Shown: positions 1 through 37,721 of the stretch, one piece after another
Position numbering within the stretch: the stretch's first letter is position 1
Layout of the letters: each line of letters begins with the position of its first letter
Assembly (NCBI GenBank): GCA_013202445.1
Contig: JABMRW010000087.1
Span: forward strand, 1 to 37,721
Direction of reading: 5' to 3'
Source: Deltaproteobacteria bacterium
Lineage (GTDB): Bacteria > Chloroflexota > Dehalococcoidia > Dehalococcoidales > BS750m-G39
Length of the DNA stretch: 37,721 nt
Made by a program: the position numbers and the translations under genes
The notes under the pieces: generated by a model
Database searches by the model: none
What the model was told of the DNA's origin: nothing
What the model saw: the letters and a program-made list of their open reading frames with translations, nothing else

Positions 1-84
1 AAGAAATTGATAGAAGTATCGCTTCTGTCGGGTGGGTCAGGGTGGGAAGTAAAACGCCCTCTAAAAACTAGCTAGTCCCGCCCC
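1..84 (+). repeat. Family-A intergenic repeat, copy A1 (short hairpin + G-tract + AAAAC..CTAAAAAC tail); may be cut by the window edge
   Basis: Nearly base-for-base match to 4134-4214 and 16542-16621 (aagaaattgatagaagta.c.cttctg...). Stem agaag/cttct at 12-26. GGGTGGGTCAGGGTGGG at 30-46. Confidence 0.8.
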
Positions 85-140
85 TTCTCCCCCCACCCCC
101 CTTTTTGTATTGCCTCCCCTTCACCCCCGTAAAAAGGAAT

Positions 141-220
141 TAAGAGAGGTCTCACCTCTATTGGGCGGGAGGGTGGGAAGAAGAACAACCGCTAACAGGC
201 GAGGGCTGTAGCCCCACCCC
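141..220 (+). repeat. Family-A intergenic repeat, copy A2
   Basis: Hairpin agaggt-ctc-acctct at 145-159, followed by GGGCGGGAGGGTGGGAAG (G-tract 163-177). The tail ..accgctaa.. resembles copy A8. Confidence 0.7.
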
Positions 221-301
221 GCTTGGTTTAGTCCTTTGGTACTCCCCCTATTTAACGGCTTTGTTTCCCCCTCCCTCAAGTTAGACCAATCACCATCGGT
301 A

Positions 302-310
302 TGCTATGAT
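302..310 (+). promoter_or_regulatory. Extended -10-like box TGCTATGAT upstream of the lipoprotein gene
   Basis: TGnTAnnAT-type motif ends 51 nt before ATG 361. SD aggagg at 349-354. No experimental support. Confidence 0.35.
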
Positions 311-360
311 AGCTATAGATTGAGTTAAAAAATCTAGCTTTAGATATTAGGAGGCGGAAA

Positions 361-1206
361 ATGTCGGCAATAAGAATAATATTAGCCCTGTCCCTGGCGC
401 TGGTGCTGTCCTTTACCCTGGTCGGTTGTAATGACAAAATCCCTCAGGACGAGATAGACCGCATCATCGAAAATGTGCTCAATGCCCAGTTTGATAGCGT
501 CAGGATGGATATGGATATGACGGCGACTGTGGAAGTAATTGGCGGGCCTGAGCCGGGTGAGATTACCATGTTTGGTGACGGCACCGGTGTTATGGACATA
601 ACTAATCAGGAAATGCGGATGACGATGAATATGACCGTAGATATACCGGAGCTGGGTGTCCAGACCATGGTCAGCAAGGTTTACCTGGTTGGAGACTGGA
701 TGTACACCGGCGTCGAGATTGCTGAATTCGGCGAGCAGTGGTTCAAGACGGAGGCGATGCCGGGCATGTGGGAGCAGCAGAGCCAGCTTGACCAGCAGAT
801 AGCCTTCCTGAAGACAGCCGTCGAGGTCAAGTCTCTACCCGACCAGGCGGTAGACGGCACCGACTGCTATGTTTTTGAGATAGTGCCCAGTGTGGAGGCG
901 TTGGGCGAGCTGCTCTCGCAGCAGAGCTCGGCTATGGGGAACATGGACTTCAGCCAGATGAACCTGGCCGACCTTTTTCAGGAAATGAAGGTCAAGGAGT
1001 GGATAGCCAGGGATAACTACCAGGTTTTGAAAACAGAGGTTTACATGCTCATGCAGATGCTCCCCGAAGATGTCGGCGCCACCGGGGCCGATTTTGATAA
1101 GATGCTCATGGGTATGAACATGACCACGAAGCTCTACGACTACAATCAGCCTGTCTCCATAAACCTGCCGGAGGCGGCGCTGAACGCTTCGGAGATGCCT
1201 TATTAG
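361..1206 (+). CDS. Putative lipoprotein, Met-rich, unknown function
   Basis: 281-aa ORF. N-terminal signal peptide ends in lipobox LVGC. Strong SD upstream. No catalytic motif recognised. Confidence 0.75.
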   Translation: MSAIRIILALSLALVLSFTLVGCNDKIPQDEIDRIIENVLNAQFDSVRMDMDMTATVEVIGGPEPGEITMFGDGTGVMDITNQEMRMTMNMTVDIPELGVQTMVSKVYLVGDWMYTGVEIAEFGEQWFKTEAMPGMWEQQSQLDQQIAFLKTAVEVKSLPDQAVDGTDCYVFEIVPSVEALGELLSQQSSAMGNMDFSQMNLADLFQEMKVKEWIARDNYQVLKTEVYMLMQMLPEDVGATGADFDKMLMGMNMTTKLYDYNQPVSINLPEAALNASEMPY

Positions 1207-1216
1207 GTAGAAGCTT

Positions 1217-1327
1217 ATGAACCGCACCGGTGGCTTTGTCAACCAGAACCGCTTCCGGTCGAGCAAGACGGTTAAAAAGCTGAACAAGGCGGCGCCGGAG
1301 AAGCGCCGGAAGCAGGAAAAGAAGTGA
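1217..1327 (+). CDS. Candidate 36-aa highly basic small protein (MNRTGGFVNQNRFRSSKTVKKLNKAAPEKRRKQEKK)
   Basis: ATG at 1217, TGA at 1325-1327. The stop overlaps the GTG start of the next ORF (GTGA), suggesting translational coupling. Below the ORF-track size cutoff and no homology recognised. Confidence 0.3.
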   Translation: MNRTGGFVNQNRFRSSKTVKKLNKAAPEKRRKQEKK

Positions 1328-1746
1328 AAACTAAAGTAAGCTGGCCCCTTTTCTGGGCGTTGTTAGGGGTTTTCGTTGTTGTCGTCTGCCTCCTGCTCAT
1401 TCCCGCCTTCGGGGGCTTACTCGGCGGCGCCGTATTTTTAATCCCGTTTGCCGTCTTCTTTCTTCTGGCCGTGGCCCTGTTGGTCTTTACCCTGCGGGAA
1501 AAAATAGCCGGGTTGCTCAAGGTATTCTTCCTGCTGACGGCGGCTTCGGCGGCCGGGGTCTTCGTCTTTATCCTGCTGCATAACGCCCTTTACGGCCTGT
1601 TAATTCACTTCTTCGGCGAAGGCTTCTGGAACGGCGGCGACGAGCCCTTCTTCTTCATCCTGGCGCTCATTGTCTGCCCGCTGGGCTTTCTGACCGGGGT
1701 TATCGGCAGTATCGTCCTTCGCATCAGGGGCGCTGTCTCGCCGTAG
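1324..1746 (+). CDS. Small integral membrane protein (about 4 hydrophobic helices)
   Basis: 140-aa ORF dominated by long hydrophobic stretches (LLGVFVVVVCLLLIPAFGG.., FLLAVALLVFTL.., FFFILALIVCPLGFLTGVIGSIVL). Confidence 0.6.
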   Translation: MKTKVSWPLFWALLGVFVVVVCLLLIPAFGGLLGGAVFLIPFAVFFLLAVALLVFTLREKIAGLLKVFFLLTAASAAGVFVFILLHNALYGLLIHFFGEGFWNGGDEPFFFILALIVCPLGFLTGVIGSIVLRIRGAVSP

Positions 1747-1754
1747 CCCCCGCC

Positions 1755-1784
1755 TTGACACTCGGAAAGGGGCGGTGCTACACT
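1755..1784 (+). promoter_or_regulatory. Candidate sigma70-type promoter TTGACA-18 nt-TACACT for nadK
   Basis: TTGACA at 1755-1760 and TACACT at 1779-1784. Lies in the 67-nt gap before ATG 1814. Confidence 0.4.
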
Positions 1785-1813
1785 TTTCTTGCCCTCAAAG
1801 CGGAATTTTCGTT

Positions 1814-2650
1814 ATGAAGATGAAAAAGGTCGGTATTCTGTACCACCCCATGATTGACACCGCCCGCACCCTGGCCGAGGAGCTTAAAGGTTTTATCGGC
1901 GCCGGGGGGGTATCGGCATGGCTTTGCTCGGCCTGGGAGGGTGAGGAGGCCAGGTCTAAAATCGATGGCACCGATTTAATAATTACCGTCGGCGGCGACG
2001 GCACTATCTTAAGGGCGGCCCAGGCGATAGTCCCCGCCCCCATCCCCATCACCGGCGTCAATCTGGGGCGGCTGGGCTTTATGACCGAGCTCAGCGCTGA
2101 GGAAGCCAGGGATAAGCTCCCCGCCCTGCTTGACGGCAAGGGCTGGCTGGATGAGCGGGCCATGCTTGAAGCCGAGCTTACCGCCGAAAATAAGCCCCCC
2201 CAGACCTTCTATGCCTTAAACGATGTAGTGGTGGCACGGGGGGAGGTGGCGCGGGTGATTTTCGTCGAAGCTCATATTAACGGCGAGCCGGTGACCACCT
2301 ATAAGGCGGACGGCGTGATTGTAGCTACCGCCACCGGCAGCACCGCCTACTCGCTGGCGGCGGGCGGACCTATACTCCACCCCCGGTCCGCCGATTTTCT
2401 GCTGTTGCCCATCTCGCCCCACCTCAGCCCGGCCTACCCGCTGGTGTTACCGGCGTCGTCGGTGGTCAGGCTCAAGGTTGATACTACTCATCAGGCGGTC
2501 TTGAGCGTCGATGGTCATATCATTCTGCCGCTGGCCAGCGGTGACGTTATAACCATAAGGCACAGCGCCAGTATCAGTCGTTTCTTGAGAATTCACTCCG
2601 GGGACTTTTACGGCTCTCTGGAGCAAAAGCTAAAGGGGAAGATAAATTGA
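1814..2650 (+). CDS. nadK: NAD(+) kinase
   Basis: Motifs TVGGDGTILRAA (GGDGT), NDVVV and ATATGSTAYSLAAGGPI. I prefer ATG 1814 (MKMKKVGILYHP) over the track's GTG 1775. Confidence 0.9.
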   Translation: MKMKKVGILYHPMIDTARTLAEELKGFIGAGGVSAWLCSAWEGEEARSKIDGTDLIITVGGDGTILRAAQAIVPAPIPITGVNLGRLGFMTELSAEEARDKLPALLDGKGWLDERAMLEAELTAENKPPQTFYALNDVVVARGEVARVIFVEAHINGEPVTTYKADGVIVATATGSTAYSLAAGGPILHPRSADFLLLPISPHLSPAYPLVLPASSVVRLKVDTTHQAVLSVDGHIILPLASGDVITIRHSASISRFLRIHSGDFYGSLEQKLKGKIN

Positions 2651-3141
2651 AGGTAGAAAAAGCCAGAATAAGCGATGTCCCCCAGGTACAGGGGCTGGTT
2701 AACCACTTTGCCGCCAAGGACGAGATGCTGCCCCGCTCGTTGAGCGAGCTCTACGAGAACCTCAGGGACTGTTTCGTTATCAGGGAGGGTGATAAGGTGG
2801 TTGCCTGCGCCTCGCTGCACGTTTTCTGGTCGGACTTGGCCGAGATAAGGTCGTTGGCGGTAGCCGAAGCTAACCAGGATAAAGGCCTGGCTGCCCGGCT
2901 GCTCAAGGCCTGCATGGAGGAAGCAGAGGAGCTGGGCATCGGCACCGTCTTCTGCCTGACCTACCAGCCGCCCATCTTTGAAAAGTTCGGCTTTAACCAG
3001 GTGGAGAAAATGGACCTGCCCAAGAAGGTCTGGACGGAGTGCTACCGCTGCCCCAAGTTCCCCGATTGCGATGAGGTAGCCCTGGTCTATAACCTTAAAC
3101 CGCCGGCGTCGGGCAAGATTGCGGGGGATTGGGTTGGCTGA
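2647..3141 (+). CDS. GNAT N-acetyltransferase, short ArgA-like (N-acetylglutamate synthase-like) form
   Basis: 164 aa. The segment ...VVACASLHVFWSDLAEIRSLAVAEANQDKGLAARLL resembles, from memory, the short mycobacterial NAGS (GALHVLWSDLGEIRTVAV). C-terminal Cys cluster CYRCPKFPDC. TTG start overlaps the nadK stop. Confidence 0.65.
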   Translation: MKVEKARISDVPQVQGLVNHFAAKDEMLPRSLSELYENLRDCFVIREGDKVVACASLHVFWSDLAEIRSLAVAEANQDKGLAARLLKACMEEAEELGIGTVFCLTYQPPIFEKFGFNQVEKMDLPKKVWTECYRCPKFPDCDEVALVYNLKPPASGKIAGDWVG

Positions 3142-3670
3142 GGAAAAGACGCTGTCCAGCCGGCGCATCTATGAAGGGCGGGCAGTAAGGCTGCGGGTGG
3201 ACACGGTTGAGCTTTCAGGCGGCCGGCAGACCACGCGTGAGGTCGTCGAACACGAAGACTGCGTGGCCATCGTCGCCGTTGACGATAAGGATAATATCCT
3301 GCTGGTAAAGCAGTTCCGCAAGCCGGTGGAGAAGGCGCTGCTGGAGATACCGGCGGGGGGCATTGACCCCGGCGAGACCCCGGAGGACTGTGTCCGCCGC
3401 GAGATGCGCGAAGAGACCGGCTTTCTCCCCCAGAAAGTAGAAAAACTGGGCGGCTTTTATTCCTCCCCGGGTTTTTGCACCGAGTACCTCTACCTCTATC
3501 TGGCCACCGACCTGGTTCACAGTCCGCTCCAGGCCGAGGATACCGATGGTATCAGTCTGGTTCGCACGCCGCTGGCTCAGATTCCGGAGCTTATCGCTTC
3601 GGGCGCTATTGTGGACGCCAAGAGCATCGCCGGCCTGCTGACTTTCCTTAAAGTACCGCCGGTCAGCTAA
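3119..3670 (+). CDS. NUDIX hydrolase (ADP-ribose pyrophosphatase-like)
   Basis: Nudix box GGIDPGETPEDCVRREMREETG. Start is uncertain: TTG 3119 or in-frame TTG 3134. Confidence 0.85.
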   Translation: MRGIGLAEEKTLSSRRIYEGRAVRLRVDTVELSGGRQTTREVVEHEDCVAIVAVDDKDNILLVKQFRKPVEKALLEIPAGGIDPGETPEDCVRREMREETGFLPQKVEKLGGFYSSPGFCTEYLYLYLATDLVHSPLQAEDTDGISLVRTPLAQIPELIASGAIVDAKSIAGLLTFLKVPPVS

Positions 3671-4004
3671 GCCTGTCTGAGAGCTTTCGCCCCCCCAGGA
3701 GGTGGAGATGAAGGTGGGGCACCAGTTGCCCGCCTTCGCTACCGCAGTTAATCGCCAGCCGGTAGCCCTTCTCAGCCACCCCCTCATCTTTAGCCAGCTT
3801 ATTGGCCACGGCCACCATGCGCCCCACCAGGGCGGCGTCGCTTTCTTTCATCTGGTCTAAAGAAGGGATGTGCTTTCTGGGGACGATGAGCAGGTGGACG
3901 GGTGCCAGTGGCTTGATATCGCGGAAGGCGATTATTTCTTCATCCTGATACAGGATTTCGGTAGGTATCTCACCGGCTATAATCTTGCAGAAGATACAGT
4001 CCAT
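3663..4004 (-). CDS. HIT-family (histidine triad) nucleotide hydrolase/transferase
   Basis: 113 aa with C-terminal HLHLHLLGG triad. Convergent 8-nt overlap with the NUDIX gene. Confidence 0.9.
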   Translation of the reverse strand: MDCIFCKIIAGEIPTEILYQDEEIIAFRDIKPLAPVHLLIVPRKHIPSLDQMKESDAALVGRMVAVANKLAKDEGVAEKGYRLAINCGSEGGQLVPHLHLHLLGGRKLSDRLS

Positions 4005-4133
4005 TTTTCTTCCCCTCCCCCCGTTTTATATCTTTATCCCCACCCCATTTTATATCTTAACCCACCCACCGCCCTTTGCGGTAAAGAGGGGTTACACCCC
4101 TCTTAAACACCCCGTTTTTACCACCCCTCCAAG
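4005..4133. repeat. C-rich mosaic spacer containing a family-B-type hairpin-2 module
   Basis: Runs of CCCC(A/T)CCCC. Hairpin aagagggg-ttaca-cccctctt at 4084-4104, followed by aaacacccc as in 16490-16520. Confidence 0.6.
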
Positions 4134-4214
4134 AAGAAATTGATAGAAGTATCACTTCTGCAGGGTGGGAGGGTGGGAAATAAAACGCACTCTAAAAACC
4201 GGGCTAATCCCCCC
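4134..4214 (+). repeat. Family-A intergenic repeat, copy A3
   Basis: aagaaattgatagaagtatcacttctgca + GGGTGGGAGGGTGGG (4163-4177) + aaataaaacgcactctaaaaacc. Confidence 0.85.
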
Positions 4215-4221
4215 TCTTGAG

Positions 4222-4779
4222 CTATTTCCCCTTTTTATATTTAGCCTTGCCCTGCTCGAAGAGGTCTTCCCCGTAAATATCGTTGGCGACGATGGCCGGG
4301 AAGTTCTCCACGGTCAGTCTCATTATGGCCTCGGTGCCCAGCTCCTCGTAGGCGATGACCTCCACCCGCTTTATGGTCCTGGCCAGCAGTGCGCCGGCGC
4401 CTCCGGTGGTGACCAGGTAGACGGCTTTGTATTTCCTGATGGCCTCTCTTACCTCCGCTGAACGGTTGCCCTTGCCTATCATGGCTTTAACGCCGGCGGC
4501 GAGGAGCTGCGGGGTATATTTATCCATGCGCTGGCTGGTGGTGGGCCCCGCTGAGCCGATAACCTGCCCGGCTCTGGCCGGGGAAGGCCCCATATAGTAC
4601 AGAGTCTGGCCTTTCAGGTCGAAGGGCAGCTCGTCCCCCCTGTCCAGCGCCTGGATTAGTCTATGGTGGGCGGCGTCCCGGGCGGTGTAGATAACGCCGG
4701 ATATAGTAACCCGCGTGCCGACGGTCAGCTTTTCGATTATTTCTTCTTTAATCGGCGATATAATATTCATCAACCCCAC
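4222..4779 (-). CDS. fumB: Class I (Fe-S) fumarate hydratase, beta subunit (C-terminal-domain type); tartrate dehydratase beta not excluded
   Basis: 185 aa. Motifs GPTTSQRMD, KAMIGKGNR and TTGGAGAL are typical of the beta-type Fe-S hydro-lyase domain. Paired with the alpha subunit gene upstream. Confidence 0.8.
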   Translation of the reverse strand: MGLMNIISPIKEEIIEKLTVGTRVTISGVIYTARDAAHHRLIQALDRGDELPFDLKGQTLYYMGPSPARAGQVIGSAGPTTSQRMDKYTPQLLAAGVKAMIGKGNRSAEVREAIRKYKAVYLVTTGGAGALLARTIKRVEVIAYEELGTEAIMRLTVENFPAIVANDIYGEDLFEQGKAKYKKGK

Positions 4780-4980
4780 CCCCGTTTATATCTTATCCCG
4801 CCCCCACCCCATTTTTAACAGTTCTCTATCTTCCCATACCCACCCGCCCAAAATGGGCTTCGCCCCTCTTAAACTTCCTTTTTTACCCCACCCCACTTTT
4901 AAAATAACTTCTTCTTTCCGCCCTGGCCCACCCTCGTGGGCTGCGCTTCTAAAACTTTCTTTACCACCCCCCCAAAAGTA
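4780..4980. repeat. C-rich mosaic spacer between the two fumarase subunit genes
   Basis: CCCATACCCACCCGCCC at 4833-4849 also occurs at 21004-21020 and, with one substitution (..CCCACCC), at 18754-18770. 4911-4980 aligns with 9303-9370 (shared ggctgcgcttct). Confidence 0.75.
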
Positions 4981-5058
4981 GAGCGAAGAGAGGTTCTAAC
5001 CTCTATCGGGTGGGAGGGTGGGAAATAAAACATTCTCTAAAAACCAGGTAGTTCCCCC
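4981..5058 (+). repeat. Family-A intergenic repeat, copy A4
   Basis: Hairpin gagaggt.ctaacctct followed by GGGTGGGAGGGTGGG (5008-5022) and aaataaaacattctctaaaaacc. Confidence 0.85.
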
Positions 5059-5059
5059 T

Positions 5060-5905
5060 TTATAATATAGCCTCCTTGTGGCGGGCGCTGTGGCACTGCA
5101 AATTGACCGCCACCGGCAGGCTGCCGATATGGGCGGGCATAACTAAAGCGTGCACGGCCAGGGCGGTGGTGCCGCCCCCGTAGCCCATAGGCCCTATTCC
5201 CAGTTCGTTTACCCCGGCTAAAATATCTTTCTCCAGCTTAGCGACCTCCGGGTCGGCATTGGGCTCGGCAACCGTTCGCAGCAGCGCCTTCTTGGCCAGG
5301 AGCATCGCCTTATCGGCGGTGCCCCCCACCCCCACCCCGATAATCAAGGGCGGGCAGGCGTTGCCCCCCGCCTCGTCCACCACTCTCGCCACCAGCTCGA
5401 TGATGCCCTGGCTGCCCTGGTTGGGCAGTAGCATGGCCAGCTGGCTCATGTTCTCGGCGCCGCCCCCCTTGGGCATGACCGTAATCTTTAGTTTATCACC
5501 GGGGACTATTTCGGCGTGGATGACGGCCGGGGTGTTGTCTCTGGTGTTGATTCTTTCGGAGAAGGGCTGTTTGACTATGGCTTTCCTCAGGCAGCCCTCG
5601 TCGTAGCCCTGGCGCACCCCCTCCTCTATGGCGGCGTACAGGTCCCCGCCGCTGATGTGGATATCCTGGCCTATTTCCAGGAAGACGGCGGCGGTGCCGC
5701 AGTCCTGGCAGAGGGCTATACGTTCGTCTTTGGCCACTCCGGCGTTCTCGATAAGCTGGGTCAGTACTTCTTTACCAAGCGGGGACTCTTCGGTCTTTAG
5801 GGCTTTCTTTAGGGCGAAAAGCACGTCTTCCCCCAGCCCGAAGTTGGCTTCCTGGCAGAGGGTGGATATAACTTTAGTTATTTCGGTGGCTTTAATTTCT
5901 TTCAT
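5060..5905 (-). CDS. fumA: Class I (Fe-S) fumarate hydratase, alpha subunit (N-terminal-domain type)
   Basis: 281 aa. Motifs ALCQDCGTA, PKGGGAENMS and GNACPPLIIGVGVGGT match the catalytic Fe-S hydro-lyase alpha domain. Confidence 0.85.
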   Translation of the reverse strand: MKEIKATEITKVISTLCQEANFGLGEDVLFALKKALKTEESPLGKEVLTQLIENAGVAKDERIALCQDCGTAAVFLEIGQDIHISGGDLYAAIEEGVRQGYDEGCLRKAIVKQPFSERINTRDNTPAVIHAEIVPGDKLKITVMPKGGGAENMSQLAMLLPNQGSQGIIELVARVVDEAGGNACPPLIIGVGVGGTADKAMLLAKKALLRTVAEPNADPEVAKLEKDILAGVNELGIGPMGYGGGTTALAVHALVMPAHIGSLPVAVNLQCHSARHKEAIL

Positions 5906-5936
5906 TTTATATTTAAGGTGACCCCATCCCCTGTAT

Positions 5937-5997
5937 CCCCTTCCCCTTCACAAGGGGAAGGGGAAGGAAATTATTTAAAGAGGGGCTGCGCTCCTCT
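5937..5997. repeat. Family-B double-hairpin repeat, copy B1
   Basis: Perfect 12-bp stem ccccttcccctt/aaggggaagggg (5937-5963), an A/T-rich spacer, then hairpin agagg..cctct (5979-5997). Confidence 0.8.
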
Positions 5998-6096
5998 CCG
6001 ACTCCCCTTTTAGTATCTCCTTCAAAGGAGAGGCGAGATAGCTGGGTGGTTATAACTTTACCTCCACGTTAGGTAAGAGGCAAGTCTTAACATTAA

Positions 6097-6993
6097 CTAG
6101 GGCTGGAAGCGAAAACTATCAAATGGGTCATAAAGAGGGGAAAGGGAATGGTATTCCTCAAAGGCTGTTGGAACGGCTGAACTTACGATTTCATAGACCT
6201 TCCCCTCATACAGGACAAAATAATGTCTATTATCCCATCTCTGCCCACCTGCCAAGCAAGTGTACTCAATTCTCTTTACCGTGTAACCCTTGTCGTGTAT
6301 GTCAGTTGATTCATTTATTTCCACTTCATGAAAGAAGTCCTTAAGCCAAGAAACCTTTGCCAGTACGTACTCATTTAAGTCTGTGTAGTGTTGGTCGTTT
6401 ATCTCGGTGAGGACATTTGACTTAGAATCGGGGCTACATATCAAAACCCCGCTTATGCTTTGGTTAATCACTACCCAAGAAGGAGGATAATCAAAACAGT
6501 AGCTATATTCATTGTTACAATAAGTCTTAAGGGTAATCTCTTCTAATAGCTTTACTGCCTCTTCATTCTGAGCTGTTACCTCTCCAGTTCTTTCATTGAC
6601 CCGCCATTCCCATTCACTTACGGTGACTGACCACAATCCATCTCCACTATACTTTGCTAGTCTCATTAGTGCACCTGTCCAGACTACTGTTTTCAGGGGT
6701 TGCGGCTGTCCTAGTACTGGCTCGTCAAGTTCCATCTCAACCAATTCGCCTAGGTCGTCTTTCTCTATCGCCTTCTCATTAGCCTCCAGAACAGCGTTTC
6801 TGAACCCCCAGCCTATGATAATCTTCTCCCCTTCAGCATAAACACCTTGCAGTTGCTCAGCTTTAGCTATTAAATAATCGTATGTCATCTGAATAACTTG
6901 CTTCTCAGTAAGTGCTCCATGCTCTCTACAACTAGATATCAACAATGAAGCCAGCACCAAAATCAGCAGAATCAATATTAAGTATCGTTTCAT
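6097..6993 (-). CDS. Lipoprotein of unknown function, in a low-GC cassette
   Basis: I prefer the internal ATG at 6993 (MKRYLILILLILVLASLLISSC, lipobox LISSC), which has SD gagagg upstream. The C-terminal half has a loosely PsbP/DcrB-like pattern (weak). A sampled 60-nt line is about 43% GC against about 70% in mdh. Confidence 0.65.
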   Translation of the reverse strand: MKRYLILILLILVLASLLISSCREHGALTEKQVIQMTYDYLIAKAEQLQGVYAEGEKIIIGWGFRNAVLEANEKAIEKDDLGELVEMELDEPVLGQPQPLKTVVWTGALMRLAKYSGDGLWSVTVSEWEWRVNERTGEVTAQNEEAVKLLEEITLKTYCNNEYSYCFDYPPSWVVINQSISGVLICSPDSKSNVLTEINDQHYTDLNEYVLAKVSWLKDFFHEVEINESTDIHDKGYTVKRIEYTCLAGGQRWDNRHYFVLYEGKVYEIVSSAVPTAFEEYHSLSPLYDPFDSFRFQP

Positions 6994-7012
6994 TGTATGC
7001 CTCTCGCCCATC

Positions 7013-7246
7013 CTATCCTCTCAAGGAATAGAAACCCCTTGATACATGGAGAAGCTCTCCACGCTTGCACAGCCTACCCATGATACTTCTGATGTAATGG
7101 TGATACATAGGTTGATGTCCCCACTCAGTCAAGTTCTTTTCAGTCAAAGGCTTGAAGTTGGGAATCTGCGCGTATATATCTTGCAAGCTTGCTTGCCCAC
7201 CCAGCGACTCTATGGTTTCAAGAATTGCTGCTCTCCAAGTTTGCAT
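7013..7246 (-). CDS. Small winged-helix protein (Mrr N-terminal-domain-like), in the low-GC cassette
   Basis: 77 aa. The pattern ILETIESLGGQASLQDIYAQI ... LCKRGELLHVSRGFYSL resembles the wHTH found at the N-terminus of Mrr-type restriction proteins. Confidence 0.5.
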   Translation of the reverse strand: MQTWRAAILETIESLGGQASLQDIYAQIPNFKPLTEKNLTEWGHQPMYHHYIRSIMGRLCKRGELLHVSRGFYSLRG

Positions 7247-7248
7247 AA

Positions 7249-8184
7249 TTATCTCCTATTACTAAGCATAGTCCTTATCAGCAGCTTTATCCCCTCCGCC
7301 GAATCATACAAAAGCTGCTTCTCCCCGGCGGTGAGGTCAAATTCAACTATCTGCTCTATGCCGCCCTTGCCCAGCTTTACCGGCACTCCGATGACGCTGT
7401 CGGTGATGCCGTACTCCCCGTCGAGGAGGGCGGCGCAGGGCAGTGTTTCTTTTTTATCGAGGACGATGGCCTCGGCCATGCGGGCGATGCCGGCCGAGGG
7501 GGCGTAGAAGGCGCTGCCGCTTTTGAGCAGGTCGACAATCTCTCTTCCCCCTTCCACAGCCCGCGCCGCCAGCCTGGCGATAGTTTCCTGGGGCAGCAGC
7601 TCGGTAAGCGGCTTGCCCCTGACCGTGGTCAGCCGGGGGATAACCACCATGTTCAGGCCGTGCGCCCCCAGCACCCAGGCGGAGATGTCGGCCACCGGGA
7701 CGTTAAGCTCGGCGGCGATAAAGGTGCTCAGGCGGGCGCTGTCTAAGACGCCGGACAGTCCCACCACTCGCTTGCGCGGGAACTTGCTGGCTTTAACCGC
7801 CAGGTAGGTCATGGCGTCGAGCGGGTTGGAGACCATGAGGATAATACACTCCGGCGAATATTTGACGGCATTATTGATAACGCCGGTGACGATTTCGGTG
7901 TTGGCTGCCAGCAGCTGGTCGCGGGTCATGCCCGGCTTGCGGAAGAGGCCGGCGGTAACTATCACCAACTCGGAGCCGGCGGTATCTTTATAGTCGTTGC
8001 TGCCGGTGATGGTGGTCTTGAAATTGATGACCGGCGCCGATTGTTGTATATCCAGCGCCTTGCCCTGGGGCAGCCCCTCGACGATGTCCACCAGGACGAC
8101 GTCGGCGTAGCCCCGTTCGGCGATTCTCTGTGCGGAGGTGGCGCCGACATTGCCGGCGCCGATAATGCTGATTTTGCCAGGCAT
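7249..8184 (-). CDS. mdh: Malate dehydrogenase (LDH-like family)
   Basis: IIGAGNVG Rossmann motif. FRKPGMTRDQLL has Arg at the substrate-specificity position. VLDSAR and GAHG motifs present. Confidence 0.9.
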   Translation of the reverse strand: MPGKISIIGAGNVGATSAQRIAERGYADVVLVDIVEGLPQGKALDIQQSAPVINFKTTITGSNDYKDTAGSELVIVTAGLFRKPGMTRDQLLAANTEIVTGVINNAVKYSPECIILMVSNPLDAMTYLAVKASKFPRKRVVGLSGVLDSARLSTFIAAELNVPVADISAWVLGAHGLNMVVIPRLTTVRGKPLTELLPQETIARLAARAVEGGREIVDLLKSGSAFYAPSAGIARMAEAIVLDKKETLPCAALLDGEYGITDSVIGVPVKLGKGGIEQIVEFDLTAGEKQLLYDSAEGIKLLIRTMLSNRR

Positions 8185-8185
8185 T

Positions 8186-9262
8186 TTACCCCCTCATCTT
8201 TTCGATTATAGCGTCGGCCACCTGCGAGGTGCCGACTACGGCGGCGCCGTCGGGCTTCATATCGTAGGTGACACTCTTCCCCTCGGCGATAACGCCGGCG
8301 ATGGCCTTCTCCAGCCTGTCGGCGGCTTCCGCCTCGCCGATATGTCTTAGCATCATCACCCCGGAAAGCATCATCGACATCGGGTTGACCTTATTCTGCC
8401 CCTTATATTTAGGGGCGCTGCCGTGGGTGGCCTCAAAGACGGCTATCCGGTCGCCCAGGTTGGCGCCGGGAGCCAGTCCTAATCCCCCCACCAGCCCGGC
8501 ACAGAGGTCGGAGATGAGGTCGCCGTAGAGGTTGGGCAGCACCAGCACGCTGAACTGCTGCGGCTTGCGCACCAGCTGCATGCACAGGTTGTCGACGATT
8601 CTGTCCTCGAACTCAATATCGGGGTATTCTTTAGCCACCTCCCTGGCGGTAGCCAGGAACAGCCCGTCGGAGAACTTCATGATATTGGCCTTGTGGGCGG
8701 CGGTGACCTTTTTTCTGTTATTGGCTCTGGCGTATTCAAAGGCGAATTTAACGATGCGGCGGCTGGCGCTCTCGGAAATCACCTTCAGGCTGACGCCGGA
8801 GTCCTCCTTCACCTTGTCCCCCGTGGCCTCGGCCACCAGTTCTCTCAGTTTGGCCGTCTCCGCCTTACCCTTCTCAAACTCGATGCCGCTGTATAAGTCC
8901 TCGGTGTTCTCCCTGACCACGACGATATCGACATTCTTAAATATGGTCGGCGCCCCTGGGTAAATCTTGCAGGGGCGCAGGCAGGTGTAGAGGTCCAGTT
9001 CCTTGCGCAGGGCGACATTGACGCTCCTGAACCCGGAGCCGACCGGGGTGGTCACCGGCCCCTTTATGGCAACCCGGTTCTTCCTGATTGATTTCAGGGT
9101 GGCTTGGGGCAGCAGCTCGCCCAGCTGCTCGCGGGCGTCGGCGCCGGCATAGGCCAGCTCCCATTTAATGCTTACGCCGGTGGCGTCCAGCACCCGCCTG
9201 GTTGCTTCGCTGATTTCGGGCCCCACCCCGTCGCCGGGAATAAGCGTTATATTATGAGCCAT
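8186..9262 (-). CDS. icd: Isocitrate dehydrogenase (beta-decarboxylating dehydrogenase family; isocitrate vs homoisocitrate not resolved)
   Basis: 358 aa. Motifs RENTEDLYSG, NLYGDLISDL and EATHGSAPKY. Context between mdh and the aconitase-like genes. Confidence 0.7.
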   Translation of the reverse strand: MAHNITLIPGDGVGPEISEATRRVLDATGVSIKWELAYAGADAREQLGELLPQATLKSIRKNRVAIKGPVTTPVGSGFRSVNVALRKELDLYTCLRPCKIYPGAPTIFKNVDIVVVRENTEDLYSGIEFEKGKAETAKLRELVAEATGDKVKEDSGVSLKVISESASRRIVKFAFEYARANNRKKVTAAHKANIMKFSDGLFLATAREVAKEYPDIEFEDRIVDNLCMQLVRKPQQFSVLVLPNLYGDLISDLCAGLVGGLGLAPGANLGDRIAVFEATHGSAPKYKGQNKVNPMSMMLSGVMMLRHIGEAEAADRLEKAIAGVIAEGKSVTYDMKPDGAAVVGTSQVADAIIEKMRG

Positions 9263-9302
9263 ATTTATTTATTCTACCCCCTCCCCCTTGTTGAAGTCTT
9301 GT

Positions 9303-9453
9303 ATTACTTCCCGCACCGCCCGCCCTCATAGGCTGCGCTTCTGTAACTTGCTTCCCCACCCCCCAAAAAAGGAGAGTGAAGAGAGGTATAACTTCTATAG
9401 GGTGGGAGGGTGGGAAATAAAACGCAATCTAAAAATTTAGCTAATCCCTCCCC
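9303..9453 (+). repeat. Composite repeat (C-rich arm + family-A copy A5), about 150 nt, paralogous to 4911-5058
   Basis: Alignable along its length to 4911-5058. GGGTGGGAGGGTGGG at 9400-9414. The ends TTCCCGCACCGCCCGCCC and GGGTGGGAGGGTGGGAA form an imperfect inverted repeat. Confidence 0.8.
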
Positions 9454-9468
9454 TTATCCCCCTCTATA

Positions 9469-9963
9469 TTATAATATAAAATCGCCGTACTTCTGTATAT
9501 AGGGCACCAGCCCGCCTTTATTCAGTATATCCAGCATAACCTTGGGCAGCTTGCCAAAGGTGAGCTTCTGCCCGCTGGTTTTATCATAGACGGTGCCCTT
9601 TGCCAGGTCCACCTCCAGCTCGTCCCCGTCGGCGATGCCGTCGGTGTCGCAGATGAGCACCGGCAGCCCCAGGTTGATGGCGTTTCTAAAGAAGATTCGG
9701 GCCACCGATTTGGCCAGTATGGCGCTGACCCCGGCCATCTTGATAACCAGCGGAGCGTGCTCCCGGCTGGAGCCGAGGCCGAAATTACTGCCGCCGACGA
9801 TAAAGTCCCCCTTATTCACCTTACCGGAAAAATCGGGGTCGGCGTCCTCCATGACGTGCTTGGCCAGCTCCGGCAGGTTGCTCCTTAAGTAGGCGTAGCG
9901 CCCCGGTATTATGTGGTCGGTGGAGATGCCGTCGCCGAATTTAAAGGCTTTTCCCTTTAGCAT
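9469..9963 (-). CDS. Aconitase-family dehydratase small subunit (HacB/LeuD type)
   Basis: 164 aa. Motifs GSNFGLGSSREHA and IIPGRYAYLRSN; the YLRS loop resembles the YLRT loop I recall for archaeal homoaconitase HacB. Confidence 0.8.
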   Translation of the reverse strand: MLKGKAFKFGDGISTDHIIPGRYAYLRSNLPELAKHVMEDADPDFSGKVNKGDFIVGGSNFGLGSSREHAPLVIKMAGVSAILAKSVARIFFRNAINLGLPVLICDTDGIADGDELEVDLAKGTVYDKTSGQKLTFGKLPKVMLDILNKGGLVPYIQKYGDFIL

Positions 9964-11217
9964 TTATTTCACATCCCTGGGGTCGGTGATTTCTCCGGTG
10001 ATAACGGTGGCTGCCGCCGTGGCCGGACTGCCCAGGTAGATAAAGGCCTCGGGGCTGCCCATCCGCCCCTTAAAGTTGCGGTTGGCGGTGGAAAGGCAGG
10101 CTTCCCCGCTGGCCAGCACCCCCTGGTGCAGACCGAGGCAGGCGGCGCAGCCGGGGGGCATGATGACGGCTCCGGCCTCAACTAAGGTGCGGATATAGCC
10201 GGCGCTGATGGCGTCCAGCAGGATTTGGGGCGAAGCCGGGGCGATGATGAAACGGGTCCGGGGGTGGTGTTTCTTCCCTTTTAAGATAGCGGCGGCGGTG
10301 GCGATGTCCTCCAGCCGCCCGTTGGTGCAGGTGCCGATGAACACCTGGTCTATTTTAGTCCCTTTTAGCTCCCGGGCCGGGGCGATATTGGCCACCTGGT
10401 GGGGTTTGGCCACCGTCGGCTCCAGCGCCGTCAAATTGATATTAATCTGGCTTTCGTAGCAGGCGTCTTTGTCAGCAGAAAACGGCTGGTAGTCTTCGCC
10501 CCGCTTCTGGTGGTTCAGATAGTTCCGGGTGACCCTGTCGGCCGGGAAAAGGCCCACTTTAGCCCCCGCCTCCACCGCCATATTGGCGATGGTCAGCCTG
10601 TCGGACATGGTTAAACGATCCAGCCCCTCCCCGCCGAACTCCAGGGCCTTGTAGGTAGCCCCGTCGGCGCCGATGCTGCCGATAAGATTCAGCACCAGGT
10701 CTTTAGCCATCACCCCCCGCCTGAACTCCCCTGTAACTGATATTTTAATGCTCTCCGGTACCCGGAACCATGTCTTGCCCAGGGCAAAGACGACGGCCAC
10801 GTCTGAGGAGCCCATGCCGGTGGCGAAGGCCCCCAGGGCGCCGGCGGTGACGGTATGGGAATCGGCCCCGACGACGACATCGCCCGGTTTGGTCATGGAT
10901 TCGGCCACCAGCTGGTGGCAGATACCGCCGCCGACATCGGAAATCAGGCAGCCCGTTTCCCGGGCGAACTGGCGCATAAACTGGTGGTCGCTGGCCAGCT
11001 CGCGGTTGGGGCTGGGGGCGGCGTGGTCGAAAAAGAGGGCTGTTTTTTCAGGGTTGGCTAATCGCTCAAAATTACCGGCCTGGAACTGCCTTATCGTCAG
11101 CGGGCCGGTGGTATCCTGGGCAAAGACCAGGTCTACCTGGGCGATAACAATATCTCCGGCGCGGGCGTCACAGCCCGATTTTAGAGAGAGAATCTTCTCA
11201 GCTAATGTCTTACCCAC
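9964..11217 (-). CDS. Aconitase-family dehydratase large subunit (HacA/LeuC type)
   Basis: 417 aa. Motifs VGADSHT, IGTCTNGRLED and PPGCAACLG (Fe-S cluster ligands). Abuts the small-subunit gene. Confidence 0.85.
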   Translation of the reverse strand: MGKTLAEKILSLKSGCDARAGDIVIAQVDLVFAQDTTGPLTIRQFQAGNFERLANPEKTALFFDHAAPSPNRELASDHQFMRQFARETGCLISDVGGGICHQLVAESMTKPGDVVVGADSHTVTAGALGAFATGMGSSDVAVVFALGKTWFRVPESIKISVTGEFRRGVMAKDLVLNLIGSIGADGATYKALEFGGEGLDRLTMSDRLTIANMAVEAGAKVGLFPADRVTRNYLNHQKRGEDYQPFSADKDACYESQININLTALEPTVAKPHQVANIAPARELKGTKIDQVFIGTCTNGRLEDIATAAAILKGKKHHPRTRFIIAPASPQILLDAISAGYIRTLVEAGAVIMPPGCAACLGLHQGVLASGEACLSTANRNFKGRMGSPEAFIYLGSPATAAATVITGEITDPRDVK

Positions 11218-11238
11218 TTAAGCCCTTGCTAGTAGCTC

Positions 11239-13149
11239 TTATACGATTACCGCCAGGACGTCGTCCCGGGCCACTTTATCGCCACTGGCGAAGTTTATCT
11301 CTTTAACCTTGCCCGCTACCGGGGTGGTTATGGAGTTGGCCATCTTCATCGCTTCCAAGATAAGGATAACGTCGTCGGCTTTAACCTCGTCGCCAGCTTT
11401 AACCTCGTAGCTGATGATGATGCCGGGCATGGGGGCGATAATCTGGGTCTCTCCGGCTTTTTTGGCCGGCGGCGCTTTCTTCTCCACCTCTTCGTAGCCT
11501 TCGGCTTCAGCCGCCGGCTTGGCCGGGGCTGGTGGCGCCGGGGCTTTGGGCGCCGCCGGGGCTTGGGGCGCGGTTGTTACTTCACCTTCCACTGGCTCCA
11601 CGTTAACGGTTAAAACATTTTCGCCCAGATAAACCCTGTATGCCTTAACGCCGGAGCTCCGGGTCTCCGCCTCTCGCTCGGCCAGCTTGCCCGCTTTCAG
11701 CTTGGCAATAAGCTGTTCTTCGTGCTTGACATCGTTCAGCGTCTTAGCCCTGGTCTCCTCGGGCGGCGCCTCCAGCCCGTACTTCCATCTCAAAAAGCGC
11801 ATTCCGGTGGTGGGGTAGAGGGCGTAGATAAGCACATCCCCCATATCTTTGGCGATGTCTTTAGTCGCCTCTTTAGCCTTCTCCATCTCCGGCTCCAGCA
11901 TATCGGCGGCCCGGCAGGTGATGGGTTTTTCTCCCCGCGGGTAGCCCTTGAGGGCTTTCTTCTGCACCTCGGGGTCGATTGGGGCCGGCGGCTTGCCGTA
12001 GAGGCCGTAGCAGTAGTCCTTTATCTGGTCGGAGATCATCTTGTAGCGGCCGAAGAGGACGTTCTGCACCGCCTGGATGCCGACAATCTGGCTGGTGGGG
12101 GTTACCAGCGGCGGGTAGCCCAGCTCTTTGCGCACCCGGGGCAGCTCGGCGTAGACCTCTTCTATTTTATCCAGGGCGCCGGCCTCCCGCAGCTGGGCGA
12201 CCAGGTTGGTGGTCATCCCGCCCGGAATCTGGTGTATCAGCACGGCGGTATCGATGACGGACATGCGGGTGGTATCCAGGAACTCCCGGTACTTGGGGGC
12301 TATGGACTCCATATACTGCCCCAGGGTAAACAGGTGGGGCAGGTTGAGTCCGGTGTCCCGCGGCGTCCCCTGCAGGGCAACAACTATCGGCTCCACCGGG
12401 GGCAGCGAGGTGCGCAGGGCGAAGGGCGCCAGCGCCGTGTCGACAATATCCACCCCGGCCTCGATAGCCTTGAGACAGCTCATCATCGCCATGCCGCTGG
12501 TGTGGTGGGTGTGCAGCTGCACGGGTATCTTTATCGCCTTCTTCAGGGCTGAAATCAGGGTATAGGCGTCGTCGGGGGATATCAGCCCGGCCATGTCCTT
12601 GATGCACAGGCTGTCGGCCCCCATCTCCTCCAGTATACGCGCTTTATTAACGAAATAATCTATGTTATATACCGGCCCCCCCAGCTTGCGCTCGGTGAGG
12701 GAGTAGCTTAAGGAAAGCTGGGCGTGCTTGCCGCACTCTTTGACCGCCTTGAGGCTGGTGACGAAGTTGCGCTCATCGTTGACGGCGTCGAAGATGCGGA
12801 AGATGTCTATTCCCACCTCGGCGGCATGGTGCACGAAGGCGGTAACCACGTCGTCGGCGTAGTTGCGGTAGCCCACCAGGTTCTGTCCCCGTAATAGCAT
12901 CTGGAGGGGGGTATCGGGCATCAGCTTTTTCAGGATGCGGGGCCGGTCCCAGGGGTCTTCGTTCAAGAAGCGGGTGGGCACGTCAAAGGTAGCCCCGCCC
13001 CACACCTCCATGGAATAAAACCCCGCCTTGTTCATCTCGGCGGCGATGGGTTCCATGTCTTCGGTGCGCATTCTCGTCGCCAGCGATGACTGGTGTCCGT
13101 CACGGAAGGTAACATCGGTTATCTTTAATCGATTGGTTGCCTTCTCCAT
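11239..13149 (-). CDS. Carboxyltransferase 5S-type subunit (oxaloacetate decarboxylase alpha / pyruvate carboxylase B family) fused to a biotinyl carrier domain
   Basis: N-terminal ITDVTFRDGHQS TIM-barrel motif. Pro/Ala-rich linker (APQAPAAPKAPAPPAPAKPAAEAE). C-terminal biotinylation motif EAMKM. Confidence 0.85.
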   Translation of the reverse strand: MEKATNRLKITDVTFRDGHQSSLATRMRTEDMEPIAAEMNKAGFYSMEVWGGATFDVPTRFLNEDPWDRPRILKKLMPDTPLQMLLRGQNLVGYRNYADDVVTAFVHHAAEVGIDIFRIFDAVNDERNFVTSLKAVKECGKHAQLSLSYSLTERKLGGPVYNIDYFVNKARILEEMGADSLCIKDMAGLISPDDAYTLISALKKAIKIPVQLHTHHTSGMAMMSCLKAIEAGVDIVDTALAPFALRTSLPPVEPIVVALQGTPRDTGLNLPHLFTLGQYMESIAPKYREFLDTTRMSVIDTAVLIHQIPGGMTTNLVAQLREAGALDKIEEVYAELPRVRKELGYPPLVTPTSQIVGIQAVQNVLFGRYKMISDQIKDYCYGLYGKPPAPIDPEVQKKALKGYPRGEKPITCRAADMLEPEMEKAKEATKDIAKDMGDVLIYALYPTTGMRFLRWKYGLEAPPEETRAKTLNDVKHEEQLIAKLKAGKLAEREAETRSSGVKAYRVYLGENVLTVNVEPVEGEVTTAPQAPAAPKAPAPPAPAKPAAEAEGYEEVEKKAPPAKKAGETQIIAPMPGIIISYEVKAGDEVKADDVILILEAMKMANSITTPVAGKVKEINFASGDKVARDDVLAVIV

Positions 13150-13169
13150 TGGATTTCTTCCCCTTTTTA

Positions 13170-13262
13170 TTATTTTTTAACGGGAGCAGGTGGCTTTTCC
13201 GCCTTGATATAGGTGATGACGGCGCTGATGATGGCGGCAGTTAGCTTCTTTTTGTCTTTCAT
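13170..13262 (-). CDS. Candidate 30-aa small subunit-like peptide (MKDKKKLTAAIISAVITYIKAEKPPAPVKK)
   Basis: The internal Met of the 72-aa track ORF starts 17 nt after the 12S stop. The AAIISAVITY segment resembles the short OadG/decarboxylase-associated peptides, but only weakly and from memory. Confidence 0.3.
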   Translation of the reverse strand: MKDKKKLTAAIISAVITYIKAEKPPAPVKK

Positions 13263-13278
13263 CTTATTCCTGCCGCTC

Positions 13279-14823
13279 TTACAGTGGAATATTGCCGTGT
13301 TTTTTCTGGAGGCGTGGGCCTGGCGGCCCCTCCAGCGTCTCCAGCGCCCTGATGAGCCTGGCGCGGGTCTGCCTGGGGTCGATGACATTATCTATATAGC
13401 CCCGCCCTGCCGCCAGGTAGGGGTGAGCGAACTTCTCCTTGTAGTCGCTTACCAGTTGTTTTCTGGTTTCGTCCGGTTTGTCGGAGTTGGCTATAGCCTG
13501 CTTAAAGAGGATATTTACCGCCCCCTCCGGCCCCATGACGGCAATCTCGGCGCTGGGCCAGGCGTAGTTGATGTCCCCCCGCAGGTGCTTGGAGCTCATC
13601 ACGATGTAAGCCCCCCCGTAGGCCTTGCGGGTGATAACGGTGATTTTGGGCACGGTGGCCTCGGCGTAGGCGTAGATGAACTTGGCGCCGTGCCGGATGA
13701 TGCCCCCCTTCTCCTCCTTGGGCCCGGGCATAAAGCCGGGGACGTCGACGAAGCTGACCAGGGGGATGTTAAAGGCGTCGCAGAAGCGGACGAAGCGGGC
13801 CCCCTTGACCGAGGCGTTGATATCGATAATCCCGGCCATATGGGCCGGCTGCTGGGCGACTATACCCACCGCCTTGCCGTCCAGTCGGGCAAAACCGACG
13901 ATTAAATTAGAAGCGAAGTCCTGGTGAACCTCCATAAAGTCGCCGTTGTCGACCACGCTGGTAATTATACGCTTCATGTCGTAGACCTTGCCCGAATCAT
14001 CCGGTATGATTTCGAGCAGGTTTTCATCAGTCCGGTTGGGGTCGTCGCTCGGTTTTATTCGGGGCGGGTCGTCGCGGAAGCTCTGGGGGAGGTAGCCTAA
14101 CAGGCGGCGCACCTTCTCCAGACACTCCTGTTCACTGTCGGTGACGAAGTGGGCTACCCCGCTCTTCTCGGAGTGGACTTTAGCCCCGCCCAGCTCCTCG
14201 TGGCTGATGTCTATACTTATCACCGCCTTGACCACGTCGGGGCCGGTGATGTACATCTGGCTTATCCCCTCCACCATAAAGACGAAATCGGTTATGGCCG
14301 GCGAGTAAACAGCGCCCCCCGCCGATGGCCCCATCACCACCGATATCTGCGGGATGACGCCGGAACACAGCGTGTTGCGCAAAAGGATGTCGCCGACGCC
14401 GCCCAGGCTGCCCACCCCTTCCTGGATGCGGGCGCCCCCGGAGTCCCAGATGGCGATGACCGGCGCTCCCTTTTTAACGGCTAAATCGATAACCTTGCAG
14501 GCTTTTTTGGCCGATACCTCGGAGATGGTCCCGCCGAGGACGGTGAAGTCCTGGGAATAAATAAAGACCAGGCGGCCGTCTATTTTCCCTGAGCCGGCGA
14601 CCACGGAATCGCCCAGGTATTTTTGGTCGGCTAACCCGAACTCGGTGGCCTGGTGGGTGACGAAGGGGTCAAGCTCCTCAAAGCTGCCTTTATCCAGCAG
14701 CAGGTCAATTCTCTCCCTAGCGGTCAGCTTGCCTTTGGCGTGCTGCTGCTCGATGCGCTTGGCTCCGCCCCCCGCCCGGGCTTGCTTTTCCATCTTTGTT
14801 AGTTTGGCCAGTTTATCTTTCAT
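13279..14823 (-). CDS. Acyl-CoA carboxyltransferase, 12S / propionyl-CoA carboxylase beta type (methylmalonyl-CoA carboxyltransferase-like)
   Basis: Two carboxyl-transferase halves (…GGARIQEGV…, …GGAYIVMSSK…). I prefer ATG 14823 (MKDKLAKLTKMEKQ) over the track start at 14877. Confidence 0.85.
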   Translation of the reverse strand: MKDKLAKLTKMEKQARAGGGAKRIEQQHAKGKLTARERIDLLLDKGSFEELDPFVTHQATEFGLADQKYLGDSVVAGSGKIDGRLVFIYSQDFTVLGGTISEVSAKKACKVIDLAVKKGAPVIAIWDSGGARIQEGVGSLGGVGDILLRNTLCSGVIPQISVVMGPSAGGAVYSPAITDFVFMVEGISQMYITGPDVVKAVISIDISHEELGGAKVHSEKSGVAHFVTDSEQECLEKVRRLLGYLPQSFRDDPPRIKPSDDPNRTDENLLEIIPDDSGKVYDMKRIITSVVDNGDFMEVHQDFASNLIVGFARLDGKAVGIVAQQPAHMAGIIDINASVKGARFVRFCDAFNIPLVSFVDVPGFMPGPKEEKGGIIRHGAKFIYAYAEATVPKITVITRKAYGGAYIVMSSKHLRGDINYAWPSAEIAVMGPEGAVNILFKQAIANSDKPDETRKQLVSDYKEKFAHPYLAAGRGYIDNVIDPRQTRARLIRALETLEGPPGPRLQKKHGNIPL

Positions 14824-14936
14824 GGTCACACCATTATTTAGAGTAATTATGCGTACAGATGCCAATGATAATATCACAGTGAGAGTGTTTTAGGCAAGTT
14901 CTGAAGCTAATTATAGGGTACCCTCACCCCCTTAAT

Positions 14937-14997
14937 CCCCCTCTCCCTTGAGGGAGAGGGGGAAATAAAATTAAAAAGAGGGGCTAGCGCCCCTCTT
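14937..14997. repeat. Family-B double-hairpin repeat, copy B2 (likely minus-strand terminator for 15096..15482)
   Basis: Stem ccccctctccct/agggagaggggg (14937-14962). Hairpin aagaggggc-tagc-gcccctctt (14976-14997). On the minus strand the second hairpin is followed by TTTAATTTTATTT. Confidence 0.75.
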
Positions 14998-15095
14998 GGA
15001 CTCCCTATTATAATTTGGAGGTTTGCCTCTCTTAAACACCCAGTCTTGTTATTGGATTTCTCGCCGGGGTAATATTGTGTCTGTCTCAGCAGGTA

Positions 15096-15482
15096 TTATT
15101 GTATTATTGGTGGAGCAGCTTCAGGCTCGCAACTAATCCAGATAAGCGATATTTTATTAGTCCCCTCCGTATACGTCCATGTAGTCGAGCCATAAAGGTC
15201 TTCACCTTTGTACTTGACCACAACTGCTCCTTGAATTCTCCATTGTCCATCACCCTCATAAGCAGCAGCCCAATCCCCCACTGGATTCATGTGTCCGTAC
15301 GTTCCCAGCTGTTCATCTTCCGGCAAGTAACTGTTAATGTAGGGCACGCCATAGACCTTGATTACGGAAATGACCTGTTCGTTAGTTGAGGTAGGGCGGT
15401 CAGTCGCAGCACAACCTAGAAGCGAAACAACGACTAAAACGGCAAAACCAATAAGCAATAGCCGCTTAGCTTTATTTTTCAT
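15096..15482 (-). CDS. Small lipoprotein of unknown function (low-GC cassette)
   Basis: 128 aa. Signal peptide with lipobox LLGC. A sampled 60-nt line is about 45% GC. Confidence 0.6.
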   Translation of the reverse strand: MKNKAKRLLLIGFAVLVVVSLLGCAATDRPTSTNEQVISVIKVYGVPYINSYLPEDEQLGTYGHMNPVGDWAAAYEGDGQWRIQGAVVVKYKGEDLYGSTTWTYTEGTNKISLIWISCEPEAAPPIIQ

Positions 15483-15574
15483 TTCAGTTTCCCCCCTGAT
15501 ACCTAATAATACTACGTGTTAATAGGCTGTCAAGTAGCACCCTATCAGACCATCATGCCCCCCTTTTAGGGGTG

Positions 15575-15660
15575 TTAAAGAGGGTGCTAACCCCTTTAGG
15601 GTGGGTCAGGGTGGGAAGAAAAACACCCGCTAGCAGGGGGTGGGCTAAAAACCCAGCTTA
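15575..15660 (+). repeat. Family-A intergenic repeat, copy A6
   Basis: Imperfect hairpin, then GGGTGGGTCAGGGTGGG (15599-15615) and aagaaaaacacccgcta. Confidence 0.7.
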
Positions 15661-15663
15661 AAG

Positions 15664-16365
15664 CTACCGCCTGCCGACGGGGATTATATACAGGGGCTGT
15701 TCATCGGCGGGCAGATTGAGCAGTTGGCTTACCTGGTCATCATGAAAGGCGCCTACCGTCACGGCTCCCAGCCCCAGGGCGGTGGCCTGGAGGCACAGGT
15801 TCTGGGCGGCGTGCCCCGCCTCCATGTGGACGTATCTTACGCCCCTGTCGCCGTATTTAACGGTTGTCCTTTCGTAAACGGCGGTGAAGACAATGGAGAC
15901 GGCTCCCTCCTTTACCCAGGCCTGCCCCAGCGCGGCCTCGGCTAACTCGGCTCGCCTATCACCATCCATGGTTTTAACCAGTTGGTGGCCGTCCGGTTGA
16001 TAGCGGTAAACCCCCGCTGTCAAATCTTCCCCATCACCCGCCACCAGATATAGCTCCAGCGGGTACAGCGCCCCGGCCGATGGCGCCGCTCTTAAGCCCC
16101 CGGGGTCGGTAAGCCCCTGGGCCGCCCATAGCAGCTGAGATAGTTCCTGGAGTGTTAGCGGCTCGCCGGTGTAGCTCCTGATTGACCTCCGGTTAAGCAG
16201 GCTTTGCTCAAGAGATACCTCGCTGTCGTAGCTTAGCTCGGGTAGCTTTATCACCTCGGCTTGCTCCTGGGAAGGCGTTGGGGTTAGCTCTGGTTGGGGA
16301 CAGCCGCAGAGAGTCACCAGCAGTATGGCTAGAGTGGTCAGATAATACCGATAATAACGCCCCAT
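15664..16365 (-). CDS. SagB-type / nitroreductase-fold dehydrogenase with lipoprotein-type signal peptide
   Basis: 233 aa. N-terminus [22 protein letters not shown]. Core [27 protein letters not shown] is typical of the SagB/ThcOx nitroreductase family. Confidence 0.75.
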
Positions 16366-16448
16366 CTTTTACCTCCCCGCCACTCTGTATCATACATAAT
16401 AGCCGATTTTAACCGTCTGTCAAGATTTATCAACCTCACCCCCTTAAT

Positions 16449-16512
16449 CCCCCTCTCCACTCTTGGAGAGGGGGATTTTTTTTCTTTAGAAGAGGGGGCT
16501 TCGCCCCCTCTT
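16449..16512. repeat. Family-B double-hairpin repeat, copy B3 (plus-strand intrinsic-terminator geometry)
   Basis: Stem ccccctctcca/tggagaggggg (16449-16474) followed by an 8-T run (16476-16483). Hairpin aagagggggc/gccccctctt (16490-16512). Confidence 0.8.
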
Positions 16513-16541
16513 AAACACCCCTTTTCCCCACCCCCCTAATA

Positions 16542-16621
16542 AAGAAATTGATAGAAGTACCACTTCTGTAGGGTAGGAGGGTGGGAAGCAAAACACACGC
16601 CAAAAACCTGACTCCACCCCC
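16542..16621 (+). repeat. Family-A intergenic repeat, copy A7 (degenerate G-tract)
   Basis: aagaaattgatagaagtaccacttctgta + GGGTAGGAGGGTGGG (16571-16585; the second tract is reduced to GG). Confidence 0.8.
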
Positions 16622-16752
16622 TTAGCCTCCGCTTAACATAACGCTAATAACAAATCCCACGCTCAACCACGCCTGAATTGTTTCCCCCATTTTTTTAGTG
16701 CTGTTTTTCCTTCCCCTTCTCCCCTCACCATCTAGCCACCCCGCCCAAAGGG

Positions 16753-16761
16753 TGCTAAAAT
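16753..16761 (+). promoter_or_regulatory. Extended -10 box TGCTAAAAT immediately upstream of folP (implies a leaderless or near-leaderless mRNA)
   Basis: The box ends 10 nt before ATG 16772. There is no SD between them. Confidence 0.4.
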
Positions 16762-16771
16762 ATGATTAGCT

Positions 16772-17665
16772 ATGGAAAGCCGGTCAACTTTAGCCGTCAC
16801 ACGCTGCGGGAACCTTGATTTGCGCTGGGGGCAGCGCACCTATGTCATGGGCATCCTCAACGTTACCCCGGATTCTTTCTCCGGCGACGGCGTTGGTGAT
16901 GATGTTGAAGCCGCCCTGGCCCGGGCAAGGCAGCTGGCCGAAGAAGGCGCCGATATTATAGATATAGGCGGCGAGTCCACCCGCCCCGGCGCCCCGCCGG
17001 TATCGGCCGAAGAAGAGCTAAGGCGGGTGATTCCGGTTATCGAAAGGCTGGCGGCGGAGCTGGCCGTCCCGATAAGCGTTGATACCTGTAAATCAGGGGT
17101 GGCGGAAAAAGCTTTGGAGGCGGGGGCAAAGATGCTCAACGACCAGTGGGGCTTAAAGCACGACCCCCGTCTGGCCGAACTGGCCGCCAAGTGGAACGTC
17201 CCCATAATTCTGATGAGCAACCAGCGGGATAAAGGCGGCTATGATGCCGCCCTCAAGCGTGATACTGCAGATTATAATGACCCCATAGCGGAGATAACGG
17301 CTTCTCTGAAGGGAAGCCTGGAGATAGCCTCGCAGGCCGGTGTGCCCCGGGAAAACATTATCTTAGACCCCGGCATCGGCTTCGGCAAGAGCTGGCAGCA
17401 CGACCTGGAGATAGTCTGGCGCTTGGCGGAATTAAAAGAGCTGGGACGGCCCCTCCTCATCGGCCCCTCCGGCAAGTCCTTCATCGGCAAGGTGCTGGAC
17501 CTGCCCGTTGACGACCGCCTGGAGGGCACCGCCGCCGTCGTGGCCGTCGGCATCGTCCATGGCGCCGATATGGTTCGTGTCCACCAGGTCGGGCCGCTGG
17601 TGCGGGTCTGCCGGATGTGCGACGCTATTATCCGTAAGGAGGCAAAGTGGGGACTGAACCGGTAA
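16772..17665 (+). CDS. folP: Dihydropteroate synthase
   Basis: Motifs VMGILNVTPDSFSGDG, DIGGESTRPGA and DPGIGFGK. Confidence 0.92.
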   Translation: MESRSTLAVTRCGNLDLRWGQRTYVMGILNVTPDSFSGDGVGDDVEAALARARQLAEEGADIIDIGGESTRPGAPPVSAEEELRRVIPVIERLAAELAVPISVDTCKSGVAEKALEAGAKMLNDQWGLKHDPRLAELAAKWNVPIILMSNQRDKGGYDAALKRDTADYNDPIAEITASLKGSLEIASQAGVPRENIILDPGIGFGKSWQHDLEIVWRLAELKELGRPLLIGPSGKSFIGKVLDLPVDDRLEGTAAVVAVGIVHGADMVRVHQVGPLVRVCRMCDAIIRKEAKWGLNR

Positions 17666-18141
17666 CCGCCTATCTCGGTCTGGGCTCCAACCTGGGAGAC
17701 CGCCAGGCCAATCTGGACAAGGCGCTGGCGCTGCTCTCGGAGAGGCTGCGCCTGGTGAAGATTTCCTCTATATACGACTCCGAGCCGGTCGGCGATATTG
17801 AACAGCCCCGATTTCTCAACCTGGTCTGTGAGGCCAGCACTTTTCTACCCCCCCAGGGGCTGCTGGCTCTGGCCAAGGGCATTGAAATCAGGATGGGCCG
17901 CACCGGCCCCACCGGCGCCCCCCGCATCATTGATATAGACGTCCTCTTATACAGCGACCAGGTCATCGAAACCCCGGAGCTTACTATTCCCCACCCCCGG
18001 TTTCACCAGCGGGCTTTCGTGCTGGTGCCCCTGGCCGAGATTGCCCCGGACCTGACCCACCCGGTGAGCGGCAAGACCATCAAGCAGCTGCTCAAGGAGG
18101 CCAAGGAGGTACAGGGCGTATTCAAGTGGGAGGGAGGTTAG
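17647..18141 (+). CDS. folK: 2-amino-4-hydroxy-6-hydroxymethyldihydropteridine pyrophosphokinase (HPPK)
   Basis: Motifs AYLGLGSNLGDR, PRIIDIDVLLY and LTIPHPRFHQRAFVLVPL. GTG start overlaps the folP 3' end. Confidence 0.9.
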   Translation: MGTEPVTAYLGLGSNLGDRQANLDKALALLSERLRLVKISSIYDSEPVGDIEQPRFLNLVCEASTFLPPQGLLALAKGIEIRMGRTGPTGAPRIIDIDVLLYSDQVIETPELTIPHPRFHQRAFVLVPLAEIAPDLTHPVSGKTIKQLLKEAKEVQGVFKWEGG

Positions 18142-18142
18142 G

Positions 18143-18514
18143 GTGTACCGGATATCGGTAGAGCAGCACTTTGACGCCGCCCACTATTTAAGGGGCTATC
18201 AGGGCAAGTGCGAGGCGATGCACGGCCACAGCTACAAGGTGGTGGTAAAGGTGGACGCCTCTGAACTTAACGATATCGGCCTGGCCTACGATTTCGTGGA
18301 GCTTAAAAAGCATTTAGCCGGGGTGATAGACCGCTTCGACCACACCTGCCTCAACGATGCCCCCCCCTTCGATAAGCTCAATCCCTCGGCGGAAAACATC
18401 GCCGCCGATATCTATAAAGAGCTTAAATCTAGGCTGGAGGGGGCGCCGGTCACCATCGCTAACGTAGAGGTGTGGGAATCCCCCCAGACCGGCGTCATCT
18501 ACACGCCGGATTAG
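18143..18514 (+). CDS. 6-pyruvoyl-tetrahydropterin synthase family protein (QueD / PTPS-III-like)
   Basis: 123 aa. Motif GKCEAMHGHSY carries both a Cys-x3-HGH and a Glu-x2-HGH arrangement. Sits directly downstream of folP-folK. Confidence 0.85.
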   Translation: MYRISVEQHFDAAHYLRGYQGKCEAMHGHSYKVVVKVDASELNDIGLAYDFVELKKHLAGVIDRFDHTCLNDAPPFDKLNPSAENIAADIYKELKSRLEGAPVTIANVEVWESPQTGVIYTPD

Positions 18515-18690
18515 GCGCGCTGCTCCGGCGGCAGCAGGTTGGGGATGCCGTTGGTGATGGGGTAGTCCACCCGGCAGTTGGGGCAGTTAAGGGAGCCGCT
18601 GATTATCTCCTCCTTCTCCTCGGCCACGGTTAGTTTCAGCTCACCCTTGCACACCGGGCAGGCAAGAATATCCATCAATTCTCTCTTCAT
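18511..18690 (-). CDS. Trm112-family small zinc-ribbon-like protein (59 aa; not in the ORF track)
   Basis: My translation of the minus strand: MKRELMDILACPVCKGELKLTVAEEKEEIISGSLNCPNCRVDYPITNGIPNLLPPEQRA. CPxC...CPxC plus the PI.NGIP.LL motif. 4-nt convergent overlap with the PTPS gene. Confidence 0.8.
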   Translation of the reverse strand: MKRELMDILACPVCKGELKLTVAEEKEEIISGSLNCPNCRVDYPITNGIPNLLPPEQRA

Positions 18691-18731
18691 GGGCTTTATT
18701 ATACCACTGAATCCCCTTTTTTACCCCACCC

Positions 18732-18810
18732 CTTTTTAAGTTTTATATTTCTTCCCATACCCACCCACCCAAAAGGTTTCACCTTTTTTCATATCTCTAA
18801 CCCCCACCCC
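18732..18810. repeat. 79-nt C-rich unit, near-identical paralog of 20982-21060
   Basis: ctttttaagttttatatttcttcccatacccacccacccaaaaggtttcacc... compared with the same string at 20982-21060, with a few substitutions or indels. Confidence 0.85.
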
Positions 18811-18897
18811 CGAAGTGAGGGACTAGGGTGCCAACCCCGGTAGGGTGGGAGGGTGGGAAGAACATCAACCGCTAAAAGGCTCTGTCCTAAGCCCCCC
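18811..18897 (+). repeat. Family-A intergenic repeat, copy A8
   Basis: Hairpin-like gagggactagggtgccaaccccgg, then GGGTGGGAGGGTGGG (18843-18857) and aagaacatcaaccgctaaaagg. Confidence 0.75.
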
Positions 18898-18991
18898 ATT
18901 TTTATCTTTTTCCACCCGACCCATCGTGGGGACGGTATTATTCACTAAAATATAGACGAAATGAGTACACAAAATTAGCACGATTCGGGGA

Positions 18992-19020
18992 TTGTAATTT
19001 GCTTAAGGGGGTACTAAAAT
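18992..19020 (+). promoter_or_regulatory. Candidate promoter TTGTAA-17 nt-TAAAAT for the first coiled-coil gene
   Basis: TTGTAA at 18992-18997 and TAAAAT at 19015-19020. A homologous arrangement occurs at 21236-21264. Confidence 0.4.
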
Positions 19021-19136
19021 ACTATAGCTAGATAGCCCGAATGGGCCATTGGAATTATATTTTGAGGCAATCGGCTGGGGATGCCCGGTTTTCCGTGCAT
19101 CTTAAAGCTGGTCTTACCGTTTGGAGTGCGAGTTAA

Positions 19137-20885
19137 ATGGCAAAGAAAGATACGGATAACTGGGAAACAGAAGAGCCGGGAAAACTTGTTGACGAATTCA
19201 AGCGCAGGCTTACCCGGGCTTTAGAAAAGGAAAGAGAGCGCCTGATCGGGGCGGCCAAGCAGCAGTCGGCGGAAATTATCCTCAACGCGCAGGAGGAAGC
19301 GGCCCAGCTTATTGAAAATGCCGTGCAGCAGGGAGAGAAGGAGGTGGAGGAGCACTCGGTCCGCATCATCACCGAAGCCGATGTCAAGGCAAAAGATATT
19401 AGGGAGGCCGCCCAAAAAGAAGCCCAGGAGGGAGCGGCCAACTACATGGTTGAGATGAGGCAGAAGGCCGACCTCATCGTGGCCGAGCTGAGAGAGAGCG
19501 CCAGAGAGGTGGTGGAGAAGCAGTCGGCGGCGGCTATCGCCAGGGCCAGGGAAGAAGCGGCGCGGATTATCAACGAGGCTGAAGATGAGGCCCGGAAACG
19601 GGCGCAGGAGGAGACCAAGCGGGAGGTAGAGTACATCACCGCTGCCGCCAGGGAGGAAGCGTCGGTAATTATTACCAGGGCGGAGCAGGAAGCGGCGGAA
19701 AAGGCAGCCGCGATGCTCGCCGAATGCGAAAAGCAGGCTCAGAAAGTCACCGCCGAGGCCATAGAAGGGGCTCAGGAGGCGGCCAAGCTGGAATTGACCA
19801 ATATTCTTAGCCGGGGGCGGGAGGAGGCGGCCCAGATTATCGAGGAAGCCAGGGAGCAGGCCAGGAAGGAAGCGGAGGGGAAAGCGGGCAGGATAATCAA
19901 TGAAGCCGAGCAGAAGGCGGAGCGGATTAACCAGGAGGCTACGGAGAGAGGACGGAAGCGGATAGATGTGGAGTCGGCCCGGGTCATTGACGAGGTAAAA
20001 TCTAAGGCGGAATGGGAGGCGGCTCAGGTTATCGCCGAAGCCAAGCAGAGGGCGTCGCAGATTATGAGCGAAGCCAGCGACTGGCTGCATGCCGAGGTCG
20101 GTAATCAGGCCAAGAAGGAAGCCCGGGACAAAGCCAGGAAAGAAGCGGAAACTATTATCGCCGAAGCTAAAGAGAAAGCTGCCGGCGTTATCGCCAGGGC
20201 GCAGCGGGATGCCGAGAGCAAGGCGGACAAGATAATCGCCAGTGCCAGGAAAGAAGCGTCCAAGGAGTCGGAGCAGCTTACCAGGCAGACCAGGGAGCAG
20301 TCGGATAAGGAAGCCGAAGCAAGGGCGGAAATGATAGTCGCCCAGGCCAGGCAGAAGGCAGAGCAGATTACCCAGGAGGCTACGGACAGAGGCCGGAGGC
20401 GGATAGAGGCGGAGTCTATACGGATTACCGCTGAGGCTAGGTCGAGGGCGGAGTGGGAAGCGGCGCGCATTATCGCCGAGGCCAAGCAGAGGGCGGTGCG
20501 GATTGTTACCGAAGCCAGCGATTGGTTAGAGGCGGAGGTCAAGACGCCGGCCAGCACTTTATCTGAACCCAGGACGGTCTACAAGAAAGCCGAACCCCAG
20601 GCTGAGAGCGCCGGTTCCGAAGGCGAAATAGGTGACGGGCTGTACCAGGGGATGATGGAGCTGGAGATACTATCCGCAGACCCCAAGCAGGTACCGGACT
20701 TCGTTTCACACTTACAGCAGGTCCCCGACCTGCAGGTGGTATCATTCAGGGGCTCGTCCAGCGGCGAAAGCATGGTGGTAGTGGTCATTAACCGCCCCCT
20801 CCCCCTGCCGGCCATTCTCAGGGAGATACCCTCGGTAGAGGAGGCAATTGGCAACGGGGGCAAGATTCAGGTAACGCTCAGGTAA
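19137..20885 (+). CDS. Large charged coiled-coil-rich protein (CCRP-1) with a conserved C-terminal globular domain; function unknown
   Basis: 582 aa with no signal peptide or TM segment. About 480 aa are Ala/Glu/Lys/Arg/Gln-rich with a recurring A-x-x-I-I-x-E-A-x-x-x-A motif. Contains a 189-nt internal duplication. The last ~85 aa are shared with 21592..23181. GGAG lies 10 nt upstream of the ATG. Confidence 0.85.
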   Translation: MAKKDTDNWETEEPGKLVDEFKRRLTRALEKERERLIGAAKQQSAEIILNAQEEAAQLIENAVQQGEKEVEEHSVRIITEADVKAKDIREAAQKEAQEGAANYMVEMRQKADLIVAELRESAREVVEKQSAAAIARAREEAARIINEAEDEARKRAQEETKREVEYITAAAREEASVIITRAEQEAAEKAAAMLAECEKQAQKVTAEAIEGAQEAAKLELTNILSRGREEAAQIIEEAREQARKEAEGKAGRIINEAEQKAERINQEATERGRKRIDVESARVIDEVKSKAEWEAAQVIAEAKQRASQIMSEASDWLHAEVGNQAKKEARDKARKEAETIIAEAKEKAAGVIARAQRDAESKADKIIASARKEASKESEQLTRQTREQSDKEAEARAEMIVAQARQKAEQITQEATDRGRRRIEAESIRITAEARSRAEWEAARIIAEAKQRAVRIVTEASDWLEAEVKTPASTLSEPRTVYKKAEPQAESAGSEGEIGDGLYQGMMELEILSADPKQVPDFVSHLQQVPDLQVVSFRGSSSGESMVVVVINRPLPLPAILREIPSVEEAIGNGGKIQVTLR

Positions 20886-20981
20886 TTTCAAATGGGGTAT
20901 TTCCCCCCTCTTCCAGCACAACTTTTTATTCCCAACCCGCCCTATAAGGGTTCCTCCATTTCTTATCCTTTTTCCTCCCCT

Positions 20982-21060
20982 CTTTTTAAGTTTTGTATTT
21001 CTTCCCATACCCACCCGCCCAAAAAGGTTTCACCTCTTTTCATCTCTTTAACCCCACCCC
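20982..21060. repeat. 79-nt C-rich unit, paralog of 18732-18810
   Basis: See 18732-18810. Embedded in a 420-nt C-rich non-coding spacer (20886-21305). Confidence 0.85.
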
Positions 21061-21235
21061 TTTTTAACCCGCCTCTTATTTTTGTTTTTCTCCGCCCCCC
21101 TTTATATTTCTGATTAAGGAAACCCCACCCCCCATTTTTAACAGCTCCCTTTTTCCCCTCGTAGGCTCCACCCTTCTTACCTTTTCCCCCCAAAATTAGT
21201 ACTAAAATACCACCATTACTAGCCAGATTGGGTGA

Positions 21236-21264
21236 TTGTATCTTGAGGAGAATGGGGGCATACT
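21236..21264 (+). promoter_or_regulatory. Candidate promoter TTGTAT-17 nt-CATACT for the HTH + second coiled-coil gene
   Basis: Aligns with 18992-19020: both are preceded by gggg.gattgta and both spacers end in ggggg. Confidence 0.3.
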
Positions 21265-21305
21265 CAGAAAAACGGGTAGATAATCAAGTTAGTTAGGGAG
21301 CATTA

Positions 21306-21560
21306 ATGGCTACTATTAGCAACGAAAAAGACACCAGACGCAAAGGAAATAACAACGGTGACAGACTACCCGCCAGGCTGCTGGCCGTAGGCGAGGTGGC
21401 CCATTTCCTGGGTGTTCACACCAGCACGGTCAGGCGGTGGGAGAAGAAAGGCCTGCTAAAGTCCTATGCTATCGGGCTTCGGCGCAGCCTCAGGTTCAAA
21501 CAGGAAGACGTTCTCAGTTTTCTCAATAAGTCCCGAAAAAACACTATCGGTGCTACTTAG
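21306..21560 (+). CDS. Excisionase/MerR-superfamily helix-turn-helix DNA-binding protein
   Basis: 84 aa. LLAVGEVAHFLGVHTSTVRRWEKKGLL is a typical HTH_17-type motif. Sits 31 nt upstream of CCRP-2, so is probably co-transcribed. Confidence 0.75.
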   Translation: MATISNEKDTRRKGNNNGDRLPARLLAVGEVAHFLGVHTSTVRRWEKKGLLKSYAIGLRRSLRFKQEDVLSFLNKSRKNTIGAT

Positions 21561-21591
21561 AGGGAATTGAATCACGAGGGGGAAGATCTAG

Positions 21592-23181
21592 ATGAAAAAT
21601 CAAAACAATGGCAAACAGGAACTAGAAGAGCTAGGCGAGGTCTTTGACCAGTTCCGGCGCAAGCTCCCCGAGCTTATCAAGCAGGAACAAACAAGGTTGA
21701 CCGAGGGAGCCAGGCAGGAATCGGCCGGCATCATTAACCGGGCCAGGGAAGAGGCGGCCGGGGTTGTTGGAACGGCCCTGGCGCAGGCCAAGAAGGAAAC
21801 AGAAGCGGAATCAGCCCGCATTATCGCCGAAGCCGAAGCCAAGGCAAAGGAAGCAGAAGCGGAATCAGCCCGCGCTATCGCCGAAGCCGAAGCCAAGGCA
21901 AAAGAGATTAATGAAACCGCCAAAGCGGAAGCCAAGGAGGAAGCCGCCGGCTATCTGGACGGAGTAAGGCAGAAAGCCGAGCTGATAGTCGAGGAGCTAA
22001 AGAACAACGCCAGGAGGGCGGCGGTGACAGAGACGGCGGCGGTGGTTACCCGGGCCAGGGAAGAGGCGGAGCAGATTATCAACCAGGCCGAGGATAGGGT
22101 TAAGAAGGAAGCTCGGGAAAAGATAAGACCGGAGATGGAACGCATTATTTCCGAAGCCAGGGAGGAGGCGGCGCTAATCGTGAACAAGGCGGAGAAGGAT
22201 GCGCAAAACAAGGCCGATAAAGCAATCGCTAAATCTCGGAAAGAGAGCGATAAGATAACTCGCGATGCGGTGGAGAAGGCGCGGAAGGAAGCCGAGGAGA
22301 TAAGCCGCTCGGCCGCCGAGATGCAAAAGCAGGCGGAGCGGGAGCTTAAGGAAGCTACAGACAAGGCCGGGAAGGAAGCGGAGGCAATTCTCAAAGAAGC
22401 CAAAGAGAAGGGCAAGAAAGAGGCGGAGGAAAAGCTGGCCGAGATAGCCGCTCAGGCCAAAGAAAAGCAAGAGCAGATTAGCCGCCAGGCCGAGCAGAAG
22501 GCAATGAAGAAGGTAGAGTCGGAGTCGGCCAAAGCCATGGCCGAAGCCAGGGCGAAGGCGGAATGGGAGGCGGCTCAGATTATAGCCGAAGCCAGAAAAA
22601 AGGCGGAGGAGATTATTTCAGAAGCCGTAAAGCGGCTGGAGAAGGAGCCCGCCCCACCGGTTATGGCCGGGGCACGTCCGGAACCCGTGGAATTTGCGCC
22701 GGCGGTAGCCAGGGCAATGCCGGAGGAAGAGTCGCTGGATAAGTTAGTCAGGGAAAGGCTGGAATTCCGGGCGCAGTTAAGGCCGGAAACCGGCGAGCCC
22801 GCCCCGCAGGCGGTGGCGACGGTGCCGGAGGTACAGCCGGCGGCTGAGGAAGCTGAGGAGAAGCCCGAACCTCAGGCCGAAGAAAAAACGGAAGCGGCTT
22901 CCAGCAACGGAGATGGCGATGGGCTTTACCGGGGGATGCTGGAGCTGGATGTAACCTCAGAGGATGCCAAGCAGATACCCGTTTTCCTGTCGCAGCTACA
23001 GCAGCTTCCCAACCTGCAGGTGGTGTCATTCAAGGGTTTACCCGGTGGCAACAGCCTGATTGTTCTGGCCATTAGCCATCCCCTGCCCCTGCCGGACATT
23101 ATCAAAAGGATGCCGCCGGTAGAGTCGGCGGTGGCTAAAGACAACGGGGTTAACGTGGTATTAAAGGCGCTTGCCTTTTGA
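21592..23181 (+). CDS. Large charged coiled-coil-rich protein (CCRP-2), paralog of 19137..20885
   Basis: 529 aa. Homologous N-terminus (VFDQFRRKL vs LVDEFKRRL), mid region (RQKAELIVEELK vs RQKADLIVAELR) and KAEWEAAQIIAEA motif. Pro/Glu-rich linker. The C-terminal domain is identical to CCRP-1 at 43 of 84 hand-aligned positions. Confidence 0.85.
   Translation: MKNQNNGKQELEELGEVFDQFRRKLPELIKQEQTRLTEGARQESAGIINRAREEAAGVVGTALAQAKKETEAESARIIAEAEAKAKEAEAESARAIAEAEAKAKEINETAKAEAKEEAAGYLDGVRQKAELIVEELKNNARRAAVTETAAVVTRAREEAEQIINQAEDRVKKEAREKIRPEMERIISEAREEAALIVNKAEKDAQNKADKAIAKSRKESDKITRDAVEKARKEAEEISRSAAEMQKQAERELKEATDKAGKEAEAILKEAKEKGKKEAEEKLAEIAAQAKEKQEQISRQAEQKAMKKVESESAKAMAEARAKAEWEAAQIIAEARKKAEEIISEAVKRLEKEPAPPVMAGARPEPVEFAPAVARAMPEEESLDKLVRERLEFRAQLRPETGEPAPQAVATVPEVQPAAEEAEEKPEPQAEEKTEAASSNGDGDGLYRGMLELDVTSEDAKQIPVFLSQLQQLPNLQVVSFKGLPGGNSLIVLAISHPLPLPDIIKRMPPVESAVAKDNGVNVVLKALAF
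21800..21907 (+). repeat. 54-nt tandem duplication (x2) inside CCRP-2
   Basis: Unit cagaagcggaatcagcccgc.. occurs at 21800-21853 and 21854-21907, differing at a handful of positions. Encodes EAESAR(I/A)IAEAEAKAKE twice. Confidence 0.9.
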
Positions 23182-23205
23182 TGCCCACCCCCTTAAGCCA
23201 GTTCA

Positions 23206-23240
23206 GGGCTGGACTCGGTTAGAGTCCGGCCCTTATTTTA
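23206..23240. terminator. Bidirectional intrinsic terminator between convergent CCRP-2 and tctB
   Basis: Stem gggctggactc / gagtccggccc (one mismatch) with loop ggtta, followed by ttatttta. Confidence 0.65.
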
Positions 23241-23245
23241 TGGCT

Positions 23246-23707
23246 TTAGTGGGCGCCGAAGATTAACCCCTTATACAGCGGGACCTTCAGCCCGATAGCA
23301 AAAACGGCGTAGCTAAAAACAAGCAGGCCAACGGCAAAAATTACGGCAACAAGCCAGCCTCTTCGCCGCCACTTCAGGTAAGCAAAGGCAAAAGTCGGGA
23401 TGGCGATATAAAAACCAAACAGGTAGATAGCCAGGCAGAAGCCGGCCGCCCAGCCGAATATCAAACCCAGCCTTCGGGTCTCGGCTTTAGCCCCGCTATC
23501 TTCAGCCGTCGCTTTGGCGGCAGCCGCCTCCCCCCGCCGCCGCAGCTCTCTAACCACCTGCACCGCCGCCAGGATAAAGATGATAATGCTTATCCCCAGG
23601 GGCAGCACCATAGATTCCCAGTAGCGGAAGGTCAGGGACTGGATAATGCCAAACAGCCCCAGCGCCAGGAAAAACAAGGCCACCCAAAAACTGCCCTTAA
23701 GCTTCAC
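23246..23707 (-). CDS. tctB: Tripartite tricarboxylate transporter small membrane subunit TctB
   Basis: 153 aa with 4 hydrophobic segments. 4-nt overlap with the tctA 3' end. Operon context with tctA and tctC. Confidence 0.75.
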   Translation of the reverse strand: MKLKGSFWVALFFLALGLFGIIQSLTFRYWESMVLPLGISIIIFILAAVQVVRELRRRGEAAAAKATAEDSGAKAETRRLGLIFGWAAGFCLAIYLFGFYIAIPTFAFAYLKWRRRGWLVAVIFAVGLLVFSYAVFAIGLKVPLYKGLIFGAH

Positions 23708-25201
23708 GGCTGGCTAAACCTCCTCCGCAGGTTGTTTATGCCCCGCTTCAGGTGGGGATAGCTCAGCAGCAGAGCCATAATAACCAGCAGGGTCAGGGGT
23801 ATAGGCCGGGCAAAGAATAACGGCCCGTAAATCTTAATGGAAAGAAGTGAATAATTCTCAAAAAGGCCGCCCAGAACAAAGCCCAGCAGCAGCGCCGGGC
23901 GGGAGTAGCCATATAGCTTCATTAGCAAGCCGAGTATCCCAAAAATTAAAACGGTGATGAAATTCATTGGGGACAGGGTAGCTACATAAACCCCGACCAA
24001 GGCTATGCTTAGAATACCCGGGAACAGAAAGTCCAGGTTGACCGAAGCCACTCTAACCAGATGAGGGGCAGCGAAGAGACAGATAATACCGCCGACGATA
24101 TTGGCCAGGGCTATGCCCAGGAGCAGGGTCAAAGCCAGGGGCAGGTGTTCCACCATCATTCTCGGACCGGGGGTAACCCCCACCATCAGAAAAGCGGCCA
24201 GGAAGAGGGCCATGATGGCGCTCCCCGGGATGCCCAGGGCCATGGTGGTCAGCAGTGAGCCAGCCTCCTTGGCGTTATTAGCCGCCTCCGGGGCAATTAC
24301 CCCCTCCACCATGCCGGTGCCGAACTTCTCCGGGTGTTTCGAGGTCTGCTTGGCCTGCCCGTAGCACACCCAGGTGGCCACCTCGGCGCCAACGCCCGGA
24401 ATTATGCCGATGATATAACCAATAACGGTACTGCGGAACCACAGCCAGCGGTGCCGCCATACATCCTTTACCCCCACCAGTATATCGGATAACCGAGTGG
24501 TGCCTGCTTTGGGGGCGATAGCCGTGCGCCCTCTCATAACCAGATGAAACAACTCGGATAAGCCAAACAGACCCAGAGCGATGGGGATAAGCTCAATACC
24601 GTCGTAGAGGAAGGTGGCGTTGAAGTCGAAACGGTGGACCCCGGTTATTGAGTGGTAGCCGATGAAAGAGATTAGCAGCCCCAGCATGCCGGCGATAATA
24701 CCCTTGATGGCCGAGCCGCCGGTCAGCGCCGCCAGGAACGATATCCCCAGCAGTATCAGGATAGCCATCTCCGGCTGCCCAAAGACCATTATTATGGGCA
24801 TTACCAAGGGCACCATGGCCAGGGCCAGGAACGCGGGCAATACCCCTCCCGCCATAGAGCTGGTAACGGCGGCACCGATAGCCCTTCCCCCCTCACCCCC
24901 TCTGGGTCATGGGAAAGCCGTCGAGCATGGTGGCTGCGTTAGGCCCCGTCCCCGGTATATTCAGCAATATGGAGGATATACTGCCGCCGGTAAAGACCAC
25001 GGCGTGAAAGGCAATTAATAAAATAAGGGCGACCTCGGTGGGCATGTGGAAAATGAAGGGCAGAAGCAGGGGCAGCATAACCAGTCCGCTGATTCCGGGG
25101 ATAACGCCTATGATTAGGCCGACGAAAACAGCAACAAACAGTATCAGCAGGTTTATCGGCTGAAACAGTGTGGCTAGAGCTGCTCCGTATGCCTCAAACA
25201 C
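23704..25201 (-). pseudogene. tctA: TctA large permease interrupted by a +1 frameshift in a G5 (plus-strand C5) homopolymer
   Basis: The 102-aa N-terminal piece (24893-25201) ends ...DGFPMTQRG*. The +1 frame continues GEGGRAIGAAVTSSMAGGVL.. into the 383-aa piece (23704-24855). Removing one C from ccccc at 24896-24900 restores MTQRGEGGRAIGAA. Confidence 0.8.
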
Positions 25202-25204
25202 TGC

Positions 25205-26251
25205 TCACGCTCTGTACTTCTCAATCAACTCAAGAAATATGGCTCGAAACTCATCGAAGGCAGCAGCCAGGTCCAGCATCACCTTGGTTACCTCTTCTCC
25301 AGCTATGTATTCCTGGTCCTGGAGCTCGTAACCAGAGACAGCGTTTATCCCCTCGCGGAATCCCTCGTCCTGAACCCACTGGTTAGCCAGGTCACGGAGG
25401 TATCTCAGCCTATCCTCAGCTATCCCCGGCGGGGCGACAAGTAGAGTGGAATTGAAGAATGTCGTCTCCCATAACTTGACCAGCGCCAGGTCCTCACCGC
25501 CCATATTGACCACTTCGGTGATGGCGGGCACATCAGGCGTGAGTGGGTCCCTTTCCGTGGCGAGCACAAACAGGGGTTTTACCATACCAGCCTCTAAACT
25601 CGCCTTAGCACTAGGTATGTTTGAACAGTATCCGATTATCTCGCCCCGTTTTGCCGCCAGAGCTCGATTTGAATCCCCGGAAAGGCCGGTGATAACCTTG
25701 GCATCAAGACCCAGGAGCTTAATAACAGTCAAACCACTCAAGCAAATAGAGCCTGAGGGGCTACTGCCACCAATTTTGAGGTCCGTGGCAGCCTGCAGGT
25801 CGGCAACGGATTGGCAGGGTCCATCTGGCGCGACGAGAAAGTAATATTGCACACGACCTATGCTTATAATGTAAGAGAAGTTCTCAATCTCATATATTGC
25901 CGCCGGCTCGTTGAAAACCTTGTTTGGTACAAATTTTGCCGTGGGCGCTGTCCCCAAGGTAAGCCCGTCTGGCTTGCTTTTATACACATAGTTCATAGCA
26001 TCAAGGCCGCCGGCGCCAACCCTATTGGTAACGACAACACTAGCCCCGGTATCCCCGCCGAGATATGGGGCTATTATGCGAGTGATGAGGTCCTCGTCAG
26101 TCCCTGGCGCAGCACTGATGATTAAATCTATGGTCTTGCCTTTATAAAAATCGGCTGGCGTTGCCGGTTCAGCCTGTGGGGGACAGCCGGTTGCGGCCAC
26201 AACCGCCACTAAAAGCAACACCCCGGTTATAACGGCAAATTTCTTTATCAT
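25205..26251 (-). CDS. tctC: Tripartite tricarboxylate transporter substrate-binding protein TctC (Bug family), lipoprotein-type signal
   Basis: 348 aa. Signal peptide ending ATGC. Bug/TctC-like body (…NRVGAGG…), and context. Confidence 0.75.
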   Translation of the reverse strand: MIKKFAVITGVLLLVAVVAATGCPPQAEPATPADFYKGKTIDLIISAAPGTDEDLITRIIAPYLGGDTGASVVVTNRVGAGGLDAMNYVYKSKPDGLTLGTAPTAKFVPNKVFNEPAAIYEIENFSYIISIGRVQYYFLVAPDGPCQSVADLQAATDLKIGGSSPSGSICLSGLTVIKLLGLDAKVITGLSGDSNRALAAKRGEIIGYCSNIPSAKASLEAGMVKPLFVLATERDPLTPDVPAITEVVNMGGEDLALVKLWETTFFNSTLLVAPPGIAEDRLRYLRDLANQWVQDEGFREGINAVSGYELQDQEYIAGEEVTKVMLDLAAAFDEFRAIFLELIEKYRA

Positions 26252-26264
26252 GGTAACCTCCTAA

Positions 26265-27851
26265 TTATTCCGTCTTCATCAGGTGCAGGGTCATGACCTT
26301 CCCCATGTTGGATATTGGCTGCATCCGCTTTACCCTGAGCAATTTTGCCTGAGCCCAGACCCCGGCGGTCAGTTTCCCTGGGTGGGGAACCCGGCGTAGC
26401 TCAGCCAGCAGAGTAGCGATAACCTCGTCCTCATCCACTGTCCCGACGGTGGGGCTGATAATAAGGCTGAGGTGAGTCTGCCCCTGGCTATCCTCTTCCT
26501 CGAGTAGCTGGTAATCTGTTGCCGCACCGCCGTACTTAGCCGGCAGTACCTCCTCCAGGATGCGGACGAGGTCGGTACCAACTATGGTCATGCCGCTACC
26601 GGTCAACTTGGCGAAGCTCCTTATATCATGTATGTGGGTATTAAATCCGAGCTGCCCAAGCGAGCAATCGCAGCTCCTAGTTTCCACAACTCCATAGTCA
26701 TCGCTTTCCATATTGAGCAGTATCTTGGGCGATGACGGCAAAAGCGGGGTGAAAAGAAAGGTGTCCACGTAGGTATCGGCGTGTTCCACCTTCCTCCGGT
26801 GCTGAATTAGAGCCACAGAGTCATGGAGCAAATGGACATCATCAATGGCGCCGCCATTAGGACAACCGTAACCTATTCGGCCAATTTCACTTATGGCATA
26901 TCTGGGGATAACCGAAGCCCCGGCAGCCTCTATCTGCTGGCGCTTAGCTGGAGTCAGTGGTTCCCCACCAGAAAAAAAGCGTGTGCCCTCAATATCAAGC
27001 CCATTTTCTATAGCCGCCTGGCATACCTTGACCGCCAGGCTGACATAGCAGCTAAAAGAGCACCCCCCGAACTGCTGCTTGGTATCGGCCACCCACTGCG
27101 CTACCTTCACCGCCTCTTCTATACCCACATACTCCGGCCTGGCCAGTTTGGCTCCCCACAGCCAGCTGCCGTAGATGATATATCTCATCGCCAGCCTGTG
27201 TTGTAGTGACGACTGCACCTGCCTTTCATCCACCGGTGAAAACCACCTGGCTACAGGCTTACCTGCCTTCCAGTAGCGCAATATATTCCCGGTACCAGCT
27301 GCTGCAGGTAGTACTGGAAACCAAAGACCCATAGGTACATCAAGGGCATTATTGTCGGTAAGCACTGGTAGTTCATAGTAGCTTCTTTCTAGTTGATGTC
27401 TTAGGTCAAACGTTGTCCTCGTCCCGGCGCTTCTGGAGCCGCTGCTCTGCACCCGGTAGTAAACGTCAAGGAAGGGGTTATCAAAGTCCCTTTGCTTGAA
27501 CTGGAAATGTTCCCCCCCCCTCACCACCTCTTTCCTCCCCTTGAACTCCTCCCAGCTGATATAGACCCCATCCGCCAGCAGTTTCTGTAAGGTGGCTTCA
27601 ATCCCTTCTTTATTTACCCCGGCCTCGATGTCGCCGAATTCACAGCCGGCTACCCCGAGCAGCTTGAGAAAGGGGCTTTTTGGATTTTGATATATGCCTT
27701 TCTGCACCAGGCTCAGGAAGTTCTTTTCCCGGTCACGCAGCCGCTCGGCGAGAACCCGCTTGCTTTCCTCCAGGGTTACGGTGCCGTGGAGAAAGCCCCG
27801 CAGACCGAAGGCAAGCCGTGAGTATTTTATCAGGTCAGCAATAATTGACAT
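26265..27851 (-). CDS. Adenylate-forming enzyme of the PaaK / coenzyme F390 synthetase-like superfamily
   Basis: 528 aa. P-loop-like SSGSRSAGTRTTF. The FSGGEPLTPAKRQQIE...YAISEIGRIGYGC arrangement is typical of phenylacetate-CoA-ligase-like proteins. Family call is from memory. Confidence 0.55.
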   Translation of the reverse strand: MSIIADLIKYSRLAFGLRGFLHGTVTLEESKRVLAERLRDREKNFLSLVQKGIYQNPKSPFLKLLGVAGCEFGDIEAGVNKEGIEATLQKLLADGVYISWEEFKGRKEVVRGGEHFQFKQRDFDNPFLDVYYRVQSSGSRSAGTRTTFDLRHQLERSYYELPVLTDNNALDVPMGLWFPVLPAAAGTGNILRYWKAGKPVARWFSPVDERQVQSSLQHRLAMRYIIYGSWLWGAKLARPEYVGIEEAVKVAQWVADTKQQFGGCSFSCYVSLAVKVCQAAIENGLDIEGTRFFSGGEPLTPAKRQQIEAAGASVIPRYAISEIGRIGYGCPNGGAIDDVHLLHDSVALIQHRRKVEHADTYVDTFLFTPLLPSSPKILLNMESDDYGVVETRSCDCSLGQLGFNTHIHDIRSFAKLTGSGMTIVGTDLVRILEEVLPAKYGGAATDYQLLEEEDSQGQTHLSLIISPTVGTVDEDEVIATLLAELRRVPHPGKLTAGVWAQAKLLRVKRMQPISNMGKVMTLHLMKTE

Positions 27852-27879
27852 CTTCTAAGACCACGCAAATTTAGCCCCT

Positions 27880-27888
27880 ATTATAGCA
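27880..27888 (-). promoter_or_regulatory. Extended -10 box TGCTATAAT (minus strand) upstream of the ligase-tctCAB operon
   Basis: The plus strand reads attatagca. About 29 nt upstream of ATG 27851. Confidence 0.4.
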
Positions 27889-27936
27889 TATACTGGCGCG
27901 CGGGATACACGAGCAAGGCTGCTCGAAGGGCGACGG

Positions 27937-28635
27937 TTAAGACGAAGCCTCGATGATGATAGAAAACCTCTCTTTAAACCGCCGCAGTATGGCGATGGTC
28001 TTAGCCCCCAGCACCCCCAGGAAGACGGCGTTGCCGGCGGCGTGCAGGGTGTCGAACCAGACGGTGTTGAGCTCGGTCACCAGGAAGGTCTTGAGGGTGA
28101 GGGGATAGATAAAGGCGGTCCAGTACCAGAGGTTGGTGATCAGGCCGTAGAGGTAGCCCCAGACCACCCCGATGACGATTAAGACGGCGGTGTTCAGCTT
28201 TAATTTTCTCAAATAGCCGGCGGAAAGCCCGGCCAGACCCCAGGCAATCATCTGGTACAGCGTCCAGGGCCCGTGCCCCAGAAAGAAATTGGATACCAGC
28301 GCCGTCATGGCGCCGACGGCAAAGCCGGCGATAGGCCCGAACACATAGCCCGAGCAGATAATTATATAGGTGCAGGGCTGCACATTAGGGATAGCGGCGA
28401 AGGGCACTCTGAGCACCGCCGAGATGGTGCTGAGCATGGCCACCAGGGCAATCTCTTTGGAGCTGGTGACGGCAGTCTCGAACTCAAAGAATAGCGCCAG
28501 GCATACCAGGGCGGCCAGGACGGCGGTCAGTACCCCCCAGTTCAAGAGGTCGGCGTCTGGCCGGAGGGCGGAGACAATAAAAGCCCCGGCGGCCACGGCC
28601 ACGATGGCGATTAAAACGATATGAGATTTTTTCAC
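27937..28635 (-). CDS. ECF transporter substrate-capture (S) component, specificity unknown
   Basis: 232 aa, about 6 TM segments. The pattern ..IPNVQPCTYIIICSGYVFGPIAGFAVG..GHGPWTLYQMIAWGLAG.. is typical of ECF S components. 4-nt overlap with the ATPase gene. Confidence 0.7.
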   Translation of the reverse strand: MKKSHIVLIAIVAVAAGAFIVSALRPDADLLNWGVLTAVLAALVCLALFFEFETAVTSSKEIALVAMLSTISAVLRVPFAAIPNVQPCTYIIICSGYVFGPIAGFAVGAMTALVSNFFLGHGPWTLYQMIAWGLAGLSAGYLRKLKLNTAVLIVIGVVWGYLYGLITNLWYWTAFIYPLTLKTFLVTELNTVWFDTLHAAGNAVFLGVLGAKTIAILRRFKERFSIIIEASS

Positions 28636-30296
28636 CCTATCTGCTCTATCATCTCGTCAACGGTGAGGGTGGTATCGGCCACCCCGTAGACGCTCAGGGC
28701 TTGAGCTAAGCGGTTAATCTGCGGCGAAAAGAGCAGGGCTTTGGACAGTACCTCCCGCTTGCTCCCCTCGACCACCACCCGCCCCTCGCTGAGCAGCACC
28801 ACCCTCTCGGCGCACTCGGCGATGGTCTCGACATCGTGGCTGACCATGATGACGGTGTTGCCCCTGCGGCGGTAGTCATCGAGATAATCGACCAGCTTTT
28901 TCTTGAGCGTATAGTCCATGCCCCGCGTCGGCTCGTCGAGGACGATTACTCCGGGCTCGCCCGCCAGCACCGAGGCCAGGGCTACTCTCTGTTTCTCCCC
29001 GCCGCTCAGGTTCCGGGGGTAGCTTTTCCGGTAGCGGCTTAATTCGAACTCGTTCAGCATCCCCTCCACCGCTTTGGCGATTTGGGCTTCATCCGCCCCC
29101 CGGTTTCTCAAACTGAAGGCGATTTCGTCTTCCACGGTATCGGCAAAGAGGTGGTCGTTGGGGTTCTGGAAGACGTAGCCCACCCGCCGGCTCAACTCGG
29201 CGACGGTACTTTTTCTGGTGTCGACCCCGTCCAGCCTGACTCTGCCCTTGCTCGGCTTAAGCAGCCCGTTGAGCTGCTTGACCAGCGTCGTCTTTCCCGA
29301 AGCGTTGCGCCCCATGACGGCGATAAAGCCCCCCCGCTCTATATCCAGGTTTATATTTCTCAAGACGGCTCTCTCCCCGTAAGAGAACCAGACCTTGTCC
29401 ATATTCATTATCGGCTTTAGCCCTGCCTCCCCCTCGGTGAAGTCGGCCGTCTTCACTCCCTGCAAGACCTTCTGCAGTCTCAGCCGGGCGTCCTTGACGG
29501 TCAGGGGCAGCCCGTTCAGGGCGGCGTTATGGCTCTTCAGCTCGCGCATCAGCCGGATTACCGGCGGCAGGCCGATTCCCAGCCCGTCGGTATCGCCGCC
29601 CATCACCTCCCCCGGAGTCCCGTCGGCGGTTATTTCTCCCCCACCCATCACCAGCATCCGGTCGACCAGGTGGACGACCCGGTCCAGTCTCTGCTCGATG
29701 AGTATTACGGTTAAGCCCAGCTCGTCGTTGAGCCTTTCCAAAAGCCTTAATACTTCCTCGGCGCTCTGGGGGTCAAGCTCCGAGGTCGGCTCATCCAGAA
29801 CAAGCACTTCGGGATGAAGCGCCAGCACCGAGGCGATGGCCACCTTCTGCTGCTCGCCGCCGGACAGCTCGTTGTTGCGGGCAAAGCGCAGCCGGGCGAT
29901 GCCCACCGTGTCCAGCGCCTCCTCGATGCGCCGGGCAATCAGATTTTTGGGGTAGCCCAGGTTCTCCAGCCCGAAGGCAATCTCGCGCTCGACATCAGTC
30001 GTCACCAGCTGGTTTTCCGGGTCCTGGAAGACCATGCCCACTTTAGTCGCCAGCTCCCTGGGCGGGTGCTCCAGTATATCCATCCCCTGCACCTCGGCCT
30101 TACCGCTGATTTTGCCCCCGTAGAAGTGGGGCACCAGCCCGTTAAAGCAGCGGCACAGGGTTGACTTGCCCCCGCCCGAAGCCCCGGTGATAAGGACGAA
30201 CTGGCCGTCCTCGATGGTCAAATTTATATTTTGCAGGGCTGGTTTATCCGCCCCGTTATAGGTAAACTTTAATTCCCGGATTCTAATCAAACTCAA
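28632..30296 (-). CDS. ECF transporter fused double ATPase (EcfA-EcfA')
   Basis: 554 aa. Two Walker A motifs (GASGGGKST, GRNASGKTT) and two signature motifs (LSGGEQQ, LSGGEKQ). Confidence 0.9.
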   Translation of the reverse strand: MSLIRIRELKFTYNGADKPALQNINLTIEDGQFVLITGASGGGKSTLCRCFNGLVPHFYGGKISGKAEVQGMDILEHPPRELATKVGMVFQDPENQLVTTDVEREIAFGLENLGYPKNLIARRIEEALDTVGIARLRFARNNELSGGEQQKVAIASVLALHPEVLVLDEPTSELDPQSAEEVLRLLERLNDELGLTVILIEQRLDRVVHLVDRMLVMGGGEITADGTPGEVMGGDTDGLGIGLPPVIRLMRELKSHNAALNGLPLTVKDARLRLQKVLQGVKTADFTEGEAGLKPIMNMDKVWFSYGERAVLRNINLDIERGGFIAVMGRNASGKTTLVKQLNGLLKPSKGRVRLDGVDTRKSTVAELSRRVGYVFQNPNDHLFADTVEDEIAFSLRNRGADEAQIAKAVEGMLNEFELSRYRKSYPRNLSGGEKQRVALASVLAGEPGVIVLDEPTRGMDYTLKKKLVDYLDDYRRRGNTVIMVSHDVETIAECAERVVLLSEGRVVVEGSKREVLSKALLFSPQINRLAQALSVYGVADTTLTVDEMIEQIG

Positions 30297-31212
30297 CTCT
30301 CCTCTTGATAAAGGCCAGCGGCACTATGGCCGCCAGCAGCAGGAGCATCCCCGCCGGCATTAGCCACTCCCAGCCCCCGAATCCGATTGACATAAGGTTG
30401 GGGTAGTACTGGTAGTCGCCGTAGCCGTAGACCCGCAACATAATTCCGGCGGCCAGGGGCAGTACCCCCACCCCCAGCGTCACCGCGTCCATCTTTGAAA
30501 TATTTATATCTTTATAAAATACTCTCTTTTTGCCGGTGCCGAAGGCACGCGCCTCCATGGCCTCGGCGACCTGTACCGCCCGGTCCAGCGAGTTGGACAG
30601 CAGTGCGATAGTGATTTTACCCCGGTTCTTTAGCTTCTTAATCCAGCTTCCCGCGTCTAATTGCACCCCCCGGGTGCGGTAGCCGTCGCTGATGCGCCCC
30701 ATGTCCTCGACCAGGCAGGGGACGAAGCGCGTTGACAGCGAGGTCACCAGCACCGACTTATAGGGCAGCCTCATCTTGAGCAGGACGGCCATGATGTCGT
30801 CGGGGTGGACGGTGAGGTTGATGAGGGTAAATACCGATATTATCACCGCCAGCTTTAGGGCCATCACCGCGCCGAAGGCGATAGCCTCCAGGGTTATCAC
30901 CGGCTGGCCCGCCACCGGCAGCCGGAAGGGGGCGGTCAGCAGCACGTGGTCGCCGTGGTAGCTGAAGAGGGCGTTGATAACGATGATGCTCAAGCCCAGC
31001 CAGAGAGTAAATTTAAGCGTTGAGGCCCACTCCCGCCCCACCCCGGCCAGCTTCACCATGGGAATTATGGATAGAAACAGAATCAGGATATATACGGGGT
31101 GGTTGAAGATTAAGTTTAATACCAGCAGCCCCCCGCCCCAGGCCAGCTTGGCCAGGGGACTTAAGGCGTGGATGACGGTGTCCTTATCCCGGTAGCTCAG
31201 TGCCCGCATCAC
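30283..31212 (-). CDS. ECF transporter transmembrane (T) component (EcfT/CbiQ family)
   Basis: 309 aa polytopic protein. Conserved-looking coupling region ..RFVPCLVEDMGRISDGYRTRG.. Operon context. Confidence 0.8.
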   Translation of the reverse strand: MMRALSYRDKDTVIHALSPLAKLAWGGGLLVLNLIFNHPVYILILFLSIIPMVKLAGVGREWASTLKFTLWLGLSIIVINALFSYHGDHVLLTAPFRLPVAGQPVITLEAIAFGAVMALKLAVIISVFTLINLTVHPDDIMAVLLKMRLPYKSVLVTSLSTRFVPCLVEDMGRISDGYRTRGVQLDAGSWIKKLKNRGKITIALLSNSLDRAVQVAEAMEARAFGTGKKRVFYKDINISKMDAVTLGVGVLPLAAGIMLRVYGYGDYQYYPNLMSIGFGGWEWLMPAGMLLLLAAIVPLAFIKRRVEFD

Positions 31213-32156
31213 GGTATCTTTATTATCTCGTTATTATTGACCAGGACGGCGTAGGCATTACGCAGCCCGTCACTATTATTGATAAGCGTATCAACGGCGC
31301 TTCTTATTCCGTTCTCGTCAGTTCCAGTCACCATAAAGACGATGCTCTCCCCGGAGCCGACTCCCCCCGGGCTCCAGGGGTTCTGGGTGGCCTGGATTAG
31401 GCCCCACCCCGCCCCGTACTCCCCGGCCGGATTGCCTTTCTCGTCCAGCACCATTATTTTACCTCCCTCGCAATAAGCGAAGAACCCCAGCTTTTTGTGC
31501 AATTCGTTCAGCTCTAAAATAAGCCCGCTATCCGCCCCACCCACTATAATGAGGTGGCTCTGCTCTTTAACCCCGTCAGATAGCGTCTCAGCGCCGTTCA
31601 GGGTCACTTCAGTCACTCCCCACTCCTCTAATTTGGCCGCCAGCGCTCCGGCTTCTCCGGCGAAAGGCTCATCATAGACCACCGCCGTCGGCTTCACCTC
31701 GCCCCGCACTCTATTTAAAAAAGGCTGGGGGAAAGCCCCGACGATTGCCGGCACGAATGACCGGTAGCTCCAGTCCCTCAGGTCCCATTGCTCCACGTCG
31801 CCGTCCCGGAGGGCGTAATCTTTAGCCCCCAGGCTCAGGGAGATTCCGTTGATATAGTAAAACCAGTCCAGCTGGTTGGCCTCCTGCGAGCTTAAGCCGT
31901 TAATGGCTTTGACGAAGCCGCCGCCGTACTTGGTCTCCACCCCGGCGACTGCCTGCAATGCTTCCATGGCGTTGGTGCCGGCCTCAATCTCCAGTGTCTC
32001 GGCCAGGATTAGCTCCCTGCCGAAGTCCCGTGTCACCACCACCATCACACTGGCCTGCCCGTCTTTATCTACGTCCGCAGATTGAACGGGACAGCCGGCG
32101 CATATTGCCGTCAGCAGCAGTAAAACTAATATTAAGGGCAGCCCCCGCCTAACCAT
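31209..32156 (-). CDS. Lipoprotein with N-terminal DUF4430 (transcobalamin-like C-terminal/beta) domain
   Basis: 315 aa with lipobox ICAGC. The DUF4430 pattern is VMVVVTRDFG...GTNAMEALQAV...GGFVKAINGL...WFYYINGISLSLGAKDYALRDGDVEQW (about nt 31752-32051). Confidence 0.75.
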   Translation of the reverse strand: MVRRGLPLILVLLLLTAICAGCPVQSADVDKDGQASVMVVVTRDFGRELILAETLEIEAGTNAMEALQAVAGVETKYGGGFVKAINGLSSQEANQLDWFYYINGISLSLGAKDYALRDGDVEQWDLRDWSYRSFVPAIVGAFPQPFLNRVRGEVKPTAVVYDEPFAGEAGALAAKLEEWGVTEVTLNGAETLSDGVKEQSHLIIVGGADSGLILELNELHKKLGFFAYCEGGKIMVLDEKGNPAGEYGAGWGLIQATQNPWSPGGVGSGESIVFMVTGTDENGIRSAVDTLINNSDGLRNAYAVLVNNNEIIKIP

Positions 32157-32667
32157 AGCGTGCCCTGGCTATCAGCCTCACTATTATCACTATAATCAAC
32201 ACCAGCAGCGCGGCGGCGCTGGCAATCCACCACTGCAGGGCCATGATGGGGAACTCGGTCACCTGCACGTGGGCGGGCACTTTCACGCCGGCGCCGATGC
32301 GCAGCTCGGCCTCCGGGGGCAGGCAGAGGATGCACATGTCGAAGTCGTGGTCACCGGCAGCGGTGAACAGCGATGGGGCCACGGCAATCTCTACCCCCCG
32401 CACCTCCCCGGCGTTCAGGGTGAACTCGGCCGGGGTGATTTCAAACCAGCCCTCGTTGCCGCCCTCTACGTAGACCTGAAACTGGGAGGCCTGGTCGGAC
32501 TGGTTGATAATATTCAGGGTCTGCACCTCGGTGCCGCCGGGTCGGACCTCGAAGTCCATCCTGCCCGGGGCCACGCCCACGCTCAGCGCCAGCGCCGACG
32601 CCGCCGCCAGCACCAGGCCGATAATCGGCAGCAGGACTACGGATGCTTTTGCCAGTTTACCCGTCAT
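32149..32667 (-). CDS. Bitopic membrane-anchored beta-sandwich-like protein
   Basis: 172 aa. N-terminal signal/anchor and C-terminal TM segment (WWIASAAALLVLIIVIIV). The central region resembles the C-terminal domain of the 667-aa protein. Confidence 0.6.
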   Translation of the reverse strand: MTGKLAKASVVLLPIIGLVLAAASALALSVGVAPGRMDFEVRPGGTEVQTLNIINQSDQASQFQVYVEGGNEGWFEITPAEFTLNAGEVRGVEIAVAPSLFTAAGDHDFDMCILCLPPEAELRIGAGVKVPAHVQVTEFPIMALQWWIASAAALLVLIIVIIVRLIARARYG

Positions 32668-32676
32668 AGCTCACTT

Positions 32677-34680
32677 CTAGTAGGGAGACTCCGACGCCCA
32701 GAAGATGATGGTGCCGTTCTGGTTGCCGGTAAGGGTATAGGTTTCGGGAACGGTAAGGGTGACTACGTATTCCTCCGAGTCGTCCCTGGAGACGGTGCCG
32801 TCGAACTCGTTCCATTTCAGGCTGTTTAGCTTGAGCCCGTCGACATAGAGGTTTTCGGCGTCATCGCTGACCATGGTGGTGACGGCCAGCCTCCAGGCGC
32901 CCAGGTTGGTCACGGTGATGGTCACCGGTGGGCTGACGTCCCTCGGCCCCAGCACGCCGAAGTTGATGTAGTCGGGGCTGACCGAAAAACTTATGGCGGG
33001 GATGATATCAACCGTCATGTTGACGTTCTGGCCTTCTGATTGCTGGGAGCTGCCCTCGCCGACGACCACGGTGACCGGGTTGCTGCGGATGTAGCCGTCC
33101 TTCTCGGCGTAGACCTCGATGGTAGCGTTGTTATAGATGGTAATGTCCACCTCGCCGTTCTCATCTGTGGTGTAACTGGTGTCGGCGTAGACGGTGGCGT
33201 TTTCAATTAAATACCACTCGGCGAAGGCATCGTCGTACTCGCTCACGGTGACGGTAAAGCTGTCACCGGCGCCCGGCGCGGCATTGTCCACCTCCACTTT
33301 GAGTGGTATATCGTCCCACTCGCCGTAGTAGAAGAGCACTTCCTGGTGCGGCGGGTCGGGTGGAGATGTCTCGTCGAGGATAAAGTCGGCGGCGCCGACC
33401 GAGGGGCTGATGTAATCGATGCGGTACAGCCAGCCGGCCATGCCCTCCCCCTCCTCGCCGTCTATCGAGGTAACGAAAAGGCCGCCCCACTCATCGGTGG
33501 TCTCGTAGGGGAATTCGCCCTCTTCGGCGGCTTCGTCCAGTGCCCCCAGGGCGGTGGGGTCTTCCAGGTGATACTCAATACTGCTGTTGTCGGCGGTAAT
33601 CCAGGACTCGTCAACGGTGACGCTGTCGTCCCAGATGTTATCATTCTCCCCCTCGATGCGGATATCGACGGTGACCCCCTCCTCCGGCGGCTCCGGCTCC
33701 AGCACCGCTACCGGGAAGTAGTCGCCCAGCAGGGCGATGATAGCGGCGGCGGTGGTGCCGGCGGGGCTCATCCCCGGGGTTTCGTCCTGCCAGTAGAAGG
33801 CGCCGTAATCGTCGCCCGTCTGTTGGAAGGTGAGCAGGTCGTCAACCGGGTCATTGCCCGTTCCACTGTCCCAGTCGGTGGGGACTTCACCGGCGGCGGT
33901 TATACCGCAGATGCCCCAGGAATCGGTGTCGGCGTTGGTGTCCCCCCAGGACAGGAAACCGCCGTTGTCCTGCTGGGTGGTCTTCATATAGTCCAGCCCG
34001 TCGCTTATAGCCGCTGAGCCTGGGGACTGACCGGCGGCAATCAGGGCCATGATGGCGGCGGCGGTATTGTCAACATCGCTGTATCCCCCTCCCACTCCCC
34101 AGCCCCAGCCGTCGTCAACGGCGTCCTGGTTGGCTAAAATAAAAGCCACGCTGTCCTGGATAATGGTCGAGGTGGCCGGGTCTTTGCCGGCGGCCACCAG
34201 CGCCAGGACGCCCCAGAAGTCGTCGTTCAGAGTGGCGCCGTCGCCAATCTGGTTGCCGGTGTGGGTGGCTTCAAGCAGGGCCACGAAGTCCCGGCCCCCG
34301 AAGTCGGTCGGGTCTTCACCGGCGGCAACGGCAGCCAGTATCATCTTTGAGTAGGCGTTGGCCGCCGTGGCGGTGGCGGCGTTAGCCGCCAGGTAGTCGA
34401 CTATGGATGGGTTGGACGGGTCGTCCTTCCACTCGCCGGGGTCTTCACCGGCGGCGGCGATGGCCATCACCACCCAGGCCGAGGCGCTGAAGCTCTCGAT
34501 TTTGCCGGTGTTGTCCTGCACTGAGCGCAGGTAGTTCAAGGCGTCGCTGACTACGGCATCGGTAGCGGAGTAGGGGTAATCCTCCTCCACCGCCATTACC
34601 GGAGTAATCAGCAGGCAGGGCAGGAGCAGGACGGATATCAGCAGCAGGGTGACTAAACGGGAACTAAAAATCTTGGCCAT
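32677..34680 (-). CDS. Secreted multidomain protein: prenyltransferase/terpene-cyclase-like alpha/alpha toroid + DUF4430 + Ig-like/beta-sandwich domains (transcobalamin-like architecture)
   Basis: 667 aa with signal peptide ..ITPVMA. Five AAG(E/K/Q)xP repeats (AAAGEDPGEW, VAAGEDPTDF, VAAGKDPATS, IAAGQSPGSA, TAAGEVPTDW) within residues ~40-320. DUF4430 pattern at residues ~335-455 (…GLFVTSIDGEEGEGMAGWLYRIDY…). Confidence 0.75.
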   Translation of the reverse strand: MAKIFSSRLVTLLLISVLLLPCLLITPVMAVEEDYPYSATDAVVSDALNYLRSVQDNTGKIESFSASAWVVMAIAAAGEDPGEWKDDPSNPSIVDYLAANAATATAANAYSKMILAAVAAGEDPTDFGGRDFVALLEATHTGNQIGDGATLNDDFWGVLALVAAGKDPATSTIIQDSVAFILANQDAVDDGWGWGVGGGYSDVDNTAAAIMALIAAGQSPGSAAISDGLDYMKTTQQDNGGFLSWGDTNADTDSWGICGITAAGEVPTDWDSGTGNDPVDDLLTFQQTGDDYGAFYWQDETPGMSPAGTTAAAIIALLGDYFPVAVLEPEPPEEGVTVDIRIEGENDNIWDDSVTVDESWITADNSSIEYHLEDPTALGALDEAAEEGEFPYETTDEWGGLFVTSIDGEEGEGMAGWLYRIDYISPSVGAADFILDETSPPDPPHQEVLFYYGEWDDIPLKVEVDNAAPGAGDSFTVTVSEYDDAFAEWYLIENATVYADTSYTTDENGEVDITIYNNATIEVYAEKDGYIRSNPVTVVVGEGSSQQSEGQNVNMTVDIIPAISFSVSPDYINFGVLGPRDVSPPVTITVTNLGAWRLAVTTMVSDDAENLYVDGLKLNSLKWNEFDGTVSRDDSEEYVVTLTVPETYTLTGNQNGTIIFWASESPY

Positions 34681-34739
34681 CGGACGCCTCCTCTAAGGTA
34701 ATTAAAGCGGGCTTGATAATATACAAGTACAGTTGTTTG

Positions 34740-34768
34740 ATTATAGAGGCAAAAGGGGCTCCTGTCAA
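34740..34768 (-). promoter_or_regulatory. Consensus sigma70-type promoter TTGACA-17 nt-TATAAT driving the 7-gene operon
   Basis: The minus strand reads cccTTGACAggagccccttttgcctcTATAATcaaac. -35 at 34763-34768, -10 at 34740-34745. SD ggagg lies before ATG 34680. Confidence 0.7.
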
Positions 34769-34807
34769 GGGTTTTTTAGGGGATTTTGGGGGGATTTTAT
34801 AAAAAAA

Positions 34808-35590
34808 TTAAGAGCTTTCGGCGTCGAAAAGCTGGTAGGCTATTCGCTCTTTTTCCAGCCGGGCGATGAGGTCGGCAGCCTCGCTGTCGACGCAGACCAC
34901 CAGGGGTGAGAGCCCGCTCTTGGCCGCCTCGATAGCCGCCGCCACCGCCCCGTAGTGCTGGAACTCGGCTCCTGTTTTGCGCAGGGCGGCCATCGATTCC
35001 AGCCCCAGCGAGGTGACTAAGTCACTCTTAGCCAGACGCTGTTTCAGTATGTCGTAGTTAACTTTACTGGAGCCACCCCGCTGAATACCGGGCACCCTCA
35101 GAATCGTTACCCGCCCCACCTCCAGGGGCACTATCCCCTCGATGCCGGTAATACCAACGTCCTCGCCGGCCCTGGCGCTGGAGATGGCGGTGCCGCTGGC
35201 TTCATACTTTTGGCTGGCGGAGGCGAAAAGCAGCCCGTCTTTCATCTTCAGCCCGACTTTCTGGCCTTTTTTAAGGTCGTCGGCGGCAATAGCGGCGCAG
35301 ATGGATAGATTGGTGATGGCCCTCTGGATGAAAGTGTTATAGTCGCCCAGCTCCCTCAAGGTCTTGATTATCCAGTTGACGCCCTGGTTGGTCACCCGGT
35401 AGCGGGCGCGCCCCTCGGCCACCAGCAGCCCATCTCCGCTGAGCTGGGCGATGTAGTCCGATACCGCTTGGGGGGTGATATTTAAATTTTTAGCAATCTC
35501 CCGCTGCTGGACGGTAGGGCCGGCGTTGGCTATCTCCACCAGTATCTGGAAGCGGGTGGTCAGGTTTTTATTTCTGAGAACTTCAATCAT
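34808..35590 (-). CDS. Winged-helix transcriptional regulator with ~190-aa C-terminal domain of unknown function
   Basis: 260 aa. N-terminal wHTH (TRFQILVEIANAGPTVQQREIAKNLNITPQAVSDYIAQLSGDGLL). The C-terminal part is not recognised. Confidence 0.7.
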   Translation of the reverse strand: MIEVLRNKNLTTRFQILVEIANAGPTVQQREIAKNLNITPQAVSDYIAQLSGDGLLVAEGRARYRVTNQGVNWIIKTLRELGDYNTFIQRAITNLSICAAIAADDLKKGQKVGLKMKDGLLFASASQKYEASGTAISSARAGEDVGITGIEGIVPLEVGRVTILRVPGIQRGGSSKVNYDILKQRLAKSDLVTSLGLESMAALRKTGAEFQHYGAVAAAIEAAKSGLSPLVVCVDSEAADLIARLEKERIAYQLFDAESS

Positions 35591-35597
35591 AGTTTAC

Positions 35598-35660
35598 TCC
35601 GATTGAGGCACAGTTCACCCCGATTGAGGCACAATTCACTCCGATTGATGTTTAGTCAAC
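35598..35660. promoter_or_regulatory. Three tandem 21-nt direct repeats (iteron/operator-like) in the regulator leader
   Basis: tccgattgaggcacagttcac (35598-35618), cccgattgaggcacaattcac (35619-35639) and a degenerate tccgattgatgtttagtcaac (35640-35660). They sit directly upstream of start codon 35590. Confidence 0.7.
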
Positions 35661-35669
35661 TACACTTGA

Positions 35670-35697
35670 ATTATAGCACTTATTTGGGGGAAAGCAA
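35670..35697 (-). promoter_or_regulatory. Candidate promoter TTGCTT-16 nt-(TGC)TATAAT for the regulator gene
   Basis: The minus strand reads ttgctttcccccaaataagtgctataat. It lies upstream of the iterons. Confidence 0.45.
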
Positions 35698-35709
35698 GGG
35701 GGGAATTGA

Positions 35710-36363
35710 CTACTTTTTCTCCGGCTCCGAATCAGTAGGCTCGGGCGGTTTGGCCGGCTTCGGCTGGCGTGAGATACCGACGGAAAAAAGATAGCCAAGG
35801 CCGTCGGACAGCCTGGTCTTGTCGTTGAGCAGGACCAGCAGCGAGGTCAGCACCACGCTTAAGACGACGACGCCGTAGGTCAGGTTCTTGATAAGCTCGC
35901 CGCCGATGACTCCCTGCTGCAAAACGATGGCCGCCAGCACGATGGCGGTCAGCCCCCGCGGCGCCATGACGGCGATGAAAGAAGCGTCTTTAGCCCGTTC
36001 CGTTCTGCCCACGGTCAGCCTTACGGACAGTATCCTCAGCAGGAAAATGACGCCGGTGAAGACCGCTGCCAGTATCATCAGCTCGGTGCTTATCATCTCC
36101 AGCGATATCCCCAGGTAGATAAAGAAGAAGGTCTTGAGCAGGAAGGCAATCTCGCCGAAGAAGGCCTTCTCTACGTCGGTCAGCCCCCCCGATTCCAGCC
36201 GCAGCCCCTTCTTAAAGAAGGGGAAGGGCATCGGCTTCAGGTTGCCCAGGGTAATGCCGAAAGCCAGGGCGGCGATGGGCCCGTTAAAGCCCAGCAGCTC
36301 CACCAGCCCGAAGACGACGAAGACGCAGGCGGCGGTGAGGCGATAGAGCTGGCCCGGAAACAC
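35710..36363 (-). pseudogene. 5'-truncated cation:proton antiporter (Na+/H+ exchanger family), C-terminal half only
   Basis: 217 aa matching only the distal TM helices (..GLVELLGFNGPIAALAFGITLGN.., ..MAPRGLTAIVLA..) plus a cytoplasmic tail. Upstream of 36363 the frame merely mirrors the opposite-strand REC gene. Confidence 0.6.
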
Positions 36364-36387
36364 CGTCCTGACCTGATAACCCTGGAC

Positions 36388-36963
36388 GTGCTGATGGGCG
36401 GAATGAGCGGCTTCGATGTCACCGCCGTGCTCAAGAATGACCCCAATACCAAAAATATACCAATACTGATTGTCTCGGTGGTGGAAGACAGAGAGCGGGT
36501 CTACAAGCTGGGCATAAATGACTATCTGACCAAGCCCTTCAGGATAGAGGCGCTGATGGAAAAGGTGAACCGCTTACTGCGGGATGCCCAGAAGAAGATA
36601 CTGGTGGTAGATGACGATAAAAACCTGGCCAAGTCGCTTAAATATCAGCTGGGCAAACGGGGTTACTCCACCAGTATCGCTCACAGCGGCAAAATGGCCC
36701 TGGAAAAGGTGGGCAGCCAGCCTCCGGACCTCATTCTGCTGGATATAATGATGCCGGAGATGGACGGCTATGAAGTGATGAAGGCATTGAAGCGCCAGCC
36801 GGAAGCGGCCCAGATACCCATTCTGGTGATGACCGGTGTAGACATTGACGGCAGCCGGGTCAAGGCGCTGTCGGTAGGGGCCACCGATTATTTCAGCAAA
36901 TCCGGCGGCTTCGGCAAGATGTTCGAAACGATAGAAATTATTCTAGGCAGACCGGAAGCTTAA
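36388..36963 (+). CDS. Tandem-REC response regulator whose first receiver domain is 5'-truncated; the second REC is intact
   Basis: REC-like sequence begins about 36340 (AIELARKHRPDLITLDVLMGGMSGFDV), with no beta1/DD region and no in-frame start before GTG 36388. The second REC (KKILVVDDD...DLILLDIMMPEMDG...) is complete. Internal ATG at 36556. Confidence 0.6.
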   Translation: MLMGGMSGFDVTAVLKNDPNTKNIPILIVSVVEDRERVYKLGINDYLTKPFRIEALMEKVNRLLRDAQKKILVVDDDKNLAKSLKYQLGKRGYSTSIAHSGKMALEKVGSQPPDLILLDIMMPEMDGYEVMKALKRQPEAAQIPILVMTGVDIDGSRVKALSVGATDYFSKSGGFGKMFETIEIILGRPEA

Positions 36964-36985
36964 TTTAAGTCTACCGCCGTCTTAG

Positions 36986-37378
36986 CTATAAACTGGAACC
37001 CTTGGCCGAAAGCCAGGCGGCCACTTTGTTTAACAGCACTTCCCGGTCCACCGGCTTGGTGATATACTCATCCGCGCCAACTTTGAGCCCGGTAGCTTTA
37101 TCCGACTCCTGCCCCTTGGCCGAAAACATTAAAATAGGCAACTGAGCAGTCTGGGGCTCACCCCGCAGGTTGTGGCAGATTTCAAAGCCGTCTATACCCG
37201 GCAGCATAACATCCAGGATAAGCAGGTCGGGGCTACTCTCCCTGGCTTTTTTAAGCCCCTCCAGCCCGTTCTGGGCGCTTATTACCTCGTAGCCTTCTTT
37301 TTCCAGTATATAGCTGGTCGCCCTCAGTACGCTGGGATCATCCTCAACGATTAGTATTCTTTTAGAGATGAGAATCAC
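36986..37378 (-). CDS. Single-domain (CheY-like) response regulator
   Basis: 130 aa. Motifs RILIVEDDP, DLLILDVMLPGIDG and ITKP. Confidence 0.9.
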   Translation of the reverse strand: MILISKRILIVEDDPSVLRATSYILEKEGYEVISAQNGLEGLKKARESSPDLLILDVMLPGIDGFEICHNLRGEPQTAQLPILMFSAKGQESDKATGLKVGADEYITKPVDREVLLNKVAAWLSAKGSSL

Positions 37379-37565
37379 CCCCTTCTGTTTCCAGGGACAC
37401 TTTCCGTAATAGGAAATACCGGCTCATTAATATTATAGCATATTCATATAAAAAAGAAAGCCTTTTGGCTCTCTTATATGTCATTTGGCAACAAGACAGC
37501 CTTCTAGTGTTCCTCAGGAGCAAACAAAAAAAGCACCGCTCTTCGCGATGCCCTTAAAATTCAAT

Positions 37566-37588
37566 TGGTAGCGGGGGCTGGATTCGAA
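37566..37588 (-). other. 23-nt fragment identical in form to a tRNA 3' end (T-loop to CCA); att-site-like remnant
   Basis: The minus strand reads TTCGAAT-CCAGC-CCCCGCT-A-CCA. The expected 5' T-stem partner (GCTGG) is absent; the flanking sequence is ttctc. DNA beyond 37589 is AT-rich. Confidence 0.6.
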
Positions 37589-37721
37589 TTCTCTATTCAT
37601 CCTCCGTTTATACTCTTTTAAATTATGTAGTTTTGTGTCTGAGTATTAGGGGAACTCCGATTCCTGCTCCTGAGGCTATTATACCGGTAACTCTAACTTA
37701 AAGAGTGGTATCCTTTATGGG

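Follow-up and report, generated by a model that had tools for sequence, protein, structure and literature searches.

The eight G-rich copies in the window, by which we mean the whole stretch of 37,721 nucleotides analysed here, are genuine members of a large family of short non-coding intergenic repeats of uncultured Dehalococcoidales. The family is previously undescribed, and its behaviour is of the REP/BIME type and not that of a strand-specific signal. On balance, we lean towards the reading that these are new mosaic repeats similar to REPs, BIMEs and REPINs, with a core capable of forming a G-quadruplex (G4), which spread through the intergenic DNA of a Dehalococcoidales clade. The MITE- or REP-like nature proposed in the first-pass annotation of this DNA fits the presence and absence of the elements at orthologous sites, their extragenic position (outside ORFs for 169 of 184 units) and the lack of a transposase nearby.

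Unit architecture, distribution and hairpin

A unit is about 80 nt long and contains a 6-bp hairpin. The G-tract follows after 2-4 bases and is nearly invariant, reading GGG(T/C)GGG-N1-3-GGGTGGGAA, and behind it stands an A-rich tail, (G/A)NAAAAC-N5-6-(C/T)TAAAAA. Subfamily B units end in the G-run GGGGTGGGG and subfamily A units in CCGGGCTAATCCCCCC. The tail CTAAAAAC, at first ascribed to all eight copies, is right for one subfamily only, and the tails of copies 2, 6 and 8 differ from it. Units were present in at least 100 stretches of 8 kb, drawn from about 25 Dehalococcoidia/Dehalococcoidales metagenome-assembled genomes (MAGs). A 21-base degenerate pattern, with an estimated chance expectation below 1 in the 596 Gb searched, matched at least 107 stretches, nearly all of them from Dehalococcoidia/Dehalococcoidales MAGs, and a profile built from the family found 318 units in the 1.05 Mb sampled (nhmmer). 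The plasmid, phage and IMG/VR collections searched gave no family matches. The units are mixed with co-occurring modules, namely GC hairpins and a Box-C-like palindrome. The intergenic regions are composed of a number of short modules that recur and whose order and orientation vary.

It had been suggested that the hairpin drifts in sequence while its pairing is kept, and this was borne out on 84 units. Hairpin cells were paired in 82%, compared to 37-57% when the partner column was slid, and double-sided changes numbered 78, compared to 30.5 +/- 8.4 in shuffles (0/500). Covariation was found in all six hairpin pairs, and the mean hairpin energy was -5.2 kcal/mol against -1.8 kcal/mol in shuffles. 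The stem sequences differ widely inside one genome. In classical REPs, the sequence of the palindrome is what the RAYT reads.

The covarying hairpin, the conservation of the adjacent sequence and of the A-rich tail, and the intergenic location would also suit a family of structured cis-regulatory RNAs or small RNA genes acting on a G-rich transcript. We consider this most improbable. Rfam gave no match to the unit, permissive thresholds included, and units were found in all four gene configurations, the convergent one among them. Unit edges carry no consistent promoter or terminator, and a layout of tandem and inverted mosaics is atypical of RNA genes. Departures from pairing in the stem were G:T in 38 cases and A:C in 35, so that neither strand is favoured as RNA.

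Family members in the window and their orientation

All eight copies are present where they had been placed, exactly or within a few bases (nhmmer envelopes, all on the plus strand), and their cores read GGGTGGGAGGGTGGG, GGGCGGGAGGGTGGG, GGGTAGGAGGGTGGG or GGGTGGGTCAGGGTGGG as described before. The core was matched six times in the window with at most two mismatches, against 0.22 matches expected by chance, and there were 19 canonical G4 motifs, against 3.0 in shuffles. The claim that the family is always G-rich on the same strand does not hold, since five further members lie on the minus strand of the window (nhmmer). Three sites of the form CCCATACCCACCC(G/A)CCC, which had been listed separately, are real; these three CCCATACCC sites and two more belong to the same family on the minus strand (nhmmer). 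The members and their partners are as follows.

1-85, plus: unit 1 (nhmmer), subfamily A, truncated by the window edge; hairpin at about 11-25, G-core GGGTGGGTCAGGGTGGG at 30-46, tail GTAAAACGCCCTCTAAAAAC...
127-212, plus: unit 2 (nhmmer); hairpin AGAGGTCTCACCTCT, G-core GGGCGGGAGGGTGGG at 163-177, alternative tail AACCGCTAACAGG
4035-4085, minus: decayed or variant partner of unit 3; core GGGCGGTGGGTGGG at 4061-4074, then TTAAGATATAAAATGGGGTGGGG
4128-4217, plus: unit 3 (nhmmer), subfamily A; hairpin AGAAGTATCACTTCT, G-core GGGTGGGAGGGTGGG at 4163-4177, tail ATAAAACGCACTCTAAAAACCGGGCTAATCCCCCC; 4 nt separate its end from the stop codon of the minus-strand gene fumB
4774-4802, minus: G-run linker GGGGTGGGG with TTAAAAA before it, which joins modules; just 5' of the fumB start codon, placed like a ribosome-binding site
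4802-4877, minus: subfamily B unit (nhmmer); core GGGCGGGTGGGTATGGG at 4833-4849; in tandem with the next unit
4887-4963, minus: subfamily B unit (nhmmer); core GGGTGGGCCAGGGCGG at 4918-4933, fourth run decayed to GG; head-to-head partner of unit 4, core starts 75 nt apart
4992-5061, plus: unit 4 (nhmmer), first placed at 4981-5058; G-core GGGTGGGAGGGTGGG at 5008-5022; adjoins the fumA stop codon, within the split fumA-fumB junction
9285-9345, minus: decayed inverted partner of unit 5, below the nhmmer threshold; hairpin AGAAGCGCAGCCT, core GGGCGGGCGGTGCGGG at about 9310-9325
9369-9455, plus: unit 5 (nhmmer); G-core GGGTGGGAGGGTGGG at 9400-9414
15563-15647, plus: unit 6 (nhmmer); G-core GGGTGGGTCAGGGTGGG at 15599-15615; on the minus strand its tail gives, by direct reading, a stem CACCC..GGGTG and then TTTTTCTT, directly 3' of the nitroreductase stop codon
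16536-16609, plus: unit 7 (nhmmer), subfamily A; core GGGTAGGAGGGTGGG at 16571-16585, one G-run decayed
18716-18886, both halves: head-to-head doublet of C-core, two small hairpins and G-core; predicted to fold as a single long imperfect hairpin (z = -3.0)
18725-18797, minus: subfamily B unit (nhmmer), left half of this doublet, with unit 8 as partner; hairpin AAAGGTGAAACCTTT, G-core GGGTGGGTGGGTATGGG at 18754-18770, tail AAGAAATATAAAACTTAAAAAGGGGTGGG
18814-18879, plus: unit 8 (nhmmer), right half of the doublet; G-core GGGTGGGAGGGTGGG at 18843-18857
20890-20952, minus: weak decayed unit (nhmmer E = 0.0037) with three G-runs, GGGCGGGTTGGG
20976-21050, minus: subfamily B unit (nhmmer) between two plus-strand genes; core at 21004-21020

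Other copies of the linker start at 91, 4038, 4886, 18724, 21052 and 21123. Unit 7 lies in a divergent intergenic region and is upstream of a canonical sigma-70-like promoter on the minus strand (16423-16396).

Some units stand alone and others form tandem arrays (period about 79 nt), and the prevailing arrangement is the head-to-head inverted doublet; the pairs comprised 39 tandem (mode 76-84 nt), 54 head-to-head and 3 tail-to-tail arrangements. The commonest doublet combines one A half with one B half. The strand that carries the G-core of a head-to-head doublet also has a C-core, 48-196 nt further upstream, and the two pair in the predicted fold. The upstream C-rich run that had been taken as part of each unit is rather the C-strand core or remnant of an inverted partner, or a C-run linker. 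The inverted ends attributed to the single 80-nt unit were not recovered either: its ends give no signal of terminal inverted repeats, and the G-core lies in the interior of the unit instead of at an end.

The orientation of units was independent of the direction of flanking genes at independent loci. Adjacent units in other genomes were on the same strand in 44 cases and on opposite strands in 32, and relatives carry both orientations inside a few hundred bases. We infer that the eight same-strand copies of the window reflect a local layout of doublets, with A halves on the plus and B halves on the minus strand, and no rule of the family. The eight strong copies on one strand across 19 kb, whatever the gene direction, might otherwise point to a strand-polar chromosomal signal at the DNA level, such as an FtsK-orienting or Chi-like skewed motif or a nucleoid-protein site, oriented by replication arms. 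The linker speaks in the same direction, as its polarity (G-run or C-run) is uniform in six of the seven unit-bearing intergenic regions of the window and independent of flanking gene direction, and was concordant between regions by 5 to 1 in the tiny sample of other 8-kb loci. However, units of opposite orientation lie side by side in most loci, and orientation did not follow the local majority gene strand (58 versus 61). A binding site on duplex DNA would need no covarying hairpin, and elements of 80-170 nt in tandem and mosaic layouts are unlike skewed motifs of 8 nt. A polar signal of this kind is very unlikely.

Gain, loss and possible use of modules at gene junctions

The fumA and fumB genes overlap by 4 nt in 19 relatives, while 87-280 nt of modules separate them in others, including a single unit in L150 (93 nt) and single doublets in L121 and L134 (about 170 nt). 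Similarly, some relatives have 2-11 nt at the fumB/HIT junction and others 164-316 nt, and a remnant-like AGAGGGATT is present there in L109, L112 and L114. Because the same junctions are overlapping or adjacent in some relatives and filled with modules in others, the elements come and go. For one relative with about 91% identity in coding DNA, the intergenic regions could not be aligned. At the fumA/fumB overlap there is a duplication of ATAA(A), which could be due to selection, since neither reading frame may be lost, and need not be a target-site duplication. The window was said to hold no transposase, and no transposase domain was found among its ORFs scanned against Pfam, which were all but a few short ones. 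The ORFs at 361-4004 of the window also have precomputed Pfam assignments on a contig of the same strain (L108), and none of these is a transposase either. In the 1.05 Mb sampled, a check for RAYT genes with an approximate probe sequence turned up neither an IS200-like nor a HUH/Y1 ORF.

The inserted modules may sometimes be put to use. A terminal GGGGTGGGG could occupy the position expected of a ribosome-binding site before a start codon, and some tails may be read as terminators. One may go further and regard the elements as cassettes for operon punctuation (terminator, ribosome-binding site or mRNA stabiliser), spread by recombination, in which the G-tract is incidental. A sense-oriented terminal GGGGTGGGG stands 3-12 nt before start codons at fumB in the window and in L134, L150 and L170, and 9 of 40 subfamily B units end at most 15 nt from a start codon. 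Four plus-strand units of the window end at most 16 nt from a stop codon on the opposite strand, a stem and T-run can be read in the unit 6 tail after the nitroreductase gene, and the modules nearby at 14997-14976 and 16446-16477 resemble terminators. However, the core unit was never flagged as terminator-like, orientation with respect to genes was random in independent loci, and punctuation leaves it unexplained that the G-runs are the most conserved part. We find this reading quite improbable.

The G-core and comparison with known repeats

The G-tract has, as first described, the sequence of a canonical G4 motif with short loops, and no other part of the element is as conserved. Judged from this sequence, its four G3 runs with loops of 1-3 nt can form a parallel G-quadruplex on the G-rich strand. 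The four runs were kept in 277 of 305 distinct units (91%), in which loop 2 has 1-3 nt of variable sequence, and in 40 of 46 copies found by the hairpin alone; among loci collected via a protein and not via the motif, the G-runs were at least 90% conserved. Six copies were folded in ViennaRNA with quadruplexes allowed, and the minimum-energy structure of each contained one, strongly so in five (for example, -49.8 kcal/mol with the quadruplex versus -32.3 kcal/mol). The invariance of GGGTGGGAA exceeds what G4 folding by itself would demand. Unit 5 has orthologous copies at the same junction (isocitrate dehydrogenase/aconitase small subunit) in two other MAG lineages. One unit persists, with its core intact, at an orthologous junction in lineages that match the window at about 73-76% in the flanking coding DNA of that stretch, and the core is common to a quite different repeat in another Dehalococcoidia genome. 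Such retention and sharing hint at a host-level constraint, and not at a purely selfish element.

A functional switch between the quadruplex and pairing with a C-tract, maintained by the host for local control of transcription, translation or replication, would agree with the G3 runs kept despite variable loops, the core retained at an orthologous site over diverged lineages, the predicted quadruplexes and the predicted pairing inside doublets. However, a complementary CCCNCCC heptamer within 62 nt upstream was present in just 56 of 277 units (20%), and the hairpin-versus-G4 switch of the first-pass annotation survives for inverted doublets only and fails as a general rule. Because orientation is random with respect to genes, an effect at the RNA level would reach only half of the copies. 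Nor does quadruplex folding account for why the T of the third loop and the AA behind the tract do not vary, and the elements are freely gained and lost at one junction. Overall, this switch appears unlikely. In the REP-like reading that we favour, the hairpin and G-tract, single or in a doublet, would be a signature read by a mobilising or host protein on single-stranded nucleic acid, and this recognition would account for their conservation. In doublets, the G-runs may pair with the C-tract of the partner instead of forming a quadruplex.

REPINs are inverted REP doublets mobilised by RAYTs (PMC3337134, PMC3116915). Like the REPs and REPINs of Pseudomonas and Enterobacteria (PMC3116915, PMC3337134), the units described here are short, extragenic, palindromic and non-coding, have many copies per genome, strongly prefer inverted doublets able to fold as a single long hairpin (here 54 head-to-head vs 3 tail-to-tail), persist across related species and are gained or lost at orthologous sites. 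In contrast to those, the palindrome here keeps its pairing and not its sequence, the conserved part is the flanking G-tract, the doublet halves usually come from different subfamilies, regular tandem arrays (about 79 nt) are frequent, a search of 1.05 Mb found neither a RAYT nor a Y1 gene, and the host phylum is Chloroflexota. We counted against the REP-like reading that no mobilising enzyme was found in the sampled DNA or the window ORFs scanned, that target-site duplications could not be demonstrated, that single units lack terminal inverted repeats and have variable stems unlike classical REPs, and that one unit is retained orthologously, the core recurs in a different repeat and GGGTGGGAA is over-invariant.

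Bacterial interspersed mosaic elements (BIMEs) and Box C are intergenic repeats of E. coli, and BIMEs bind IHF, gyrase and Pol I. As in these, recurring short modules of variable order and orientation compose the intergenic regions, and the co-occurring module CCTCACCC..CCCTCTCC-N4-GGAGAGGG is built like one of the intergenic repeats of E. coli. However, the G-core unit has no sequence relation to the E. coli PU/REP, and BIMEs have no G4 motif.

The G-quadruplex-forming repeats of Xanthomonas and Nostoc are tandem heptamers, GGGNATC or GGGGA(C/T)T, in variable unit number (PMC4692102). They are likewise abundant, dispersed and mostly intergenic, with exactly four G-tracts as the common denominator and copies often near stop codons or upstream of ORFs (PMC4692102). 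In the present family, by contrast, four G-runs with 1-3-nt loops are fixed within a complex 80-nt unit of hairpin and tail, and it is whole units that form doublets and arrays.

Single units here differ from MITEs and MIRUs in lacking terminal inverted repeats, a clear target-site duplication, a related transposase and embedded small ORFs, and their period (about 79 nt) is not divisible by three. The Correia elements of Neisseria and the MIRUs of Mycobacterium are small non-autonomous insertions, intergenic and within operons. Like both of these, the present modules can supply ribosome-binding sites, promoters or terminators and, like MIRUs, they lie between genes of one operon where the stop and start codons of relatives overlap.

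The repeat unit and its copies in the window

The intergenic repeat of about 80 nt belongs to a real, abundant and previously undescribed family. The window in which it was noticed is an ordinary chromosomal stretch from a Dehalococcoidia bacterium, with genes for a two-subunit fumarase, malate and isocitrate dehydrogenases, an aconitase-family pair, carboxylase subunits and a nitroreductase, as well as folate genes, two repeat-rich coiled-coil proteins, TctA/TctC and an ECF transporter; no tRNA or tmRNA was found in it. A Pfam scan of the window ORFs, covering all but a few short ones, gave no transposase domain, and none was present in precomputed Pfam calls on a JGI contig of the same strain (L108; ORFs of window 361-4004). 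That contig matches part of the window at 99.96% identity and showed no polymorphism against it. In the species-level collection, the nearest genome is the MAG JAUVYB01, with coding DNA about 91% identical to that of the window; it is labelled 'Deltaproteobacteria', yet is clearly Dehalococcoidales-like.

All eight plus-strand copies reported in the first-pass annotation (units 1-8) were recovered in place, and their G-tract sequences, the degenerate copy at 16571 and three CCCATACCCACCC sites agree with its account. The core is enriched in the window (6 occurrences with at most 2 mismatches vs 0.22 expected), and canonical G4 motifs number 19, compared to 3.0 in shuffles. The rule that the G-rich strand is always the plus strand fails, because a profile HMM trained on 146 units from related genomes recovered the eight plus copies and also five minus copies.

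Minus-strand units recovered by the profile HMM, and decayed copies, in the window
4877-4802, minus strand, unit
4963-4887, minus strand, unit
18797-18725, minus strand, unit
20952-20890, minus strand, unit
21050-20976, minus strand, unit
4035-4085, decayed copy
9285-9345, decayed copy

When read on the minus strand, the sites previously written as CCCATACCC have the same anatomy as the plus copies: a hairpin, four G-runs, AAGAAATATAAAAC, TTAAAAA and GGGGTGGGG. The earlier description of the copies is accurate, with the exception of the strand rule and of the 'inverted ends' ascribed to single units.

The anatomy is based on 184 pattern-defined and 318 profile-defined units, the latter found in 1.05 Mb. 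The lead-in, (A)AGAGAGTTTTAGA or AAGAAATTGAT, is followed by a hairpin of 6 bp with a loop of 3-5 nt, a variable spacer of 2-4 bases (GTA, ATA, TGA, ATC, ATT and others) and the core, GGG(T/C)GGG-N1-3-GGGTGGGAA. On the 3' side of the core come (G/A)NAAAAC, 5-6 variable bases and (C/T)TAAAAA. Subfamily A ends in CCGGGCTAATCCCCCC and subfamily B in a G-run (GGGGTGGGG), and the tail of copies 2, 6 and 8 is of a third kind.

The hairpin is real. Pairing holds in 82% of cells, compared to 37-57% with the partner column slid; compensatory changes occur in all six pairs, and double-sided changes number 78 vs 30.5 in shuffles, a count reached in none of 500 shuffles. Covariation thus bears out the earlier view of a stem that varies in sequence and keeps its pairing, and stems differ even within one window or one genome (AGAAG/CTTCT, AGAGG/CCTCT, AGGC/GCCT, GGGT/ACCC and others). 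The 24 nt 5' of the core have a mean folding energy of -5.2 kcal/mol, against -1.8 kcal/mol in shuffles. Departures from stem pairing are about equally A:C (35) and G:T (38), so that neither strand is favoured as RNA.

The G-core and its quadruplex potential

The G-tract is the best-conserved part of the unit. In loci located via the fumB protein, and therefore unselected for the motif, the G-run columns are conserved at 90% or more and the hairpin and tail columns at 40-90%. Of 46 subfamily A copies found by the hairpin alone, 40 kept four G3 runs, and three of the other six differ by a single G-to-A change. Four G3 runs, the canonical G4 motif, occur in 277 of the 305 distinct units; in the window, the form (G3+ N1-7)x4 is carried by three minus copies and by seven of the eight plus copies, much as had been read from them at first. 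Loop 1 is T in 181 units and C in 91, loop 2 has many sequences and measures 1 nt in 150, 2 nt in 59 and 3 nt in 64, and loop 3 is T in 240 and TAT in 32. Runs that stay conserved beside free loops are the pattern that a quadruplex would require.

G4Hunter scoring, which had been proposed as a check, gave 2.06-2.40 for the cores. For each of the six copies folded, the lowest-energy structure under the ViennaRNA quadruplex model contains a G4, and in five of them the margin is wide; the quadruplex of these copies is a predicted fold. In the literature, oligonucleotides that closely resemble the cores, such as d(GGGT)4, fold into parallel G4s. The T of loop 3 and the trailing AA are near-invariant, which exceeds the needs of a quadruplex and suggests sequence-specific recognition as well. 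The proposed switch, in which an upstream C-run would pair with the G-tract in place of the G4, may apply to doublets at most and is not supported for units in general. Mimicry of a Shine-Dalgarno sequence by GGGAGGG was rejected, because the variants GGGTCAGGG and GGGCTGGG lack GGAGG. With a textbook parallel G4 motif that lies beside a hairpin and is the best-conserved element, the family offers a natural test case for a role of quadruplexes in bacteria.

Doublets, gain and loss, and relation to genes

Adjacent units no more than 260 nt apart form 39 tandem pairs, whose spacing peaks sharply at 76-84 nt, and inverted pairs, of which 54 have the hairpin sides facing vs 3 that have the tails facing, so that nearly every inverted pair is head-to-head. 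On one strand, such a doublet reads C-core, two small hairpins and G-core, and its halves are mostly one unit of subfamily A and one of subfamily B. Units 3, 4, 5 and 8 each have an inverted partner 73-89 nt upstream, which explains the leading 'C-rich run' of the first-pass annotation and places all A halves on the plus strand and all B halves on the minus strand of the window. The doublet at 18716-18886 is predicted to form one long imperfect hairpin (z = -3.0), and this fold is less clear for that at 4886-5062 (z = -1.7). A CRISPR array was rejected, because neighbouring units have unlike hairpins and loops, conserved motifs occur in the 'spacers', and arrays consist of 2-3 units whose orientation is mixed.

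Between the window and its 91% relative, the genes are collinear and the intergenic regions unalignable, and gene junctions were compared in 80 syntenic metagenome loci. At fumA/fumB, the genes overlap by 4 nt (ATGA or ATAA) in 19 loci and are separated by small gaps (1-38 nt) in 17; other loci have 64-280 nt of mosaic modules. The junction holds a single subfamily B unit (93 nt) in locus L150, single A+B doublets (about 170 nt) in L121 and L134, and four modules in the window. In two loci, where the gap measures 511 and 621 nt, an ORF appears to be inserted instead. Between fumB and HIT, some loci have 2-11 nt and others 164-316 nt, and in three loci (L109, L112 and L114) a short AGAGGGATT matches the element end, which looks like a footprint of element loss or a deletion remnant. 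The fumB C-terminus of the same loci reads AAGAGGGATT(T/A)ATAATG (L109 3020-3052, L112 642-674, L114 948-980), a match to the terminal bases of subfamily A (AGAGGGATTAG) joined to the start codon of HIT. Three lineages share an orthologous unit, its core intact, at the isocitrate-dehydrogenase/aconitase junction. ATAA(A) lies on both sides of independent fumA/fumB insertions, a pattern that selection for intact stop and start codons would also produce, and no clear target-site duplication was seen at fumB/HIT. The family is numerous enough for it to reshape the DNA between genes: it separates translationally coupled genes and brings in new sequences resembling ribosome-binding sites.

About half of the relatives with the fumA/fumB overlap have ATAA in place of ATGA (L125, L127, L135, L138, L140, L145, L152, L162, L174 and L183; compare L111, L113 and L116). 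Upstream of the overlap in the ATAA loci, no ATG, GTG or TTG stands in frame as far as the next stop, and a GGAGG is found 7 nt upstream; translation of fumB in these loci seems to begin at ATA or by termination-reinitiation.

Most units (169 of 184) lie outside ORFs. Each of the four configurations of flanking genes is represented: divergent (35), co-directional sense (32), co-directional antisense (29) and convergent (20). In independent loci, no orientation bias relative to the flanking genes was found for all units, for A, for B or for the linkers: tails point toward a gene start in 13 cases and toward a gene end in 14, and linkers are sense in 18 and antisense in 16. Unit orientation agrees with the local majority gene strand in 58 cases and opposes it in 61. 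A preference of subfamily A for positions after stop codons vanished in independent loci, the apparent bias having arisen from orthologous copies in the syntenic set. Small ORFs within the units were also rejected, because start codon and frame are inconsistent and the period is not divisible by three.

The linkers, short G-runs or C-runs joining the modules (GGGGNGGG vs CCCNCCCC), are C-rich on the plus strand in six of the seven unit-bearing intergenic regions of window 3788-21305, whatever the gene direction, and in other 8-kb loci their polarity between regions was concordant in 5 cases vs 1. Because of this uniformity, a regional and perhaps replication-linked polarity is possible. Proxies for strand-polar (KOPS/Chi-like) behaviour in the loci sampled were negative for the units and only suggestive for linker polarity.

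As a terminator, the core unit was rejected, because no unit is among the 22 terminator-like sites, whose number is no more than the shuffle expectation. The sole unit part of terminator form is the tail of unit 6, which on the minus strand gives a stem and T-run directly after the nitroreductase gene. At several filled junctions the terminal GGGGTGGGG stands a few bases before a start codon. Some copies have plausibly been put to use in these ways, as RBS-like GGGGTGGGG or as the terminator-like tail of unit 6. A promoter reading was rejected, because units and tails have no match to the sigma-70 hexamers. Near-consensus sigma-70 promoters (TTGACA-16-TATTAT) in the window, at 16423-16396 and 15533-15506 on the minus strand, indicate that the organism uses canonical promoters; they are upstream of the nitroreductase gene and of ORF 15096-15482, between units and genes.

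Distribution and comparison with known repeats

A degenerate pattern of the unit matched at least 107 stretches of 8 kb. Among the matches listed, nearly all came from about 25 Dehalococcoidia/Dehalococcoidales MAGs, and two Streptomyces matches resemble chance palindromes. Locus L061 of Streptomyces hokutonensis has at 5340-5470 a long perfect palindrome with outer arms TTTCCCACCCACCCACCC and GGGTGGGTGGGTGGGAAA; it is otherwise unrelated to the Dehalococcoidia family and probably matched the search pattern by chance. In one Dehalococcoidia MAG the same core is found inside a different, longer repeat. This repeat, in MAG df1c8e39 (OZ250168 / CBDEGW01), has at least 15 copies of the form CAGAGAACCTAGGTTCTCTG...CTGAGGGGTGTCCCCTCAG...GACATATC-GGGTGGGTGGGTGGGAAAGAAAAC-GTCTGCTGTTGGACTTTTTG (loci L018, L020, L022, L036, L074, L079, L085, L101 and L102) and shares with the window family only the G-core and AAAAC. 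The plasmid, phage and IMG/VR collections contained no match to the family. Rfam gave none at gathering thresholds, and a permissive Rfam search gave chance-level matches only (E about 0.4 or more, far under gathering scores); the only one overlapping a unit, a eukaryotic lncRNA model at 4960-5109, scored 22.6 bits vs a threshold of 60 and was rejected as noise. Nothing relevant was found in the literature searched on the motif and on Dehalococcoidia repeats. In short-read MAGs, many units are found no more than about 100 nt from a contig end, and loci L002, L003, L007, L010, L012, L039, L049, L057, L067, L090 and L099 start or end at one. The repeats probably break assemblies, and copy number in MAGs is likely underestimated for this reason.

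On balance, we lean slightly toward placing the Dehalococcoidales family among the REP/BIME/REPIN kind. Like REPs and REPINs, it has short extragenic palindromic units in many copies that form inverted doublets able to make a hairpin, and the inverted-doublet architecture defines REPINs (PMC3337134, PMC3116915). Like BIMEs, its modules recur in intergenic DNA, combined in variable order and orientation. It differs from REPs and REPINs in that the palindrome sequence is not conserved within a genome and there is no conserved 5' tetranucleotide. What sets the family apart is a near-invariant, short-loop G4 motif beside the covarying hairpin. The imperfect 'inverted ends' that had earlier suggested a MITE or REP element are not borne out, as single units lack terminal inverted repeats: when the first 24 nt were set against the last 24 nt in reverse complement (best 10-nt window, 114 units), 6.24 bases matched vs 6.05 in shuffles, and mutually inverted copies are only the two halves of a doublet. 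A search for Y1/HUH enzymes (IS200/RAYT-like), by phmmer with an IS200 TnpA probe and by a HUH...Y motif scan, found none in 5424 ORFs of 1.05 Mb, a sample that covers only a few per cent of each genome. Genes with units on both sides are housekeeping genes.

We regard it as unlikely that the hairpin and GGGNGGG-N-GGGTGGGAA form a structure-specific recognition site, a G4 beside a stem, of some Dehalococcoidia system. The user could be a mobilising enzyme of a new type, or else a factor with regional strand polarity that organises the chromosome or is linked to replication. Such a site would explain the invariance of the core across the subfamilies and across distantly related repeats of other Dehalococcoidia, together with the fixed head-to-head order of doublets and the regionally uniform polarity of linkers. 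If true, this would be the first bacterial repeat family with G-quadruplex-dependent propagation or function.

REP, BIME, REPIN and MITE elements are well studied in Proteobacteria and essentially undescribed in Chloroflexota, which dominate many anoxic sediments and are known mostly from MAGs. The family is a marker for strain typing and for tracking down the enzyme responsible for moving such elements.

A second repeat module, CCTCACCCCCTTAATCCCCCTCTCC-N4-GGAGAGGGGG, is often followed by a T-run and is then terminator-like.

Locations of the second module
5921-5967, window
14921-14962, window
16440-16477, window
fumA-fumB junction, in syntenic loci L126, L128, L136, L147, L151, L153, L154 and L173

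Its architecture is that of an intergenic repeat of E. coli in the hrpB-mrcB spacer (TTCACCCTCACCCTAACCCTCTCCCTTAAGGGAGAGGGGAC), which we take to be 'Box C'; blastn gives a weak similarity (83% over 42 nt, E about 0.8). The window also encodes two paralogous proteins of 582 and 529 aa (19137-20885 and 21592-23181, both on the plus strand), with dozens of degenerate 45/57-nt repeats and the motif E-A-x-x-I-I-x-E-A. Pfam gave just weak ATP-synthase-B and DivIVA-like signals for them, and they look like long coiled-coil proteins.

Follow-up and report, generated by a model that had tools for sequence, protein, structure and literature searches.

The 37,721-nt stretch of DNA analysed here (the window) contains two adjacent genes on the same strand, P1 and P2, encoding long, charged proteins of 582 and 529 aa, and a small HTH gene whose stop codon lies 31 nt before the P2 start. 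What kind of proteins these are, whether the HTH gene belongs with them and what the three might do together are the questions raised by this locus. The gene coordinates and spacing agree with an earlier sequence-only reading, and the features of the locus are collected in Table 1.

Homology between P1 and P2 extends over N-terminus, rod and C-terminal domain alike (BLASTP 1e-47 and 2e-45), which bears out the earlier description of a paralogous pair with a rod, a linker and a small globular head. Both are under purifying selection (dN/dS ~0.2-0.4 at dS ~0.5) and are therefore real coding genes. In P1, a conserved N-terminal segment (aa ~15-60) is followed by a Pro-free helical rod extending to aa ~470, while the P2 rod extends to aa ~350; Pro/Glu/Ala-rich linkers were located in both proteins, as had been described. 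The N-terminal segment (~45 aa, helical, conserved) is common to 29 long forms of the family. Neither protein contains a TM or signal-like segment, as noted before, with the highest Kyte-Doolittle 19-residue mean (1.3) falling inside the C-terminal domain. On these comparisons P1 and P2 are paralogs in a widespread, previously undescribed protein family, seemingly of Chloroflexota.

Table 1. Features of the P1-HTH-P2 locus, in positions of the window.
Feature	Position	Strand	Description
Upstream block copy 1	18719..18810	.	C/T-rich intergenic region before P1
P1 promoter candidate, sigma-70-like	18992..19020	+	TTGTAA-17-TAAAAT; consensus scan only; weak
P1	19137..20885	+	582 aa; long-form family member; ORF, BLASTP, periodicity, dN/dS
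P1 rod internal duplication copy 1	19822..20112	+	Repeat family D3
P1 rod internal duplication copy 2	20263..20553	+	Repeat family D3
P1 linker	20547-20627	+	aa 471-497; Pro/Glu/Ala-rich
P1 C-terminal domain	20628-20882	+	aa 498-582; α/β, β-α-β-β-α-β-β, conserved PLPL motif; profile E=3e-31
Upstream block copy 2	20969..21060	.	Precedes HTH-P2 operon
HTH gene	21306..21560	+	84 aa, HTH_17 (MerR/excisionase-type); conserved partner in the operons of long-form rods
P2	21592..23181	+	529 aa; long-form family member; ORF, BLASTP, periodicity, dN/dS
P2 linker	22642-22917	+	aa 351-442; PEA-rich
P2 C-terminal domain	22918-23178	+	aa 443-529; profile search
Terminator-like hairpin	23205..23233	+	12 bp stem + T-run, after P2

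The C-terminal domains of P1 and P2 are 51% identical, matching an earlier hand count of 43 identities in 84 positions. This domain had been thought private to the pair; an exhaustive HMMER search instead recovered 237 cluster representatives at E<=1e-3, placing the family at at least 237 clusters at 50% identity. The domain almost always closes the protein that carries it, with a median of 4 aa following it among the 237 representatives. Besides the long rods, the N-termini in front of it include Zn-ribbon, TM, HD-GYP/MshEN and short charged ones. All named homologs outside the window's own group are labelled Chloroflexota. The P1 domain was modelled by AF2 with pLDDT 85.7 and pTM 0.74. No match was found in Pfam, NCBIfam or PDB sequences, and a Foldseek search with the model returned no significant match, in keeping with the earlier view that the domain belongs to no characterised family. 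Only G, L, P and V occupy its invariant and near-invariant columns, none of the conserved residues being of catalytic type, and the P1 domain has a dN/dS of 0.07-0.20 against orthologs with dS >= ~0.5.

The family rod spans 200-450 residues, is Ala/Glu/Lys/Arg-rich and helical, has a hydrophobic period of 3.70-3.75, and is essentially free of Pro (0 in 455 residues in P1). The recurring Ala/Ile-type helical motif reported earlier was recovered as A-x-x-[IVLM]-[IVLMT]-x-x-A, with 14 occurrences in P1 and 5 in P2 against a mean of 0.3-0.4 and a maximum of 3 in shuffled sequences. Within the P1 rod lies an internal duplication offset by 147 aa, the lag at which identity autocorrelation peaks; the copy at 19822-20112 is 72% identical to that at 20263-20553 and 64% identical to P2 22373-22663, and the duplicated unit terminates in the rod-end motif AEWEAAQ(V/I)IAEAKQRA. 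The hydrophobic period of P1 peaks at 3.75 (power 9.15, versus 0.8 at 3.5 and 0.12 at 51/14) and that of P2 at 3.72, and 23 of 24 other long forms peak at 3.69-3.75, the exception being P0054 at 3.58. The choice between heptad and hendecad register thus falls to a non-heptad mix of pentadecad and hendecad, and a right-handed coiled coil is therefore predicted (for the meaning of coiled-coil periods, see PMC9858780).

Automatic annotation of the rod behaves as the sequence-only reading expected, with Pfam and NCBIfam giving ATP-synt_B, DivIVA, AhaH and V-ATPase E matches and JGI labelling homologs "vacuolar-type H+-ATPase subunit H/E" or "ATP synthase subunit b". Such matches raise the possibility that rod and head form an analogue of a stator or peripheral stalk (A/V-ATPase E/G(H), F-type b, FliH/SctL), clamping an ATPase or motor to a membrane platform; the motor could be a type IV pilus/T2SS-type ATPase and the clamp the right-handed coiled coil. 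The rod matches AhaH (TIGR02926, 70 bits via 6 partial stretches), the V-ATPase E N-terminal region models, ATP-synt_B (29 bits), FliH and HrpE/YscL, and its non-heptad, right-handed type of periodicity fits as well. Subunit E and FliH likewise consist of a rod or long helix followed by a C-terminal α/β head. Short forms of the family adjoin operons with HTH_17, response regulator, T2SSE(MshEN) ATPase, T2SSF and pilin genes, and in one member HD-GYP and MshEN are fused to the C-terminal domain. Against this, the window holds no ATPase gene, as had been stated, and it and most long-form loci also lack T3SS and pilus genes; the full-length subunit E, FliH and SctL models all score far under their cutoffs, only coil segments being matched; the rods exceed every stalk subunit in length by a factor of 3-5; and the C-terminal domain matches no stalk-subunit head by sequence or fold. 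We regard a stalk analogue as unlikely.

In another reading, P1 and P2 would be true polarisome proteins of the Scy/FilP/DivIVA family and direct homologs of actinobacterial polar-growth coiled coils. Weak DivIVA, Wag31 and Scy matches were obtained, and homologs P0030, P0077 and P0130 carry precomputed matches to the newer Pfam Scy model (PF28068). Membership was nevertheless largely refuted and is very improbable: the DivIVA-like N-terminal motif RGYDxxEVD (as defined in PMC9858780) is absent, the Pfam DivIVA model gives 23.6, short of its cutoff of 28, the NCBIfam Scy model gives 23 bits, its cutoff being 1040, the rod period of 3.75 misfits the 51/14 = 3.64 of Scy (power 0.12), and Scy, FilP and DivIVA have no C-terminal domain of the P1/P2 type.

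The 84-aa HTH protein passes the Pfam HTH_17 (41.3 bits, cutoff 27) and TIGR01764 excisionase-family (35.7, cutoff 28.8) cutoffs, so that its identification as a MerR/excisionase-type HTH stands. Its gene, described earlier as embedded, is no bystander but a conserved member of the operon: in 13 of the 16 lineages compared it immediately precedes the rod gene. The HTH protein is better conserved than the rod protein, and its core is near-invariant even where the partner C-terminal domain is ~40% identical. A same-strand HTH gene lies 0-61 nt upstream of all P2-type genes and of single-copy long forms (C-terminal domain identity 36-71%), and one also precedes the rod gene in L068 and L069; the only neighbours conserved across lineages are the HTH and rod genes. 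Outside its DNA-binding core the HTH protein has a conserved extension at the N-terminus (ISNEK..EY..NKLPARLL), and it is set apart by the signature IGLRxSLRF. In three long-form lineages (L011, L013/L067 and L065) no adjacent HTH gene is present, and the association is thus frequent and not obligatory. The window's genus-level group has two rod genes, P1 and then HTH-P2, and the proposed check of conservation in relatives found this P1-HTH-P2 triple on 14 or more related contigs. No HTH gene precedes P1, yet a 93-nt block upstream of it recurs before the HTH-P2 unit (88% identical, blastn 9e-29, repeat family D11). The family's ancestral unit is an operon of two genes, the first for a small, highly conserved HTH_17 DNA-binding protein and the second for the rod protein. 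By eye, a GATTGTA...CATACT element before the HTH gene resembles the P1 promoter candidate; the evidence for these elements is weak. The terminator-like hairpin sits between the convergent P2 and tctB.

An excisionase-type HTH could also mark an integrative element with P1 and P2 as mobile-element or phage cargo; alternatively, their highly charged composition could suggest LEA- or phasin-like protective amphipathic-helix proteins. The HTH matches excisionase families in TIGRFAM, PHROGs and PADLOC mad1, insertions in relatives concentrate in the flanking intergenic regions, and L018/L019 have a P1-type gene in another setting. However, no integrase, transposase, att-like repeat or tRNA was found, chromosomal synteny with folP-folK-PTPS and ECF genes is stable across at least 14 contigs, and P1 and P2 have no PHROG or PADLOC matches, no viral-contig relatives and no phage or defence signal; the 3.75 period with an Ala/Ile core and the conserved, folded C-terminal domain misfit 11-mer LEA/apolipoprotein repeats. 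These explanations are highly unlikely.

The pairing of HTH and rod suggests a further alternative, a chromosome or nucleoid tether resembling a split RacA, in which the HTH_17 protein would bind DNA and the rod protein would fix it to a cellular landmark via its C-terminal domain. Bacillus subtilis RacA pairs a MerR-like HTH with a DivIVA-docking coiled coil, and such a combination can tether DNA. Co-encoding of the two genes and the extreme conservation of the HTH, beyond that of typical local regulators, favour this model, and the N-terminal extension might serve as an interaction peptide. Autoregulation is, however, the simplest reading where a small HTH gene opens an operon, P1 and several lineages have no HTH gene, and no par or smc genes are nearby. 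We consider a DNA tether unlikely.

Taken together, a scaffold or tether-type role is the most plausible reading of the P1/P2 family. Rods would associate in the cytoplasm as dimers or oligomers, giving a right-handed or almost straight coiled coil some 50-70 nm long that acts as a spacer or scaffold, although the rod could instead fold back into helical bundles. The C-terminal domain, which has no conserved residues of catalytic type and is reused behind varied N-termini, may serve as a docking or oligomerisation module on a flexible leash, the disordered Pro/Glu/Ala linker. The HTH protein would be the operon's cognate regulator of transcription, or might instead be a DNA-anchoring partner. 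The whole reading, in which a cytoplasmic protein serves as tether or scaffold, its C-terminal domain docks to a partner and the HTH is a regulator or DNA anchor, has in our judgement about an even chance of being right. One P1-type gene adjoins a TasA/SipW-like cluster; this neighbour and the type IV pilus neighbours of the short forms hint at a role more specific than that of a generic scaffold.

Among known systems, AhaH, subunits E and G, F-type b, FliH and SctL give the best profile similarity to the rod and share its Ala-rich, non-heptad character of the right-handed type. The family's matches to them are repeated and partial, and its rods run to 335-455 residues versus ~80-120. Unlike these proteins, P1 and P2 lack a TM anchor and lie in neither an ATPase nor a T3SS operon, but do have a PEA linker and an HTH operon partner, and their C-terminal domain is unrelated by sequence and Foldseek. 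Closer at the C-terminus are the short-form relatives on Chloroflexota metagenome contigs, which lie beside type IV pilus operons of a kind not found in the window. These proteins of 80-200 aa have the same C-terminal domain (~40% identity) preceded only by a K/E-rich segment. They also adjoin an HTH_17 gene, but this one is divergent in orientation, belongs to a different subgroup (IGxRGDRRF) and is the first gene of an operon encoding a response regulator, PilB-like and PilC-like proteins and pilins. The HTH of the window is a stand-alone MerR-type HTH without effector domain, like BldC and Xis-type proteins; it scores 27 against the BldC model cutoff of 77, has no recombinase context and differs from BldC/excisionase-family proteins in its signature and N-terminal extension. 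In RacA, HTH and coil are joined, whereas here they are separate polypeptides. Scy, FilP and DivIVA of actinobacteria and firmicutes differ from P1 and P2 in period (3.64/3.67 versus 3.72-3.75) and phylum, and lack the unique C-terminal α/β domain and the HTH operon. They resemble P1 and P2, whose homologs are touched by the Pfam Scy model, in being long, Ala-rich, non-heptad coiled coils of the cytoplasm, and are plausible functional analogues as scaffolds.

The open reading frames of the two coiled-coil rod proteins, P1 and P2, and of the HTH gene between them were found where the sequence-only reading had placed them, with the same strands, lengths and 31-nt gap between the HTH stop and the P2 start. 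P1 and P2 are a paralogous pair, as had been proposed: they can be aligned across the N-terminus, the rod and the C-terminal domain (C-domain) (BLASTP 1e-47 and 2e-45), and their C-terminal ~87 residues are 51% identical. TM-like and signal-like segments were absent from both proteins, the maximum KD-19 value of 1.3 falling inside the C-domain. The recurring Ala-rich motif (A-x-x-h-h-x-x-A) has 14 occurrences in P1 and 5 in P2, compared to 0.3-0.4 in shuffled sequences, and Pro/Glu/Ala-rich linkers come after both rods. A strong, terminator-like hairpin lies 3' of P2.

Positions of the rod and HTH genes, of neighbouring features in the window and of related loci
Feature	Contig	Positions	Strand	Product or remark
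P1	window	19137..20885	+	582 aa
Duplicated rod segment of P1	window	19822-20112 and 20263-20553		last 147 rod residues
HTH gene	window	21306..21560	+	84 aa
P2	window	21592..23181	+	529 aa
Long intergenic regions	window	18690-19136 and 20886-21305		C/T-rich
Trm112-like ORF	window	18513-18690	-	zinc ribbon
TctB/TctA/TctC cluster and 528-aa ORF	window	23242-27940		
TctA, both ORFs	window	23704-25201	-	
TctA, N-terminal part	window	24893-25201	-	102 aa
TctA, larger ORF	window	23704-24855	-	383 aa
ECF transporter genes	window	27941 onward		
Tandem HTH-plus-rod modules	L069	1900-6685		
P1-type gene in unrelated context	L018/L019	2359-10273		
Short form beside HTH_17/pilus operon	L007	1-8372		
Short form beside HTH_17/pilus operon	L010	1458-6190		
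Short form beside HTH_17/pilus operon	L012	963-2918		
132-136-aa ORF	L011	4971-5381		
132-136-aa ORF	L043	11089-11487		
132-136-aa ORF	L044	2259-2657		

Family members built like P1 and P2 (long forms) share an N-terminal segment, (E)xxxIIDEYxQRIxQAIEKExxxLxExAEQES.., which is conserved in position across 29 of them, and a rod-end motif, AEWEAAQIIAEAKQRA, was read from the sequences of several. The end of the P1 rod is duplicated. Rod periodicity was measured by Fourier analysis of hydrophobic-plus-Ala positions. The P1 rod gave one dominant peak at a period of 3.75 (15/4) with a power of 9.15, the power elsewhere being 0.8 at the heptad period of 3.5, 0.46 at 11/3 and 0.12 at 51/14; the P2 rod peaked at 3.72. 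Among 24 other long forms, 23 peaked at 3.69-3.75 and one at 3.58, and the observed power was never attained by shuffled sequences. Coiled-coil handedness is judged by comparing periods of 7/2, 11/3 and 15/4 with 3.63 residues per turn (PMC9858780), and the periods of 3.72-3.75 thus predict a right-handed coiled coil of pentadecads and hendecads for P1 and P2, where a choice between heptads and hendecads had been posed earlier. The P1 rod has no Pro in 455 residues; given a continuous helix, the rods would be ~68 nm (P1) and ~50 nm (P2) long. They would rank among the longest natural near-pentadecad stretches, which matters for coiled-coil structural biology and protein design. Long forms were defined by the N-terminal segment, a period of 3.7-3.75 and an HTH_17 gene directly upstream; the segment and the period are present in both P1 and P2, and the HTH_17 gene lies directly upstream of P2 and not of P1.

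Across 1.84 billion cluster representatives, an exhaustive HMMER search recovered the C-domain in 237 proteins at E<=1e-3, of which 17 passed E<=1e-10, nearly always at the extreme C-terminus with a median of 4 residues beyond it. Word-indexed homolog searches returned one match for the C-domain, a near-identical fragment, and two for full-length P1, and a scan of genome contigs yielded just one near-identical MAG. The sequence-only reading had taken the domain to be both uncatalogued and private: the first holds, as single sequences and 30-60-sequence profiles found no match in Pfam, NCBIfam or PDB sequences, and the second gives way to the 237 representatives. Against a 60-sequence profile of this ~85-aa domain (LYxGxVxLxI ... 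GGS ... PLPLxxIL.EMPxVE ... IxVxLK), P1 and P2 gave E=3e-31 and E=2e-27, placing both in the new family, and the C-domain is a candidate for a new Pfam entry. Besides the long form, it occurs in short forms of 80-200 aa, in which nothing but a K/E-rich stretch precedes it, and in proteins in which the K/E stretch is preceded by a Zn-ribbon (DUF7575), by an N-terminal TM segment (read from sequence) or by HD-GYP and MshEN. HD-GYP is a c-di-GMP phosphodiesterase-type HD domain, and MshEN is the c-di-GMP-binding domain of pilus and T2SS ATPases. The last arrangement is that of the ENA metagenome protein P0097 (626 aa), a fusion which hints that the C-domain targets proteins to a common site.

A confident AF2 model of the C-domain from a 60-sequence alignment (pLDDT 85.7, pTM 0.74) has a predicted β-α-β-β-α-β-β order. 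The Foldseek comparison suggested by the sequence-only reading gave no significant match to this model in the PDB (best E=0.1, TM <0.5), nor did a comparison with the viral folds of BFVD. A shallow first AF2 model had produced ferredoxin-like Foldseek matches to a ribosomal S6 permutant, HPPK and BMC shell proteins (TM ~0.6, E ~4e-4). These were lost with the better model; we treat them as non-specific and claim no relationship to BMC, S6 or ACT. Because the invariant or near-invariant columns are confined to G, L, P and V (LYxG..L, PxPL, V), the pattern of conservation looks structural rather than catalytic.

The association of short forms with type IV pilus genes is recurrent. At these loci (table), the short form neighbours a divergently oriented HTH_17 gene of a different subgroup, which heads an operon of a GerE-type response regulator, a T2SSE(MshEN) ATPase, T2SSF and pilin-like genes. 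A gene for a large TIG/Big-domain protein also borders each of these loci.

The 84-aa HTH protein scored 41.3 bits against Pfam PF12728 (HTH_17; cutoff 27) and 35.7 bits against TIGR01764 (cutoff 28.8), and is excluded from the BldC subfamily (NF033787) by a score of 27.1 bits with a cutoff of 77. A metagenome scan yielded 51 loci, in which ORFs were called and then searched with the C-domain and HTH profiles. In these loci, each P2-type gene is immediately preceded by an HTH gene in the same orientation, at a distance of 0-31 nt. The single-copy long forms of L042-L044, whose C-domains are 63-71% identical to that of P1, likewise have an HTH gene immediately upstream in the same orientation, as do more distant ones in L050 (52%) and L061-L064 (36-41%). 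Independent look-ups added contig L068, with the HTH gene 258 nt upstream of the rod gene, and the Chloroflexota contig L069, with two tandem HTH-plus-rod modules, one of them lacking the C-domain. In L069, the first rod (327 aa) carries both the N-terminal segment of the family and the rod-end motif but ends before any C-domain; the second is split into ORFs of 118 and 287 aa, and further coiled-coil ORFs of 154 and 224 aa come after it. Long forms with no adjacent HTH gene were seen in L011, L013/L067 (Dehalococcoidales) and L065. Neighbours were compared all against all over 16 lineages; apart from the rod gene, the HTH gene, present in 13, was the only one to recur. The HTH core (LLAVGEVAHFLGVHSSTVRRWEKKGLLKSYAIGLRxSLRFKQEDVLSFL), preceded by a conserved N-terminal extension, is nearly invariant even where the partner C-domain is ~40% identical. 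The gene is a conserved partner of the rod instead of being merely embedded beside it, as had been supposed. This pairing also brings to mind a split RacA-like chromosome tether, which we regard as improbable.

Three lineages (table) share a conserved 132-136-aa ORF on the downstream side of the long-form gene; it has no Pfam match and may encode a membrane protein. In the window, no homolog turned up within 8 kb.

The check on whether the pair and its HTH gene are conserved in related genomes had a clear outcome: at least 14 contigs, 79-96% identical in nucleotide sequence, keep the order P1-HTH-P2, with synteny from folP-folK-PTPS upstream to the ECF transporter downstream. A functional excisionase (Xis) is rejected, as an integrase, a tRNA and a flanking direct repeat are absent and the locus is syntenic in these contigs. 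Rfam and tRNA scans of the window gave no matches. That the proteins are mobile-element cargo or LEA-like is very unlikely in our judgment, since no integrase, att-like repeats, phage or defence matches or viral contigs accompany them; PADLOC and PHROGs returned no match for P1 or P2, and the viral_contigs scan for relatives was negative. Overall dN/dS values of 0.19-0.40 at dS ~0.5 place both P1 and P2 under purifying selection; values for the P1 C-domain are 0.07-0.20, the linkers are least constrained, and the length of P2 orthologs varies between 488 and 613 aa.

A 93-nt block found upstream of P1 recurs upstream of the HTH gene with 88% identity, and tblastn found no HTH remnant upstream of P1. 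The single-copy relatives of L042-L044 have the HTH gene, yet are nearer to P1 than to P2. Duplication of an HTH-plus-rod module with loss of the first HTH gene and rapid divergence of P2 after duplication both fit. On two further contigs (L018/L019), a P1-type gene that is 93% nucleotide-identical to P1 over the gene body only stands in an unrelated context, downstream of a camelysin/TasA-like Peptidase_M73, an S26 signal peptidase, DUF5305 and a 193-aa ORF with three HTH motifs, the last an HTH_17. No P2-type gene was found within 9 kb downstream. The arrangement suggests relocation or transfer, with a possible link to surface-fibre operons.

The window otherwise encodes TCA-cycle enzymes, a carboxylase, folP-folK-PTPS, a Trm112-like protein, TctABC, an ECF transporter and similar genes. 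The small Trm112-like ORF, between PTPS and the P1 upstream region, is below the ORF-list threshold and was read by eye; in the identical contig L002 it appears as a called ORF with PF03966. The intergenic regions before P1 and before the HTH gene are unusually long and carry reiterated CCCCACCCCTTTTTAA-like motifs of a repeat family (D8). The same regions are insertion hot spots in relatives (1.4-2.7 kb, e.g. a 713-aa ORF in L001), and many metagenome contigs end within them. In most related contigs the ECF transporter genes come directly after P2. The TctB/TctA/TctC cluster with a 528-aa ORF lacking a Pfam match represents an insertion/deletion polymorphism in this genus-level group, because it is confined to the window, L014, L032 and L033. 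TctA is divided between two ORFs, the larger covering TctA profile positions 101-423, and is called with the identical split in L014; the gene may be frameshifted, a pseudogene or truly split. The proteins of the window and of its close relative L001 (CSMAG_1231) bear the NCBI label 'Deltaproteobacteria bacterium' (NQT31625.1 for the window). This label is doubtful and may be wrong, because all rod-family homologs with an NCBI taxon label outside these two MAGs are assigned to Chloroflexota, Dehalococcoidia or Dehalococcoidales.

These data establish a family that is new, moderately large and defined in its architecture, along with a conserved HTH-rod operon. With about even confidence, we infer a system in which the rod would serve as a cytoplasmic spacer or scaffold, the C-domain would dock to a partner or oligomerise, and the HTH protein would regulate the system or anchor it to DNA. 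A bolder and rather doubtful extension would make the module a cytoskeletal or tethering system of one lineage, seemingly Chloroflexota, in which very long natural right-handed (pentadecad) coiled-coil struts or filaments would be held in position by a novel docking domain at the C-terminus and linked to the chromosome by a dedicated MerR-type HTH, with P1 and P2 as a specialised hetero-pair. If true, the task of the module could be to arrange the nucleoid, or the base of surface appendages such as pili or TasA-like fibres. The Chloroflexota, the Dehalococcoidia among them, are abundant in sediments, but to our knowledge next to nothing is known of their cell biology, and our search of the literature on Dehalococcoidia or Dehalococcoides with coiled-coil, HTH or DivIVA found nothing relevant. 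In a conserved operon that joins a dedicated DNA-binding protein to a rod protein with a predicted length of 50-70 nm, this phylum has a concrete and testable candidate for a system of cell organisation.

The sequence-only reading had anticipated that automated annotation would call the rods ATP-synthase- or DivIVA-like, and this was borne out. ATP-synt_B scored 29.1 bits (cutoff 28), and AhaH (TIGR02926, cutoff 48.5) reached 70.1 bits for P1 when summed over six partial stretches of its 85-position model, and 26.7 for P2. Rod matches to V-ATPase E models (N-terminal coil regions), FliH, HrpE and Scy were far below cutoffs. Subunits E/G/H of A/V-ATPases and b of F-type enzymes are ~85-200 aa long and encoded in an ATP synthase operon, with an N-terminal TM helix in subunit b. 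P1 and P2 depart from this in their length and lack of a TM segment, and in the absence, as had been maintained, of any ATPase gene or subunit from the 37.7-kb window, and also from related loci. Subunit E, FliH and SctL models scored 10-38 bits with cutoffs of 79-280, aligning only to coil segments, and a V-ATPase E-like head is rejected: the C-domain profile found no PDB chain of a stalk head domain, nor was one among the 50 Foldseek matches listed. A stator analogue of an ATPase or pilus motor is thus an unlikely account of the rods, and recognising the family corrects a systematic mis-annotation of its genes as V-type or F-type ATPase stalk subunits.

True membership of Scy/DivIVA is very unlikely, failing on defining motif, scores and periodicity alike. 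The Scy/FilP rod is said, after work by Walshaw and colleagues in 2010, to follow a 51-residue periodicity (period ~3.64). P1 has a power of 0.12 at that period and 0.46 at the Scy/FilP hendecad period of 3.67 (PMC9858780), against 9.15 at 15/4. The defining features of DivIVA-like proteins are an RGYDxxEVD motif at the N-terminus and, after it, a heptad coiled coil (PMC9858780); a regex search found no such motif in P1 or P2, and there is essentially no power at 3.5. P1 scored 23.6, 23.4 and 37.8 bits against the Pfam DivIVA, NCBIfam Scy and Wag31 models (cutoffs 28, 1040 and 260), and P2 gave no DivIVA match and 20.1 and 17.8 bits for Scy and Wag31. Set beside these stalk and polar-growth families, P1 and P2 are best read as a new variety of coiled-coil scaffold, with an undescribed C-terminal domain and a dedicated HTH partner.

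Follow-up and report, generated by a model that had tools for sequence, protein, structure and literature searches.

Bacterial fusions of a toroid with an SLBB domain and Ig domains, accompanied by a second, paralogous SLBB protein, were described in 2007 by Burroughs, Balaji, Iyer and Aravind, who found such SLBB genes sharing operons with CbiO/CbiQ-like genes and predicted a role in B12 scavenging (PMC1796856). In their survey the SLBB-CbiO/CbiQ association recurred across phyla, the bacteria concerned usually lacked key B12 biosynthetic enzymes, a β-hairpin after the helix defined the transcobalamin-like SLBB clade, and scavenging of "a distinct metabolite" by some hosts was considered possible (PMC1796856). 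That work was computational only, did not include Dehalococcoidia and did not identify the S component (PMC1796856). On the transporter side, CbrT of Lactobacillus delbrueckii has nM affinity for Cbl and Cbi, hemin at 250-fold excess does not compete with its ligand, and the complete ECF-CbrT complex transports both corrinoids, needing no accessory protein to do so whether in E. coli or in proteoliposomes (PMC5997447). In L. sakei, a mutant lacking lsa1836-1840 accumulated 5- to 8-fold less 57Fe-hemin, and complementation brought the level back or increased it, so that the operon was assigned to heme uptake; the effects appeared at 5 µM heme or above only, and the study held neither binding data nor a test of B12 (bioRxiv 10.1101/864751). 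Nineteen years after the prediction, the searchable literature contains no demonstration of B12 binding by bacterial transcobalamin-like proteins, and the lone genetic study of such a system pointed to heme (bioRxiv 10.1101/864751). Given the 2007 prediction and the genetic work on the L. sakei relative, the novelty that the first-pass annotation had claimed for the operon reported here was overstated: the operon adds another case to a predicted kind of system, and the concept is not new.

Organization and conservation of the operon

The window, that is, the whole stretch of 37,721 nucleotides analysed, contains a compact operon whose ORFs all lie on one strand (Table 1); its other genes are TCA, folate and Tct genes. 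In the direction of transcription, a 9-nt gap (32668-32676) is followed by overlaps of 8, 4, 14 and 4 nt. An ORF check reproduced these junctions and the ORF positions as first annotated. The region had been counted as seven genes; it holds six, with five junctions, and the annotation's own list named six. A seventh conserved gene, encoding a wHTH-DUF7839 regulator, lies upstream of this region, and the promoter is located between the regulator and the operon. The seven-gene order was kept in ∼23 of 37 related genome loci, nearly all of them labelled Dehalococcoidia, Dehalococcoidales or Chloroflexota, and the six-gene order with overlapping stop and start codons persisted across ∼23 genomes, down to ∼50% identity. 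Because the order is conserved in so many related loci, the arrangement is not due to chance. The operon is real and conserved in Dehalococcoidia-type bacteria.

Table 1. Features of the operon and of its upstream region (positions in the window)
Feature	Position	Strand	Basis
Six-ORF operon	27937-34680	minus, all ORFs	ORF coordinates
CbrT-like S component, 232 aa	27937..28635	(-)	PF12822 52 bits; 6FNP_A match
Fused EcfA-EcfA' ATPase, 554 aa	28632..30296	(-)	two ABC_tran domains
EcfT (CbiQ-family) transmembrane coupling component, 309 aa	30283..31212	(-)	Pfam CbiQ 80.5 bits
315-aa probable lipoprotein, invariant Cys22	31209..32156	(-)	Pfam, AF2 model, Foldseek, CbrS alignment
172-aa protein: N-terminal hydrophobic signal, putative Ig/ASH-like β-sandwich, C-terminal TM helix and basic tail	32149..32667	(-)	sequence, sub-threshold matches
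667-aa secreted transcobalamin-like protein	32677..34680	(-)	Pfam, AF2 model, Foldseek, family profile
Operator-like element (putative function), two adjacent palindromes: CAAnnnnACTTG, 8 nt, CAAGnnnnCTTT	34700..34739	(-)	cross-locus conservation
Sigma-70-type promoter of the six-gene operon, TTGACA-N17-TATAAT	34740..34768	(-)	consensus match
Regulator, 260 aa: N-terminal winged HTH (MarR/ArsR-like) and C-terminal DUF7839	34808..35590	(-)	Pfam

The operon shares with those described in 2007 the presence of CbiO/CbiQ-like genes and of a second paralogous SLBB protein, whereas the 172-aa anchor, the flavodoxin-like domain and the regulator with its operator are absent from that description (PMC1796856). 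It is also like L. sakei lsa1836-1840, as judged from the description of that operon, in combining a toroid (TC α-like), an SLBB domain (TC β-like), EcfT, a fused EcfAA' and an S component of ∼230 aa. The mechanism proposed there, in which a ligand is captured outside the cell and then imported by the ECF transporter, is the same as the one considered here (bioRxiv 10.1101/864751). In L. sakei, however, the α and β lobes are separate proteins, whereas here they are fused to each other and to Ig domains, and the 172-aa gene is an addition.

A CbrT-like S component and its predicted ligand

The best PDB sequence match of the S component, and the sole strong one, was 6FNP_A (CbrT; E 9e-11). The next S components in this search were 4HZU_S (E 0.02) and FolT (E 1.3), and no BtuM chain was found among the PDB matches at E <= 10. 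The comparison with the CbrT and BtuM families called for at first pass thus placed the protein with CbrT, and no family of proven non-corrinoid specificity claimed it. BLASTP identity to CbrT was 32%, which falls inside the 25-60% range reported for CbrT homologues in the eLife 2018 study (PMC5997447); the S components of all related loci were 25-36% identical to CbrT. The invariant motifs common to the two proteins were IPNVQPxT, SNxFLGxGxWTLxQ, FDxxHAxGN and RFK. On sequence grounds the S component is a member of the CbrT family, and it is predicted to bind and transport corrinoids. The system resembles L. delbrueckii ECF-CbrT (6FNP; PMC5997447) in its homologous S component, in its EcfT with two ATPase domains and in the ECF mechanism. 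They differ in that L. delbrueckii CbrT has 182 aa and works with a shared general ECF module (group II), whereas the module here is a dedicated one (group I) with fused ATPases. In addition, the S component begins with a conserved two-helix extension of ∼55 aa, seen as two extra hydrophobic segments, that L. delbrueckii CbrT does not have.

We also found that the L. delbrueckii B12 locus, in the order nrdJ-cbrS-cbrT-pduO, encodes a secreted 138-aa DUF4430 protein, CbrS (73.6 bits), just before CbrT, so that the pair is flanked by the genes for NrdJ, a B12-dependent enzyme, and PduO, an adenosyltransferase. Aligned to CbrS, the N-terminal domain of the 315-aa lipoprotein showed 27% identity (E 5e-7). 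Both systems therefore encode a secreted DUF4430 protein beside the S component: CbrS in L. delbrueckii and, here, the 315-aa lipoprotein, to which the 667-aa protein adds its own SLBB domain. The L. delbrueckii cluster has no toroid protein, and the operon here has no adjacent genes for B12 enzymes. Rfam searches of the window and of 20 related loci found no cobalamin riboswitch, contrary to the riboswitch link proposed at first pass. B12-dependent or B12-salvage genes were found neither in the window nor within 10 kb in relatives, searches for NrdJ and PduO included. None of these three kinds of evidence (riboswitch, B12-dependent enzymes, salvage genes) linked the CbrT-like S component to B12 metabolism in its own genomic surroundings.

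This lack of B12 context would fit a reading in which the same machinery moves a different tetrapyrrole: heme or some other porphyrinoid, for instance a precursor. Such a role was proposed for L. sakei, where an operon with the same gene order (its S component has 230 aa) affected hemin accumulation; the "distinct metabolite" of the 2007 study would also accommodate it. We nevertheless consider heme an unlikely substrate. CbrT, the closest characterised relative of the S component, prefers corrinoids at nM affinity over a large excess of hemin, the L. sakei effects needed µM heme, and the CbrS-CbrT pairing belongs to a B12 locus. To our knowledge, cultured Dehalococcoides have neither cytochromes nor heme synthesis and are corrinoid-dependent.

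Two SLBB proteins and a possible membrane-anchored partner outside the cell

The 667-aa protein consists of a signal peptide (residues ∼1-30), an α/α toroid (∼36-320), an SLBB/DUF4430 β-grasp domain (∼335-440) and, in its C-terminal part, two Ig-like β-sandwich domains (∼447-541 and 558-667). The five AAG..P repeats first noted in the toroid were present, beginning at residues 76, 119, 163, 215 and 262, and DUF4430 (PF14478) scored above the Pfam cut-off, as had been proposed, both in this protein (27 bits vs 23.8) and in the 315-aa protein (52 bits). The annotated toroid itself fell below the cut-off when the single sequence was searched (22.2 bits vs 26.1 for the terpene-cyclase-like toroid) and became clear only with the family profile, which matched squalene-hopene cyclase at E 2e-16. 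In the AF2 model (pLDDT 87.6, pTM 0.51), the suggested two-lobed transcobalamin layout within one secreted chain was recovered: the top 15 Foldseek matches in the PDB were all TC, IF or HC (E 6e-12 to 2e-10), with alignments of 448-479 columns across both lobes. Like these eukaryotic carriers, the protein runs from an α6/α6 toroid to a β-grasp domain and has DUF4430 in common with them. Unlike them, it carries the two extra Ig-like domains and a toroid of terpene-cyclase-like sequence with a DxDDTA-type motif, and identity is only 12-16%. At the sequence level the protein did not join the eukaryotic cobalamin carriers: Pfam Cobalamin_bind gave no match at E <= 0.01, and the family profile matched TC in the β domain alone (E 0.05-0.8), the toroid matching terpene cyclases. 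Because global superposition on holo-TC was poor (rmsd ∼24 Å, TM 0.38-0.50 on target), with a lobe orientation that is neither superposable nor, in this apo model, informative and with low interdomain confidence, we treat the clamp geometry as a candidate.

The 315-aa lipoprotein combines a CbrS-like SLBB/DUF4430 domain (∼35-128) with a flavodoxin-like α/β domain (∼150-315); its AF2 model (pLDDT 84.7, pTM 0.82) matched 3U7Z, the IF/haptocorrin β domain and BcsB in Foldseek. DSSP assignments on the two models placed a hairpin after the helix in each SLBB domain (H377-388, then E392-395 and E402-406 in the 667-aa protein; H63-70, then E73-76 and E81-85 in the 315-aa protein), and N-terminal signal sequences were visible in both. 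Judged by the models, both SLBB domains fit the transcobalamin-like clade in their post-helix β-hairpin, secretion signal and PF14478 match. As to the 172-aa protein, annotated as a membrane-anchored β-sandwich, the hydrophobic signal and the C-terminal TM helix were recognized, whereas the β-sandwich corresponds to Ig-like matches (Cep192_D6, ASH, BatD, choice-of-anchor T) that were all sub-threshold. Its gene stayed with the 667-aa gene even in the two loci (L003 and L007) where no ECF genes were detected downstream of the pair; the ORFs that follow the pair in L003 have the opposite orientation. The 172-aa protein may be a membrane tether for the 667-aa protein.

The extracellular proteins might form no relay at all, and serve instead in surface- or S-layer-associated storage or sequestration of a ligand, or in an unrelated envelope role, while the ECF transporter works alone. 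Since ECF-CbrT is active in vitro without an accessory protein, an extracellular relay is not required in principle. The L003 and L007 pairs, the low interdomain confidence of the 667-aa model and the lack of any homology found between the 172-aa protein and the Ig domains of the 667-aa protein would fit such a separation. Set against this are the conserved six-gene order with its overlapping codons, the recurrence of SLBB proteins beside CbiO/CbiQ-like genes in multiple phyla (PMC1796856) and the fact that the second SLBB protein is lipid-anchored and encoded beside the transporter genes. These make independent functions improbable.

Less probable still is a toroid that works as a terpene-cyclase or prenyl-binding module, acting on an isoprenoid-type ligand or in extracellular cyclisation. 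The squalene-hopene cyclase match of the family profile points in that direction, as do the near-invariant family consensus SDVDDTA, which is the DxDDTA of class II cyclases and aligns to DVDDT of drimenyl diphosphate synthase, and one relative annotated in the database as "terpene cyclase/mutase family protein". The window's copy, however, reads DVDNTA (residues 202-207), the model contains a single toroid and no βγ didomain, and the protein is secreted. Moreover, in the Foldseek search the toroid-SLBB fusion, arranged as in TC, IF and HC, scored five orders of magnitude better with these carriers than with terpene cyclases (E ∼1e-6), and the partner S component is CbrT-like. The DVDNTA motif, single toroid and signal peptide also led us to reject the protein as a class II terpene cyclase.

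A dedicated ECF module

The first-pass identities of the three transporter components were borne out by matches to CbiQ (EcfT), to TIGR04520 (472 bits) and TIGR04521 (453 bits), both over cut-off (fused EcfA-A'), and to PF12822 (S component). With T, two ATPase domains and S encoded contiguously in overlapping genes, the operon, as read from its sequence, encodes a group I (dedicated-module) ECF transporter. A cobalt or nickel transporter of the CbiMNQO/NikMNQO type, which Pfam CbiQ and several NCBIfam "cobalt transporter ATP-binding subunit" models would suggest, has next to no probability, given that no CbiM/CbiN or NikM/NikN was matched, that the S component is a CbrT-like PF12822 protein, that EcfT reached only 59 bits against the 112-bit cut-off of the CbiQ equivalog TIGR02454 and that the best ATPase models are the generic ECF ones.

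A putative capture arm for corrinoids

We think it probable that the operon encodes a group I, ECF-CbrT-type importer of corrinoids (cobalamin, cobinamide or other cobamides) with an extracellular capture arm. Corrinoids are the best-supported substrate because the CbrT-like S component, the TC/IF/HC-like model of the 667-aa protein, the fit of both SLBB domains to the transcobalamin-like clade, the CbrS link, the synteny and the 2007 prediction all point to them. Corrinoid auxotrophy is a classic trait of Dehalococcoides and its relatives. Weighing against this substrate are the missing riboswitch and B12 genes and the heme effect of L. sakei, the sole homologous whole operon tested genetically; the proposal is further weakened by the autonomy of ECF-CbrT, by a toroid sequence nearer to terpene cyclases than to TC and by the poor superposition on holo-TC. 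In the proposed pathway, the secreted 667-aa protein would act as a single-chain clamp, toroid and SLBB β-grasp together binding a corrinoid at the cell surface, while its two C-terminal Ig-like domains would keep it attached to the envelope, perhaps by way of the membrane-anchored 172-aa protein. The 315-aa lipoprotein, with its CbrS-like SLBB domain, would then receive the ligand at the membrane or present it to the CbrT-like S component, in a hand-off order that we infer. The S component would topple against EcfT, powered by ATP hydrolysis in the fused EcfA-A'. A bolder form of this proposal is tentative and, in our judgement, rather doubtful: it would make the 667-aa protein a prokaryotic "transcobalamin" in the full sense, a secreted single-chain clamp of high affinity for cobamides that delivers to the CbrS-like lipoprotein and from there to the CbrT-type S component. 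Under this reading the conserved acidic motif of DxDDTA type, taken over from terpene cyclases, would serve in ligand binding, and repression by the wHTH-DUF7839 protein would respond to corrinoids and replace the riboswitch.

Dehalococcoidia typically scavenge cobamides, whose exchange shapes anaerobic communities. The cluster bears on how scarce corrinoids are captured at the surface of monoderm-like bacteria that have neither BtuB nor BtuG. As far as we know, ECF transporters are a class defined by the absence of a soluble binding protein; if the bolder form of the proposal is true, they would gain a three-step extracellular capture arm, and the animal B12 carriers a tractable, ancestor-like experimental model. 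The operon findings do not overturn current views. The cluster is compact and well conserved, both modelled proteins (667 aa and 315 aa) fold with good confidence, and it brings together a single-chain binder with two lobes, a lipoprotein resembling CbrS, an S component resembling CbrT and a clean promoter/operator pair. It is thus a good system in which to address corrinoid versus heme as substrate, the use of extracellular binding proteins by ECF transporters and the bacterial descent of animal B12 carriers.

Promoter, operator-like element and adjacent regulator

In 24 of the 37 related loci the regulator gene immediately preceded, in the same orientation, the homologue of the 667-aa gene. 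The regulator matched DUF7839 (82 bits) as well as HTH_24/MarR_2 in Pfam. The 127-nt gap that separates it from the 667-aa gene contains the full promoter, which was the sole 12-of-12 consensus match within 27.5-36 kb. TTGACA-N17/18-TATAAT, with TACAAT as the second box in L022, occurred at the equivalent place in 18 of the 19 related loci examined. The operator-like element starts directly past the -10 box, with its palindromes ∼20 nt apart centre to centre. The combination of a perfect sigma-70 promoter with a double palindrome suggests, from the sequence, control by a protein repressor, and the wHTH-DUF7839 regulator is probably the operon's repressor. The six genes would be transcribed from their own sigma-70 promoter, the double-palindrome operator would overlap the start site and probably be bound by the adjacent wHTH-DUF7839 protein, and no B12 riboswitch would be involved. 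The pattern ACTTG-N8-CAAG occurred a single time in the window, at the operator-like site. The element was conserved across loci, one subclade carrying a different palindrome, GGATTATAATCC.

Operon organization and neighbouring genes

The first-pass annotation described positions 27937-34680 as a seven-gene operon coupling transcobalamin-like proteins to an ECF importer. We found six ORFs within these limits, and a seventh conserved gene, encoding a winged-HTH protein with a DUF7839 domain, outside them. The 9-nt gap and the overlaps of 8, 4, 14 and 4 nt were as first described, although the junctions total five and not six; except for the gene count, the observation was thus confirmed. A 528-aa ORF following the S component gene on the same strand had no Pfam match and only a weak BagE/FevW-like match. 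Since it is kept at that position only in L026, the closest syntenic locus, it probably lies outside the cluster.

Features of the operon, its surroundings and related loci (L numbers, related genome loci, except L043 and L049, Lactobacillus delbrueckii-type metagenome contigs)
Feature	Coordinates	Strand	Remark
667-aa protein	34680..32677	minus	ORF
172-aa protein	32667..32149	minus	ORF
315-aa protein	32156..31209	minus	ORF
EcfT, 309 aa	31212..30283	minus	ORF; Pfam CbiQ
Fused EcfA-A', 554 aa	30296..28632	minus	two ABC_tran (Pfam); TIGR04520 and TIGR04521 halves (NCBIfam)
S component, 232 aa	28635..27937	minus	Pfam PF12822 (ECF S-component family)
Winged-HTH and DUF7839 regulator, 260 aa	35590..34808	minus	127 nt upstream of 667-aa gene
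Promoter and double palindrome (CAAGTnnACTTG type)	34700-34768	minus	
Second promoter-like site and palindrome	35591-35709	minus	upstream of regulator gene
SDVDDTA motif position	34063-34083		residues 200-206 of 667-aa protein
528-aa ORF	26265-27851	minus	85 nt downstream of S component
582-aa protein	19137-20885	plus	
529-aa protein	21592-23181	plus	
cbrS	L043 5553-5969; L049 5586-5969		2 nt upstream of cbrT
667-/172-aa homologue pair	L003 9944-12528; L007 10001-12471		
Example of the toroid-half subclade (L029-L033)	L033 10001-13040		

A secreted protein with a transcobalamin-like model

The 667-aa protein carries a DUF4430 domain above the Pfam cut-off (residues 376-437, 27 bits), and the five AAG..P repeats first noticed in it are real. 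From the single sequence, its toroid matched SQHop_cyclase_C below the Pfam threshold (22 bits), and a profile of the family (57 sequences) matched squalene-hopene cyclase with an E-value of 2e-16. With the same profile, the relation to transcobalamin was detectable by sequence in the beta domain alone (E 0.05), the toroid being cyclase-like. The AF2 model (pLDDT 87.6, pTM 0.51) consists of a helical toroid (around residues 36-320), a beta-grasp domain (around 335-440) and two beta-sandwich domains. When this model was compared with the PDB using Foldseek, the top 15 matches were transcobalamin, intrinsic factor and haptocorrin (E 6e-12 to 2e-10), followed by terpene cyclases and prenyltransferases at about 1e-6. 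The alignments to the three carriers span 448-479 columns and therefore cover both lobes, in support of the two-lobed layout proposed initially. The global rmsd was about 24 A. Fold and domain order match those of transcobalamin, but the closed holo clamp is not reproduced by the modelled orientation of the lobes.

In the 57-sequence family alignment (A1), a SDVDDTA motif is almost invariant, with D202 present in 57/57, D204 in 55/57 and D205 in 54/57 sequences; the protein of the window reads DVDNTA where the consensus has SDVDDTA. The family motif is the one known as the catalytic DxDDTA in class II terpene cyclases, and in drimenyl diphosphate synthase it aligns with DVDDT.

The 172-aa and 315-aa proteins

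The 172-aa protein has a hydrophobic N-terminal signal and a C-terminal transmembrane helix followed by a basic tail. Its Ig/ASH-like matches were all below threshold in Pfam and NCBIfam, and neither BLASTP nor hhalign detected the homology to the 667-aa Ig domains that would have favoured tethering. The 315-aa protein contains a second DUF4430 domain above the Pfam cut-off (residues 60-126, 52 bits). Cys22 is invariant across its family in a lipobox of the L-x-G-C type, which in the window copy reads C-A-G-C. PDB searches with the sequence and with the family profile returned no useful matches, and fold search alone was informative: the AF2 model (pLDDT 84.7, pTM 0.82) comprises an SLBB/DUF4430 domain, matching 3U7Z and the beta domain of intrinsic factor and haptocorrin, and a flavodoxin-like domain similar to the corresponding domain of BcsB. 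In the models of both the 667-aa and the 315-aa proteins, the SLBB domain shows a helix followed by a beta-hairpin, and hence both fit the transcobalamin-like clade as defined by Burroughs et al. (PMC1796856).

The S component is related to CbrT

Chain A of 6FNP was the sole strong match of the S component in a PDB sequence search (E 9e-11), the next S components scoring 0.02 and 1.3. The transporter family assigned at first was upheld. BtuM was absent among the PDB sequence matches, and a BtuM identity was rejected. The motifs IPNVQPxT, SNxFLGxGxWTLxQ, FDxxHAxGN and RFK are invariant in the Dehalococcoidia S components and CbrT; in contrast, a conserved N-terminal extension of about 55 aa (residues 1-55) with two hydrophobic segments is lacking in CbrT. 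Cys88 and Cys94 (in NVQPCTY and IICSGY) are nearly invariant in the S component, where CbrT has Val and Thr; in BtuM, a cysteine serves as cobalt ligand. At 32%, the identity to CbrT falls inside the 25-60% quoted for CbrT homologues (PMC5997447).

The 6FNP structure is the L. delbrueckii ECF-CbrT complex, whose CbrT subunit binds cobalamin and cobinamide with nM affinity (PMC5997447). A nrdJ-cbrS-cbrT-pduO cluster has been mentioned, with CbrS named but not described (PMC5997447). In L. delbrueckii contigs taken from metagenomes, whose cbrT is 98-100% identical to 6FNP_A, the cbrS product is a secreted protein of 138 aa with a DUF4430 match (73.6 bits, E 1.7e-20), and cbrS-cbrT is flanked by the genes of the B12-dependent ribonucleotide reductase NrdJ and the cobalamin adenosyltransferase PduO; neither of the latter was found in the flanks of the related loci. 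Through CbrS, DUF4430 is linked to a locus with a proven B12 transporter, and CbrS aligns with the N-terminal domain of the 315-aa protein (27% identity, E 5e-7). Thus, two members of the operon, its S component and one of its SLBB accessory proteins, have counterparts next to each other in this locus; of the indirect arguments for a corrinoid substrate, this is the strongest.

Corrinoid or heme as substrate

Systems of this kind are already known, mostly from prediction. Burroughs, Balaji, Iyer and Aravind (2007, PMC1796856) described secreted bacterial SLBB proteins fused at the N- or C-terminus to an alpha/alpha toroid, Ig-domain fusions of such proteins, and operons that combine CbiO-like and CbiQ-like genes with one for a further SLBB paralogue, usually in hosts lacking B12 biosynthesis. 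They accordingly predicted that B12 or its precursors are scavenged, and suggested Gram-positive bacteria as the source from which animals obtained transcobalamin. In L. sakei, lsa1836-1840 encode transcobalamin alpha-like and beta-like proteins, EcfT, a fused AA' ATPase and a 230-aa S component, an order that, from the published description, is that of the window operon (bioRxiv 10.1101/864751). The statement that no such relay had been characterised was therefore too strong, as the idea is in print and genetic data exist for one member. We found no direct proof of corrinoid binding by a bacterial transcobalamin-like protein, and nothing on ECF cobalamin transport in Dehalococcoidia or a predicted cobalamin ECF transporter, in the literature searched.

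On balance, the operon probably encodes a dedicated corrinoid importer of the ECF-CbrT type with an extracellular transcobalamin-like capture arm. The main rival, the same machine handling heme or another tetrapyrrole, appears unlikely. Deletion of lsa1836-1840 lowered 57Fe-hemin accumulation 5- to 8-fold at hemin concentrations of at least 5 uM, and accumulation was restored or raised by supplying the operon on a plasmid; that study assayed hemin accumulation, with neither B12 tests nor binding measurements (bioRxiv 10.1101/864751). The ECF-CbrT complex transports both cobalamin and cobinamide, and hemin is no competitor (PMC5997447). A cobalt transporter was rejected because CbiM/CbiN are absent.

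The operon adds a member to this known kind, with local variations: a fused chain of alpha, beta and Ig parts, the putative 172-aa anchor protein, a CbrS-like lipoprotein that carries a flavodoxin-like domain, an S component extended at its N-terminus, and probable control by a protein rather than a riboswitch. It is of moderate interest as a clean system for settling the B12 versus heme question, and is suited to testing whether extracellular binding proteins serve ECF transporters.

Putative control by the adjacent regulator

The expected cobalamin riboswitch was not borne out. None was detected with Rfam at the gathering threshold in the window, 20 related loci and 3 Lactobacillus loci, nor at E <= 10 in 34.5-36.5 kb, and no Rfam family at all matched in the window or the 20 related loci. 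Instead, the only perfect TTGACA-N17-TATAAT in 8.5 kb lies in the 127 nt separating the regulator gene from the 667-aa gene, and two adjacent palindromes spaced by about 20 nt follow directly (CAAnnnnACTTG, N8, CAAGnnnnCTTT). Within the window, this site is the single occurrence of the ACTTG-N8-CAAG core. The layout is kept in 18/19 related loci examined (L001, L002, L005, L006, L008-L013, L016, L017, L019, L020, L022, L023, L026 and L028), and the differing palindrome GGATTATAATCC in the subclade of L013, L016 and L017 suggests that the operator co-evolved with the adjacent winged-HTH-DUF7839 regulator. The simplest reading is that this protein would repress the six-gene operon. A PDB search gave nothing for DUF7839 and weak HTH matches (ScaR, E 0.04). 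The promoter-like site ahead of the regulator gene, TTGCTT-N17-TATAAT, is followed by a TCAAGTGTAGTTGA palindrome, which may reflect autoregulation, and by three tandem repeats of about 21 nt (TCAATCGGRGTGAAYTGTGCC) reaching into the regulator start codon.

Conservation and distribution

The order regulator-667-172-315-EcfT-EcfAA'-S is kept in about 23 of the 37 related loci, drawn from species-representative genomes, down to about 50% identity. Thirty-three of the 37 are labelled Dehalococcoidia, Dehalococcoidales, Dehalococcoidaceae or Chloroflexota; the other four are the 'Deltaproteobacteria' MAG L001 and three distant toroid-only relatives, from a Thermoplasmata archaeon, a Levyibacteriota bacterium and a Woesearchaeota archaeon. 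The window contig, like L001, is labelled 'Deltaproteobacteria bacterium' at NCBI and shares extended synteny with the Dehalococcoidales MAG L026; this synteny and the prevailing labels indicate that the NCBI label may be wrong.

Two Dehalococcoidia MAGs (L003 and L007) carry the 667-/172-aa homologue pair with no ECF genes detected downstream, where the ORFs of L003 lie on the opposite strand; the two proteins may form a functional unit separable from the transporter. In the L029-L033 subclade, the 667-aa protein is matched in its toroid half only, the 315-aa homologue is preceded by about 2 kb of different coding sequence, and no 172-aa homologue was detected; the capture protein seems to have a variant architecture here. 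Among 50%-identity representatives, the toroid and SLBB part (residues 34-440) has 3819 relatives at E <= 1e-3 and 321 at E <= 1e-30. Both lobes aligned in about one third of the best 150 of the 3819, indicating that the fused architecture is widespread; one distant fused representative comes from a Diapherotrites archaeon.

Elsewhere in the window, the 582-aa and 529-aa proteins are Glu/Ala/Lys-rich, probably coiled-coil paralogues whose C-termini share a domain of about 70 aa (GDGLYxGMxELE...VVSFxG...), with an informative Pfam match in neither. They account for the strong purine skew at 19-23 kb.
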